This document shows positions 1 to 64,000 of a DNA stretch of 64,000 nt, in pieces (the stretch's first letter is position 1; the number at the start of each line of letters is the position of its first letter). Source of the DNA: Protoeuglena noctilucae (lineage: Eukaryota); assembly GCA_958009085.1 (NCBI GenBank), contig OY253676.1, forward strand, positions 806,001-870,000, given 5' to 3'. The notes under the pieces are model-generated. The model was not told the DNA's origin, made no database searches, and was given only the letters and a program-made list of their open reading frames with translations. The translations under genes and the position numbers were made by a program.

Positions 1-109
1 CAAAGTCCTTCGGCGCCACGCCAGGCAAGTAGAATCCCACGCCGGGGCGCGCCAGCAGGGCCACCGCGCTCCCTAGGAGAAGCGCGGCCGGCCACAAGCG
101 CCTCCACAT
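1..109 (-). CDS. TM9SF: Transmembrane 9 superfamily (EMP70/nonaspanin) protein, 5' end only; runs off the window
   Basis: Minus-strand ATG at 109 gives MWRRLWPAALLLGSAVALLARPGVG-FYLPGVAPKDF: a signal peptide followed by the FYLPGVAPxDF mature N-terminus typical of TM9SF2/4. Confidence 0.85.
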   Translation of the reverse strand, partial: MWRRLWPAALLLGSAVALLARPGVGFYLPGVAPKDF

Positions 110-491
110 GGCGTCACTGCCCGATGTCCTTCGCGTCTCCGCTCCTCAGTCGCAGTGCCCAATCCTCATCCCGCGGCTCCTCGACAGCGACGACTGGGCG
201 CCAAGAACGACCGCACTAAAAGCCCCAGGCGAGGGATCTCGAGCACACGAAGCTGCGGATGCGAGGAGATGCGTTGGGAGCGATTAGGGGCCCCGCTGGC
301 AGTGCCAGCCGCGCGGTGCCAGCGCAGGAGCTGCGCGGGAGCCTTCTCTCCGGCTCTCTCTGGCTCCCAGGACAACCTGAAGAACTGACGGAGCGCCTGG
401 GCTACAAGGTCTTCGTTGTTTGGCTTCCGTCGCTCCCGCCTCGAGCTCTGCGTGTCAACTGCTGAACGCAGGCCGCTGCGCGAGATCTCCC

Positions 492-1234
492 ATGGCGGAG
501 GACCGGACGACGGCCTCCACGGAGGCTTCATCGTCGAAAGTGCAGGTTGGCAACGCGCGCGCACGTGTTGGCTCATGCGCTGGGCTGCTCGGGGCTCTTG
601 CCCAGGGCGCCACGCTGGATGCTCGGCGCTGAACACGTCTGCCGTCCTCCGCAGCTCTACGTGTACGACTTGACGCACGGCATGGCGAAGCAGCTCTCTC
701 CGGCGCTTATGGGCAAGCAGATAGACGGCGTGTGGCACACGGGCGTGGTCTTTTGGGACCCGTCGGGCAAGAAGGCCACGGAGTACTTTTTCTCCGCGGG
801 CGTCCAGCGTCTTCCCGCCGGGACGACGCCTTTCGGCATTCCGCACGAGGTCATCGACCTCGGTCGCACGGAGATACCACAGGTACTAATACGCGGGGCT
901 GCATGAGACCATCAGGTCCAGAGTGTGCGCCGATGAACGTTTGCTGTATCATCTCACATGTCTTACTCACACCTCCTGCGCGGCGCAGGATATTGCCGAG
1001 GAGTACCTGCACGAGATATCCCCGCGATACACGGCCAGGACGTACAACCTGCTGAGCCACAACTGCAACCACTTCTCCGACGAGTTTGCGACCTTCTTGG
1101 TCGGCCAGGGCGTGCCGGAGCGTATCATGAGCATCCCCCAAGAGGTCATGGCAAGTCCCCTGGGCCCTCTCCTGGGCCCCGTCATTGATCAGATGCAGGC
1201 GCAACTGGGCAGCGTGGGCGGCGGTGGGTTTTGA
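492..1234 (+). CDS. DESI1: PPPDE/DeSI desumoylating isopeptidase, 3 exons (492-545, 655-882, 989-1234)
   Basis: VQ|LYVYDLTHGMA...GVWHTGVV (catalytic His)...YNLLSHNCNHFS (catalytic Cys). GT-AG introns keep the frame. Confidence 0.92.
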
Positions 1235-1542
1235 CTTGCCCGGTCGTGCTGTGGCCGCTACTGCAGCCGCTGTGGCATCCGCCCAGCTGGGTCGTCGCCA
1301 TTCACAGCGTTGACGGCCTGCTGGCCACCCTCGCAGCGCCACCAGCGGCACTGCTCGTTGCAGAGCCACGCTGGGGATGAGGCTAGGGGTGGCGCCTGCC
1401 ATCAGCAACAGTCCGTAGGCCAGCCAGCCGTACACAGACCTTCCCTCGTCTAACTCGACTGGCTTTTTCAGACGAACCCCTCCCTTGTCCACTCAACTGG
1501 CGGCTTTGTCACAAGAGCCCCACTTTAACTCGACTGGCTCTG

Positions 1543-2897
1543 TCAGAAGAACCGCCAAGGGTCGCGGTCGGGCGCCACGTAGTCCCTCGTCTCGGGAATC
1601 AGTTCGAAACTCAGCGCTGTCTCTTTGAACTTGGCCTCCACGTCCGCCCACAGCGCCTGCATGACAGAGCGAGACCCGGGGTCACATGTTAAGACAGCGT
1701 CGAGGTGCAAAGGGGCCCCTGCAGTTGTGCAAAGGGGTTCATGCAGCGGTGCAAAGGGCAAGATCGCATCGGCTGTGCCACATGGACACCCCAGGCGCCC
1801 AAGGCTCACCTGGGGGCTCTGCACGGTCAACGTGTACAGGTAGGGCTCACCTGGGGGCTCTGCACGGTCAGGGTGTAGAGGTAGGGCGTGCCGTCCTGTC
1901 CGTTGCGGACCGCCGTCATTGAGAAGGCGTGGCGGTAGGTCTCCTTCCCCGGATCCGTCAGCGTCGGCGATCCCCTCGAGACGTGCTCGTAGAGGATGTA
2001 GCTGCGGCCGCCCTTGTCCACGGTCTGCACCGCCTCCACCGAGTTGAGCGACACGCGCTGACCTGACGAGATGCGCGCTGTCGAGCGGTCGATCAGCACC
2101 GCTTCGGCGACCGTCTTCGGGTCCCACGAGGAGGGGGCGGAGCCTGCCAGGATCGGGGAGGGAGGGCCCACGGAGACAGAGAGCGTGACGGCGTCACCCA
2201 AGTCGACCAATTCGCACACGTTGCGCTGGCGCGCGTCCGCCGAGAGCGGCGCCGCCGACGAGTAGCGCTCCGGGCGCCGGGAAAAGACGAAAGGGAGGGG
2301 CTTGCCGGAGCCTGCGAGGAGCGCGGGAGGGCAAGAGGTGCGACTGCGGCGTTCGTCGCTGCCGTGCAATTGCGCTGGGATGGCACGCGAAGCAGGTGAG
2401 ATATGGAGTATGTCACCTGTGCTCTTTGGGTACGCGAACCGGTACGCGAGGATCGGGTCCTCGACCGTCGCCCAGGCCCCCTCGTCCGCCCGCACGGGCA
2501 TCGACGGCCCAGCGGAAGCGGCCAGGCCCATGAGCAGCATCCACGTCCGACGCGATGGCTTTGCGACCGCGTCAGCGTTGTCCCCAGCCTCCCCGCCTTT
2601 CCCATGAGCGCACAGCGGCTTGCTACGCCTGCGGACAATAAAGGCGCTTTGCTCGCCTGCTTGCCCAAGCCTCACTGCGACCTCTACCTCAAGCACATGC
2701 ATAAACATGCCACAACGTCGACATCGCGCTGGAACGCCGCCCGTATGCGGGCGTCCCCGTGCGCCCCGGGCCCAGGGAAGGCATGGATAGTGTCGGCACC
2801 TGAGCGGCGCGCTGGCCGGCCGTTGGAGGACCCCGCGCGACTCTGCCGTTTTAGACAGTCTTGCACTTGCGTGCGAAGCGCCCACAAGGCCTGCCAT
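1543..2897 (-). CDS. PPD7: PsbP-domain protein 7-like thylakoid lumen protein, about 4 exons
   Basis: Bipartite transit peptide with twin-Arg SRRTWMLL...VRA|DE. Contains RRPERYSSAAPLSADARQR, SVSVGPP, YRH...YLYTL and C-terminal YVAPDRDPWRFF, matching plant PPD7 motifs as I recall them. Confidence 0.85.
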
Positions 2898-3304
2898 TGC
2901 TCCTGCTTGCTATCTCACGACGAGTTCGCTTGGTGGGATCTCGAGGCCGAGTTTGAGCAATCAGAAGCAGGATCGAGGGGACCCGCAACACATCGATCGA
3001 GTTACGCAATCAGATTGAGCCATCTGCCATCGCATCGGGATGAAGGCTTCGCAGACGGTGCGGCACGCGCGGTGCCAGCAACTTTTGTGTTGTTCCCCGC
3101 CCCGCCTCTTCGCCATCTGGCCATCCGTTTGCATGACACTTCCACTGAACTGTCACCACTCTACTTCCTCGCTCAGCTCCGCTTGGAATCGCAGCCTCGC
3201 CTTCCAGCAGCAGTCGCCGACGATTTCCCCCACCAGGCTGCTGTTGGCGGAGCAAGGGCTGTTGCAGGTGGATAAGGGGTGTTAGTGGGTGGGATCGGGC
3301 CGCG

Positions 3305-5389
3305 ATGCACGCGAGCGGGGGCGGGGGAGCGCGGCCAGGGGGCCAGGGGGAACAGCGCCGCACGCTGTTCCGCCTCGAGCCCCCCGGCGAGGACGACCCG
3401 CTCGGCATCGCTTGCCGGCTCGTGGAGGACTCGTACACGAGGTTGGAAAAGATCGGCCAGGGGACCTTCGGGTGTGGCGCGGTGGCCGTGTTGCAGCGCT
3501 TTGCCGTGCTTCCTCGGCGCCGGACGCGCGCACTGGCCCCGCCGCGCGGCTCCGCGGTCAGATACATAGGAAGACAATATAACGGCACCTTCGCATGCTT
3601 CTGCAGGCACGTGTACCTGGCGCAGGACCGCGCCTCGGGCGACCTGGTGGCGCTCAAGAAGGTTAAGGTGGAGAGCGACAAGGACGGATTCCCCGTCACG
3701 GCGGTCCGCGAGATGCGCGTGCTGCAGATGATTGACCACGAGAACGTCATCCGCCTGCGGGAGGTGGTCCGGTCGCGGCCGCACCCGACCAACGCGAACC
3801 GGGGCAGCGTGTACATGGTTTTCGACTACGCGGAGTGCGACCTGGCGGCCATCATGGCCGACAAGACCATCGAGCTATCCGCCGCGCACGTCAAGGCCAT
3901 CATGTGGCAGCTCCTGCACGGCATCGCGCACTTCCATGAGGCGAGTGTCGTTTAGCAGAGAATGCGCCGTAACCCTCCCGCGCTGCAGTGTAACTACGCA
4001 TTGTGCAGGACTATTATATTGTTTCGTTTGCTTCCGCATCGCTGGCTCGCTTGCGAATGGACGAATCGCGTCGCAAACGCCCCACGTCTTGACACGTCTG
4101 CAGTACCCAAGCGCTCCCATCTTGCACCGCGATCTCAAGCTCAGCAACCTGCTGCTGACCAAGGAGGGGAAGCTGAAGATTGCGGACATGGGCCTGGCCA
4201 GGGCCCAGGACAAGAACGGCATGACCAACCGCGTCATCACCCTGTGGTACAGGCGAGGAGATTGCATGTGGTGCATTGCATATGTGTGCACTTGTTTTTA
4301 TGGTATCACTGTCAAATTCATGCTAGGAATTGATTGCACTCCCACCAGCAGCCACCTGCTCATCGCCTGCTGTCGCCACGCACGCGCACCGACCCTGCAT
4401 TTCCAACCATAACCATTAGCACTCACTCATTCACCATCCCCCCACTTTGCAGGCCCCCGGAGCTGCTGCTGGGCGCGGAGGTGTACGGCACGGAAGTGGA
4501 CATGTGGAGCGTCGGGTGCATCTTTGCCGAGCTGCTCATCGGGCAGCCGATTTTCCGGGGGAGCAACGAGGCGGAGCAGCTGGGGAAGATCACGAGAGTC
4601 ATGGGGTGCCCCACCAAGGTGTGTTATGATGATGGGGAGTGATGTTGAGACATGCTTTGCTTAGAGATGGGGGTGTTGGGTGGGGCGTCCACACTGTTTG
4701 ACTGGCCACACATGTGCCGCACCCACCTCTCCTCACCTGGCCTTTCATCAACGCAGGATACTTGGCCCAACGTGCAGCTGCTCCCCCACGCCCACTTCCT
4801 CAACGCACGGCACACCACGAACAATTTGCGAGAGCATTTGGCGTCCTTCGACCGACGGCTGCAGCCGGAGGGGGCGGAGCTGCTGGCAAAGGCGAGGGGG
4901 GTTGGGTAGTCACATACAGATCGCTCTGTGCGATGGCTTGTGGTAAGGAGAGGAGCTGCTGGCGAAGGCGAGGGGGGGTGGTGGTAGTGATGCGAGAAGT
5001 GATATGTGCGATGGCTCATGGTTGTATACGTGATGATTATCATTGGTATGCGATGCTAGTCATCACTGCGACACCCAACACACGATGTGCACAACCCCAC
5101 GACACACGATGTGCACAACCCCACGACCCCACCTACCACCCACCCTGCCCCACCCTCCCTCTCCCCGCAGCTGCTCGCCATGAACCCCGCCAAGCGCCTT
5201 TCCGCGCGAGAGGCCCTGGCTCACCCCTACTTCACCACGGGCATTAAGGCCGCCACATCATTGCCATGGAAATCGGGACTGCACGAGTTGCTCGTCAACA
5301 AGAAGGGGCACACGCATGGTGGGAAGGGGCAGGAGAGGGGTAGGGGAGAGGAGCAGGGGCAGGGGAGGGCCAAGAGGGCCAGGCATTGA
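3305..5389 (+). CDS. Cyclin-dependent kinase, CDKC/CDK9-12-like, 6 exons
   Basis: [23 protein letters not shown] (PITAIRE-like), [50 protein letters not shown]. Three introns need GC donors (3941, 4253, 4892). Confidence 0.9.
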
Positions 5390-6021
5390 GTTAGATGAGG
5401 GGTGCGTGGGTTGGTGGGGTGAGGCGATGGCAGGGAGGGGAGGTGCGTGGATGGCAGGGAGTGACATTTAGTAACAAGACAGTAGCACGTTCTATATTCG
5501 CGCCATTGCACGTGTGATGGCTTGATAAGTGGCGCATTGCTGTTGCTGCAATAGGGCAGCGTGAGAGGCGATCCATTGAAAAGGAAGCGGGCGATGGGAG
5601 TGGCGCTGTGGGCATTATTAAGGGGCCTGTGCATTGAAGAAGCAGGGCCCGACGCAGTGATATACGCTTGCAGCCACAATCGCTACATGTACACACACCA
5701 ATGCGCTCGGTGTGTGGCGGTGATAGATGCCTTGTGGGGTGCAGCAACGATATGAAGGGACTACTGGGCATGAACTGTGAAACGTGTTACAACGAGGGAA
5801 ACGTTGATAGAAAAGGGATTGCCGTTTGCCAGGCTTGCACTGGATGGCATAACAGGGGCTCGGACATGTTCATGGCTCTCTCTCTTTCCTCTCTCTCCCT
5901 CTCTCTCTCCCCATCGGCTTGCCCCTCAGATATGCTTGGGTAGTGGGTAACGTAACCCCCCTCACCACAGCCGCCGTTGAGCCCTGACGAGCTTCGGTGA
6001 TAGCACATGCGAGTACTCCCC

Positions 6022-8988
6022 TCACCACAGCCCCAGGAACTTCCACCACGCCATCCCCAGCCCCCCCCAAATGACGAAGAGATTCATGAGACCCACGATG
6101 GCCCCGCACCGAAACACCTCAGGGGCCGTGACGTAGCCGCTGCCCACGTACACCGCGCTCTGGGGGGATGGGTGGGGTGGGGGGGGGGGGGGGGGGGGGG
6201 GGGGGTAGCAGGGGTTGGGTGCAAGTGGGTGGGGTAGCAGGGGTGGGGCAGGTGGGTGGGGTGGGGTAGGAGGGGAGGGGTGGGGTTGCTGGGGTGGGGC
6301 TGGTGGAATGGGTGGGATAGGTGGGGTGGATCACTAGTGTACTAGTGATACACATGCCACTCTCCCCTCACTTGTCCCAACACATGCGCGAAATACATGC
6401 TCACCTGCCCCGACGCGTAATGCGTGACAGCCGCGTTGATGGCGCTCCCGTAGGCGAGGGCGAGCGCGGCCAGCAGCCCCGGCACCCCCGCGCCCATCAT
6501 CATGCTCAGGTAGGCGGCATAGAGGGCGCCGACGTGGGCGGTCTGGGAGGCAAACATGTAGTGCTGGAGGAAGTAGCCTGGGGGTGGGGTGGGAGTTGGG
6601 GGAGAGGTGAGAGGTGAGAGGGTGTTGTGAGGGTGATGTGAGAGGGGAGGTGAGAGCAGGCGGTCAGGGAGGCAAACATGCAGTGCTTGGTGTGCCGTCC
6701 AAGCACCACATCTCACCCACGCGCAATGCACAGAACGCCGCCATCCATCACTGCATTGTCTATATGCCGTCATTACACCAGCCATGTACGATCCCATCAC
6801 TGATAACGCATTACCAGCCAACCAATCCTCTCACCCACGTTGAGCGCGCAGAAGGCCGCGACCCAGCTCCCGCTCCTCTGCGTGATGGCGGCGCCCATCT
6901 GCCGCGCCAGGTGGGGGATGACCCCGACGGCGCTGAGGTGCGCCGCCATGCCCAACAGCAGGCCGAACCAGATTAGGTTGTCCCAGGCGGGGCGGTTGTC
7001 CTGGGATACACGGGGGTTGATCATGCGATAGTTGAAGGGGTGGCGGTACAGTTCATTGATCGTGGGCCAATGTCTGTGATATGATGTAGTACATTGTCAA
7101 AGAACGCGTCGCTCACCAGGCATTCGCTCCAGGTCAGGCTCCCCGTGAACATCAGGGTGCTGCGGGGGGGTGAAGGGTACACGGATCGCGCTCAGTGAGA
7201 TAGCAAGTGGTGCAGCACAAACGCAACACCACAAACCCAGCACTTATCCACTTGACCTACCTCACTCAACATATTAATCCTTACTTCCATCCAATCCCTG
7301 TCTCTCACCCCACCACCCACCACCCTCACCTCAAGCTGAGCATGGCCGCCGTCGTCGGCGACACCCCCACCGCGTGCCCCGCCACCCACAGCCCCAGCGT
7401 GGCCACCATCACCCCCGCCACAATGCGCTCCTTTCCCGTCATCGCGCCCATCGCCGCCAGCCTCCTCCGGGCCTCTTGCGGTGCCTCCGGGGTAGCGCCT
7501 AGCTCGGGGGGCGTGAGTTTCAAGAGGAGTAAGGGTGTGACGACCAGGCTGGTGAGGGCGGGGACGGAGGCGGCTTTGAACCAGGTGAAGAAGGGGGAGG
7601 GGATCGTGACGCCCGCCTGGGATGGGGGGGAAGGGGAGTGGTGGGTGCGTGTGTGCATGGGTGGCAGTGGGGGTGAGAGGTGGGTGAGGGTGATTGCAAT
7701 CACCAACCCCGCCATTCGCCAGCTTGAGCAAAGCATATCACAGCCATCCACCCTTCTCACCTCCCCCGCGAGCCTGACGCACAGGAATGACTGGGCGCAC
7801 GCGGTGAGGAACATGGCCGAGGACGCCACGCTGCACTGCAACTGGCACATCGTCAGAAACCTCCCCAGCCGGTGCCGCGAGGGGTGGTTGGGCATCGACC
7901 CGGCGGCTTTGGACACGGACGCGATCATGGGGTTGAACACCGCCCCAGCACGCGCGGCAGAGGATGGCATGGCGGGGGCGAGGGCGGTCTCTGCAGCGAC
8001 CAGGGCGTAGGCCAGGCCGAGGGGGGAGCGGCCGAATGCACGGACGAAGAGGCACGCGAGGCGGTCGCCAAGGCCGGAGTTCTCGACGGCTTTGGCCAGG
8101 AAGAAGCTCAGGGTGACCTGCAGGGTGGTGAGTGAAGGTGGCTGGGGTCATGGGGGGTCATCGGCTTTGGCCAGGAAGAAGCCCAGGGTAGCGCCAACAC
8201 GCAACGCCCAGGGCCCAGTAAGCCCTTGTTGCTCTCATCAGTCCCTTCCCTGCTCTGCCACGATATCTACCACAATGACCCACTCCCCTCTCTCCAGTCC
8301 TCACCAGCCAGAACGCCTCGTGCGTGAATGCGCGGAAGGTGTCAGGGAACGACGCCGACCGGGTCGCCACCGCCGCCGTCGCGCCCAGGAAAGACCACGC
8401 CGACATCGGGAGGGGCTTCAGAACCACGCCAGCGATCGTGGACGCGAAGATGCACAGCATATTCCAGCCCTGCGGGAAGGAAATTGCCGTTGTTGTGAGA
8501 ATGGATGCGGGCCCAAGCAGTTGCCACGCCTCCCGGCGCGCTCGGCTGTCGGGCCGCGCGTGGATGTCTGCGATGGATCTCACCGATTCAGAGAGCTCCG
8601 TCGGCATCGGTATGAAGAGCTTGATGGCGAGGCCGAGCGCAACGCAGAGGGCCGCGCGCGGGAGGTTGCAGGCGCCCGGCAGCCACCGCGAGGACGGCTC
8701 GACGGCCTTCACGTCGACCGACGATGCGTCATGAGTCGCTCGCACGCCTCCTGCGGCGCATCGCGCGGAGCGGCCGTTGCAGGGGGCGCCGCTATTTCGC
8801 AAGGCACGCTGAGCAGGCTCCTGGCCCCGGTGCTCGCCTTTGACCCAGCGGGGACCCGGCGATGTGTTGACATGGCCCACAGGGCGGGGAAGCGGGGGAT
8901 TGATGGCACATCGGTGCACGCGCGGGAGCGGCCCCGCCGCGTGGGGGCTAGGCGCGCTCCCCAATGTCCGAGACACCGCCGCACGCAT
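6022..8988 (-). CDS. DIT2: Plastid dicarboxylate transporter, DASS family, DiT2-like (glutamate/malate translocator), multi-exon; start uncertain
   Basis: GWNMLCIFASTIAGVVLKPLP, MPSSAARAGAVFNP, AWDNLIWFG, HYMFASQTAHVGAL, THYASGQ|SAVYVGSGYV and terminal WWKFLGLW*. ASQT.HVGAL and HY.SGQ favour DiT2 over DiT1. Confidence 0.88.
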
Positions 8989-9401
8989 CTCTGTGGGAGC
9001 CGCTGTGGGTACCGCAGTGTCACAGCCTGCTCGCGAGCGCATCGGGCACTCCAAGGACCGCGAGCACGGATGAGTCAGCCTTGCCGGTTTCTCGTATCGT
9101 CGCATCGGGCCCAAGATCACCGCCGCGGCCGCGTCGCATTGCCATCGATGAGCAGATCGGCACCTGAGACCCTTCGGACAGACGATAGCCTGCTTCAGAG
9201 ATCGGCATCCCAGCACGCGGCCCGGCCCCAGAGACGGCCGAAATCCCCCGCGAACGAGCGCAGGACAGCCGCCCTGGCCGGCGTTTCTTGGAACTATTGA
9301 GCTCCGGTCGAAGGGACGCAGCGGGGGCGGGGCCGCGGCCCAAGCGGCTCTCTCCCAGCCAGGGCTCTCTTGGGCCGGGCAGTGCGCCCGCCCAGTTCAC
9401 C

Positions 9402-10858
9402 ATGGGGGAATCCAGCACTCCTGACTCCAGGCATGAGCGCAGTAGAAGGTGCGTACGTCGAGCGGGCATCGTTTGAGGACGCGACGCGGTGCACGAGCGC
9501 ACCCTAACAAGTGGCCCGTCCGGCCCCCCCTGCGCGCCCCCGCCGAACTTGTTCGTCCCTATCGCCCGCCTCCGACGACCTCTGTCTTCTTCTCGTCGCA
9601 GTGACAGCCTATCCACGGCCACCAACACCCCGGCTGTCGAGCACGAGCACGAGCTGACACACTTGGACCGACTCCTCGCGCTCGTGCCGCCGTGGGTGTA
9701 CTTCCGCCCCCGCTCGAAGCTCGAGGTGGCGTTGACGGTTTCACTCTATGCTATCGTGTGAGTCTCGGGGCGGGCGAGTGGCTGCGCGATGGCGCACGCG
9801 CGGCTGCACAGGCACGACGCGCCTCGCCGCCCCCCGCAGGGCTGGGGTATCCATATTCCTCTTCGTCTACGTCCTGCCCCTCTTCGTGGACAAGGTTTTT
9901 ACCCCGTTCGTCGCGCGGGCGCGCAAGTCGGTCCCGCGGTATCAAATCCTGCTCCTCATCATTGGCACGCACATATTCTTCCCGCCCGTCTTCATCACCA
10001 CGACGCCCATTATATGGCTCGCCGCGTGGATGTTTTCCTTCTGGGAGGCCATCGGGCTCCTTTTCGGCTGTGAGTGGAGCTGCATGAGGCTTGCCGCTTG
10101 GCATGGCCCGCGTCGTTTGGGCAGAATGCAACATCGGATGTTGGCAATGTGCACATGCGCGTGTGGTCGGAGAGGGTTAGTACGCTTTGGTGTCAGTGCC
10201 GCTGTCCGTGTACTATGACTTTCCTAACTGCGCGTGCATGGCATGGCGATGCATCGTTCATCAGGCTCTCTACGCACCACCAACCGTGCCCCGTTCCCGA
10301 TCCCCCGCAGGCAACCTGATCAAGTTCGGCATCCCCTTCTGGATCGGCCGCAAGATTCTCCCCCACCGCATCGCCCGATGGTCCAAAAGCACGCCGCGGT
10401 TTGCGGCCGCCGTGCAAGTCATCGAGAGCCAGGGGCCGCTCAAGACGATCGTGTTGCTTCGGCTCAGCATATCGGACTACGTCGTCAACTACATCTGTTC
10501 CGCCGTGGACCCCAAGGTCATGTCGTTCACCACGTACATGCTCTGCTCGGTCCTCGCAAGCATCCCGGGCCTTTTCATCTCCGTGCTCACGGCCCGGGAG
10601 ATCGTCAACCTCAAGGACATGCTGCAGGGGAGCTTCAGCAAGCTGAGCCGAGCCCAGATTGCGAGCACGGTCCTCAGTTACTCGGCGGCGGGCGTCATTG
10701 CGCTCTGGGCCCTCATCTTCGGCCGGCGGCACTACGCGGCCGCCCTGCGCAAGCTGCGGGAGCAGCAGCAGCGCGACGCGGCCGAGGCGGACGACGCTGC
10801 TGCCCAGGAGGAGGAGGGAAGCAAGCGGGGAGGGGTGGCGTCCGTAGCGGGCGCATAG
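9402..10858 (+). CDS. VTT/SNARE-associated Golgi (TVP38/TMEM64/DedA) family membrane protein, 4 exons
   Basis: Hydrophobic helices with FFPPVFITTTPIIWLAAWMFSFWEAIG, GNLIKFGIPFWIGR, LKTIVLLRLS, VVNYICSA and FTTYMLCSVLASIPG. Confidence 0.78.
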
Positions 10859-11334
10859 GTTGCGAGGGCCTTGCGGCCTGGGAAATTGGCTGCCTGGGAT
10901 AGGGGAGGCCTGGGGGCTTGCCACAACAATCTAGCAACAACACAGTGCCATGTACTCACGCTCAGCTAGTCTCAATAGCGCGGTCAATGCGAGAGGTTTC
11001 TTGCAGTCGGAAAACGGCAGAAACGGCCGGCTACAGCTACCCGCCTGCAGCAATGCGTTGTGTTTTGTTAAACATCCATCGCCGGGGCCCCGTTCCAGAC
11101 TTCTGCGGTCAAAAAGAAGCGGTCTGGCCCCGGCAGCGCGCCCTCGCTGGTGATATTGGTAGACATCGTTACGCTGAGGCATGGGGCTCTACAGGATGGA
11201 TCCGGGCGCGGCAGGGGCGCCGGGGGAGGACGATTTTAACATGGCCGGGTGAGCTCCAAACGCCCGGGATCGGCGTTTGCATGCGGCAGCCGGGGCGGCC
11301 GGCCCCGTTGGCCCACGACCACGTTACGACGTCG

Positions 11335-14300
11335 ATGAGCCGCGTGCGCGCCCAGCGGCCGGGAACGTGGCCCACCGCGTCCGCGGCGGCGTGGTCAGCA
11401 CCGCATGCCTTGGCAAGCTGGTCTCTTCGCGGGGCGGCCACCGGACGATGCTTCTGCTCCGCCGAACTTGCGCATTCCTTGTATATGTGGCTTCTTTCGG
11501 TCCTCTCCGCCGAGACGTGGGCGGGAGAGGGAGTTGTGCTGCCGGCCCGCACATCTGAGCGTGCGCCTGCGCCCTCCCGCGCAGCGCGTCGATCGCGGAG
11601 GGTCAGGCCACGGCCTCCGTGGCTCCAGCAACCGTGTCGCAGACTGCGGACGCGTGGGGGAACGTGTGCGGGGAGGCCGGGCTAGGCGGGGTCGGCCCCG
11701 GCCTGCACAAGAAGGGGGAGCAAGCGCCTGCGCCCGCGGACATGTGGGACGTCATTGACCCGGTCCCGGCCGGCACGGCGATCGTCCCCTCGTTTGCGAC
11801 CACGAGCTTCACAGGCAAGGGGCGCTAACTGCCATGCTGCGCCGATATCGGACGCCGAGCGCTGCGATTGCGACGCTATTCGTTTCGGTGAAACCGCGCG
11901 GCGGGTGACCGGCTTGCAACTCCTAACCCGCCCCGCAGCTCTGGCGGCCGGGATTGTCGTGATTTGGTTGCGGTCTTACGGGGGCCACTGCGGCCCCGAT
12001 GTGGGCCGCGGGGAGAGGGCGGCGTGCGTGACGTTCAGTATTTGCGCGACGGCATGCGCCGCGATCGCCGTCGCGTCTTGGTTCGTGCTCCTGCTGTGCC
12101 GGCGCGCGACCTTTGAGCGGCTCGCCATGCCGGCCTGCATGCTCATGTGGGTCCTCGTGTCTGCGTCTTCCGTCGCCGCCATCTTCGATCCCGACGGCCT
12201 CGGCCTCCTCCCGACGCACGTCTGGCGCGGCGAGCAGCCCGCCGGCCCCGGTCCCGTCATTGCAGCCTACCTGGGTGAGCGCCATGCTGCACGCACACCA
12301 AGCACAGGCTTACCCCTTACCCGCGCTCACACATGCACACGTACACGCTAACGCTCGTAATTCAACATTACTGCGTTGGATGGCTCTGCAAGAACGCGAA
12401 TGTGACGTGGCTGCATGCTGACAGCTCGCGCTCAACTATACCCTACCGCCGTCCTCACTCCAACCCACTTCTCCCGTACCCTCTTGGCCCAGTTAAGCCC
12501 CACCCCCACCCCACATATCACCACCCTCACCTCACCCACCCACCCGCCACCCACCCCTCACCCTCTCACCCACCCCCCCAGGCAACGAGTTTGTCACGGC
12601 CATGGTCCAAGTCCTGACCCTCCTCGTCTGCGTGCGCGACCGCCCCCGCGCCCGCCACCGCGCCCTCGCCGCCGTCGCCCTATCCCTCGCCACCCGCGTG
12701 GCTGCCTCGTCCGCCTCGCTCTTTGCCCCTGGCGTGCGCCGCGCCATGCCGCCCTCCGCGTCCCCCGGCTGGGCCGTTTTAGGTTTCCTCGCCTGCTTCG
12801 GCCTCGCGGCGTCGATCGCGGTGCTCTGGACCTCCTTCATGCACCCCACCTGGGTGGGGCTGGACGTCCCGGTGGGGACGCTCGAGCGCCGCGTGCACGC
12901 ACCCATCGTCCCCCGGCCCCTGCGACTCCTCGGCCTGAGGGGCACCAAGCTCATCGTCGGGATCGCCCTCGCCGCGTGCTTCGTGCTGCTGGGAGCGCTC
13001 CAGGTCTCCAACACCCCCGTGCCGCCCGTGGTGGGGCTGGCGTGCATCGTGGCCGTCACGGCGGCCATGCGGGTCAGCATATCCGTGCATCTGCGTTTGG
13101 TGAAACTGCTCCTATCGAACGTGCTGTCCGGGGAGGGCATCTACGCCACCCTGACCGGGCTGACGACGGACATGCGCGAGGGGCGGCCCAACCCGGTGTT
13201 GCCCGGGAGGGAGTGGGCGGGGGAGGACTCGCATCGGTGGGGGGCGTCTTTGGACATAGCGACGCGAGATGGTGCCGTGATGCTCCACCAGCATGTAGAG
13301 GACGTGCTGCAGCGGAGCCGGGCGTGGATGCCCCCCGCGGTGCTGCTGCCGCTCAAGCCGGCGTGTACGGTGCTGGAGATGGAGGTGCTGGAGTTCCGAG
13401 CCATGACGGGGGGCAGCCACCCGCAGGAGGTCATGCAGGTGAGGGATGGGTGGGGGTGGGGGTAGCAGTGGGGGTGGCGGTGAGGGTGGGGGTGAGGGTA
13501 GCAAGGGGGGAGGGGGTGAGGGCGCGGGCGCTTTGTAACCACTCACTCATACAACCACGCTCTCCCCTCCCCCTTCCTCAGATGATCCAGGGCCTGGTGA
13601 TGCGCATGAACTGGGTGCTGGCGCCCTTTGGTCTGTTCAAGTACCACTTCAGCGGCCACCGGTGCACCTTCGTGGCCAACTACTACCAGGATGACCCCAA
13701 CCACGCCTTCAACGCGCTCATGGCGGGGCTCACTATCGTGCAGGCGAGCGATGGGGGTTACTTGATAGCATAGATAGTATCGATGCATGGGTTGGTGGGG
13801 CTCACCGTCGTGCAGGCGAGCAGAGGGATTGGTGGTGATTTTCCGACTAACCTAGCACCTCACCTACCGACCCACCCCCACCCCCACCCACGCACCCACC
13901 CCACCCCTCTCATCCCCACCTCCCTCCCCCCCAGATCGCCCGCACCCTCGGCCGCCCCGCCCGCATCTCCAAGGCCAACTTCAGCCGCTTCTCCCAGCTC
14001 CGCGCCGTCTCCGCGGGCCCCGCGCCCCGGTGGATGTCGCGCCGTCACTCTTCCCTAGACGGTCAGAAGTCGGGGGCGGTGAGGAAGGACGGCACGACCA
14101 CGCTCGCCCGCATCAGCACCCTCGTGCAGCAGGCGGAGGGGCTGCCCGTGCGGGTGGGGTTGCACAGGTGAGGGGCGGTGTGTAGTTGTGATGGTCCATG
14201 TCAGCACGGTTGTGTAGCAGTGAGGGGCTGCCTACAAAGACAACCAACTCCTCCCCTCCCTCTCATCTCCCCGCAGCGGCCCGGTGGCGGCGGGCATGGT

Positions 14301-14795
14301 GGGCAAGCTGCGGACTAATTTGAGTTTGATCGGCCCCACCATGAACACGGCCGCGGCCGTCAACCGCAGCCTGCCGGTGGGGTACGTGGGGATGTCCGCC
14401 GAGACGCTCAAGCTGCTGCCCACGGCCGTGCGGAACGTGAGTCGCTGCGGGCAGAGCACGATATCATGGCAGCGGCGCAACACGATCGCGATGGCAGCAG
14501 CGGCGCGACACCATGACAGCGCACTGTCAGATGGCGTTTACTTGTCGTGGACTGAATAGAGCGATCATCATCATACCTCTCACCTCTCACCTCTCCCCAC
14601 CCCCCGCAGTACCTGGAGAGCAACGTGATGCCGCTCCCCATCGCGCGCACCGACACCCCCGGCAGCTACTACATGGTGGACGCCACCAACCCACAAGTCT
14701 TGCACGCCCTCGGTTACTACTCGGCGCATTTCCAGACGCGCACCCCGCAAGCGCGGCACACGCGGCACGGGGAGGGGGCAGTGGCGCCCGCATGA
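11335..14795 (+). CDS. Multi-pass membrane protein with a C-terminal class III adenylyl/guanylyl cyclase-like domain, probably catalytically degenerate; start uncertain (alternative ATG at 11742)
   Basis: Several TM segments, then LLLSNVL (signalling helix), CTVLEMEV, HPQEVMQ, FKYHFSGH, VRVGLHSGPVAAGMVG and SLIGPTMNTAAAV. Splice phases are consistent through the stop at 14793-14795. Confidence 0.8.
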
Positions 14796-16249
14796 CGGCC
14801 GGCTGGGTGACGATGGGGTGGTGGCAGAGAGGGTGTGCACTTACATGCATCAGCCACTGCACTGCGATGGCGGTGGTGTGCAAATGCCGGGGCTGTGTGG
14901 CAGGCACTGGGGTGACGGTGTGCACACTCCGAGGCAGTGTGCGGCAGCTGCGGCGGTGCGGGGCAGTGGCTGCCCCCTCACATGTTATGCTCAGACTCGA
15001 TCCTGTGCACCCTGTCTCGTGACCCTCACCTCCCGTGGCCCTCTCGCCCCCCTCCCGCGTGTGCCGTCACCATAACGTGCTCCTGTGTCGTGTTCCTCTC
15101 TGTCGTCTGTCCTTTTTCGTGCTCCCCTTTTGCGCAGAGCGTGCCATGCGTCGCCCTTGTTCCTCCCATGCCCACGCTTTACCCCTGCCTGCCATGCATG
15201 CCCTCTGACCCCCCGACCCACCCTGTGTATGCTTGGCCCCGCCACAAGCCCCAACACCTGACCCCCTGTACCCGCCCCTATACAACCCCCTGTACCCGCC
15301 CCCACCCCCCTATCTCGTGACCGGCCCTCTCACCCCCGTCCTCTGGACCACAGCCGGTGTCTCGATGATAGGACCGATACTATCGGTCCCATGTGTCTTG
15401 ATATCTATCCATGACAGACATACCATGGAGATGACAGACGCAGAGACTCGCGTCGCGTTTGCACGTGGCTGGGATAGCCACTGCATCATGTGACTGTTGA
15501 GGCTCGTCACAGCAGGCCGCGCGCCACGCCCGCCCTCGCAACGGTGCGGGCGCCATTGCGGCGCGCGCCGGCCTGCCAGACCCAGCGCGCTGACTCGCCG
15601 CTCACTCGCCCCCGACTGACTGGCCACTGACTCAGTGCCAGTGGCCCTGTATGGTTACGGCGCCCTCGGGCGGCCGGCCGTATGAGACGTGTTTGCCTCG
15701 TTAACGTTTCCGTCCCGGGGCTTGCGACTGGCGCTGGCGCTCCCCTTTCATAGATAGCTCGTAGCACATAGCACCTTTCTGCGTTCCCACACACTGTGTC
15801 TTTTCCCTTGCTGCGCATAACTAGGCGAAGCGGCTCTGTAACGGCCATGGGAGGGCATACGTACTCACCGGATCCTTAGCTCAGCTCGCGCGGCCACGCG
15901 CTAGCGGCTGCGGAGCGTTGTTCCCCGCAATCGTGGAGATGGCCTGGCCGACTCGTCTCCCTTTCTAAGCTTCTAAGTGCGGTTGGCTCTGTCGGCAATG
16001 TACCAGAGACGCAGACGAGCTGCTGCAGGTGCAGCGAAGTCACGGACTAAGGAAGCAAGGTCGTTCATTCGTCTTCACATGCGCTCAGCAGGAATTCAAC
16101 CCTGAGCGTGGTGCCAGTGGCTGTCGGGGCGAGAATTTGAAATCCTTTCAGCGACAGTAGCTGCGGGGCTGATAGTGCACACCGGAGATAGAAAGGTCGC
16201 TGATATTGACGGCGGCGCGAGTCGCGAATGCGCCTTCGCGCGGGTCGCC

Positions 16250-19200
16250 ATGGCGAGCGAAGGCCACGATGACTTGTACGCCTCGGGGAGCATCGACGAG
16301 GCCGGCTCCGGTGAGGTTGCGTGATGCTCGACGTCACGCAGCCACCGCCGGTCCGCTGCGCTCCGTCCGACGCAGCGCCGGGGAATCAGCGCGCTCCACG
16401 CAGCGAGGATGTGTGCAGGCGCGCGCGGTGTCGGTGCTCGCAGGCGTGGAGCTTTCGGGCCTGACGAGTGATGAGGACCTCCCGAGCGTGGGAAGGGACC
16501 GCGGCGGGCGGGTCGTGCACCGCCACCTCGACCCAGACGACTCGATGTTGGCTTCGGACGCCCTCGGCCTCCCCGACGCCCCGCGCGTGCCGTCCGCGCC
16601 CTCCGCGGAGAATTCCGAAAGCGCGAGAGTCCCTCGCGCGGTCCCCAGCGCGTCCCCGGAGGCCCCCGCGGGTCCCCGCGCGGGACCTGCACCTGGCGCC
16701 AGCCCGCCTTCCAAGCGCTCGCTTCTCTTTGAGACGCTCCCGAGGCAATCAGACGCGGTCGCATCGTCGCCCGAGTCAAGCTTTGGGTGCGCAGCGGGCG
16801 ACAGGCGGCCCAGATGCGCGACGCCGGCCCGTACACTTTGCCCACACTTTTGACGGTTGTTGCGGTGCCCTAACCACCGCACGCGACGTCCGCTGCGCTC
16901 TGTGAGCCGGCCCTGCGCTATGTGACTGCAGGGGAGGTGCGAGCCGCGTGGGTCCGATCCCCAGCATCGACCTGCTGACCGACTCTGAGGCAGAGGAGAG
17001 GGCCAAGCAGCGATACCTGGACAAGGTGTGAGATTGGATATGAATGGAGGGTGATGTACATGAAGTGATGGGGATGGGGGATGGCGACTCTACCGCCTAT
17101 GTTCACCTGTACACCCCATAGCCACGCCCACACCCGCACCTGCACCCGCACCCGCACTCTCGTGTAGTGGTTGCCACTGACTCAGCCTTGTGACTGACTC
17201 AGGCCATCCGAGCCGCCCCCGCAGGTGCAGGGCGCCAAAAACCAGGCCCAGCAATCCCTGCAGCACCTCCACGCCGCTTCTGGCAGCGTCGGCGCCAGTG
17301 CCGGCGCCAGTGGCGATTGGGACCCAGTGGCTGTCGCCAGAAACGCCCTGCAGGCGGCGGTGGGGGCGGCGGCGGCGCAGGCGGCGCGAGCGGAGGAGAC
17401 GCGCGGGGGTGGGGGTGGCCCCGAGGGTTTCTCCCCAGCCGGACATGAGTCAGGGTCAGGGGGGCATGACTCAGGGGCGGGGTCGAGGGACGCGGGGGCT
17501 GCGACCCGGGTGGCCCCCGGCTCGAATCCCGGAAACGAGCTTTTGCCGGGGTCGGCCGGGAGCCTCCGGCAGCGGCTGGGGGAGATGCGGGCGGCGAGAG
17601 AGAGTTACATGTCAGCGACGGGCAGTGCTGTGAGTGGGGCGGTGGGCGGGGATGTGGGTGGGGCGGTGGGGAGTGCTGGGGGTGTGGGCGGGTCAGATGA
17701 TAAGCCGGCAGCGCGTGGGACGATGGGGGAGAGTGCGGGCGGGGTGGTGGGTGGGAAGGCAGATGCGGGTGCGGGTGCAGGTGGTAGTGGCGGTGGGGGG
17801 TTGGCGGTGGGGGATGTGAGCTGGGGAACAGATGAGGAAGGGTCAGGTGCTGCGGTGTCATCAGATGTGGATCTGGATGATGAAATGGGGGGGAATGCTG
17901 AGGAGGGATTGCGAGGGTCTGTGGGTGTGGCGGGGAGTGCGCGCGGAGGTGGTGGGGTGGGTGACGAGAATGATGGAGGTGTGGGGAGCGATAGCAGCTA
18001 CAGTGATGATGATGATCATGAGGACAGTCGGGGTGACCGAGTTGGTGGGAATGATCACGCGCATGGTAGGGGTGATGGCGGGGCGAGCGACGATGCAAGT
18101 GATCGGGAGGGGGACAAGAGTCGAGGAGGGCAGCACGATCGAGAGACTGTCGGTGCCGGTGCGAGTGGTCCTGCGGATCGTGCTATGAGCGACACTGACT
18201 GTGGGGTTGCACGTGGTGGCAGCGGGAGGGACGGGGAGGGGAGCGGGGATGAGGGCGACAGCTCTGACGATGACAGCAGCGTCCGCCAGTCGCCATCTGC
18301 AAACATCGAGGGTGCAGGGGCCGGCAGGGCTGTGCGGGGAGGGGAGGTGAGTTGTTTGGGTGGGGTTGGCGAATCTGCATGGTGCGGGGTGTGCGTGTGA
18401 GGGTATGTGTTGCTGGCACGGTTGCTTACACGTAAGTGCTGGGATACCCACGTAGCGTTAGTTGCCACCGTAGCACGTATCGTATCGTGCTGTCCCCCTC
18501 ACATCCCTCTGTTTCCATCACCCCCGCAGTCGCCTTTGCTCGCCAAGGCCCGGCAGCTGAAGCAGCGACTGGACGGGGCGAGGCAGTCGCCGATTCGATC
18601 GTCAAACATCAGCGTGCACGATTCCAGTGGAGGACTTTTAAGTGGGGATGGGGGGAGGGGATGGGGGGCAGCTGGGGTGGGCAAGGGCGGGGTGGAGCGG
18701 GGTGCGGGGCGTGGCAGAGCGCGCGCCACCAATGCCGCCGCAACGGACGCCCGCACCCGTGCCCGCGCCGTCACTGGTGACACTAGTCAGTCCGACACCG
18801 CCGCCACTGGCACTGGCACTGGCACTGGCACTGGCACTGGCGCCCGCCGCGGCGCACGGGCCTCCCGGATCCCCACCGCAGCGACCCGCGGGGGTTCGAG
18901 CCCCGCGAGCGCCAACACCGACACCGCCACTGCGCGCACTATCACCCCCGCCACCCCCGCCCCCGCACCTGCATCGTCACCCCCCCGCCTTAGCCCCTCT
19001 CGTGCGGGTAATGCCCCCCGCTCAGCTCTGCAAGAGTCGCTGCTGGAAGTGATACACGAGCGATTGCGCAGCAGCACGCAAGACGCGGTGGAGTTGGAGC
19101 GGCTGAGGGGTGCGGTGGAGGAGATGCGGGGTCGGGTGCGTGTGGCGGAGGCGGCGTTGGGGGAGGAGCGGGGGAGGAGGGAGAGGGCGGAGGAGAGGTG

Positions 19201-19695
19201 CAAGAGGGTGGAAATGGCGATGGAGGCGATGGTGAGGGGTGGGGTGGTTGTTGGGGGTGGGGGTGGGGTGGTGGGGTGTGTTGTTGTTGAGGTGAGGGTA
19301 GCAGTGAGGGTGATTGCCGAAGCTTATGATTATAAACATTGAGCAAAGGTCGTGCTCCGACACGCCATCTGCTGCATGCTCTGATCTCACCACATTGCAC
19401 CACACCCACATCGCACCCCACCACACCGCCACACCCCACCCCCGCCCCTCCCAGCGCGTGTCGATGGAGAGTCAACTGCACGAGACGAGGCACGCGTTGC
19501 AATTGGAGCTGAGCCGCGCCCGTGCCAGAATCCAGGAATATGAGAAAAAGGATCCCAGGGCGCGCGTCAGGGAGGCGGGGGCGGGGCATCCCGAGGCACA
19601 AAGGGTCGTGCTGACCAAGGTGAGGATCGCTTGTTGTTTATACTATTATCATCATTTTTATTGTTTATTTTATATTTTAATTATTTTATTATTTT

Positions 19696-19752
<57 letters not shown>

Positions 19753-22530
19753 TATTATTATTATTATTAATTTTACAAAAAAATTAATAATAAATTTTTT
19801 TGTTACATAGAGAGAGGTGGGTGGATTTGATTGAGGTGGTATTTCTATTGCTATTACTATTACTATTACTATTACTGTTACTATTACTATTACTATTACT
19901 ATTTATAACTATTACTATTACTATTACTATTACTATTACTATTACTATTACTATTACTATTACTATTACTATTACTATTACTATTACTATTACTATTACT
20001 ATCACTATCACTATCACTATTACTATTACTATTACTATTACTATTACTATTACTATTACTATCACTATTACTATTACCAATCCCGCAGGAGGAGTTGGAT
20101 CAGTTAAGGCAGGACATCGCGGCTCAAGACACACTGGTGGCGGGCTTTCAACTGGAAAACGAGAAGGCGACGGCAAGGATTAAGGAGTTGGAGGGGCAGC
20201 TGAGGGCGATGGGGTTGACGGTGCCTGTGCCGCAGCAACAGAGGGCGGGGTTGGGTGTGGAGGGTGGCACTGGGGGTGCGGGTGTGGGTGCGGGTGCGGG
20301 TGGCAGTGGGGGTGTAAATGCAAGTGCAGGTGGCAGTGCGGGTGGTGGTGTGGCGGCGGGGGCTGGAGTGGGGCCTGCGGCGGTGTCCGTTTCGTCTCCG
20401 CTGCACGAAGTGGGGATGACGCCGGACCGGGGGCAGCGGCTGAGGGAGGTGCTGAGGATGCAGGTAAGTGGGTGGGTGGTTGGGGAGAGTTAGAGTGATT
20501 GTGAGTGAGTGAGTGTGAGGGAGGTGCTGAGGGATGCAGGTGGGTGGGTGGGTGGAGAGAGGGTGGTGGGTATAGCAGGGTGGGGGTGAGGGTGGGGGTG
20601 GTAGGGTCGGTGCAGAGGGGTCGGTGTGTCGCATTCCATCAACACTTGACCTTCCACAGCCATATCGCACATTCCACTGCTAACAGCACATTCTCAATCA
20701 TTGCAAAGCACGTCCCCCTGCTCCCAGTCCGAGTTGGAGTCGTTGCGTGAGGAGCTGCAGTCGGAGAGAGATGACCACAAAGCAGAGATGACGAAGATGA
20801 GAGAGGAAGTCAAGAAGTGGAGAAGGGCGGCGGAGGGGGCGGGGGAGGTGGGCAGGGAGGCGGCGGAGGTGAGGGGTGATGGGTGGGATAGATGGTTGAG
20901 GAAGTATGGGTGAGGGTGAGGGGTGATGGGCCATTGAGTGGTGCAGAGCTTGGCAGGGAATTTACAGCCACGCCTCTCACCCCACTTGCTCACCCCTCTC
21001 GTTCACTGTCACCCTTACCCCACTCACCCCACTCACACACTTATCTAATCTAACGCACCCCACTCCAATTCCCCCCCAGTCCCGCCGCATGCGCTCGGAG
21101 CTCGACCACCTCCCACACCATCCCATCTACTCACACCCACCTTACTCAACCCCTTTCATCAACTCACCCCCCATCCCACGCATCTACTCTCACCCCACCC
21201 CACTCACCCCACTCATCAACCCACCCACCCATCTCCCCCTCACCCCCACGCACACTCACACTCACTCCTCTCATCTAACCTAACCTACCCCACTCACCTC
21301 CCCATCCCCAGTCCCGCCGCCTGCGCTCTGAGCTCGACCACCTCCGCGCCTCCCACGCCGCCACCGTGCGCGAGTTGAGGGATCGCTTACAAGCATATTC
21401 CGACACCCAGGCAGCCAATCGCGACGCCGACGGGCTGATCAAAGAGCAGGCGGCTACCACTCGGAATTGGAGGCTAGGTTGCGGGGGGTTGGGGCCGGCG
21501 GGGGTCAGTCCGGCGGCACAGAGGGCGATTGTGGCATTGGAGGGGAGGGTGCGGGAGTTGGAGGGGGAGGTGGAGAGGGGTGAGGGGTGGGATGGGGGGG
21601 GCAGGTAGTGGTGGGGGGGTAGGGGGGGAGAGGGGTGAGGGGTGGTGGGGTGGCGTAGGGGGTGGGAGGTGGGGTGCAGAGTGCGGTGGGTGGGAGGGAG
21701 CTCGGTTGCGTTGGTGCCGGGAGGTGGAGCGCAATTAGCAAGACACAAATACGCTTCCCACTCACTCACCCCACCCCCCCCTCCCTCTTCACCCCACACA
21801 GCACGCGCGGGTCAGTCACTAAGGGCAAGCAATGGCGATGGCAGTAATGATGGNNNNNNNNNNNNNNNNNNNNNNNNNNNNNNNNNNNNNNNNNNNNNNN
21901 NNNNNNNNNNNNNNNNNNNNNNNNNNNNNNNNNNNNNNNNNNNNNNNNNNNNNNNNNNNNNNNNNNNNNNNNNNNNNNNNNNNNNNNNNNNNNNNNNNNN
22001 NNNNNNNNNNNNNNNNNNNNNNNNNNNNNNNNNNNNNNNNNNNNNNNNNNNNNGGGTGGGAGCTGCAGCTCGCATGACTACATGCATCATGCAACACAGG
22101 CCCAACATGAGCCTTTTCCCCACTTCCTGACTGCCACGCAGTTGATGCGTCAGAAGTGGGAGCTGCAGTTGGAGGCCAAGGATGCTCAGGTGCAGAGGTT
22201 CCGCAGGTGAGCATGGAATATGCGACATTGGATGCCAAAGCACGATATGTATGTGTGGTATCAGTAACTGTGGCCGTCACTGTCACTGTCACTGTCATCC
22301 ATACGGGTACCGGTATTGATACTCTGCGTCACGTCTGCATATCTATATCTATTTCTCTCGATCTCCGCAGAGAGCTCGACGAGATCCTTGCGGCCGCACG
22401 CGCCATGGCCGCACACCAGCAGCAGCAGCACCACCACCAGCCGCGACTGTCCGACGCGCCCGCATTGGCGGCGGGGCAAGACCCACCCGCGACTTTGGCA
22501 AAGCTCCTGCAGGCGCCCGCCGTCTTCTAA
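16250..22530 (+). CDS. CEP162: Centrosomal/basal-body coiled-coil protein, CEP162 (QN1)-like; multi-exon, interrupted by an assembly gap
   Basis: LRQDIAAQDTLVAGFQLENEK, LRDRLQAYSDTQ, IVALEGRVRELE and the C-terminal KDAQVQRFR|RELDEILA resemble conserved CEP162 blocks from memory. Long Gly/Asp/Ser low-complexity N-terminus. Confidence 0.7.
19697..20076. repeat. Intronic AT-rich microsatellites: (AAT)n, (ATT)n and (TACTAT)n
   Basis: Directly visible tandem repeats inside a CEP162 intron; they produce the spurious poly-IT/IV ORFs. Confidence 0.95.
21854..22053. other. Assembly gap (200 N)
   Basis: Run of N. Confidence 1.
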
Positions 22531-22713
22531 CACGCATGCTCACAAAAAAATAGAGATCATCGTAGGTCCACTCATTCAAGCGCGCAATCATCGCTGTGAA
22601 CTCTTAATCAGTCCAATCAGCCGCGGCTGCATCGCCGCGCCCTGCCTGGACGAATGCTGCGTGCTGCGCAGACAGAATCGCTCGCGCGCGCGTCCGCGCC
22701 TGTGCTATCACAC

Positions 22714-23433
22714 TCAGCGTCGGCGGGGGGACGATCTTGGGGAGCGAACTCGAACCCCTCTGCATGGTTTGGGCTGCGTGACCGGCAGCGGGAAAGGAGG
22801 CGCGGGGAAGTCCCGCCGCGCGCCGTTGAGCATTTTGTTCCATGCGTAGTCGAACTTGCCCATCCACTCCTCCTCGCGGGAATCCTCGTTCCCCGTCCCC
22901 CTCAAGACGTAGCGCACGCGAACGTAGATGTTGTAGCCCGCCAGCCGCGCCCCGTTCAGCATCACCATCTTTTCGCGCTCACCAGGGGTCTTGGACACGT
23001 ATCTCTTCAAGCGTCTCAGCACATCCTGCAAAAGACGCAGGCAGAGACGGGTTGTAGCGCGCGCAGCGTGCAAGGTGCTCCGGGCGCTGCACCGCCCGAA
23101 TGCCCTCGCCTCGGCTTTCCCGACGTACGCCACATTCCTCTCCAGCTGCTCTGCCCACGTGTCCCTCCTCGTCCCCGCGTCGCAGACGCTAATCTCGTAC
23201 ACTCCAGGCCGCCGCTTCACACCAAGCAGCTCCAGCGCCGCTGAGCGACCCTTCCGTGCGTCGTCCCATGCTCGGTCACTGGCGGAGATTAACAGAATCC
23301 ACTGCGTCGACGTGGACCAGAACTTTTTGTACTCGTACCATTAATGGGTTTCAGGGTCCTCGCGCAAAGGCTTTTCGGGCGGTTCGTCGCGGGAGAGGCC
23401 GAGGCGCCGCACGGGTCCAGTAGAGACGGGCAT
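22714..23433 (-). pseudogene. EFFECTOR OF TRANSCRIPTION (ET/HRT)-like GIY-YIG domain gene, copy 1; in-frame TAA at 23341-23343
   Basis: MPVSTG...REDPETH*WYEYKKFW...WILLI...WDD...PGVYEI...YVGKAE|DVLRRLKRY...FDYAWNKMLNGARR. GC-AG intron 23026-23109. Collinear with copy 2. Confidence 0.7.
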
Positions 23434-23994
23434 CACGGCTGTCCTGGACCTGATGGGCGCCGGGAGGAATCAGCGCATTGTCAGGAGGTGTGGGCGACTG
23501 TGTCGCCACGGTGGCCGGGACGAGACAGAGTGTGGCGGTGGCACGTGCTCGGGTCGGGCAAGCGAGTGGGCAAGGCGCGGGCCGGCGGCAAGGTTCCTCG
23601 GACCTTCCGGGTCCTTCCCTCGCGCGTTTACCTGGGCAAGGCCCGGCGAGCGCTCTGAAGCGCGAAGTAGCAATCACGGGATCAAATCACGGGGAGGGTA
23701 TGGCGCCGGAAGCGGTGCCGGGCACGACAATGACGGCTGCATGCTGCCAGATGGATCTGGCGGCGCAGACACTTTTTGGAGGTCTGCCGCACCCGGTCTG
23801 GCCAGCTCTCTCGTCAATGACTTCTCCGTGACAACCGTTTCAATCCTCAATCAGAAGCTCGCCGTGATCGGCGCGCATGAATCAACCGCGGCTGCATCCC
23901 CACGTCCTGCCCTGGAAGAATGGGTTAGGGTGGCGTGCTGCGCAGACAGAATCGCTCGCGCACGCGTCCGCGCCTGCTCTATCATCGCTCTCCC

Positions 23995-24652
23995 CTACAC
24001 ACGCGCCGCGGCGTCCGGAGGCGCGGGGAAGTTCCGCCTCGCGCCGTTCAAGTCGTCGTTCCACGCGTAGTCGAACATGGCGAGCATCCACGTCTCGTAC
24101 CGCAGCGCCACATGCTCGTTCTCGACGTAGCGCACGCGCACGTAGAGCCGGTGCGACTGCCGCGCCTTGTGCAGCATCGCCATCTTGTTCGCCTCGCCGG
24201 GATTCTTCGACAAGTACTTGCTCAGGCGATCCGACGCGTCCTGCAAACGTCTACAAGCGGCGACCGGACTCGCCGAAGCGCGCGCAGCGTGCACCGTGCT
24301 CCGCGCTGCACAGCCGAGCTGCCCTCGCCTTGGCCTTCCCGACGTACGCCACGTTCCTCTTCAGCTGCTTCCGCCACTGCCGACTGCCCTCGACCGCGTC
24401 CGCGTCGCAGAAGCTGATCTCGTACACGGCCGGCCGCTTCTCGATGCCCTCCAGCGTCTTCGCGCGTCCCTGCCGCGCGTCGTCCCACGCCAGATCGCCG
24501 GCGAGGAGGAAGAGAATCCACGGCGTCGACTTGGCCCAAAATGCGCGATAGGCACGGCCTAAGCGGGTCCCCGGGTCCTCGCGGTTGGCCCCTTCGCGCG
24601 GCGTGCTGGGAAAGCAGCCGAAGCACAGTGCGAGTCCAGTAGAGACAGGCAT
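23995..24652 (-). CDS. EFFECTOR OF TRANSCRIPTION (ET/HRT)-like GIY-YIG domain protein, copy 2
   Basis: MPVSTG...REDPGTR...FW...WILF...WDD...PAVYEI...YVGKAK|DASDRLSKY...YETWMLAMFDYAWNDDLNGARR. GC-AG intron 24241-24328. FDYAWNxxxNGxRR is the plant ET signature. Confidence 0.8.
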
Positions 24653-25002
24653 CACGGGTGTCCTGGACCTGCTGGGAGCCGGGGAGCGAGGCAGATGTCG
24701 GACAGAATGCAGGCCGCCCGGTGGAGCACGATGGCAGCGCGGCCGTCGCTCACCTGCGCGGTCCAGCGAGGGCGCGCGAGGTAAAGATCACGGAGCTGGA
24801 TCACGGGAAGGGCATGGCGCTGAAGGCATCGCCGGGCAGGGCGATGACGGGGCCTCAGCGGCGCGTCAGAAGGAGAGATCTGGCATCCTGGGCAGCCTGA
24901 ATGGATCCAACTCAGGCGCCCCCGGTCAGCGCAGTCGCTCACGCCGCAACCATCCCAGCGCCGAGGCCCGGCGTACTGCGCACTGCGGCGCGGCGGGGGC
25001 GA

Positions 25003-28000
25003 ATGAGCGAGTTCTTTGACGTGGCGGCGAGGGAGGGGGGCGACGACGAGGAGGAGGACGAGGAGGTGAGAGAGGGAGTTTACAAGAATGTGGCACTCAC
25101 TTGCGAAGCACTCGCTCGCGATCGTGGCGCGAGGAATCATTCGCCCGGCTCTTGCGGGTGCCTGGTCGCTGCGATGCGGCCCTAGGGCGCTGCCCGTCGC
25201 TCGCGGGTGTGCATGCATAGTCGTTGCGTCCGACGCGCACACGAGGGACGCGGTGGACGGCGTCTAGTGCCGGCCAGGGCAGCTGCGCGCACGTCCCGCC
25301 CGATGCACCGCCCCCGCGCGCACCGTGTGCTCCGCAGGGGCCGGGGGAGGACCTGAACGACACGTCCAACGATGAGGAGGAGGAGGAGGGGTTGGATGAG
25401 TTTGAGCAGGATGGGTTTGTCGTGGGAGACGACCAAGCGGAGGGGGAGGGTGGAGAGGGGGACGGGGCCGCGGGCGGGGAGGCGGGGGAGAAGGCAAAGA
25501 AGAAGAAGGCGAGTGCGGCAGGGTGGCAACGGCGGGATCGGGGTTCGGGACGTAGCGGCGGGCGCGAAAAGGTTGCAAGCTCCTCACGCCCGCTCCCGGC
25601 CCCGCCGACGCTCCGTTTCTCGACGTGACGCGCAGAAGAAGAAGAAGAAGGACCGCGTGTGGGAGCTGGACGAGGAGGACTACGAGATCGCCGGCGTGGA
25701 CCGCCGGAAGCGCCTGCGCCGGGTCGGGGACGACGACGAGCCCATCCGCGCGCAGACGCGGGAGGAGCTCGAGCGGCAGATCTTCGCAGACGGGGAGGGC
25801 CCCGTCGAGGGCCTGGAGGACGAGGAGGCGGAGGCGGCCGTCGCGCGCAGGGAGGCTGCGGCAGCGCAGCGGCGCAGCCGGGCGGACGCGCAGGTGGGCG
25901 CGCGCGGCGCGCGAGGGCCCCGGTTGCGGACCTCGATAAGTGGAATGTCTACTTCATAAACAATGCAGAAATAGCAGTAAACCTCCGCACGCGCCCTTCT
26001 CTCAGCTGGACGAGGACCCGATGGACGATTGGATTGAGCACGACACGGATGTGTACCGCGACGCGGAGAAGCAGTCGCGTGCGGCGCGGGAGCGATATCC
26101 GGGCATGACGGAGGCGGAGGCGGAGGCCCTGGCGGAGGCGCAGGAGATTTTCGGCGACGTGGACGGCACCCTGGCGCAGTACCAGGCGCTCAAGCACAGC
26201 CGGGGGGCGGACGAGGAGGGCGAGGGGGCGGAGGTGAGTGGGCGTGGGTGCGGCATGGAGTCCTTCGGGTGTTGCTGACCTTGTGATGCGATGCGAGCCC
26301 GTGGCTCGTCGTACTCTCCGGGAGGCTCCACCTGTGACGTTGTGCCCCAATAAATGCTTTCTCTCATCTGACATCTCCTTGTCCTCTGACCGTAACCGTC
26401 CCTCGTGCGTGCCTCTCTCACAGGAGGAGGAGGGGTCTCAGAAGGGCGAGGGGCGCGGGGGTCGGTCGGGCGTGGGACGTTTGGACCCCGAGGCGGCGCG
26501 GCGGCTGATGCTGACGGAGAGGGACGACGAGATTCGAAACACGGACCTCCCGGAGCGCGAGCAGCTGCGCGAGGGGGCGGCGGGGCTGGGCCTGGCGGGG
26601 GCGGACCTGGCAGCAGCGGCCGAGTGGATCTGTGACGAGCTGCTGCAGCTCCCCCCGGACCACGCGCTCGGACGGCTGCTGTACGAGGGCGCGATGCACG
26701 TGCACGGCACCGAGGGGCTCGACGGAGGGCGCGCCTGGCCGCCCGGGGCGCTGCTGGGCAGCCCGTCGGACCTGCGGGGGGCGCGGGGCGTGCGCATGCC
26801 GCGGTCCGCGGAGGCCGCGCGGGACTGGAAGGCCGGCGCGCGCGGGGTCGCGGACGACACCCGCGTGCGCGAGGCGCTGCTCGGGGCCGTGCGGGCGGTG
26901 CTGGAGGACGTGGTGGAGGGGCACTGGGAGGTGCCCGCGCTGGCGCTCTTTCGGCGGGGGCGCTGCGGGGAGCTCCTGGCGGGACATTCGGAGGACCTCG
27001 GCGTGAACGGCGAGGGGGCGGTGGCGAGCCGGGAGGAGGCGCGGCGGCTGGCGGACAAGTACGCCGTGGCCGTGGGCGTCGGCCGCGTCATGCCCGAGCA
27101 CCGGTGAGGGCCGCTGGGGCTGTGCGGGTGGGCACTTTGGCATCCTCTACTCATTCCTCATCGCGCTGCGGCGCAATGGGGCCCGGCGCGCGACGCTGCG
27201 CAACCGCCCGCACCGTTTGCAATGGTTCGAGACCAAACGCCGTCCCGGCCACCGCGCGTCCTCCGCAGTCGCGTCCGCCGCTTCGATCTGCTCTACTACG
27301 TCCAGGACCTGGCGGCCCGCTTCGCCGCGCTCGAGTCCGTGCGGTCCGCGCGCCGGCAGAAGTACCGGCAGGCGCTTGACGCGGCGACGGGGGCGGATGC
27401 GGCGGCCGTCGCGCGGTGCCTGGAGGCCCTGGAGTCGTGTCGATCGATTCCGGAGATGGACGACGTCGACCGGACGTTCGAGGCGACGATTGACGCCTCG
27501 GAGGACGCCGCGCTGCAGGCGGGGCGGTCGGCGGGTCCCGGCCGCGTGGCCCGCACCAAGCGCGTCGCGGCGATGCGGAGGAGCGGGGCCATCGAATTCA
27601 CCGCGCGGTTCGCCATCTCCGCCGAGCAGGTCAGAGATAAGGGGGCGGTGGCGTGTGACAGTGGCGCTTGTGCTGTTACCAGCCCTGGAATCCGCATTTG
27701 TTCCTTTATCAAGCAACCCTCATATTCTGTCTCATTCGCAGTTGGCGGAAAACCTGGAGGAGCAGGACCGCACCGGGCTGACTTTGCACGTCCCGCCCGA
27801 CCCGGCCCAGCCGCCCGAGGCAGCGGCCGAGGCGTTTGTGCAGGAGTGGCAGTCGGGGATGAGGTGAGTGGGTGCGAGAGGGAACGTAATAGAACGAGAG
27901 ACGTGCATAGTGAGAGTGCCGGGTGGGAGGAGGAGATGTCAGCTATCCTCGCTCTAATCGCCTCACGTCCACCCGCATCTACCAACAGCCACACACCATC

Positions 28001-31000
28001 ACTGATATAAAGCCCTATTGCCACTCATGTCGTTATCTAGATTCAAATCCCTCCCTCCCCAATCCCCCCGCAGCGGCGACCTCCTCCTGCAGATGTCGGT
28101 GCAGTCGGCGGCCACGCTTCTGGCGTCAGACTTCCGTGTCGCCTCCCACGTGCGGTCGAGGTTCTACCGCCACGCGAGGCTCACCGTGACGTCCACGCCG
28201 GAGGGGGAGGCCAAGATCGAGGCGCACAGCCTGCTGGGGCCGGTCAAGGTGAGAAGGGGAGCTGTGCTGGTTAAGGTTGTTGAGAGTACCAATGGCGGCG
28301 TGCGTTTGGGGTTTCGCAAAGAGCTGCAGCCCCCACCGCCACCCTCACCGCTACCCTTCACATCACCCCCACTGCCACCCTCACTGCCACCCTCACCGCT
28401 ACCCTCCCCCGACCCCCACAGCGCCTGTCGGGCGTCCCGCTGGGCCACATCAAGTCCGGCCACTTCTCTCTGATACGCAAAGCGGTGCGGGACAAGCTGG
28501 TGACGCTTACGATGGCTTTCCCCAGCGAAGAGCAGCGGGCGGTGATGGCGGAGATGGCAGGGGCGTACAGGGGTGCGGGGGGGACTGACGTGGGGGCGGC
28601 GTGGGACGATCTGCGGTGAGGGGTGGGATGTTGTGTGGGGTGTGGGATTGTGTGAGTGGTTTTGGGCGTGGGACGATTTGCAGTGAGGGGTTGTGGGTGG
28701 GGTGGTGTGTGGGTGTGTGTGGTGAGGGTGCGCGTGGGACAATCTGCAGTGAGGGTTGTGGGGTGTGTGGGGAGCGTGGGTCGAGCTGGAATGCAATTTG
28801 GTGGCCAGCCATCTCACCCTACTCATCCTACTCATCTCACCCCATCTCACACTCACCCCCACTCACCCCCACTCACTCAAAATTACCTCACCACCCATCT
28901 CCCCCCCTCATCGCAGCGACCGCATCCTCCACACCGCCGTCCACGACCACATCCTCCCCGCCCTGCGCCAGGAGGTCGAGAGCGATCTCGAGAGGCAGTC
29001 CGCGGATCACGTGGCCTGCGAGGCGGGGGGTGTTTTCTGGCGATACGCCACGCAGCCGCCCATCGCGGTGGCGACAACTGAGGACCCCGCGGACCCCAGG
29101 CCGCTGGACGTCAGGCTCGTCAAGGCGAGTGGGGGTGGGGGATTTGAATGAATGGTGTAAAGTCATCGTATTGGGTAATGAATCCAGTGAACCATGCCCC
29201 ACCCCCTACACCTCTCTCGCCACTCACTCACCCACCCTATCACCCACCCCCATCAACCCCCATCACCTTCCCCCCCTCTTCAGGTCTGCGTGGCTCTCTG
29301 GTCCCCCGGCACCACCCCCGGCGACCTCACAACGCTGGCCGTGATCGATTCCCGGGGCAACCTCGTGGACCTTTTGCAGTGCCGGCAGCTCACCGGGGAT
29401 TACCCCGCGACACGCCAGACACGCGGGCCCACTGAGGGGGCGGGGGGGGCGACAACAACAGGGATCGAACCCCCACCCGACGCATTGCGGGATCCCCGGA
29501 AAGCGCGGGATCTCGAGGATATTTTGAATCTGATCGTGGCGCACAGGCCGCACGTGGTGGTGGTGGGGGCGGGGGGCGCGGGGGCGATTTTACTGGCGGA
29601 GGATCTGAAACGCGTTTCTGGCAAGATATCCGAGAATTTTCAGGAGGCGGTGAATGAGGATCTGCCGGCGGGGATCGGGGTGGAGGTGGTGGAGGACCAG
29701 GTGGGGGGGTGGGGGGGTGTGGGGGGGTATGGGATGTGTTGGGGGGGTTGCTGGGTGTGGGGTTATTGGGGCGGAGGTGGTGGAGGACCAGGTGTGTGGG
29801 GTGGGTGGGGGGGGGAATTTTGTGGGGTGTGGGTGTAGTGGGGGGGTGGGGTGTGTGTTGTGTATAAGTGATATTGGGGTGGAGGTGGTGGAGGACCAGG
29901 TGGGGTGGGGTTGGGGGGTAGCGGGGGTCGTAGTGTTGTGTTAAGCGGTGGCAATTCTTCGTGCAAACAACACAGGCACACTACAGACACTCTCATCTCA
30001 CCTCTCATCTCCCTCCCACCTCACTCCCCCATTCAGGTGGCGTGCCGCTGGGCCGCGACCAGAGAGGCATCGGTGGAGCTGGGGGACCTGTCGCAATCGG
30101 GCAGAGCAGCGGTGGGGCTGGGGCGGTGGGTGCTGGATCCCCTCGCAGTGCTGTGTGGGGTGGTGGCGGATGAGGGGGCGGCTGTGGGGCTGTTCATGGG
30201 GCCGGCGGAGGTGCTGCTGGGGTGAGTGAGAGGGGGGTTGGGGGGGTTAAGTGTGATGGATGATGATAACTACTATCAATATGATGATGGGTGGGTGTGA
30301 CGGGTGCGGTGGGGTGGGTGGGGTTGATGGGGGTGGAATGAGTGGGGTGTGATAGGTGGGGTGAGTGGCAGGGTGGGGGAGGGGGTGGATGGGGTTACAT
30401 GTAATGCATCACTAAGATTACTATGACTGGTAGCAGTGATGTATTGATAGGTATGGCTGGTTGATAATTGGTAAAAATAGTTGATAATGCCCTGACAATA
30501 CCGGCACCCCATCATCCCACCCACGATAGCACAGTAACCACGCCCTCTCCTCTCCCCCTCCCCAGCCCCCCCCGCCGCCGCCAGCTGATGGAGCGATTGC
30601 TGGTGACTGCCGTGGCGCAGACAGCCGTGGATGTCAACACCGCCGTGGCATTCGCGAGATGGAAGCTGCCCACCCTCGCCTATGTGCCGGGGCTGGGGTG
30701 AGCGGGCGGGCGATGCGCGGGGCTTTGTGATTTTATCATGTTATTATTGTTTGTTATTGTTTGATGTATCGCATTTGATATTGTTATATTTATGACAATA
30801 ATGTTGTGGTTTATAGTTTATAATAATAACAAGATCATGGTAAGTACATTAATATTATTATTATACTATAAGTTCAATGATATTGTTTTACGATCTCACC
30901 CCCTCCCCTTCCCCCCCGCAGCCCCCGCAAGGCCTCTGCGCTGATCAAGTCCATCCAGGCCACCCCCGAGGGCGTGCTGCAGTCGAGGCGGCAACTGAGG

Positions 31001-34000
31001 GAGGATTTGAATATGGGGCCGGTCGTGTACGCCAACTGCGCGGGGAGCCTGCTCGTGCAGGCGCTCAAGTGAGGGATGGGGTGGGGGGTCCATTTTAGCA
31101 ATAGCTGTTGTATTTTATCTTGTTTTAAATTAGATTATTATGACCATTGTCCCTTGCCCCCGCAGCGCGAGTGACCTGGGCAACTACTACCTCCTGGACG
31201 CCATCCGAGGTGAATCGCGATTAGCAATGATATGATAATATATGATAAACTAATAAGATGTATGATAAAAATAATAAGATGTATAAGATCAACAGCACAT
31301 TCAGTTAACCCCCCCATAAATCCCAGTTATAATTCCCTCAACCCCCCCCTCTCTCTCCCCCGCAGTCCACCCCTTCGCTTACCCCCTCGCTTATCGTTTG
31401 CTCCGTCACTTGCGCTCCCGGGGGCTGCTGTCCGCGACTGCCGATAGAGATGGAAACGGGGATATGGATGAACACGATAATGCGGATGCGGACGCATTGG
31501 TGGGGGAGGCGTTGGACCCAGAGGGGCCGAGGGGGGCGGTGGCGATGGGGGCGGATGTGGCGGGGGTGTGGGAGGAGATGGCTATGGAGATGGGGGAGGG
31601 AGCTAGGTGAGAGTTTATTGAATGAGCATGTCTTAGCATTAAGCCCATTCCACAACCCCACTGCCACCCCTCTTACAACCCCTCACGCTCGCTACTACCC
31701 ACCCTACCCCCACCCCACTGCACCCCACCTCATCCTCACCCACACCCTACTCCCTTACCCCCGCAGCGCATCCGGCCTGCGTCTGGCCACCCTCATCAAC
31801 ATTCAAATCCACATCTAATAACTCCACCCCATCTCCCTTCACCCCCGCAGCTCAACCGGCCTGTGCATGGCGGCCCTCATCGACGTTCAGATGGAGATCG
31901 CCGCACCCGGCGCCTCCCTCCTCCCCACCTGGCGCCCCCTCAGCCCCTTCCGCGCCTTTTTGAGCCACGCCCAGATTCGATACGAGGACGTCAGGCAGGG
32001 GCGGGTGGTGCGGGGCACGGTGCGCGCGGTGTTGCGGGAGAGCGCGATTGTGGAATTGGAGACGGGGGTGGAGGCCGTGCTCCCCAAGCCCTTTTTGAGC
32101 GAAAGGACCTCCCCCGATTCGATCGGCGACCTCTCGGGGGTCGTCGCAAGGGGGCAGGCGGTGGCGGCGCGCGTTCTGGCGGTTTCGCCCAAGCTGACGC
32201 AGGCAGACGAGGAGCTGCTGGGGCAGAGGGACCGGAGGCCCTGGGACGCCGCGGCGTTCCTGGGGGAGATGAGGGCCATGGCCAACGAGACCATGGTGAG
32301 TTATTCTGTTGATATTGATTGCGAGATGGTAATTGATCGATAGTGTTGGTAGTGGTGGTGATGGTGAGGGGTGGCAGTTTGTATTGGTATTGACGGCAGT
32401 TGAAACAAGTGTTGATTATAGTGTATATTGGAATGTCGGTATGAATTCGCTTACAACCCGTATCAATTATCACCACCCCCAGTTGCGTGAGAACCACCGG
32501 GGCGGCATCCAGGGCGGCCCCTATGCCTGGTACAAGGACAGCGGAGTGGGGGACCGGTTCGGCATGTTCGGGTGGCAGAGGTGAGGAATGGTGTATGGGC
32601 TAAGCTAATAGGTGTTCTAATTATTGTAATAATAATGTTGTAATTTAGCACGTTACTTTTTTGTAAATTAAGATCATTTTTGTTATATTATCATATAAAA
32701 TGGTGTGATGATACTACATATTTCCATATGTTCACTTCTCCCCGCCCACTCAGGCTCTCCCTTCAAGACTGGACCGAGACGGGCTTTGACCGCACTTCGG
32801 TCGTGCACCCCCACCACCCCGACGCATCGATCGGCTCCCGCATCAGCCAGCCATTCGTGGTGTATCTAATCGCATTCAGTGCCGAGGTGCAGCGGGACGG
32901 GCGGTGGGAGCGCGCGATCGCGGCGCATGAGGGGTACTATGAGGAGACGGAGGTGGATTGGGAGGGGGCGGAGGAGAGGGACCGGGCGGCGGTGGCGGGT
33001 GAGGGGGGGTGGTGGTGATGGGTGGTAATAATGATTGTAATTTGATGGCAGGTGATGGATTGGGAGGGGGCGGAGGAAAGGGATCGGGCGGTGGTGGGCG
33101 GCGGTTGATGTTCGCATTATTGTCAGTGTTCACTGTTAATCGTCAATATGTTATATGTTATAGTTATATATTTTATTGCATATTGCCAACATCTTATATT
33201 TTGTATTTCATCATCTCCTCCACCCCCCCCAGGCCCGTCTGCCAAGGGCGACCGTGGCAGGAAGAAGCAGCCGCCATTGATGATGAGGCGCATCGAGCAC
33301 CCCTACTTCCGAAACGCCACGCTGGTGAGGGCATAGAGGGGGAGATTACACATTTGGGGTTGTTAATTTGGTCTGGCAAGTCAAGCTAACATGCGTCACT
33401 GGCGGCGGCGCTAGTGGGCAAGCCCTCTCCCCTCTTGCCAATCATTACGCTTACCCATATCTCATAGTAATGAAACCCATCCCATCTCCCCTTATTCACT
33501 CCATCTCAGGAGGAAGTGGAAAAAGAGCTCTCGTCTCGCTCGGTGGGTGAGCCCCTCTTCTCCCCCTCCACCAAGGGCCCCTCCTCTCTCCGGCTCACTT
33601 TCAAAGTGGCCCACGTCCCGATCGGCGATTCGGGGGACCCCCAAGATTCGATCATGCACGTGGAGATCAAAGAGGGGGGCAAGGACACCTCACGGCGGGA
33701 GACGATGCTCTCTCTCGGAAAAGAGCTGGCCATCGAGCATCCCCCCGGCGCCCCGCCCGCGGCTGCGTTCCGGGAAGTTTACGAGGATTTGGACGAGGCG
33801 GTGGCGCGGTTCGTGGAGCCCCTGGTCGCCAACGCAGAGCACGTCTCACGACACCGCAAGTACGTCGCCGGCGGCAAAGCACAAGTCGAGGACTTGCTCA
33901 GGCTGCGGCTGCGGGCGGACCGATCGCTTAGGGGAGATTACGCGCTAGCGCCGCACCTGCCCACGGGCAATGCGAGCGTGGATGGGGCGCGTGCGGGGGC

Positions 34001-35003
34001 GTTCTACATCGCAGCGTGTGTGCGGGACCCGAGGGGGGGGGAGCCCCCCGTGCATCGCGAGTATTTCCTCTGTCACCCCGACGGCTACGTTTTCCGGGGA
34101 GGGAAGTTCCCGGATCTGGAGGCGCTGGTGGATGAGTTCAAGCGCAAGCCGGGTGAGCGAGGGGTGGGGGTGGAGGTGTGTGTTATGGGATGGCGTGACT
34201 GGTGGATGAGTTCAAGCGCAAGCCGGGTGAGTGTGCGAGGGGGTGGCGGGTGTGTGTACTGGGATGGGGTGGGTTGGTGGGCAATGACATGCTGGCAGGG
34301 TGGGGTGGGGATGCACGTAACTGCACTCGCAAGCAACCCCACCCATCTCACCCACTCACCTCCCTCATCACCACCCCTCCCGTCTTCCTCCCCCCACAGT
34401 GGCCAAATCCACCGCCCCCTCCGCCCCCCCTTCGCGGCCCGCCGGCACCACCGCGGCCATCTTTGGATTCGCCCCCTTCCGATCCACGGGAGCAGCCACG
34501 CCCAACGCCAACTACGCCCCGCCGCTGCCGGTGAGGGGAGTGGGGCGGAGTGGGTGCTGTCTGTGTCGCTGTGCTTGTTGCAGCTGTCACGTGCACCCCA
34601 CTTGCCTCCTCATGCCACGCTCTTGCCACTCCATCTTACACACTCCATCATGCACCCCCACTATCTCATACCCCCACCCACACCCCATCTTACACACCCC
34701 ATGTCGCCACCCTACCCCCCTTCCCCCCTTCCTCCCCCCCCGCAGCCCCCGCCAATGGGCATGGCCTACTCATCAGGCGCAGCTACCCCGGGCGGCCGCC
34801 CCGCCTATCCCGCGCCCCCGCTGCCCTACCCCCCCGCCATGCCCGGCGGTGCATCGGGGAGTGGGGTTGCTGCGAACAGGGGTGCGAGCATGGGTGCCCC
34901 GTCCGAGCCATCCATGACAGATCTACTGCAGCGGTCTGCGGCGCACATCTCGCAGCAGCTGGGGAGCCAGGGCGGGGGGGCGAGGGGGTATGGGGGGGGT
35001 TGA
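25003..35003 (+). CDS. SPT6: Transcription elongation factor / histone chaperone SPT6, about 20 exons
   Basis: Acidic N-terminus (DEFEQDGFVV, ELDEEDYEI, AQEIFGD), MLTERDDEIRNTDLPEREQL, YqgF-like HRPHVVVVG, HhH YVPGLG|PRKASALI, DAIR|VHP, S1 domain, tandem SH2 (RRIEHPYFRN, PSTKGPSSLRLTFKV, YEDLDE). Confidence 0.93.
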
Positions 35004-35341
35004 GAGTGTGGGGGTGTGGGTGCGGGAGACATGATGTGGGGAGGGCAGGAGAGGAGTGGGGGTAGCGCGGCGCATGCGCATGGGCTTGGCGCTTGCTGTT
35101 GTGGTTGATGAACGTAGCGGCGCGCTGTGGCAGGCTTGAATCGCGGCACGGCGAACTGGCGAACGCGTTCTGACGATCCCTGCGCTGGCATCGCGCGTCA
35201 ACGAACGAATCACGGCCGCGAATCGTTTTATAGATTTCAACAGACACGACGAAAGCGCCTCTCGAGACCGGCGGCCCCGCCCGCGGCTGCAATCCGCGCC
35301 CAAGACAACAGGGCTGCAGCCGTGGCGACCGTCGCGTCGCA

Positions 35342-36913
35342 ATGGCGCACGAATGGCCGGGGAGGAATGTCAAGGAGGTCGTGGTAAGTATTTAGATGCT
35401 TCGGTTGCAGCGAATCATCCAAGTGAAGGTCTGGCTGATGCGCAGCTGCGTCGTTACCGCAGGTTGTCATGAAACCGGGCTATTTTTGCGCGGCGCAGCT
35501 CCACATGCCGCCCGCGCTGGTCAATTACGTCTCGAGGTACAATTTGGACGAGGAGAGCATCACGTTCACCGTCACGGACGCGGCCACGGGCCACACTGTC
35601 ACCGTGGAGGGGCTGGTCGTGGTAAGCGCGGACATGCCCGCTTGCGGCGCGCGCGCCCATGCGTGCGCAGTCACAAATGCGCAGTCTCACGTGTAGTGTT
35701 CTCTGCGCCCGTAGAAGCTCAAGCGAAAGCACCTGGGCGGTCCGCAAGCGCTTTGGAGCGCGATGGACGTCCGCTCCGGCGACTCCAGTGCGTGGCTCGG
35801 GTTGGCAGCGCCCGCGTTTCCAACATTGTATGCATAAGAATTACTCTTAAGCGCTTCCCCGCCATCTCGCCCGCAGTCGCGATCGCCATCGAGCCTCACA
35901 AGACCGTGCACTGGCGCGCTAAGGTCTATCGCTCGCCCGAGCACGATTCCATGCCGCACTGGCGCGCGCATCGGAAGGAGCAGTCCGCGCGCCGCACCGC
36001 CGCGCGCACGGGATCCGACGGGGAGGAGAAGCACGGTCCTGGCCGCAAGCGGCAGCGAACAACTGCCCAGGCCCCTGCTACCGGCAACATGGGTGGCATT
36101 GCGCCGGACATGAGCCCTTTCGCGTCTCCGTGGCTTCCGCTGATTCAGGGGCTGGGATCAAGGTGGCCGAACGGGGCCGGCGGGGCGATGAGCGCAGCGA
36201 CGGTCGGGGCGCCGGGCATGGGTGGCGCTGCACCATTGCCACTGCCGCCGTTGCTGCCACTGCCGTTGTTGGGGAGTGCGGGCCCTCAGGCGTTTACTGC
36301 CGGGTTGCCTGGCATTGCGCCGATGTCATGGATGCCCATGCCCATGCCAGTGGCGCCATCGCTGCTGGTGACTGAGGCAGTGCCGCCAGCGGGGGCGGAG
36401 GGGCTGGGTGGGGTGGCTGCCGGGGTGGGAGCGGGGGTGGCTGGGGCTGTGGGGGTTGGGGAGGGGCTAGGTGGGGTGACTGGAGTGGTGGGGGCTGCAG
36501 AGGGGTTGGGCGGTGTGACTGGGGCGGAGGTGGGCGTGGCCGGGGCGGTGGGGGGCGTGGGTGGAGCGATGGCGGGTGCAGAGGGGCAGGGTGGGGTGGC
36601 TGCGGAGGCGGGGAGAGTGGACGCGCAGGGTGGGGCTGACAGGGCTGTGGCGGAGGTGGGTGCGGTAGGAGGGGAGGAGAGCGGAAGGGGGGAGGATGAG
36701 AGCGGGGCTGTGGCGATGGGCAGCCCTGCTTTGCACGGGGAGGGTTCGTGGGATGTGGACGAGCCGAGCTGGATGGGGAGCGAGAGAGGGGGGGGGGGGG
36801 GGGATGAGGGAGACGGTGCGGTCTCCAACAATCCGCATGATAACATGCGGATGGTGCAGGTGGTTGTGGGGGGGGTAGCGAGGCAGTCGGGAGCGATGCG
36901 AGGCAGCAGATAG
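35342..36913 (+). CDS. Putative B3 (REM-like) DNA-binding protein with a Pro/Gly-rich tail, 4 exons
   Basis: Spliced N-terminus MAHEWPGRNVKEVV|VVMKPGYFCAAQLHMPPALVNY...ITFTVTDAATGHTVTV...|KHLGGPQALWSAMDVRSGDS|IAIAIEP...WRAKVYR follows the B3 pattern. A basic NLS-like GRKRQR follows. Confidence 0.55.
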
Positions 36914-37338
36914 GGGAGTCAGTGAACGCCGCTGTTGAATCATAAACGTACAAGTGGGGTTGTATGGATGGCTGCGGGCAGGATCGGAAGCGCGAGGACA
37001 GTTTGCTGACTGGGTGCCGGGTCTTGCCCCACTTGCTCGCTGACCCCGCGCCGGCGATCTCATCATCTAGCGTGCGGGGAATTAGGTAACAATACATACG
37101 TGGCAGTGCGCCGTTGCTTCGGTCGCCACATCAATCGATCTGCCCGCACAACCTGCTTTGCCTTTTGGAGGGAGCGAAGCGTAGCGACGGGCGCGGCTTT
37201 CGGGTTCGCGAGGGCTAGTCCTCATCGTCTAAGTCACATCATCAGCGGCTGCAGCAGCGAAGTGGCTGACCCGCGCGTAGGGACGCGCGCGCGCGGGGGC
37301 CCACGGGGCGCTGTGGCGGGGGAGGCGGGAAGCGCGCG

Positions 37339-40300
37339 ATGCTCTCCAAGAGCCTCGCTCGGCCACGCGGTGCCGCTAGGAAGAACGTGAGTGTCGCTGG
37401 ATCGCACTGGCTGACGCTTTGAGCGCTATCTGTGCTTCCGCACTCCGCCCCAAGCACCGGTGCGTGCCCAGCGGCGCGATCGTCGCACTTCCAATGCCCG
37501 CTCTGTTTCACGCAGGATGTTCGTCGGAAGAACGTGTTACCGAGCGACAGTTCCGTTCCGGACGACCCGCGGGAGAGCGACGGGGGTGAGCGTCACCTGT
37601 TGGGTTGCCATCTGCGCCTGCAGCTCGCGGCGCGCTCGCCCGCCGCCTGCTTTTTCTGACAGAAATCGGTTTTATTTCGCTTTTCGCAGGTCAGCCGGAG
37701 CTCCCGAGCGCCGCTGTGCCGTCCAAGCGGCGCGGCAGGGCGCAGGGCCCGGCGCAGTCATGGTTAGGGTTAGAGGACCCCAGCAGTCCTTCTGAGTCCG
37801 GCGATGAGTTAGACTACAAGCCAGGCGATGACTCAGCGGACTCGAGCAGCGAATCGGTGCAGGAGGTGCCCCGGGCGCCGCCTGTGTGGCAGGGGCGGCC
37901 TGGGCTGAGGCGAAATGGGAAGTTGGGAATGGGGGAGACTGTGGGGGGTGGCGAGAGAGGGAAGGAGGGAGCTGGGGCGGGTGAAATGCGGGCGATGGGT
38001 GGCGTGGAAGATGTGGGGAAGGAGGGGGGGTTGGTTGGGGACGGGGGCGGTGGTAAAGGGGGCGATGGGGGTGGTGGTGAGGATGGTGGGGATGGTGCGG
38101 GGGTGCATGCGTCAGATGATGACAGCAGTAGTGTGGAGATGCTGGAGCCGCCTATGCCAAAGCGCGCTCGACGGGAGCGGAGTGAGAGAGGCAAGGGCGG
38201 GGGCGGGTGGGCGAGGGGCGGGGGGGGTGGCAAGGAGGGTGGCGATGAGGGTGGCAGTGGGAGAGGCAGGGAGGGTGGTGTTGAGGGTGGCAAGGAGGGT
38301 GGTGACAAGGGTGGCAGTGAGGGTGGTGTTGAGGGTGGTACTGGGGGTGGCAAAGGGGGTGGCGAGTGTGACAACAACGGGTGGCAATCACCTGCGGGAG
38401 GCAATCAAGATCAGCAGGAACAGGGCGGTTCTGCGGATGTGGAATTGCACGGATCTGCGGGTGCCAGTAAACGGGGGGAGAAGCGGCGGTTTGCGGGTGG
38501 TCGGGGGCAGGGGATGCCAAAGCAGCTGACGGCGCGCAAGCGGACGTTTGCGGACGCGCGTTTGAGTTTGGGTGCGGCAGTCGGTGGGGGTGGGGGTGGG
38601 GGTGAGGGCGCGGGTGGGAGTGGGGGTGGGAATGGAGGTGCGGCAGTGGGTGCAAGTGGGGGTGGGGGTGCGGAGGGCGATGGTGGCGATGGTGGCGATG
38701 GGGTTGAGGGTGCGGGTGCGGACGCAGATGAGGGTGTGGGTGCGGGTGCAGGTGTGGGTGTGGGTGTGGGTGTGGGTGGGGGTGAGGGTGGGAGTGGGGG
38801 TGCAGCAGTGGGTGTGGGTGCGAATGTAAATGTGGGTGCTGATGCTGGTTTGGGTGCTGATGAGGGTGGTGGCAAGGTTTCCAAGAGAGCGAAGAGGGGT
38901 GGGTCAGGGGAGGGCGGGCGAGAGCGGGAGGGGGCAGTGCGGGAGGAGGGGAGGGGTGGGACTGAGGATTGGAGAGAGGTGGCGGTGGCAGATGTGGCAG
39001 ATGGGCAGGTGCCGGTGCAGGGCGTTGTGACGAAGGAAAGGGCGCAGGTGAGTGTGATGGGTCTGGGGGTGGTGTCGTTGCATACACACGGCTGGTGTTG
39101 CTGTTGGGGTGGGGCAAGTGGAGATGCTGTTGCTGTGAAGGGGTGGGGATAGCGGTGCAAGGATGATGGTGGTAGTGAGTGTTGCTGAGATCCTGACTCG
39201 TCTATTACTCTCACTCTCTCCCTCCTGCAGTGGCACGACATGGTGGGCGGGGAGGTGCGCAAGCGATTCCTGGGGGAGTTTTACGAGGGCGACGTGGAGG
39301 GGCGCAGGGTGGGGCCCAAGGGGAAGCCGTGGTATCATGTGAGGGGCGGGGGGTAGAATGGTTGTGTCGATGAGAATTGATGATGACGATGATGATGAAA
39401 ATGGATGATAGTGGTGGTGGTATCATGTGAGGGGTGGGGGGTTGGGATGGATGGGCGTGTTAGTGATAACAATAGGTGATTATGATAACAGGTGATCACA
39501 GTGGTGGTATCAGGTAAGGCGTGGGGGATTGGGATGGATGGTTGTGTTGATGATGATAACAGGTGATGTTGATAACGGGTCGTAACGGTGGTGGTATCAG
39601 GTGGGGCGTAAGGGGTTGTGATGGATAGATGTATTAGTGATAGTAACGATGGTTATTACCATCATTGCCACCGCCATCACCGAAGTCATCATGAGTGTCA
39701 CCTTTATCATTACCAACAACAATATATTACCACCACTATCATCATCACCATCCCCCCAGGTTTCTTACGAGGACGGCGACAGTGAGGACATGTCAGAGGA
39801 CGAACTGCGCAAAGTCATGACGTGGTGGCACGGGTGTGGCAGGCCACGGCCCCAACTCAACAAGCAGCCCCGATCGACATTACTCCTATCCTCTGATAGA
39901 GATATACAGACATACAGAGAGATACAGACAGTCACGCCCACGGGCACCACGCGCAAGAGAGGCGTGTCGCGGGGTGCGAGGGGTGCGAGGGGTGCGAGGG
40001 GCGGAAATGACGGTACGGCCAAAGCACGTTCGGCGCGTGCCAAGGGGGTGGAGTTGGTTACAAAGGGGAGTGGTGATGAGAGTCAGAAACGGGGGGCAGC
40101 CGGGCGGGGGAGGGGCGGGAGGGCGGTGGGCGAGGGACACGGCGATTCTGACGCCAGCGCGGGCGCCAGTGAGAGCGCCAGTGAGAGTGAGAGTGGGATC
40201 AAGACTGACAGTGAGAGTGAGAGTGGTGGGAAGGATGAGGATGTGAGACGGAGCAAGGGGGGCAAGAGGGGCGGTGGGCGGGGGGGTGGCGGGAAGGGGG

Positions 40301-42779
40301 TGCGTGCGAGGGCGAGAGTGAAAAGGGGTGGTGATGCTTGAGCAAAGGAGGCAGCCCCTGCAACCCCTGGTGTGGAAAAGAAGGGAAGAGTGACGTCGAA
40401 GTCCCAAATGATAGAGGTGACGGACGTTGATAGGCGAGCGAGGGGGGGGGGGGGCGGTGAGGGGTGCGCAGGCGATTGTGACAGAGAGGGGCCAGGGAGC
40501 GGGGGAGCGATTGCCGGTGGGCCCGTGGGTGCGCAAGGTGTGGGCGGCGCCATTCGCGAATTTCGACTGGCGGTGGCTGGGGGAGGGGGAGATGGGGGGG
40601 GAGGAGCGCGTGTGCGGGTGAGATGAGAGGGGGTGCGGGTGCGGGTGGTTGTGTTTGCGTGAAGGGTGGGTGTTAAGCAGAAAGGGGAGTAACTAGAGAG
40701 TAGTATTTGTGTTGTTTTTGATATCAAAGACTCCCCTTCTATGTGCAGTTTCAAGCGCCCCCCCCAGTGCGTGCCTGGCTACCTGGGCGTCATCACCTTC
40801 ACACGGGAGCCAAACAGCAAGGCGAGATGGTGGATGCGTCGACTATATAGATCATCTATTAATTATTATAACCGCTTAATATTTATGATATAATTATAAC
40901 TGTTATTCTTCATATTATACTGATAACTTTATGATTGTTATTGTTGTAATTATTATTATGATTACTAATACAAATATCCAATTTCCACCCCCAGAACTAC
41001 TCCGGCGAGTTCACCTTCTGCATGTGGAACCACAGCCGCGCCGTCATTTACAATTACCCCGACTCTTTCCCGACAATCGAGGCCGCTGCTCGCGCTTATG
41101 ATCGCGTGGCAATCGCGTACAGTGGGGCTGACCGAGCACACACCAACTACCCTGTGGAGGGAGATGAGGGGGAGGAGGGCGGTAGGGAGGGAGGGAAGGG
41201 TGAGGGGTGTGGGGTTGGGGTGGCAGTGAGGGTGGCAGTGGGGGTGGTGTTGAGGGTGGCAGTAAGAGTGGTCGTGTGGGTGCCAGTGTGGGTGTGGGTG
41301 TGGGTAGCAGTGGGGGTGGCAGTGGCGGTAGCAATGGGGGTAGCAGTGTGGGTGTGGTTGCTAATGGGAATGCGTTTGCAACTCTCTGTCACTATCACTG
41401 TCACCCTTTCTATCTCTATCACTTATTACTAACTAGTAATCTCACTCTCCCCATCCCCCAACCATCTTTCAGGCATTGAGCTGAGCGTGGGCGGCAAGTC
41501 CTTCCCCCACATGGGTCTGCATGTGTTGGAGCTCAGGAGCAAGCTGCCGCTGGCGTGCTTCAAGGACGCCGTGACGGGTGAGGAGGCGTGTTGTTTGTTA
41601 AAATAATTTAATAGTTAAGTAAATAGTATAAATAGAGATAAAGGGTGAGGGTGCGTGCTTTAAGGACACCGTGAGGGGTGAGGGATGCATGGTTTATTTG
41701 CAAAGAAGTGAGCCTGTGTGTGGTTTGTAAGACACAATGACGGGTGAGGATGCGTGTTGGCTATAAATAGTCTATGAATGGAGATCATGGGTAAGGGTGC
41801 GTGCTTTAAAGACACCGTGACGGGTGAGGATGCGTGTGATTATTATAAATAGGAAAAGCAGCGAGGGGTGGGGTTCGTGCATCAAGGTTAGCGTGACAGG
41901 TAAGGCTGCATGCGTGATATTAACACACCGCCACTCCCGCACCCGCTCCCACCCCTCCCTCTCCCCTATCCCAAACCCAACCTCCTCGTCCCATGCCCTC
42001 TTCCCAAACCCCTCTTCCCGACCCCCTCACCAACTTACCAACCCCCCCTTACCAATCCCCTTAATCCCTTCCCCCCCCCCCCCCCCCCCCCCGCCCCTTT
42101 CACAGCATCTGACTGGGTGGCGTGGCGCGAGGGCGTGTGGGAGGAGGCATGTACGCACGCACTCAGGCGGGGAGACGAGGGCAAGCGGCAAATAGCACAG
42201 CTGGGGAAGCGGATCAAGTTCTTGTTGGAAGCACTCGATTCTGACATCGTCAGGCCCAGCCAGGTGGACAGGCGAGGGGTGGGGTGTGGGGTGGATGGGA
42301 CGGGGGGGTGGGCTGGTGGGGTGATGGGAGTGGTGGCTGTCATGTCATCGTTAATTATAGTACTATTATAGTACTATAGTATTATAGTACTATTAATTAT
42401 AGTGATCATATTTAATGTCAACTCTTTCCGATCGACTCACCCTCTCTCTACATATCACAGGTTCAAGCGCCTGCTCAGTGACTGCGATCGTGTGACGGAG
42501 GTGGGGGTAAAGGAGGAGCACTGGGCCACGGAAGACGGTGAGATGGTAGTTAATGTATGTATATTTTTTTATGGTTATCATTTGTCAATATATGCGGCGC
42601 TGTTACAAGAGGTGGGGGTCAAGGAGGAGCACTGGGCGAGAGAGGACAGTGAGTTGGTAACTAATACATGTAAATGTGTGTCTCTATTATGAAATTACTA
42701 TTAATAGTTATATAATGATATACTTTATATAACTATATACAGAGCTCCCACACTGCTGGTCCTGCGCAGTGACACTCTC

Positions 42780-42826
<47 letters not shown>

Positions 42827-45800
42827 ATAGTATACTATATATACTATATATACTATATATCTCTTATATATCCCACAGAGCTCCCCCACTGCTGGTCGTG
42901 CTGCGTGGCCCGCGCCCGTCGCAGCGGGGGTGCGTCCCCCGAGCAGCGCCGTCGCCAGATCCGGCACGGGTCGGTGTGCCTAGTAGCGATGATCAAGGCC
43001 ATTCAGTGGGAGATGGTGTCGTGGGACGCGGTGAAGGTGAGATGTGAATGAATGTTCGAATGAGTGAGTGAGTGAGGGAGTGAGTGAGAGTAGCATGAGA
43101 GTGACTGAGTGGCATGGATGATTAAGGCCATTCAATGAGAAATGGTGTCGTTAGCACTGAGATTGTCGTGGTAACTAGAACTATATCGCATATCACTTCA
43201 TCACTTTCTCCCTCCTTCCAGGCCCGCGAGGGTGGCAAGGACGCTGCGGGTGCGGCCATGAGGGAGGATGCCATCATGATGGATCTCTTCGCCAGGGGGC
43301 TCAAGCAACTGAAGGGGGAGGGGGAGAGCACGCCGCTCGTCAAGGTGAGGGGTGATGCATTTGACGATAACATATTCATATTATTGATCATGTAATCAAA
43401 TTGATTGATAGTCGTGTTATTGATTATATTGTTCGGGTAGTTGCTCATTTTTTTTTTTAAGTATTTCTCAAGTTACCTCTTCCCTTTCCCCACCCGCAGG
43501 CCGCCGCCCCCCGCCGCCGCGCCTTCCTGGGGGGCAACAAGGGCCGGCAGCGCGCCAACACCGCCCAGCAACACCAACACCAACAACAACAACAACAACA
43601 ACAGCGGGAGCGGGAGCGGGGTGGTGATGGCAACGGCGATGCGGGGCCGAGCAGTGGCGCAACCAGTGCAAACGGGGCAAGCGGGGCGGTTGTTGCAAAG
43701 GGGCGGGGGAAGTGGCGCGGTCCCAGCTCTGCGTTCCGGCCCGCCAGGGTGGGGCATTTGGTGCCCGAGGGGCTGCGCGTGGTGGTGATTGGGGCGGGGC
43801 CGAGCGGGTGCAAGGCGGCGTTTGACCTGCACGTGAGTGACTAAGGAGAGGGAGAGAGGGGAGGTGTGGAATTGTGTTGTGTTGTGTGTTAAGAGGGAGA
43901 GTTGCAGAGCGGGTGCAAGGCGGCGTTTGATTTGCACGTGAGTTACTTGGGGGGGAAAGATGAGAGAGGTGTGGGGTTGTGTGGTGTTGAGGGAGATGGA
44001 GGGAGTTGTGAGAGTAGTAAGAAAGGTGTTGCGTTGCGTTGAGAGCAGATCAACACACCCCACCCTTATTACCCCACCCCACCCACTCACCCCCCCTTCT
44101 CCACTCACCCCACTCACCCCCTCCACTTCCCCCCCCACCCCCCCCCAGCGCATGGGTGCCCACGTCACCATTCTGGAGGGCCGGGACCGCGTGGGGGGTC
44201 GCATCCACTCCTGGCGAATGAAGACGGGGGCAGCGGCAACGGGGAACGACACAGTGGCAGCTGCGGGGAATGACGATGTTACAAGGGCGACTGACGGGGC
44301 AGCGATGGGGGCAACTGATGCGGCAGCAATGAGGGCGGCTGATGAAGCAGCGATGAGGGAGCGTGGGACTGATGCAGCAACAACAAGGGAGCCTGCGACT
44401 GATGCAGCATCGAGGTCGCCTGACGCAGCCACTGCACCCGCACCCAACACAGCCACCGCCCCTGCTGCTCCTGTCCCCCTCATCTCCCCATCAATGGTGA
44501 CATCAACGGTGACGGTGGACTTGGGCGCTTCGTATATCTGTGGCACCAGCCGCAACCCCCCCTGCAACCCCATCTTAGAGTACTGCGTGGACAAGCTGGG
44601 GCTCGAGATCAGGCCCAAGGCGAGTGGCGATACTGTGGTATTTTATGATTTTATATAGTTATTGATCGTGTGTTTGCAACCCATATTTGTGTCATGTTAG
44701 TATCCAATATTTATCCTTATATTTTAGCTACAGCTACAGCTATAGTAATATTTACCCACTTACCCCTTATCTCTTCCGCAATCACTCCCAGTTCCGCGAC
44801 AGCGCCAAGCACGTTGCCTTTTTCGGCAGCGACGGCCGCCGTGTTCCCGACAAGACGGTCACGCGCGTGATGGCGAGATATGACGCTATTATGGACGCCC
44901 TATTGGAAATGAGCGATGAGTCGTGGTGCACGCCCGATGTGACTATGCAAGAGGCGGTGGACAGGCTCATGAGGCAGGGGGTGGGGGGCGGGGGCAAGCG
45001 GGGGGGCGGGGCGGCAAAGCGGGGGGGTGGCAGGAGGGGCGTGGGGCGAAACGGGGGATCTGGCAACGATACTGGCACCGGCAACGGTGCCGGAAACGGC
45101 AACGCGGGCGGGGACGGCAATGGGCGCGATGCGGGTGGTGGCACGAACGCAAATGCGGGTGGTGGTGGTGGTAATGGTGGCAGTGGTGGCAATGGTAACG
45201 GCAATGGTAATGGCGATGCTGATGCAGATGTGGAGTCTCAGATCATCGACGCGCTGTTCAGTGACTTGTATGTGGCTCCGATGGATGCCCTGTCACTGAC
45301 GGGGATGGTCAGCGAGGGCTTTGAGGGGGACCACGAGCTGGTGATGGGGGGGTTCAAGTGAGTTACTGGATATGTATATTTGCTAATATATAGATATAGT
45401 AATATGTATGATAATCATATGGTATGGTCAGCGAGGGATTCGAGGGGGACCACGAGCTCGTCATGGGGGGGTTCAAGTGGGTATTGTATGCGTGGTAATA
45501 ACTTAAGAGTTACTTAGTAATTCTATGCAATTATTATGTACAGTAATAATTACAGCAATAATATGATTCTCTCTTTACACCCGCAGGCAGATGATCGATG
45601 CCATTTTGGACGGCACCCCCCCCGACAACGCGCCCAAGAACCCAGACCTGGCCATTCGGTGAGTGGGAGAGTGGCAGAGACGATGTTTGGCTGCTATGTT
45701 TTTCACTTTTTTATCTTATAGCTTTTCTTGTGATCAACTTCCAAACCACGACAACTATGTAAATCTATATATAAGGTGGCAAATATTACTGTCATTCCCC

Positions 45801-47341
45801 CCCCTTTGCCCCCAGTGACAAGGTGCTTCTGTCCCACAAGGTCACTCAAATACAGACCGTGCCTGGGGGAGTGCTGGTGCACTGTGAGGGGATCGACCGG
45901 CCATTCGCGGCGCATTGCGTGGTTTGCACGCTGCCGCTGGGTGTGCTGCAGAAGGGGGCAGTGCAGTTCACGCCGCCATTGCCGGAGGTGAGGGTAGTGT
46001 TGAGTAGGGGGGGTGTGTGGGTGTGGGTGTGGGTGTGGGTGTGGGTGTGGGTGTGGGTGTGGGTGTGGGTGTGGGGGTGTGGGTGGGTGGGGGTACCTGG
46101 GGTGGGGCGGTGGTGGGTGGGGGTGTGGCGAGGGTGGTGATGTGATCAGGATGCCAATGGCCATGTCAAATTCAAACCATTAGCCCCTCTTTCCCTTTTC
46201 AGTTCAAATCCGAGGCCATTCGCCGCCTGGGGATGGGCACCGAAAACCGCGTCATGCTCACTTTCCCCAGGCAGTTCTGGCCAAAGGTGAGGGACATCGA
46301 CGTGGCGATTTAAATATCTGGTTAATGCGGAACAATGCCAGAGCTATCAAAATGACAAGCGTTTGTTTGTGTCAGATTAAAGCAAACGAATACCTGGCAC
46401 ATGCAGGCCACACCTGCATACACGTGCATACTCCCCTCCCCGCATCGCAGGGCCCCCATTTCCTGCGCCCGCTGGGCGAGTGCCGCTACACCTTCATCAG
46501 CCTGGCAGAGATGGGGGTCGGCAACGCCATGTGGTGCCACGTCAGGTGAATGGGTGTTGCATGTGCCATTAGGGATGCTATTGCAGTGAATGCCATGTGG
46601 TGCCACGTCAGGTGAGTGATGGAGTGATGGAGTGCATGAGTGCATGAGTGCTGCAAGTGCCATGGGTACTGCTATTGTTTGTGAATGCCACATGGTGCCT
46701 CATCATCAGTATTACTAGTTCATACTAGTAATACTTGTAACTAGTGTATTCACACCTTGCCGCTCCTCACCACTCCCCAGGCCCTTCGCCATCACCGAGG
46801 TCGAGGCCATGACGGACGAGGAGGCGGTGGAGGACGTCATGGGGCAGTTGCGAAAGATGTTCGGAGACGACATACCCGATCCCATCGACAGGCGAGATGG
46901 TGCATGCATGCACTTTCAACCACACCACCACTTCACCACTCCACCCCTCCCCCACCTCATCCCCCCACTGACCCCCGCAGCAAGGTCACGCGCTGGCAGA
47001 GCGACCCCTTCTGCTACGGCGCCTATTCCTACGTCCCCCGGGGCTGCCCCAAGGAGGCATACAAGGACATGTCGCTCCCCGTCGCTTGCGACCCAGCGAC
47101 CGACGCCCTGTGTCGCAAGCGCAAGCACGCGTCCGACGTCATCGCGCGAGAGCGCAACGTCCGGGTGTTTTTCGCGGGGGAGGCGACGAGCCCGGAGGAC
47201 TCGTACACGGTGCATGGGGCTTACGCTTCTGGGGCCAGGGAGGCAGAGAGGGTGAAGCGGTGGTGGGGCGCGAACGGGGCGGGGCTGCTGAGGGACTTCC
47301 GCGTGACGGAGCATGAGGTGGTGGAGGCGGAGGAGCAGTGA
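37339..47341 (+). CDS. Large nuclear-type protein: PTM-like Tudor + AP2/ERF domain + FAD-dependent amine oxidase (LSD1/PAO superfamily), about 20 exons; frame problem at about 40339-40455
   Basis: Tudor: MVGGEVRKRFLGEFYEGDV...WYH|VSYEDGDSEDM. AP2: GYLGV...FPTIEAAARAYDRVAIAYSGADRAHTNYP. Oxidase: VVVIGAGPSG, ILEGRDRVGGRI, DLGASYI, VVCTLPLGVL, RWQSDPFCYGAYSY, FFAGEAT...TVHGAYASG. Splice phases link all exons from the AP2 domain to the stop. Confidence 0.8.
42783..42870. repeat. Intronic (CT)n and TA-rich simple repeats
   Basis: Directly visible. Confidence 0.9.
46015..46075. repeat. Intronic (GTGTGG)n repeat
   Basis: Directly visible. Confidence 0.9.
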
Positions 47342-47533
47342 GGAGAGCGATGGGTGGGGCGCAAGTGCTAGTTGAGTGTATCATGATGGCTGTGCGTGGC
47401 GCGGCGAGCGCTGGATTGGAGTTTAATGTGCTGCTACGAAGTTTAGAGTATACGGAAACACACGCGGGCATCGGAGGCTCGAGGCGCTGCAGAGAAAGCC
47501 AAACACACTGGGCAGCCATCACCAACACTGCCA

Positions 47534-48409
47534 TCACTCGGGTGTCAAGTAGTCCCGCCACTCCAGGACCTCCTCAGCTTTATCAGACTCCCCAATCTTG
47601 CTCAGCTGCAGCGCCAGCACGTAGTACGTCCGCTCCTGCGGGCAGCAAACGAGGTCCATCTACAAACCGCAGTGACCCTTGCCCGCGCGCGAATGTGGCC
47701 CCGGGCCGCGCGTAACTCACCTGCACGAATTGTTGTTTCGTGACCATCGCCTCCACGAGATCGTAAGCCGCGAGCGCCCGCCCGGACTGCGCCAGGACGC
47801 GTGCGGTGACGTTGGACACCTCGACGTCCCCTTGCCGGCTTGAGCCAGGACCCGATACCAGCGCGAGTGCTCGGTCCGTGAGCTCTTCGTTCTTCTCCGC
47901 CCCCACAGCCTCCAGGACCGCCACGGTGGTCGCGGTCGACGGCGTCGCGCCGCGCTGAAGCAAGCCCTCGAAGAGACCCAGCGCCCTCTCCCACTGGTCG
48001 CTCGCTGCGCACGTGCGCACGGCGCACTCGATTGATGCACTCGAGAGCTCCAACTTCAAGAGCCTCGCCTCCGCCAGGAGTTCCAGGGCCTTGACGAAAT
48101 CCTCATCCATCTCCACCTCCGCCAGCGCTGCCTCATACGCTGCCGCGGAGGCACTCCCTGCGCATGATGAAGTGAAAACGAGCTTAAAGAAGCCATCGCG
48201 CCCATCGCTGCGTTGTATATCGTGGCGTGGAGCTACCTGTCCCCCATGCAAAGCGCACCTTCGTCCTTCAGCCGCTCATGCTCGTCTAGCCGCGCGCCCC
48301 GGCACCGGACGCTGCGGATCGATTGATGGATGCAAATATGTGATCGTGATGATCCCGCGCGGGGCGCCAAGGCGTGGCGGGCCGGCGCGCACGCGAGCCC
48401 GCCGCGCAT
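47534..48409 (-). CDS. Small PPR-like helical-repeat protein with a probable organellar transit peptide, 3 exons
   Basis: MRGGLACAPARHALAPR...|GSA...IECAVRTCAASDQWERALGLFEGLLQRGATPSTATTVAVLEA (PPR-like)...FVQ|ERTYYVLALQLSKIGESDKAEEVLEWRDYLTPE*. Confidence 0.65.
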
Positions 48410-48985
48410 CGCCCCTCTCTGCCCGCTCCCCGAGAGACCGCGCTTGCCGATTGCAATTGCAAGACCTCTGCTACTTAGCTCGCACAGTTAGCCTTACTAG
48501 GAGACCTCTCTATTCAATAGACGAAGGAGGGGCAGCCAGAGCGCTGCTAGAAAGAACGGTCGTGAGGGTGCAGTGGGGCCAAAGAGCGGCCTGCGGAGTG
48601 GGTCATGGGCAAACGAGTCGACCAAAGAGATGCGCAAGCCAAGGAACACGGGAAACTGCCCAGGGCTCGCGAGGGGAGACGCACAGAGGGCACCGCCTGG
48701 CCCGTGCAGACACGAAGGCGCAAGACAACACACTCGTGCACAAGCCCAGCGGCAGCGCACGGCACGAGGAGACGATGACGGCTCGCCGCGGACGCCCCGT
48801 CATCTTGCGATCGCATCGCAGGCGGCGCCTGGCAGGGTCGGTCCGTCCGGGCAGCTGAGCACGACCGGGGCCGTGTGCACTTGCGCCGTGGGAGCGAGCG
48901 AGCGGACTCAGTCCACTCTGCAGGAGTGCGCTCCGACGGACTTGCAACAGTGCGCTCCGATGATCTCAGTCTCGCAGCAGTGCGC

Positions 48986-51964
48986 TCAGACGACCGTGTT
49001 GTCCGGGACGGTGGCGTTCTTGAGGACCGTGACAATGCCCGACCGGATGTACAGACCCTCGGCCTCACGGTTGGCCTCCTGCACGCCCGCCTTGTTGATG
49101 ATCGTGCAGTTCTTGCCAATGCGCGCGTTCTTGTCGATGATGACGTTCTTGAGCACGCAGTTGCTCCCCACACCGATGGGGATGCCGCTCGTCTCGCGCA
49201 CGCGCCGGGCCTGCTGCGACGTCTCATAGTAATCGGCCCCCATCATAAAGACCCGGTCCAGCTTGCACCCCGCGTTGATGTGCGACCGCAGGCCCACCAC
49301 GCAGTTGTTCAGCGTGCTGTCCACCACCTCGGAACCGGCCGCGATGATCGTGTCCTTCATGGTGCACCCGCGGATGTTGGCGGGGGGCAGGTAGTGCGAC
49401 TCTGCGGGTGGGGGCGGGGGGCAGGGGACAGGTGATGTGAGGGCAGGCAGGTGGTGATGCGGGTAGCTGTGGTGCACAAAGGCCATGCACAAGGATATGC
49501 ACGGCGGCACTGCTAAGGTTGGTCGCAGCGCGTCGCCACGCTCGGCTCAGCCAGGCAGGCGCATGTGAGGTGTCGGCGTCTTGACATACACCCGATACAC
49601 ACGCGCATGCGTTGTCGGCTCATCCACTCACCCGTGTAGATGGGGAAGGTGGGGTCATAGAATTCGAACCGCGGGGGCTGCTCCGCCATGGCCAGGTTGG
49701 CCTCGAAGAAGGACTTGATCGTGCCAATGTCCTCCCTGAGGGTAATGGGCGGACATCGAATGATTACATTCGATGGACAGCGACCAAGGGCAGAGCTGAT
49801 CGTCACTCCTTGATTCGGTCACGATCGCCACAGACAGACGAATCATGGGCAGAGCTGGCTTCACCAAGCTCAGCTTGGCACATCACAAATCATCGACTCA
49901 CCAGTACCCGTTGAAAAGGTAGGCCTGGACCTTTAAGCCCATCTTGGCCGCCTGGGGGATGACCTCCCCACCAAAGTCCATGGCCCCCTGCAGCTTGCTC
50001 TTGAGCAGCTCCACCAGCTTCTTCTTCTTGAACACTGCGGGGATGGGTGAGCGACGACACATGTGCTCTCACAGCGGTGGTACTCGGCCAACACGAGGCA
50101 GGATCGGGCGACACGTCGACGCACACTCTGGCCGCACGCCACCCCCCGACACCCATAGAACCTGAAACAACAAAAGTACACCCACACCATCCTCTCACCG
50201 TAGATGCCCATGGACGCGATGTAGGGCTTCTCCTGGGCCTCCTCGGCGCTGAGCCCCAGCACGGTCGTGTCGACCTGCATGGCCTTCAGCGCGTCGCCCT
50301 TGGGCTTCTCGCTGAACTCCACCACGCGGCCCGTGTCGTCGATCTTCATCAGCCCGAAGTCCGACGCGCGCTCGGGGTCGCAGGGGATGCAGCCCACCGT
50401 GATGTCGGCGTCCGTCATGCGGTGGGCCTCGACAAACTGCATGTAGTCCATCCGGTAGAGGTGGTCGCCGGAGAGGATGACAATGTCCTCCAGGTTCTTG
50501 TTCTTGTTGTCCTCCAGGATCCAGCAGTACTGACGCACGGCATCAGCCGTGCCCTGGAACCAATTGCGGTCGTTGGGCGTCATGGTCGCCGCCAGAACCT
50601 CCACGAAGCCCTGGTTGCCGCCGAACAGCGCGCCGAAGTTGTACGTGTAGGACAGGTGCCTGCGGGGGGAGACGGGGGCGCTGCGCGTCGGTCGTGGTGT
50701 GTGGGGGTGACAGCAAGGGGCGTGCCCGAAGCTGCGCCGCTCAGGTACTCCCCGCCAGCTGATCGACGCGCGGGGCTCACAGGCGCATAAGACAGCGACA
50801 TGCTCGCGCCATGCGCAAGCGGGCCCGGGCAGCGGGGCGGCGCAGTGGCGCAGAGGCGCCTCTCAGATTTTACGGCGCAGCATCCGCCACCCCGTCCCGC
50901 ATCGCAGCGCCCGCCTGCGCACCTGTTCAGGGACATGGAGTTGAACTGCGTGAGGATGTAGACCTTGGTGATGCCCGAGTTGATGCAGTTGGACAGCGGC
51001 ACGTCGATGAGGCGGTAGAGCCCCCCGATGGGCACCGCGGGCTTGGCCCGAAGCTTCGTGAGCGGGTAGAGGCGCGTCCCGGCACCGCCGCCCAGGATAA
51101 TCGCACCGATGGAGTTGGTCTGGGCCCTGCGGGGGGAGGCGGGGCGCAGCGATCGGCGCAGCGACGGGCGTCCCCACGTGCAGGCAACGCACCCCCTGCC
51201 GCACCGCCCGGCGCGGCGTGAGGCACGCGGGGCGGCCTCAGAGACGCGGGCTGCCGTAAAGATCCGAGATCCTCCGGCGGATCAGCGGGAGAGCGCCGAA
51301 CCGCTCGCGAAACCGCGCCCCCAGAACGGTGCAAGAGGTGTCCGCTCGAGCCCCGACGCGCGAGGCGAGGGGGGCGCGCGACGGCCGAAGTAAAACCGGA
51401 AACGCGCGCGGCCCGCTCGCGCCTCGGCCGCCCCGGACGGGGCCGTGCCGGGGCCTTCCGTTGCGAGGCCTGGGGCCCCAGGAAGGGCGCGCGGCATCTC
51501 GCCGCGGCCACGCGGCGCGCGGGACCACCCATGGGCGCGAACGGCAATTCGCCTCCAAAAAGAGCGGTGGGGCGCGGAGGGGGGCCGGCATCCGTCGCGA
51601 CGAGGGCTCCCGGCCCAGCTTGGGGCGGGGGCTGACAGCTCGGCGAGAGCGCCACCGAGCAGCCTTGTTGCGGCCTCGACGCGGCATGCCTGCCATGAGG
51701 AAACGGCAAGCATTCCGGGGCGGCGCGCGCAATGGGGTGCCCGGCGCGGAGATATCTGCCCCGGCGAGGTGCCCACCTCGAGTAGTTCACGGCGCTGGCG
51801 TCCACGGGCTGGCTGATGAGCGCGTCCACGCGGAGGGACTTCCTGCCGGAAGTGCCGGAGCGGGCCGGCGCGCGACCCGCTGGCCGGGAGCCGACGAACG
51901 CCGTGCGCCTGGCATCGACCCGGACGCCCGGCGCCACGCTGCACACTGCGGCAGTCTGAGCCAT
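48986..51964 (-). CDS. STA1: ADP-glucose pyrophosphorylase large subunit, plastid-targeted, about 7 exons
   Basis: Transit peptide, then [89 protein letters not shown] and VEVLAAT favour the large subunit. Confidence 0.93.
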
Positions 51965-52254
51965 GGTCGGGCGATTGCTCGCTACGTGGCCGGGGGCAAG
52001 GACTGGGGCGGGGGGGGCTGGGCGGGGGGTGATGCCGGGGACGGGCTCGCCAGAAACACAGGTCAACCGCAGCGCCGGGGGGGCATCTGGGGGCGCCGGG
52101 AGGGGCCGGGCGCCATCGATTCGCTCGCAGTACCTCGATAGGCTTGACACGAGGCGGTGAGGATCAGCCAGGACGTCTCGGGCTTGTTTCGCGCCTGGGA
52201 ACGCACAATCGGGAGCTTTTCCAGTGCCCCTGCGGAAATCTGTTGACGGTGAGA

Positions 52255-54803
52255 ATGGTGCCGATGCGCAGCGGCGTAGCATCGCGTCGAGGGAGCGTCT
52301 CGGCGCGTGTCAACCGAGCGGCGACCAAGGCTGTCGATTTGCGCCACGATGGCTCGCTGTTCTGTGGCTGGTCCGCGTCGAAGCTGACGTATGCATCGTG
52401 TGCTGCTCGCTGGGGTGTCCCGGCGGCGGGCTCGCTCCCGCACGGCCCAGGGCAGGGGTCGGTTACGCCTCTGACGCTCCGTGCTGTCGCCGCCTGCCTG
52501 CCGGATGTCGCTTTCAGCTCTGCCCCCGCTTCTGCAGGCTTGATGTTCGTGCTCGACGTGCCTCTCGCGCGGCAGGCGCCCGCGCTCGCGGAGGCCCGGG
52601 GGTGCGTGCGGTGCGCCCCGTCGACGAGTCAGCCGCGCGGCGCGTCGCTGCGGCCGCGGGCCTGGCGGAAGTCGCGCGGGGATGACGAGTTGTCGGGCGC
52701 GACGCGGGAGTCGACTCGCACGCAATTCCAGCGCGGGCAGGGGGGCACGGAGGCGTCCTCGAGCGCCCAGCCACCGCAGCGCCAGGCGAGCGGCCTCCCC
52801 GCGCGTTGCCCCCTCACATCCGTCTTATAAACGCTACAGACGTTAACATTCCCTCTTCCGCAGCACGCGAAACGGACGTACCTGATCGCGGTGGACGACT
52901 CGGCCGACAGCGAGTTCGCAGTGGCATGGGCCATTGAGAATCTGCACCAGCCAGGGGACGAGATTCATCTGCTCCATTGCGTGCCTTACGTGCCCAGCCG
53001 GGTGAGTTTCTCTTGAGAGACATGAAGGCTATGCTATGTTACTACCATGCGAACGAAGCACGTCGCCATGCTTGCCTTGGCACCGCTCACCCTACCAACC
53101 ACCCTGCCCTTGCGTCGCGCCCAGGCCATCTACTCGACTCCCGCGGGCGGCTTCGTGACGGCTCCCGCCAACGACGAGAGCCGGTTCTTCCAGAAAGCAG
53201 AGGCCATGGTCACCACCCGATTCCGGTGAGTGGTTGCTGTATATGCTTGCCAAGCAGCCATGGGTGCCAGCCACGTGTGCGGTATCTACAGCGTGCCGTG
53301 ACAGCTTCCGTCGTGACTCTCCACAACTCAGTCCACCTCACCGCCTCCATCACACACCCCCGCCCCACCAACCCACTGCCTCCACCTCCCCCACCACCAA
53401 CCCCACCCAACCCCTCCTCGCAGCCGCCACTTCGACGACGCCTCCGTCCCCTTCACCGTCGACATCATCCGCGAGGGCCCCCGCCACTCGGACCGCACCG
53501 TGGCCCAGCGCATCTGCGACGCGGCATGTCGGCTGGGGGCCGACGCAGTCGTCATGGCGTCCCACCGCATCGGCAAGCTGTCAGAGTTCTTTTTGGGCTC
53601 GGTCGCGATGAGCTGCGTCCACGCCTGCGCGTCGCCCGTGGTCGTGCTGCACCCCTCGGCACTGCCGGGGCACCCGGCGCCACCGCCTGTGGCGCAGAGG
53701 CAGACCAAGGGGCGCGGGCGCAGCATCGGTGAGGGGGGAGATAGTAGTGGTGGTGGGGTTTGTTGATGAGAGTAGTTGGTGCTGCATGTCGTGCGTTGGG
53801 GGGGCTAAGAGAGCTGCCACACTCATGGTTGCCACCCTCACTTCTGCCAACCCCACAGCTACCCTCATTGCCAGCCCCACCGCCACCCCCACTGCCACCC
53901 ACACTACCACCCACATTGCCACCCTTATCACCACCCCCACTGCCACCCCCACTCCCCACCCGCAGTGGTGGCATTGGACAAGTCTGATGCATCGCTGGAG
54001 GCACTCGACTGGGTGGTGGCGTCCATGTACCGCAAGGGCGACAGGCTGCACCTCCTCCACGTCATCCCCATGCTGCCATTCGCGTCCGCATTCCACACGG
54101 GGGCAGGTGAGCGGAGTGAGCGTGATGGGTGGTGACAGGCATGAGTGTAATGGGTGGGGGGGAGTAAAGAAGATGGGTGAGCGTGGTTGGTGCAGTGAAA
54201 GCAAACTCAGAAAACACGTGGGGATGTTCTGCCACTTATCCCCCATCACTGCCCTCTTCTCCCACTCTCAGAGGGTTTCGTGTCTGTGGCCCCCCCCGCT
54301 CTGCTCGGGGGCGACGAGGAGCTGCACGCGGTCAGGGAGGCCGTGACGCGGCGCATCAGGGAGAAACTGCGAGGTGAGGGGGGGCCGGGGTGTCATGTCT
54401 TTCTTTCAAAACTCAATATCCTTCTCCTTACTCGCTAAGGCCCGTGTCCATGTTGGCCCATGTTTATGGTGCTTGCGATCTAATAAGCCGACAGCCTGAC
54501 TGCCTTAATGTCACACTTACATTATCTCTTCACCCTCATCTATTCCATCCAATCGCAGACACCGCCATCCCCTTTGATTTGGACGTGGTGGTGGAGGTCC
54601 TCCCGGACGCCCGCGCCTCCATCAGCGGCGCCATCTGCGACGTTGCTGAGGACAGACAGGCCGCAGCCGTGGTCATCGCTGGTTACGGGAAAGGGCCGAT
54701 CGCGGAGTTCCTGCTTGGATCGGTCACCAACTACGTCACGCACCACTGCACGAGGCCCACGGTGGTGTTCCACTCGGCGGCGACGGGGCAGCACAGGCAC
54801 TGA
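52255..54803 (+). CDS. Universal stress protein with two USP domains; start uncertain (52255 or 52543)
   Basis: RTYLIAVDDSADSEFAVAWAIENL...IHLLHCVP and VVMASHRIGKLSEFFLGSVAMSCVH. Second domain: VVALDKSDASLEALDW...LHLLHVIP and AGYGKGPIAEFLLGSVTNYVTHHC. Confidence 0.88.
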
Positions 54804-55260
54804 GTGTCTGTGGTGGGGGGTGGGGTGTGAGATGAAGCCTGGCGGTGGCTGATGAGGAATAAGCTCATGGTCGTGTTTCACTCGGCAGCGACGGGGCACA
54901 GGCACTGAGTATCTGTGGTGGGGGTGGGGGTTGGGGGAGTGAGATGGGGGCTGGTGGTGGCTGATGAGGGATGAGTGGGGGGCGAGTGGGATTGGGGGTT
55001 TGGTGGAGGTGGTGGTGGGGCAGGGCGGAACGCCGCCGTGGCAACTAATCAGAATAGCAGCTGAGCTGCCTGGCGAAGCACTTGTATATACAAAGCGCCC
55101 TGTCACGTCATGATAGCTCTACAGTAGCCCCGTGCGGCGTCAGCTGCCTTACTGCTTCAACACCGATGGAGACTGCCACAGGTCGTTACTGCTAAGCGTG
55201 TCCGCTACTGCAGCAGCGCCACAGTACTGCCACAGCGTCTCACTTCAACCCAGTCCACTA

Positions 55261-57871
55261 CTACTGCAGCAGCGTGTCTACCACCGTCCCCGCGTGGAAC
55301 CTCTTCAGGTCCGGGTACCGCTGCCCCACCCCCACGAACAGGATGGGCGCCCCGGACGTGGACACCATCGACAGCGCCGCGCCGACCTTGTGGTCAATCG
55401 TATCGAATTTGGTCAATATGATGCCGTCGATGGCGCGCGGGCGGGAGCCGTCCGACAGGTCGGTCAATCGACGGTTGAATTTGGTGAGTTGGTCCACCGC
55501 GTCGTTCCCCACCAGGGCCTCTCCCACGAACACCACCGCGTGGGGGCGGTTGACGTTGACCAGGTTCGCGATCTCGCGCATGAGCGGCTCGTTGTCCTGC
55601 ATGCGGCCGGCCGTGTCGACGAGCACCACGTCCACGCGCTGGGGGTAGTAGGGGAGGCGTGGGGGTGTGAGTGGTGGCATGGGCAGAGGCGTGACTGTGA
55701 GCGTCAGTATGAAAACCTGCACGGTCGCATCTGTGTGTGCCGTTTGCGTCCACCATGCAACTGGACACCCCTGCACACATCCCTCCCCCCCACACACACC
55801 CACGCCCCACCCCACATCAACATCCCCACCACCCCTATCCCCCCCATCCCCCTCACCTGCTTCTTGGCGGCCTTCATGGCGTCCGCGGCGACCTCCGCGG
55901 GGTCCTTGCTGTAACCCCTCTGGAACAGGGGAATATTCAAACGCCGGCAGTGGGTGGCCAGCTGCTCGACCGCGCCAGACCGGAACGTGTCGCACCCCGC
56001 CACCATCACCGAATGGTTGCACTGAAGGAACCAGTAGGCCACTTTGGCGAGGTTCGTGGACTTGCCCACGCCGTTCACGCCCAGGAAGACCATCATGTAC
56101 GGCTCGCCCCGGCGCTTGCACTCGCGCACGTCGCTGAGGACGTCGATGGGCTGGGAGGGCGTCAGGATGCGCTGCGGGGGGTGGGGTGTGGGATAGAGCG
56201 TGGGATCACAAGCAGTGAGAGGGGTGCAAGTGCTTGGATAGATACCCATGCAGCCCTTGCCAATCCTCAATAGCAGACCAGCAGCAAAGCAGCCCACGTC
56301 GCCCAACTACTGCAAAAAGCATCTCCTTCGCTATTTCAACATAAGCCAGCAATCTTCCCCCCCAGCTCTCGCCTGCAGCGCGTCCTTGGCCGCCGCCCTC
56401 ACGACCGACGCGATGGTCGTGACGGCCCCCAGCCGCGTCCCCAAGAGCGCCTTCTCCACCCCCTCCACCACCCTCCCCGCCACGTCCTGCGCCACGTTGC
56501 GCTCCGTCAGCCGCTGCCGGATCGCGTCTAAAGAGGGCGCCAGGTCCGCGCGGGTCAGCGCGGCCTTTCCCATCAGCTGGGTGGAGAGACGGCTCGCCAG
56601 GGAGCTGAGGAAGCCCGAGGGGGGCGGCGCGGCGTCGTCGTCGCTCGAGTCGTCCTCCAGGGCCTGGGGGGGAGGGGCAGGGTGGTTGGTTTGCTTAGGT
56701 TGCCGTGGGCGCGGGTGGCGGTGCGAGTGGAGACAGCAGGTCGCTGCACACTCCACAGCACATGGCCCCATGCCTCCCAACCGCAGTGTGGCCATTCTCA
56801 GTTCCTTTGTGTCCCACTAGCACCCCCATCTATCAAGATAGCCCTCCCCACCCCCCACCCCCTCACCTGCGACGCCTGCCCCTGCCGCACGTCCATCACC
56901 CCGTCCTCCTCCGCCCCCTTCCCGGACCCCGTCGTCAAGTCGAGCGTCTCTATGTCCTCGTCTTTGCCCGTGTCCCACCGCCGAGCCTCCTTTCCCTTCG
57001 GCTGAGACGGCTGCTGGCCCGGACCCGCGTCGCCACCCTTGCCCGGGCGAGCGGAGGACTTTTTCTTGGAAAGCAGCCGCTCCGGCTTGCGCATCACCAT
57101 CGGGGCGTCCTCCTCGCGCGTCTCGCGACCGCTGCTCGACTCGCTCGGGTCGGATCGCTCCAATTCCGCGCGCGGGGCTGCGGGAGGCATTGACGTCCCC
57201 GGCCGCTCCTTCGGGGCGCTCGACGTCGCGGACTCCCGCGGATGGGCGCGGGCGTTTGTCTGAGTCGTAGATGCGCTCGGAGCCGGCGCCGAGGGGCCCG
57301 CGCCGAACGCCATCTCCCGCAGGGACCGCTCCAGGCCCTGCCGGAAGGTGGCGTCGAATGCCGCGCCGCTTGCCTCCCGATCCTCGGCGTCGTACATCGC
57401 GGCGAACTTCCTCAGCACCGCGCTGACCATCGCTTCCATCCGCTGCGGCGGGATCTCCACCGCGAACGTCCCCACGGCCGCAAGGTGCCGCTTGCTCTCC
57501 TGGTCCCACGTGCAGGTGTAACGGCCCACGGGGACCGTCCGCTTGCCGCCCAGGCTCGACTCGAGCATGCACGAGGCAATCACGTCGTTGACTGCGAGGG
57601 GCCGGGGTGTTAACGAGGGATAAGCGGCAGGAGAGCGGCCGCACGCCTCCCGCCATTGCGCGGGGCCGCGGGAGGTGCGCGAGACGCGAGGAGCAGCGAT
57701 GCGGATCGCAGCTTATTACGACTGCTGAATGGCGTCACAAGAACGCGCGGTTGACGCCAATGCGCGGGAGGATGGCCGGCACGCACCCACGTTGCCTTGC
57801 GACGCGTCCAGGGCCCCATACTGCCACAGGACGGTGCCGCCCCGATCGAAGACGCAACACGATTCGAACAT
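55261..57871 (-). CDS. SRPRA: Signal recognition particle receptor alpha subunit, about 6 exons
   Basis: N-terminal [78 protein letters not shown]. Confidence 0.95.
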
Positions 57872-58146
57872 GCTTGCGGTGCCGAGACGAGCGCACGCAG
57901 AATTGCTTCGGGACGGGCGCTACGCCGGCCGTCAACAACTGCGATGCGGGATCTAGAATCGGAAAGCCGGATGGCCGCGATGGGCACACTACAGTTGCGC
58001 TTTCGACCAAGTGTGTGTGCAGCAGTGCGACTGGCGTTCGTTTGCCCATCCAGGACAGGCACAGCAGCGGCTAGCAATTGCAAGCATCAGAAACACCAGC
58101 TGTGGCTGCAGTGAGTCGCTCAGTGGCTTCCCGATGAATTCAAGCG

Positions 58147-61100
58147 TCAGTCGAACAGCACCGAGAACACCTCGGCCGCCGCCATCTCCGCCGCGTGGTC
58201 GTCGGCGTCCGGGACGCGCGGCACCCGCGGCCGCACCACGCCCGGAGACACCCGCACCGACGCAGGCCCGCTCGCCATCGCCCGCATCCGCTCCTTCCCG
58301 AGCGACCCCAGCGCTCGCTTGATCAGCGCCTTCTGGTCGTTCTCCTTCGTCAGAGCGCTGCGCGGGAATCCACAGCAGCTAACTTCGACACGTGCGCTGC
58401 GCCCGAGATCGCAACCATGCCCGCCCAGCGCTGCGCAGTTATCTTTCTCTATTCCGCGCGACTCACCCGAGCTCTTTCATGATCTGCCGCGCGCCCTCCG
58501 GCCCGAACTGCGGGATGCTCGCCAGCACATCGGTGTGTCGCTGGGAGTACTGCCCCACCACACAGAGGATGTCGCGGACGAGGCTCACGATCTCCCCGTG
58601 ACACGTTTGGTTCGAAGGCATTGTCAGGGCCTGCGAGCGGGACGACCCAGGGCGGCATCATGCATAGCAGGCATGGAATGGACCCGCACAGACCCGCACA
58701 GCCCGTGAGCAAGACCCATCAAACACATCCACGGCCCCTCAATCAGTGGGACTCCTAGCAATGCACCCGCACAGCCCATGAGCAAGGCCCATCACACATG
58801 ACACACCCCCAGCCCCCCTCGCCTCAATGCACGACCGCAAAACGTCCCCCGCCGCCACGTCCGCCAGCTCCCCCGGCCTCCGTTCCCGCATGACGAACGC
58901 CACGATCGCCCGGCAACACGCCAGCGCCCGCGTGGCCCCGTCCACGTCCGGCAGCGTCAGCAGCAGCATGCTCGACCGGGCGTGCGCCGCGAACGCCCCC
59001 CCTCCCTCGTGAGCCAGAAACTCCAGGACGGTCGGGGAGTGCTGGAGGGGGTCGCTGGGTACCAGACCCGCACCCGCCACCGCCTGCAGCGTCCCCGCGT
59101 AGTCCTTTGTCAGATCTCTCACCATGCGCTCCCTCACCACCTCGTCCGTTGCCGCCTCCGCTCCCTCTGCAGGGACGTTAACGATGCGAGTGGGAGTAGT
59201 ACTAAATGCGATACTTGAAAGTACGACACTCGATACTCGATAGTAATTGGTAATGGTATCGAATAGGACAGCTCAGTGTGAACAAGCAATGCACAAGGCA
59301 CGACGTATGCTATCAGCACACACATGAGCACACGAACAACCAGCAAGTGTAATAGCACGTCCGCAATTGCGCGACACGCACCCTTGGCGACGGCGGCGGC
59401 CTCCCCGTCCAGGTAGGGCATGAGCCTGGCCCACATGTCGCGCACACGACGCTCCATCCCAGGCAAGAACCCTCCCAGCATTGGACCCAGCCACCGGGGC
59501 CGCAGCGGGCGGGGACACCGCCGCATCACCGGCAGGGCCACATGCCGCAGCAGCAGCCTCAGGTGCCGCTCTTCCAGGTCCCCCACCGCCCCCAGCATCA
59601 TGGCAACGAGCTGCTCTGCCACCTTGCTCGACGCGAACGTGGCAGGAACGTGCTCTACTACCTCTGTGACCAGTTGGTAGACCCCCTCCCGCACGCCCCG
59701 CAGCCAGTTGCGCAGTGCGGGCACCGTCGCGCCGCCCACGCTGCCCCCCGTCTCCGGCTGACCCAGGCCTCGCCCCACAAACTGCGCTACCTGTGGGTGG
59801 GGAAGGCAGAGGGAAGGGTGTGGGTGTGGCGAGGGTGATGGCTAGGGAACGAGTGGGTCATGACACAGATGAGGGTGCGAGAGGTGGCAAGAACCAACAA
59901 AGGTGGCGAGAGCCAATCAGCATGCATAGCCAACCCAACCACCCCATCGCCCCCCATCACCGCCCCCGCCCCTCCGTCACCTGCCCCGGCTGCTGCCCCA
60001 GCAGCACGAGCCTCTCTGCCGGGCTGGGGTCGAGAGCAGCCACCGCCGGCCCCAGCAGCGCCCGTCCCTGGGGCGCGGAAAGCTCGTGCACGCGCGTGAG
60101 GGCGGTGAGCGCCACGCCCAACAGCCACTCGACCCATCCGTCCAGGATCGTCGCAGGCAGCGACGCGGACGCGGGGTCGAGTGCGCGGTCGGGCTGCACG
60201 TGCCGCAAGCACCGCTCGATGAGCTGCAGCTCGTGGAAAAATCGCCACCTTGCATCGCAGCCACCGACGGTGACCGTCCCGTCGGCAGCGACTGACGGGT
60301 CCACGAAGGTGCGAACGAAGGCATCGGTGGAGGCCAGGGAGGCCATCAGTGAGGGCTGCGACCAGGCGGCTTTGACAGGGCCCAGCACCCACTCCATCAC
60401 GGGCAGCTCGCTGGCCTTGGCCGCCCCGGACCGCTCGCACGCTGCGGGGGGTGGGGTGGCAGGGGTGAGGTGGGTGACAGGGGTGAGGTGGGTGACAGGG
60501 GTGGGGTGGGGTGAGAGGGGTGGGGTGACGGGTGTGGACGGGCTTGGCTTGACGGCATGGCTGCCACTGCCATCCACCCCCTCATCTGACAGCTTGGCTA
60601 CCACTGCCATCCCAACCCCTCACATGACAGCTTGGCTGCCACCCCTCACTTGATAGCGCAACTGCCGTTTAGTCTAGCCATCCACCCCTCACCTGACAGC
60701 ATGGCCTCCGCAAGGATGTTGCGCTCCCCATACGTCAGCTGCCCCCCGTCCCACATGGCCTGCGTGCGCCCCGCCAGCGTCTCCAGAAGCGGCAGAGTCG
60801 CGTCGGGCAGCGCCGTCGCGATGTTCAGCACGGACGACACGACCTGCGTGGGACACACAAGGAAGCTGATGCAGACGTGTGATTGCGATGTGCGATGTGT
60901 GTGTGAAGGGGCATGTAAAAGCGATCCTCTGCCTTCGCACACAGCCAGGCTAACAGACAGCCCAGAAATACCTACGCCGCCACACCACCACAGCCGTCAC
61001 AGCACAACCCGCCCCCATCCCGTCCCGACACGCACCCTGCTCCTCGCCACGAAGTTCTCGCGCCACCCGGGCGGCGGATTGCTGGGCGGCGGCTGGTGCC

Positions 61101-63233
61101 CTCCCCCAAGCATGCTGAGCGCCCACCGCAGCAACGCGTCAAAGCACGCCCCGACCACGTCGCTGCCCGCCCGCAGGTGTCGTGCGAGAGAATGGACCGT
61201 CGCGGCGAGCGTGACGCACACGGCGGGCGACGCGGGCGGGCGCAGGGACAGAGCGTCCCCCAGCATCGAAAGGCATGCGTCTCTGGTCGGCTGCCCTGGT
61301 CCCAGATCCTCAGCCGTCGCAGATCCCAGCACGGCATCCAGCGCCATCGACTCCGCATCCAACGCCCAGTCCGGCGGGGCAGCCCCGGTGGTTGCTAGCT
61401 GCGAGAGCGCCGCGGCCACCGCCCCCGAAGCATCAGCAAAGGCCGGGCCGAACAACCCCGGCACAGCAGCGCACAGCTTGATCGTGGTGACGATCTGGTT
61501 CTTGTACTGCGCGAAAAAGGTGTGCCACTCCGCCTCGGACTCGAACTCGGGCAGTGTGTCGCCCCGGGGGTCCCGGGTGTGGCACTGGACCAACTCTGCA
61601 GGCACAGAATGGGTGGCGAAAAATGACAGACGAAGGCGGCATGACGGCTCTTGGCACAGCACTGTCGGGGGGGGGGGGGGGGGGGCAGGAGAAGCCTCAG
61701 CAGGTCATCAGGACAAAGCCTGCCAAGCACTGGCCGCACTCACGACCCACTGATGCAAGTGGCATGTGTGACATCCCACATAGCATCAGACACCAGCCAA
61801 ACAAAGCCCCTTCTTTTGTCCATCAACAACCATCTCCCAATAACGTGGCCCTCATCTGCGAGTCTCTCGCGGCAGGCCACCAGCACCGCGTGCACACAGT
61901 CGTCGGGGCAGAGGGGCGGCCGCCGCGCGTCGCCCGGCTTAGGTCGCGTCTCCCTCAGCAGGTTGCCCCACAGCGGCGCAGCGAAGGCCGCGAGGGTCAT
62001 GCTCGGGTGCCGCGTGAAGGCGAGCATGATCTCCAGGAACCCCACCCTCTCCGAGGCGTCGAGCGTGTCGAGGTGCGTGGACCCAAACAGCTGCATGCTG
62101 TCGCACAGCCGCTTGCCGTAGTCCTCGTTGTCGGCACCGGGCATGAGACTCGCGCGGGCTTCCGCGGAGCCCAGCGCTGCCGCCGCGCACCCCGCCAGCG
62201 CCCGCCCCGCCTGGGCCAGCACCGCCCGCCCTGGCTCGCCGTCCTCCTCCCTCACCCGCCGCTGCGTCAGCTGCCGCAGGCACTCGACGGCCGCCAGGCG
62301 CGTGTCCGCGGATCCCTGCTGCCCCAGCACCGCGAACGCATCGACCATGCGCCAATGCCCCAGTCGGTCCAGAGGGCACCACTCGCACACCTGCTCCGCA
62401 CACCGCAATGCCTCGCAGACCACGCCCTCGTGCTGGGAGTTGCCGGAACGCGTGAACTCGACGAAGTGCGCCTCCATGACTCCCCGAAGCACAGGCAGCA
62501 CCGCGTCCAGCGACTCCGTCAGTGCCGCCAGCATCGCCCGGCGCCGGTCTCCCTCCATCACTGCCTGCCCGCCCGCCACCTCCTCCCCCACGTACTGCAG
62601 CACAAGCACCGATGCCGCCGCGGGCGCCACGGCCACCGGGCCGGCCGCCAGTGCGGCCTGGATGCGACTGAGCGCGGCGGCCCACAGGCCCGGCCCCGCC
62701 TGGCACACGCAGTGGGCCAGCAGCAGCGCCGCCATGCTCCGCGCGCTGAACGTCACGTTGTCGCCGCAGGCGCCGTCGAAGAGCTCCAGCGCGTGGCTCG
62801 CCAGCGCTGACTGCGCGTCCAGGCCGAGCTCGCCCCATCGCGACGGCGCGAGGTGCTGCAAGACCTTCAGGCCGAAGTGCTGCGCCTCCGGGGCGGGCGT
62901 CCCGGCCAGGCGGGTCGCGAGGCGCCATGCACCGGTCGCATCGCGAGTCTTCTGAGCCTCGAGCAGCTGGGGGCGAGGCCGGGGAGAGGGCGCACTCGCA
63001 CATCAATGGGCGGGCACTTTTCGCGACCAGTGGCAGCGCGCAGGGGGCTCGTGGGATCTGGAGCCGCTCATGCAACGAAGATCGGACACGTAAGGATCGC
63101 GGCAGTGGCTGAAGGGAAGCATGGCTGATTCGCGGCTCGCCTGCGTGGCAGCGACTTGGTCCGCCTGCGTCGCCCCGATGCGGTGCGCCGCCTCGAGGAC
63201 GGCCAGCGCGTGGACCACCTCCTCGTCCGCCAT
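58147..63233 (-). CDS. XPO5: Exportin-5 / HASTY-like importin-beta family export receptor, about 10 exons
   Basis: HFGLKVLQHL...RW, GQLTYGERNILAEAML, LRNWLRGVREGVYQL, RHLRLLLRHV and MVRDLT resemble HASTY/XPO5 blocks from memory. HEAT-like helical sequence throughout. Confidence 0.8.
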
Positions 63234-64000
63234 CGATCGCTATCGCCTAAACATTCCGGAGCCCGCGCTGCGACAGGCGGCGGGACCTCTCTTGCACCGA
63301 TGCAGCGAACAAGCCGATGACGAGCGCGCGGCGGCTAAAGGCGAATGTGAGGGTCTTTTGCAGACGCATGCCACCGACGAGCTCTTGTCACCAAGCGCTG
63401 CAGCAATCACGATCGTGTGCGGGGCAGGCAGTTTTTGGCACGTCAGAAATGACCCACAAACAAACAACCACAAACAACCACATACGACTGCGGACGGACG
63501 ATCTTAGTCTACACCCGACCCCGCGCTGCGCCCCGTCCGGTCCCCACCAGGCGCGGGTGCGCCTCCGAGCGATGGGCCCCAGCCGTGTCACGGCGGGGAC
63601 CGCTCGTTCGCTGGGGATGCAGCGAGGCGGTACCTGGCCGATGGATCGGATCCAAGCTACCCATCGTGGCCATCGGAGGGCGGATGTGGGGCTGCGTCGG
63701 GCGAGAAGCCCTACCCAGAAACCATCGCTGACGCGGCGCCGGATCCGAGTCTCTGCGACGACCTACGACCTCGCACGCGTTCTGTGCAACAAGCTGCGTG
63801 CGTCGCAAGTCCCATAATTATCGTGGCGCTGCATATCGAACGAGACAGCTTCTTTTATCCTGCGAGGCACTCCAGCGTGTCCTTTTGGCCGGTCCACGTT
63901 CGCCAGCCCGTGTCAGCAGTCGCGCCGCCTTGAGCTTGGTCGCTAAGGAACGTTTCGCAGTGCCACTATGGGAGCTGGGGACCCCGACCAGGTGGTCTTG

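Follow-up and report, generated by a model that had tools for sequence, protein, structure and literature searches.

The closest described counterpart of the exon-end copies reported here, which we call echoes, is the VNTR in intron 7 of the human F7 gene, a tandem repeat that straddles a splice junction (PMC1557585). The algal loci resemble it in that the first unit takes in an exon end together with its authentic donor, further copies of which follow downstream in the intron; an array holds several copies, and the pseudo-sites are intact in sequence. In F7, the silence of the pseudo-sites and a 5'-to-3' scanning were demonstrated experimentally, whereas in the alga the pseudo-sites are presumed silent. 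F7 is moreover a single mammalian locus, while the alga has about 22 loci in 64 kb and, unlike F7, acceptor-side and stop-codon versions, longer units and more diverged copies. Intron gain or alteration by tandem genomic or internal gene duplication has been reviewed in PMC3443670, citing Hellsten 2011 and Gao & Lynch 2009; a small in-gene duplication copies splice signals, as it does here, and splicing removes the surplus copy, so that the mRNA stays the same. In the AGGT model set out there, duplication of an exonic segment creates a new intron exactly one unit long, whereas the algal units lie across junctions of longer introns that already existed, and only lengthen these. In the green algae Chlamydomonas reinhardtii and Volvox carteri, which share with the present one a GC-rich green-lineage genome and repeat-bearing introns, introns are the part richest in tandem repeats, and the density rises near their junctions with exons (PMC3887541); in the excerpt considered, repeat motifs are tallied within annotated introns, and units that take in part of an exon or a second copy of a splice site are not described. 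Introner elements of marine algae likewise add intron sequence in marine protists, but are described as dispersed families of many near-identical copies (PMC9860276), whereas the echoes copy the local exon and no dispersed repeat family was found in the window. The preliminary description suggested a process not recognised as described; given the whole-unit similarity, direct orientation and arrays reported below, the echoes are instead ordinary tandem duplications or minisatellites across a splice junction, of the sort described for F7.

The window is the whole stretch of 64,000 nucleotides of Protoeuglena noctilucae DNA that was analysed; a run of 200 N at 21854-22053 marks a gap in the assembly. 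All 20 exon/echo pairs first proposed could be aligned, in place or a few bases off. Among blastn matches of at least 38 bits, with a 3-mer complexity of at least 0.5, an offset of 25-300 and non-overlapping copies, 18 direct matches at 15 loci were recovered in the window, inverted short-range repeats numbered zero under the same filter, and none of 10 local dinucleotide-preserving shuffles of the window yielded a direct repeat. An exon end is involved in 14 of the 15 loci passing the complexity filter. The exon copies are ends of coding segments according to codon-usage scores and, for Spt6, also because of the limits of tblastn matches to three distant Spt6 relatives, which end at about 28616, 29703, 33000 and 34151-34169 and begin, at locus 31743..31892, at 31858-31867. 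With about 22 echo loci against about 99 coding segments, exon-end copies occur here at unusual density, and the kind of event is already known. TRF returned 89 rows in the window, many of them intron-only arrays with periods of 20-57 bp.

Similarity spans the full repeat unit (41-232 bp) in 12 of 20 comparisons, the unit remainder outside the exon part being also similar (z>4, 62-84% identity), and in eight the remainder lacks significant similarity (z<2.5). Three or four copies are found at five loci, TRF arrays coincide with five echo loci (periods 41, 67, 74, 87 and 91), and unit lengths show no preference for multiples of three. Because of the whole-unit similarity and the loci with three or four copies, the echoes are, judged on their sequence, tandem duplications or minisatellites in which an exon boundary or a stop codon falls within the first unit, and the duplicated splice site would be a pseudo-site within the intron.

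In the following, S and N stand for synonymous and nonsynonymous differences, and a slash in a motif marks the splice junction. At 1803..1884 (minus strand) lies an exact-register 41-bp tandem duplication (TRF period 41, 2.1 copies, 93%), whose unit comprises the last 34 nt of the exon and then GTGAGCC; the echo occupies 1803-1843, the authentic donor is at 1851/1850, and both donors read CAG/GTGAGC, with 3 S and 0 N. The stop-codon type is represented at 1451..1553 (minus strand; 28 nt, 89% identical), where positions 1526-1553, which run from the exon end with its stop TGA (1543-1545) into the beginning of the 3'UTR, recur in the UTR at 1451-1478, 75 bp downstream, with 1 N among 8 coding bases, and at 54755..54969 (plus strand; offset 108, local alignment) in a Usp-family gene, where the PF00582 match stops at the exon end, the echo has a 3-nt deletion and the 3'UTR part is similar too (unit remainder z=9.7). 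Donor-type echoes on the plus strand include 4876..5022 in a protein-kinase gene (unit 76 bp; HSP 4876-4944 / 4952-5022, 78%; unit remainder z=5.3; Pkinase match at 3581-3943), 20440..20545 (unit 75-76 bp; 1-nt insertion in the echo, whose donor reads GGT/GGGTGG) and 42498..42675 (offset 111; HSP 67 nt, 82%; 4 S, 2 N), where the frame is open across spacer and echo (ORF 42372-42692). At 13721..13821 (plus strand; unit 72 bp; 1 S, 2 N) an exon end is echoed whose boundary is uncertain, being either a GC donor or a nearby stop codon. The acceptor-type echo at 20968..21345 (plus strand; unit 227-232 bp; HSP 153 nt, 76%) repeats the 3' part of the intron with its AG and roughly the first 35 nt of the exon (21311-21345 in the exon, 21079-21113 in the echo), with 33 matches and 2 mismatches in the exon-derived part and 84 matches, 25 mismatches and 9 gaps in the remainder; a further one at 42681..42901 (plus strand; offset 136; HSP 89 nt, 76%; 2 S, 0 N) pairs the exon start 42876-42901 with 42740-42765. 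Multiple copies are seen at 39329..39650 (plus strand), a minisatellite of 87-88 bp in about four copies (TRF period 87; z=5.6-13) whose first copy holds just the last 10 nt of the exon and the donor, and at 41553..41851 (plus strand), where the last 25 nt of the exon and the following GTGAGG are present three times, at offsets 100 and 146 (2 S and 2 N unique differences).

The Spt6 gene carries five loci, all on the plus strand. Three copies of an exon end and donor are present both at 28598..28790 (period 66-67; TRF period 67, 2.6 copies) and at 29674..29930 (27 nt of exon end plus donor, offsets 91 and 108; TRF period 91). The 74-bp tandem duplication at 34125..34271 (TRF period 74, 2.0 copies, 86%) has 28 identical exon-derived nucleotides next to an intron-derived part with 36 matches, 8 mismatches and 2 gaps, and at 32951..33100 (donor type, offset 102; HSP 42 nt, 93%; 2 S, 1 N) the intron part is unalignable (unit remainder z=-0.2). 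The acceptor-type echo at 31743..31892 (offset 82-84, gapped alignment) is the most decayed of all, with 3 S and 7 N in 42 nt. In the flavin amine-oxidase gene, identified by PF01593 matches at 46773-47338, three loci lie on the plus strand: a 105-bp unit in two copies at 43799..43989 (HSP 86 nt, 80%; 2 S, 1 N; unit remainder z=5.9) with the donor CAC/GTGAGT the same in both; a 58-nt exon-end echo at 45302..45482 (offset 119; HSP 62 nt, 90%; 5 S, 0 N) with hardly alignable flanks (unit remainder z=2.2); and three copies of exon end plus donor at 46523..46710, spaced by 66 bp and then about 100 bp, where an echo donor reads CAG/GTGAGT against the authentic CAG/GTGAAT.

The claim that echoes take in exon termini with their splice sites applies to most of them; those at 6659, 8162 and 43117 copy inner exon sequence and do not reach a splice site. 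Two of these, reported earlier as 'DiT2' echoes, are real and sit in one gene for a Na_sulph_symp / DiT-type transporter (Pfam PF00939) on the minus strand: the inner block 6537-6565 recurs in the upstream intron at 6659-6687 (locus 6537..6687; 0 S, 2 N) and the block 8087-8114 in the upstream intron at 8162-8189 (locus 8087..8189; 28 nt, 96%; 1 N). In the third, at 42988..43151 (plus strand; offset 129; 3 S, 1 N), the echo no longer has the donor and contains a nonsense change. A 34-nt duplicate (91%, offset 73) between coding segments at 58692..58798 (minus strand; copies at 58692 and 58765), with a coding score of 3.1 and no coding signal, looks like an intron-only counterpart in non-simple sequence. 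GT is kept at the position equivalent to the authentic donor in 17 of the 18 donor-type echo copies examined, and AG in all three acceptor-type echoes in which the junction is included; these splice sites are probably silent.

Over 659 exon sites at the 20 loci, we counted 35 S and 28 N unique differences, that is 55.6% synonymous and short of the two-thirds obtained by hand in the preliminary description; 34 of the differences fall on third positions. Two differences at outermost block bases (20440, 28598) and the codons past indels (the 1-nt insertion in echo 20515 and the 3-nt deletion in echo 54870) were left out, and without locus 31846/31761 (3 S, 7 N) the count is 32 S and 21 N. If only the echo changed, and did so neutrally, 24-30% of the differences would be synonymous, so the excess over a neutrally decaying copy that had been noticed is upheld (p=2e-5 against 30%, p=7e-8 against 24%). 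The neutral yardstick of about 40% to which it had been referred, however, ignores that the exon itself changes only synonymously; with a neutral echo and an exon so restricted 39-46% is expected, and the observed 56% stands marginally above, with p from 0.005 to 0.09 according to the null. For the 46% expectation p=0.086, and for rates calibrated on N changes by mutation class p=0.094 (24.1 S expected vs 35 observed). A null whose substitution spectrum came from the repeats' own intron-derived parts gave 39% expected, and the 56% observed is significantly above it (p=0.005). Under the N-calibrated null, 31 S are observed vs about 9.6 expected in the non-CpG classes, and CpG transitions go in the opposite direction (4 vs 14.6). 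Most of the synonymous bias is thus expected, one of the two copies being a working exon, and a small residual excess beyond such one-sided selection is possible. Between echoes, the differences in the exon-derived part, read by eye, are about 2/7 synonymous, with no visible bias. The echoes are decaying and are not conserved coding copies, a candidate ruled out by the 28 N changes, the nonsense change at 43009 (TGG to TGA) and the frameshift in echo 20515; that some echoes carry missense and frameshift changes had been noted before.

A second small residual remains in the lower divergence of the exon-derived parts, which have 41 mismatches in 439 positions (9.3%) and one gap column, whereas in the same HSPs the intron-derived parts have 155 in 765 (20.3%) and 63 gap columns. 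The one-sided-selection model predicts 13.2% (p=0.008), and the disparity is also seen between echoes, neither of which is coding (7/91 vs 57/270 mismatches, p=0.004). This roughly halved divergence, with hardly any indels, would suit echoes maintained by short-tract gene conversion from the exon, by use as a decoy or alternative donor, or by a splicing-regulatory role, as would the retained GT, the donor of echo 46589 being nearer to consensus than the authentic site, and a stronger synonymous bias in donor-type echoes (25:12 S:N vs 10:16 in other types, p=0.039, post hoc). Conversion, however, erases S and N changes alike and therefore cannot create a synonymous bias; at about 9% divergence GT in 17 of 18 copies is near chance; unit lengths do not favour multiples of three, and the echoes with the strongest synonymous bias, at offsets 119 and 41, are out of frame. 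Divergence of the intron-derived parts, which are G/T-rich and slippage-prone, can be inflated, and the loci were picked for exon-part similarity, an ascertainment bias; maintenance is an unlikely explanation. We rate hardly higher, and still as unlikely, an origin by unequal crossover or repair between diverged alleles, the first idea of the preliminary description, in which the copies would differ from birth at neutral sites, both synonymous and intronic, and agree at constrained ones. It would add synonymous-only differences on top of decay, and there may be a residual excess for it to account for (p between 0.005 and 0.09); the intron-derived (20%) and third-position divergences exceed twice the rate implied by the N differences, and the idea suits loci 45302/45421 (5 S, 0 N) and 1844/1803 (3 S, 0 N). 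Yet 44% of the differences are N, and decay is therefore needed regardless; S/N ratios are not significantly heterogeneous among loci (p=0.40), and therefore no separate class of synonymous-only echoes is indicated. In echo 45421, 5 of about 19 third positions differ from the exon, far above usual within-species diversity, and a search for an allele or sister-species sequence returned only 30%-identical relatives. Capture of alleles by unequal crossover is a possible minor contributor to the residual.

Repair of intron double-strand breaks by patches templated from nearby sequence would leave the spacer unduplicated, which fits the eight comparisons without a significant spacer copy after the echo and the isolated 28-35 nt blocks at 1451, 6659, 8162, 13793 and 43117. 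We consider it improbable, as inverted copies number zero, most loci have whole-unit similarity or arrays, and the isolated blocks carry N changes and therefore look like old, decayed units. Least probable by our estimate is an assembly artefact, with haplotypes or read errors joined in tandem. The gap of 200 N speaks for it, but the units are at most about one short read in length, the differences are graded (0-33%, substitutions and indels) and arrays hold three or four diverged copies. Sampled words of 38000-47900, a segment with nine echo loci, recur at 0.99 in contigs from the organism's own runs, possibly the source of the assembly, and at 0.91 and 0.78 in environmental metagenomes of another study, which cannot prove each echo.

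We therefore regard the echoes as probably the by-products of frequent small tandem duplications, in which a surplus exon end is left in the intron or UTR. The 18 direct against no inverted matches, together with the lack of a dispersed family, argue against transposons and against templated insertions from either strand. Intron-only TRF arrays, including one of 24 bp x 2.1 copies at 5078-5127 that is 100% identical, indicate that the duplication process is general and ongoing. The non-coding DNA of this GC-rich marine alga, which is G/T-rich and prone to repeats, would give rise to the duplications, most likely through slippage at replication or through unequal exchange; their units are between 41 and about 230 bp long, some of them expanded to three or four copies; starts in low-complexity intron DNA may explain why 14 of 15 loci lie at exon ends, and some units would straddle an exon-intron junction or stop codon by chance. 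The exon-like part would stay recognisable longest because the real exon is frozen by selection, and the differences look synonymous because the exon adds only synonymous changes and the echo all kinds. Of the intron-growth and exon-renewal process proposed earlier, intron growth is borne out and exon renewal finds no support: a normal mRNA would still be made through the splice site adjoining the intact exon, while the second copy of the exon end and its splice site would lengthen the intron or UTR and then decay.

All 20 exon/echo pairs listed in the preliminary description, an echo being a 25-60 bp copy of an exon end that lies in the neighbouring intron or UTR, align where they had been placed, as do both echoes of the transporter gene (6537/6659 and 8087/8162, given as start of the exon copy and start of the echo). 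Under one fixed filter applied to the window, 18 direct short-range matches were recovered at 15 loci, compared with none in ten local dinucleotide-preserving shuffles, and the same filter returned no inverted short-range match. The exon copies correspond to the ends of coding segments according to the codon-usage score and, in the Spt6 gene, the tblastn matches of three distant relatives, whose proteins served as an exon map only, stop or start exactly at the echo-bearing exon ends. About 14 echoes are donor-side, 5 are acceptor-side and 2-3 involve a stop codon or UTR (14 vs 5, binomial p=0.06), and a GT in register with the authentic donor is kept in 17 of the 18 donor echoes. With about 22 loci for about 99 coding segments in 64 kb, approximately one exon end in five carries an echo. 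No Rfam match and no tRNA was found under the echoes. Outside the preliminary list, a 34-nt direct repeat with 91% identity and no coding signal (58692-58725 and 58765-58798) seems to sit in an intron of a minus-strand gene.

The similarity between copies often extends beyond the exon end. In 12 of 20 comparisons the intron-derived spacer is also similar (62-84% identity, z>4), while the rest of the unit shows no significant similarity in the remaining eight, which may be old, decayed units. Tandem Repeats Finder (TRF) reported arrays at five echo loci, with periods of 41, 67, 74, 87 and 91, and three or four copies are present at five loci (exon copies at 28598, 29674, 39329, 41553 and 46523). 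Tandem arrays restricted to introns are abundant elsewhere in the window; their periods range from 20 to 57 bp, and TRF scores one array as still 100% identical. An origin from transposons or introners was rejected in the absence of a dispersed family within the window: the only two long-range direct matches in this one window are a paralogous block of 690 nt and a low-complexity match, and there are no inverted ones. Taken together, the whole-unit similarity, the TRF arrays, the multi-copy loci, the lack of a dispersed family and the intron-only arrays indicate that the echoes are probably ordinary small tandem duplications or minisatellites whose unit straddles an exon boundary. An echo would arise when such a unit happens to extend into the exon; the surplus copy would then turn into intron or UTR, since the authentic site adjoining the intact exon would remain usable. 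The echoes thus represent an already described type of event that is unusually dense here. A new exon-renewal process, as proposed in the preliminary description, finds no support, as the echoes match the known tandem-duplication type, being direct only and, at most loci, repeated as whole units or arrays.

Several other readings of the copies were weighed against tandem duplication. Templated repair patches are unlikely given that inverted copies are entirely absent, and an assembly artefact is likewise unlikely, on the argument that the copies are graded, diverged and shorter than one read, together with shared-word fractions in other contig sets. Intron birth by duplication of an exonic AGGT, in which the intron is one unit bounded by AGGT copies, was rejected because the echo units sit inside longer introns: after the 41-bp unit at 1803-1884 the intron continues for >100 nt to the next coding segment, and the Spt6 introns that follow 28616 and 29703 extend to about 28918 and 30034, respectively. 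Tandem exon duplication, which would copy an entire exon together with its two splice sites and keep the frame and the protein sequence, was also set aside; the echoes are only partial exon ends, they hold 28 non-synonymous changes, one nonsense codon and one frameshift, and most offsets between copies are not multiples of three. In-frame alternative use of the echoes was rejected as well, given that echoes at offsets divisible by three are no more biased towards synonymous differences than the rest.

The window has a GC content of 64% and numerous introns. Among its genes are those for an Spt6 protein carrying an S1 and an SH2_2 domain, ADP-glucose pyrophosphorylase, an exportin, an SRP54-type GTPase, a protein kinase, a Na_sulph_symp/DiT-type transporter, a flavin amine oxidase and a Usp-family protein. 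Sequence near-identical to the window is present in the runs of one labelled organism and in marine metagenomes and metatranscriptomes, and most structural neighbours of the ADP-glucose pyrophosphorylase piece come from Chlorophyta, on which grounds the source is taken as a marine alga of the green lineage. The lineage is sparsely sampled, since the nearest Spt6 relative has 48% identity in an exhaustive search of 1.84 billion representatives. The Spt6 S1 exon gave no match to longer proteins, the only match of the amine-oxidase exon end in the protein database was the window's own unspliced ORF, and a metagenome scan with an amine-oxidase exon found no relative. A second scan, with the Spt6 SH2 exon, returned only three loci, which at 30-34% identity are too distant to polarise synonymous changes. 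As to other repeats and gaps, a 200-N run (assembly gap) at 21854-22053 adjoins the echo locus 21306/21074, and the 690-nt block, present twice 1.2 kb apart (22796-23464 and 24017-24683) with 71% identity and overlying minus-strand coding segments, resembles a gene or domain duplicated in tandem. Despite the GC-rich surroundings, AT-rich microsatellites occur at 19697-19752, (ATA) x 18.7, and at 19840-20077, (TATTAC) x 40. G-rich or C-rich arrays with a 12-nt period and 6-12 copies are found at several genes (28330-28406, 38225-38363, 41217-41354 and 53844-53953).

Counted codon by codon, with differences at the outermost base of a block (two cases) and codons after indels excluded, and with a difference common to several echoes of one exon counted once, the 20 loci show 63 unique differences over 659 exon sites, 35 synonymous (S) and 28 non-synonymous (N); 34 fall at third, 17 at first and 12 at second codon positions. 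The synonymous share is thus 55.6%, lower than the approximately two-thirds of the preliminary description, whose neutral expectation of about 40% left out of account that the exon copy can change only synonymously. In a neutral null where the echo alone changes and all changes are allowed, the expected share is 23% under uniform mutation, 30% conditional on the observed base changes (p=2e-5) and 24% with the spectrum of the repeats' own intron-derived parts (p=7e-8), so that a bias relative to neutral decay is real. However, an exon copy beside its exon will always look synonymously diverged, given that one copy of the pair is held fixed while the other may change freely, and such a bias requires a null with one-sided selection, neutral decay alone being insufficient. 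When the echo takes every change and the exon synonymous changes only, the expected share, 2f/(1+f), is 46% with the conditional spectrum (p=0.086) and 39% with the intron-derived spectrum (p=0.005); the former p value becomes 0.24 without locus 45302 and 0.027 without locus 31846. With rates calibrated per mutation class on N changes, 24.1 S changes are predicted vs 35 observed (bootstrap p=0.094). In our reading the bulk of the bias is the trivial result of setting a functional exon against a dead copy of itself, and there may be a synonymous residual of up to about 1.4-fold, judged on 63 differences.

Heterogeneity among loci in S and N counts is not significant (p=0.40). Donor-type echoes are more S-biased than the other types (25:12 vs 10:16, p=0.039, post hoc). 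The most striking single locus is the echo at 45421, which is out of frame and has barely alignable flanks, with five S and no N differences, a pattern within chance expectation for 20 loci. Unequal crossover that captured diverged alleles would be compatible with the residual S excess but cannot be the principal explanation, given that 44% of the exon/echo differences are N. Indirect purifying selection on the echoes through conversion into the exon was rejected, by argument only, since the observed divergence leaves room only for conversion too infrequent to pass effective selection on to them. Across all echo loci, no class of exon/echo difference comes near CpG transitions in speed: those of N type used 9 of 53 opportunities, whereas the remaining GC-to-AT transitions used 3 of 178, which hints at gene-body CpG methylation.

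Besides the bias of the donor-type echoes and the echo at 45421, tandem duplication leaves a further contrast unexplained. In the local alignments of the two copies (HSPs), the exon-derived parts have 41 mismatches in 439 positions (9.3%) and one gap column, and the intron-derived parts 155 in 765 and 63 gap columns. One-sided constraint predicts approximately 13% mismatches in the exon parts, more than the share observed (p=0.008), and even between echoes, neither of which is coding, there are 7 mismatches in 91 exon-derived vs 57 in 270 intron-derived positions (p=0.004). Possible causes are that G/T-rich intron parts are more mutable and slippage-prone, that the loci were picked by the similarity of their exon part, or short-tract conversion from the exon. 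Conversion or a function could maintain the echoes and account for the conservation of their exon-like parts, but neither can account for the S bias. We consider it improbable that exon-anchored minisatellites are a main route of intron lengthening in this alga and that their exon-like cores, instead of decaying freely, either stay close to the exon sequence through short-tract conversion by the selected copy or stem in part from diverged alleles brought in by unequal crossover. If true, the genome would abound in intact pseudo-splice-sites to be passed over by the spliceosome, and would amount to a natural experiment on splice-site choice at genome scale.

Judged from sequence, the closest described case for the echoes is intron 7 of the human F7 gene, where the first element of a 37-bp minisatellite spans the exon-intron boundary and the downstream '5' pseudo-sites' are silent (PMC1557585). 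The likeness lies in the head-to-tail direct copies (18 direct vs 0 inverted in the window), in a first unit that holds the exon end with the authentic splice site, and in pseudo-sites kept in register (17/18 GT). Tandem repeats in two green algae are reported to cluster in introns and close to intron-exon junctions (PMC3887541), and it is recognised that introns can be altered by small tandem duplications in which splice signals are copied (PMC3443670). At 42372-42692 a single reading frame stays open from the exon end (42537) across the spacer and on through the echo (42609-42649), and the echo donor, if used, would contribute a further 111 nt (37 codons) in frame. The echo donor at 46611/46612 (CAG|GTGAGT) matches the usual consensus more closely than does the authentic donor 66 bp upstream at 46545/46546 (CAG|GTGAAT). 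If the density of about 22 loci per 64 kb holds genome-wide, the genome would offer hundreds of naturally occurring authentic splice sites with one to three near-identical copies behind them, a situation that in human F7 was examined one construct at a time. Such an echo-rich genome could reveal how an intron-rich alga picks one of several equivalent donors, and what share of intron growth is due to junction-spanning duplication.

Follow-up and report, generated by a model that had tools for sequence, protein, structure and literature searches.

An intronic echo of an exon end that differs from it only silently, possibly left by exchange between diverged alleles

Introduction

Repeats that run across an exon–intron junction are known from several human genes. 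As described in the sections of PMC1557585 drawn on here, F7 intron 7, LMNB2, PDGF intron 4, CBS intron 13 and the interferon-inducible gene 6-16 carry junction-spanning minisatellites, and in F7, LMNB2 and PDGF the most upstream donor is the one used, while the downstream donors are silent. A single junction duplication, human CBS c.844_845ins68, is spliced out and harmless according to the excerpted text of PMC2630376, and the portion of PMC2891723 cited here deals with the gain of introns when an AG/GY proto-splice site is duplicated in tandem. Two further systems concern alleles rather than repeats: crossovers favour exons in the hypervariable fungus Schizophyllum commune (PMC4209137, in extract), and in the hybrid green alga Auxenochlorella, a mosaic allodiploid, alleles show silent-only differences in exons and dense differences in introns (PMC12636532, in extract). 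Searching the open-licence literature, we found no description of exon-end copies that form a genome-wide class and show an excess of silent differences. Here we describe a junction duplication whose two exon parts differ only silently and compare it with the other exon-end copies of the same genome.

Results

An exon end is repeated in its own intron

The window, that is, the whole stretch of 64,000 nucleotides that was analysed (C9:806001-870000), belongs to a genome of 26.3 Mb in 27 contigs. In this window, an exon end (45302-45357, plus strand) and an echo of it in the following intron (45421-45476, plus strand) both translate to GMVSEGFEGDHELVMGGF. The features of the locus are as follows:

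44792..45357, plus strand: coding exon, 566 nt, in a gene for a flavin amine oxidase (PF01593), ending in phase 2, in an open spliced frame
45302..45357, plus strand: working exon end, 18 codons plus AA, encoding a peptide conserved in the distant relative P0132
45358..45363, plus strand: working donor GTGAGT, at the 41.5th percentile of 1059 predicted donors, giving an open frame
45358..45420, plus strand: intron part of unit 1, 63 nt, 22% GC; readthrough meets TGA immediately
45419..45428, plus strand: ATGGT-ATGGT junction micro-repeat at the start of the echo, which may explain GGG/GGT
45421..45476, plus strand: echo of the exon end, with 5 silent and 0 replacement differences
45477..45482, plus strand: copied donor GTGGGT, presumed silent, at the 3.5th percentile of predicted donors
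45477..45586, plus strand: 110-nt intron remainder ending in the working acceptor, weakly alignable with 45358-45420
45587..45658, plus strand: next coding exon, with an open frame and the P0132 alignment running across the junction

An earlier note on this DNA had reported 18 codons with five differences, all synonymous, four of them transversions and three giving C. Comparison of exon and echo bears this out in full: the differences (exon/echo) are GGG/GGT, GGC/GGA, TTT/TTC, CTG/CTC and GTG/GTC, all at third positions, and the donors given for the two copies, GTGAGT and GTGGGT, are also correct; the spacing, put at 120 bp, measures 119. Counted on the exon segment, 5 of 11 silent sites and 0 of 43 replacement sites have changed. 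GGG/GGT lies at the edge of the echo inside the ATGGT-ATGGT repeat, so only four differences are firm; a comparable 5-mer junction repeat is present at 2 of 76 other donor-side junctions. For these four, the contention that simple decay is an insufficient explanation, here taken as decay of the echo alone, held when the same base changes were placed randomly in the segment (p = 0.001).

The match is not a chance similarity. Its ungapped score is 43, compared with a best of 13 for the same exon end against all 1972 predicted introns, and the peptide was found twice in the genome, in the exon and in the echo, with no other occurrence. The pair was chosen as the best of about 15 echo pairs in the window, and it is also the longest and highest-scoring when set against the 118 other pairs introduced below. 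The duplication extends beyond the exon: the donor is reiterated downstream, the first unit spans the exon–intron boundary, and the intron parts flanking the echo (22% and 32% GC), 45358-45420 and 45477-45586, align with 37 matches, 15 mismatches and 4 gaps (z 2.8, reached by 1 of 34 controls). The 110-nt remainder has an ordinary intron size for this genome (quartiles of predicted intron length 99/143/197), and the working acceptor ending at 45586 lies at the 92.7th percentile of predicted acceptors. The duplication is real and, judged by site scores and homology, most likely untranslated.

The host gene fixes the reading frame

Ten exons, from 43222 to the stop codon at 47339-47341, form one open spliced frame with GT/GC..AG at all introns. 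PF01593 matches fall in three exons other than 44792..45357, and the nearest solved sequences for the exon at 45816 are LSD1/LSD2 and polyamine oxidase, as weak matches (E 2e-4 to 2e-3). The distant relative P0132 carries GMVSDGYSGDHELVMGGF in single copy and continues with NQVVLALRDG, which aligns with KQMIDAILDG across the 45357/45587 junction. Since this peptide stays in register across the junction, frame and junction are fixed independently and the exon end is conserved. A paralogue of the host gene that might have been the source of the echo was not found in the genome, and the nearest proteins are 54-66% identical over short stretches, with no accompanying DNA for polarising the codons.

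The amine oxidase gene as a whole (37340-47341) has a long N-terminal part as well as Gly/Asn- and Ala-rich inserts within the oxidase domain, and a Tudor-like match at 39760-39831 (PF21743, E 7e-6) falls just below the cut-off; a chromatin-linked, LSD1-like role of the product would be a guess. Other donor-side echoes occur in the same gene, at 41553-41577 (copies at 41653 and 41799), 42498-42526 (42609), 42988-43022 (43117, where TGG has become the stop codon TGA), 43799-43832 (43904) and 46523-46545 (46589). Between 39329 and 39650, about four units of 87-88 nt form an array that starts from an exon end with its donor GT at 39339; these units carry donor-like GTGAGG/GTAAGG/GTGGGG, and the array is closer to a junction minisatellite.

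Splicing options for the echo

The earlier note had also argued that the lack of a usable acceptor speaks against a mutually exclusive exon. Indeed, no AG between the real and the echo donor scores as high as even the weakest of the 1059 predicted acceptors, and the duplication comprises 56 of the 566 nt and not the whole exon; a mutually exclusive exon was therefore rejected. An in-frame cassette of 45 nt (45432-45476) is possible only on paper: its acceptor, too, ranks below all 1059, and it would double 15 residues that are single in P0132. A proto-splice swap was discarded as well, as neither AG|GT nor AG|GC occurs in register in the duplicated part of the focal pair (1 of 76 donor-side pairs has one). 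With no usable acceptor and no in-register swap, the echo is probably untranslated.

The copied donor is weaker than the working one (3.5th versus 41.5th percentile), and its use alone would lead immediately to TGA; we infer that the first donor (45358) is the one used. GTGGG accounts for 82 of 1198 predicted donors. Donors with GC are common: GCGAG accounts for 143 of the 1198 and ranks second equal after GTGAG in these predictions, which include false introns. Introns in the fetched loci are rich in G towards the 5' end and in C towards the 3' end. Of the sequence words of 40700-47400, a share of 0.34 occurs in an RNA run, as opposed to 0.41 for the exons alone, which fits spliced mRNA and is silent on the codons; word shares of 0.10, 0.06 and 0.06 and zero shares were left out of use.

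Echoes form a class in the sampled genome

Each well-framed exon end was compared with its own intron, using a gene finder that was self-trained on the fetched DNA, had no RNA support and over-predicts. In 1.04 Mb, 66 of 1499 introns contain a copy of the upstream exon end and 40 of 1483 a copy of the downstream exon start. The first set (864 kb) contributed 50/1244 and 35/1238, with 0 and 0 for randomly paired introns, and a separately fetched 180 kb contributed 16/255 and 5/245. The sample covers about 4% of the genome, and echo-rich regions are over-represented in it by design; several sampled stretches were devoid of echoes (0/63, 0/45, 0/51 and 0/74 introns). Three of 98 pairs in the first set were removed as probably coding, the identical filter was applied to the second set, and pair ends were trimmed by three bases each. 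The focal pair stands outside the pooled set because the gene finder split its exon.

Echoes cluster where introns are long and lower in GC, and account for much of the intron length; carriers are 8 of 860 introns below 180 nt versus 74 of 416 above. In the window, a predicted SPT6 gene (25003-34979, with a PF14633 SH2 domain in its last large exon) has echoes at 28598, 29764 and 31853 (on the acceptor side, with mostly replacement changes) and at 34125 (identical over 28 nt). The only named match of the SPT6 exon at E<=1e-10 is a Tetradesmus protein (33%); this match, with marine metagenomes among the data sets that contain the sequence, makes a green alga the probable source. Identities to this exon drop directly from 100% to 49% among representatives and from 100% to 33% in the set of longer proteins.

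The splice cores of the copies are largely intact. All but one of 42 copied donors still begin with GT or GC, and seven of eight donor core changes are swaps between valid donors (six introns in total). Copied acceptors keep C, A and G in 23, 23 and 22 of 25 cases; at the unconstrained -4 position, 11 of the 25 differ. Past the donor core, the copies are identical at a rate of only 0.50 at +8 and 0.40 at +11..+30, compared with 0.35 for unrelated introns (52 pairs); homology between the intron parts nevertheless persists (z>2) in 13 of 34 pairs. Constrained sites are thus alike and free sites diverged between copies, except in the long-exon subset. The focal pair is the extreme of the class pattern: its differences are silent only, its intron parts are scrambled, and the copied donor is followed by 110 nt, a normal intron size.

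These data also bear on the idea that the echo is protein-selected in place, either by being sometimes translated or by being swapped often into the exon through conversion or repeat collapse. The 0/43 replacement and 5/11 silent sites changed are what such selection would leave, the 45-nt cassette would offer a route on paper, and for a human junction duplication a role as template in conversion of the working exon has been proposed (PMC2630376, in the excerpt cited). Set against this are the cassette's acceptor and doubled residues, the missing in-register junctions and the TGA behind the second donor, as detailed above; moreover, whole-exon copies number 0 among the 118 other pairs, a usable upstream acceptor precedes only 3 of 76 donor-side copies, and the class has 99 replacement differences, stops included. 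Conversion frequent enough to select would presumably erase silent differences too. We regard selection in place as improbable, and hold an equally low opinion of its generalization, in which echoes would be spare exon ends under codon-level selection that chromosome exchange moves in and out of the working position. Were the latter true, introns would store working alternative exon-end alleles across many genes.

Silent differences are in excess

The 118 other pairs, located in 98 introns, differ by 120 silent and 99 replacement changes (120/219 silent, 55%; dS 0.22, dN 0.054). Mutation in the copy alone would give a silent share of about 31% (calculated for the first 95 pairs). Adjusted for the mutation spectrum, the silent/replacement ratio is 3.37 (bootstrap 95% 2.4-4.9), a value that favours two diverged alleles as the source. 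The separate 180 kb gave 23 silent to 15 replacement differences, mismatch spacings modulo 3 were distributed as 112:90:64, a count independent of frame, and the excess persists in the 113 of 118 pairs that have no partner splice site. The earlier note had overlooked that in the working exon itself only silent changes become fixed, and that the echoes form a class with 55% silent differences.

The excess is unevenly distributed. It is gone for exons above 250 nt (25:36, ratio 1.99; the focal exon has 566 nt) and in the 27 pairs with the best-supported frame (22:40, ratio 1.58; Fisher p 0.0005 versus the rest, post hoc), and it is absent in 41 pairs that end short of the splice site (ratio 1.96). 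Where introns hold several copies (13 introns), 14 of the 29 differences confined to a single copy are silent, which is no enrichment; overdispersion among pairs was not significant (p 0.10), and neither was the amino-acid conservativeness of the replacement differences (p 0.074). Much of the silent excess is ordinary, with the working exon fixing silent changes, and the echo class may be a mixture.

Local duplication or two working lineages

The ordinary alternative is a plain local tandem duplication of exon end and intron start, by slippage or sister-chromatid error, plus chance: the copy decays neutrally, the exon fixes silent changes only, the intron parts, being of low complexity, are soon scrambled, and the focal pair would be a lucky tail of the distribution that catches a reader's eye. 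Such duplication is the default route to junction repeats in the parts of PMC1557585 considered, and the homology left in the intron parts (13/34 pairs at z>2) agrees with it. At the focal pair the exon has the rarer TTT and the copy TTC (4 versus 19 in this gene), and in the pooled pairs an A or T in the exon is opposed to a G or C in the copy at 13/30 and 23/55 of the silent opportunities; taken together, these observations indicate that exon-side change is real. CpG decay was rejected: exon A against copy G after C occurs in 2/12 cases (background 62/269) and exon T against copy C before G in 4/15 (background 72/258), so that the excess is not CpG-linked. Long-exon and non-flush pairs also fit a local duplication, as does the directional fit, in which the exon-side rate is 1.23 (0.9-1.8) and 1 is not rejected, in a model that itself fits badly. 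Among the other pairs with at least four differences, 2 of 18 are silent throughout (1.1 expected at the pooled rate). For the focal pair, four silent out of four firm differences have p ~0.07 at the pooled rate and p ~0.017 under local duplication.

On the other side stands the behaviour of the class in explicit models. A one-lineage model with a neutral silent rate misfits over 24 cells (deviance 42.8, 18 df, p 0.0008), and a symmetric extra silent component betters the AIC by 8-19. Simulated local duplications give a silent share of 0.34-0.44, short of the observed 0.55. In the 52 of 102 best-copy pairs that are free of replacement change, dS is 0.216, and dS and dN are uncorrelated among pairs (rho -0.05). 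One-lineage simulations reached dS 0.08-0.10 in pairs without replacement and 0.16 only when, relative to the copy, the rate was raised about 4-fold in introns and about 2.5-fold at exon silent sites; with these rates the direction ratio becomes 0.46 versus an observed 1.33. An old duplication refreshed by exon conversion was rejected: it explains the scrambled introns, yet its simulated silent share is 0.39. A two-allele simulation with codon selection, T 0.15 per lineage and subsequent decay of the copy gave dS 0.20 together with a silent share of 0.58 (observed 0.55), a direction ratio of 1.43 (1.33) and a post-donor identity of 0.38 (0.40). Of ten simulated histories, the one with two working lineages matched the figures jointly and the one-lineage histories did not; two parameters of this simulation were tuned and its inputs came from the self-trained gene finder run without RNA. 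Overall, we consider a local duplication plus chance a strong, though less likely, alternative for the origin of the focal echo.

The echo is unlikely to be an assembly artefact

If the culture was heterozygous or mixed, the assembler might have joined two of its haplotypes head to tail, and the layout is the one that such an out-of-register join of alleles would produce. Exact look-ups of open reading frames in a protein collection left 7 of 10 unmatched, including all four that run across the focal echo. Sequencing runs argue against the artefact as far as shares of words can tell: four runs from one sample contain 0.98-0.99 of the 688 words of 40700-47400 (6.7 kb with several echo junctions) and a marine metagenome contains 0.91 of them. 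Open reading frames from other assemblies cross the neighbouring echoes at 34199 and 43904 unchanged, among others on contigs of 907 and 3688 bases, echo copies carry replacement changes, and 5 of the 13 listed multi-copy introns hold or extend to three copies or are seen as arrays (four with three copies). The reading frames from other assemblies cross the neighbours and not the focal echo; for the latter we consider an artefact unlikely, and with it the refuting case of the earlier note, in which the two versions would map to different haplotype reads.

Discussion

The explanation to which we give about an even chance (roughly 0.5) is that two diverged but working alleles underwent an out-of-register exchange, of which the focal echo is the silent scar; the earlier note had hinted at this by its mention of an echo-matching allele. 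In this scenario, one allele (A) would have supplied everything up to 63 nt into the intron, and the other (B) the final 53-56 nt of this exon along with its own donor and the complete 110-nt intron. With the first donor in use, the extra block would be spliced out and tolerated. The exon ends would differ only silently because both alleles were selected for the protein while they diverged, whereas their introns would have drifted freely, and little decay would have followed the capture. The repair route may have been copying from the homologous chromosome completed by end-joining; both the allelic source and this route are inferred.

Exchange between diverged alleles makes demands of its own. 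Several echoes lie in the focal gene, so many exchange events would be needed. Neither a diverged allele nor a record of another haplotype at the focal echo turned up in collections that may omit near records and that contain no sister lineage. The codon pattern of the peptide had 0 matches in metagenome contigs, from which near records were possibly omitted, and for the neighbouring gene only distant loci were found. Read-through open reading frames from other assemblies are identical or differ at 1 of 232 residues. In two marine metagenome runs the shares of words from 40700-47400 are 0.91 and 0.84, an indication of low diversity at present. Runs X16-X23 share next to no words with 40700-47400 despite bearing the same species label as the runs with the highest shares; such an absence proves nothing by itself and may reflect lineages that have diverged within a single species name, or else weak expression or amplicon runs of small size.

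If an exchange between alleles is the correct explanation, introns keep dated samples of alleles from other lineages, a single assembled genome records past hybridisation or extreme diversity, and introns grow via mis-registered repair between poorly matching homologues. If plain duplication is correct, the locus is an ordinary junction duplication and teaches that silent-only differences are no proof of function in an intronic copy. The echoes also constitute many natural tests of a spliceosome that ignores a perfect second donor or acceptor.

Comparison with known systems

The comparisons that follow refer to the excerpts of the cited sources. The focal feature works like a junction minisatellite but is a single junction duplication. 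As in the minisatellites of PMC1557585, exon end and donor are repeated in the following intron and the unit measures about 100 nt (LMNB2 100, PDGF 81). Unlike those, which have 5-25 near-identical units, it has two copies, whose intron parts are nearly unrelated and whose exon parts are only silently different, and it belongs to a class that occupies about a hundred sampled introns on donor and acceptor sides. With CBS c.844_845ins68 (PMC2630376) it shares a single short duplication in which the unused copy differs from the working one; there, however, the acceptor side is duplicated and the change is missense, whereas here the donor side is affected and the changes are silent only. Intron gain from proto-splice sites (PMC2891723) likewise involves a short tandem coding duplication that ends up intronic, but in our case no new intron arose, the copy sits in an existing intron and an in-register AG|GY is missing.

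The diverged haplotypes of PMC4209137 and PMC12636532 resemble the focal pair in that exons are the only well-matching stretches and exon differences are silent only. Their organisms are hypervariable or hybrid, which would be a supposition for the present organism, and the cited portions of these two sources make no mention of exon ends duplicated into introns ('duplication' has 0 occurrences in that of PMC4209137).
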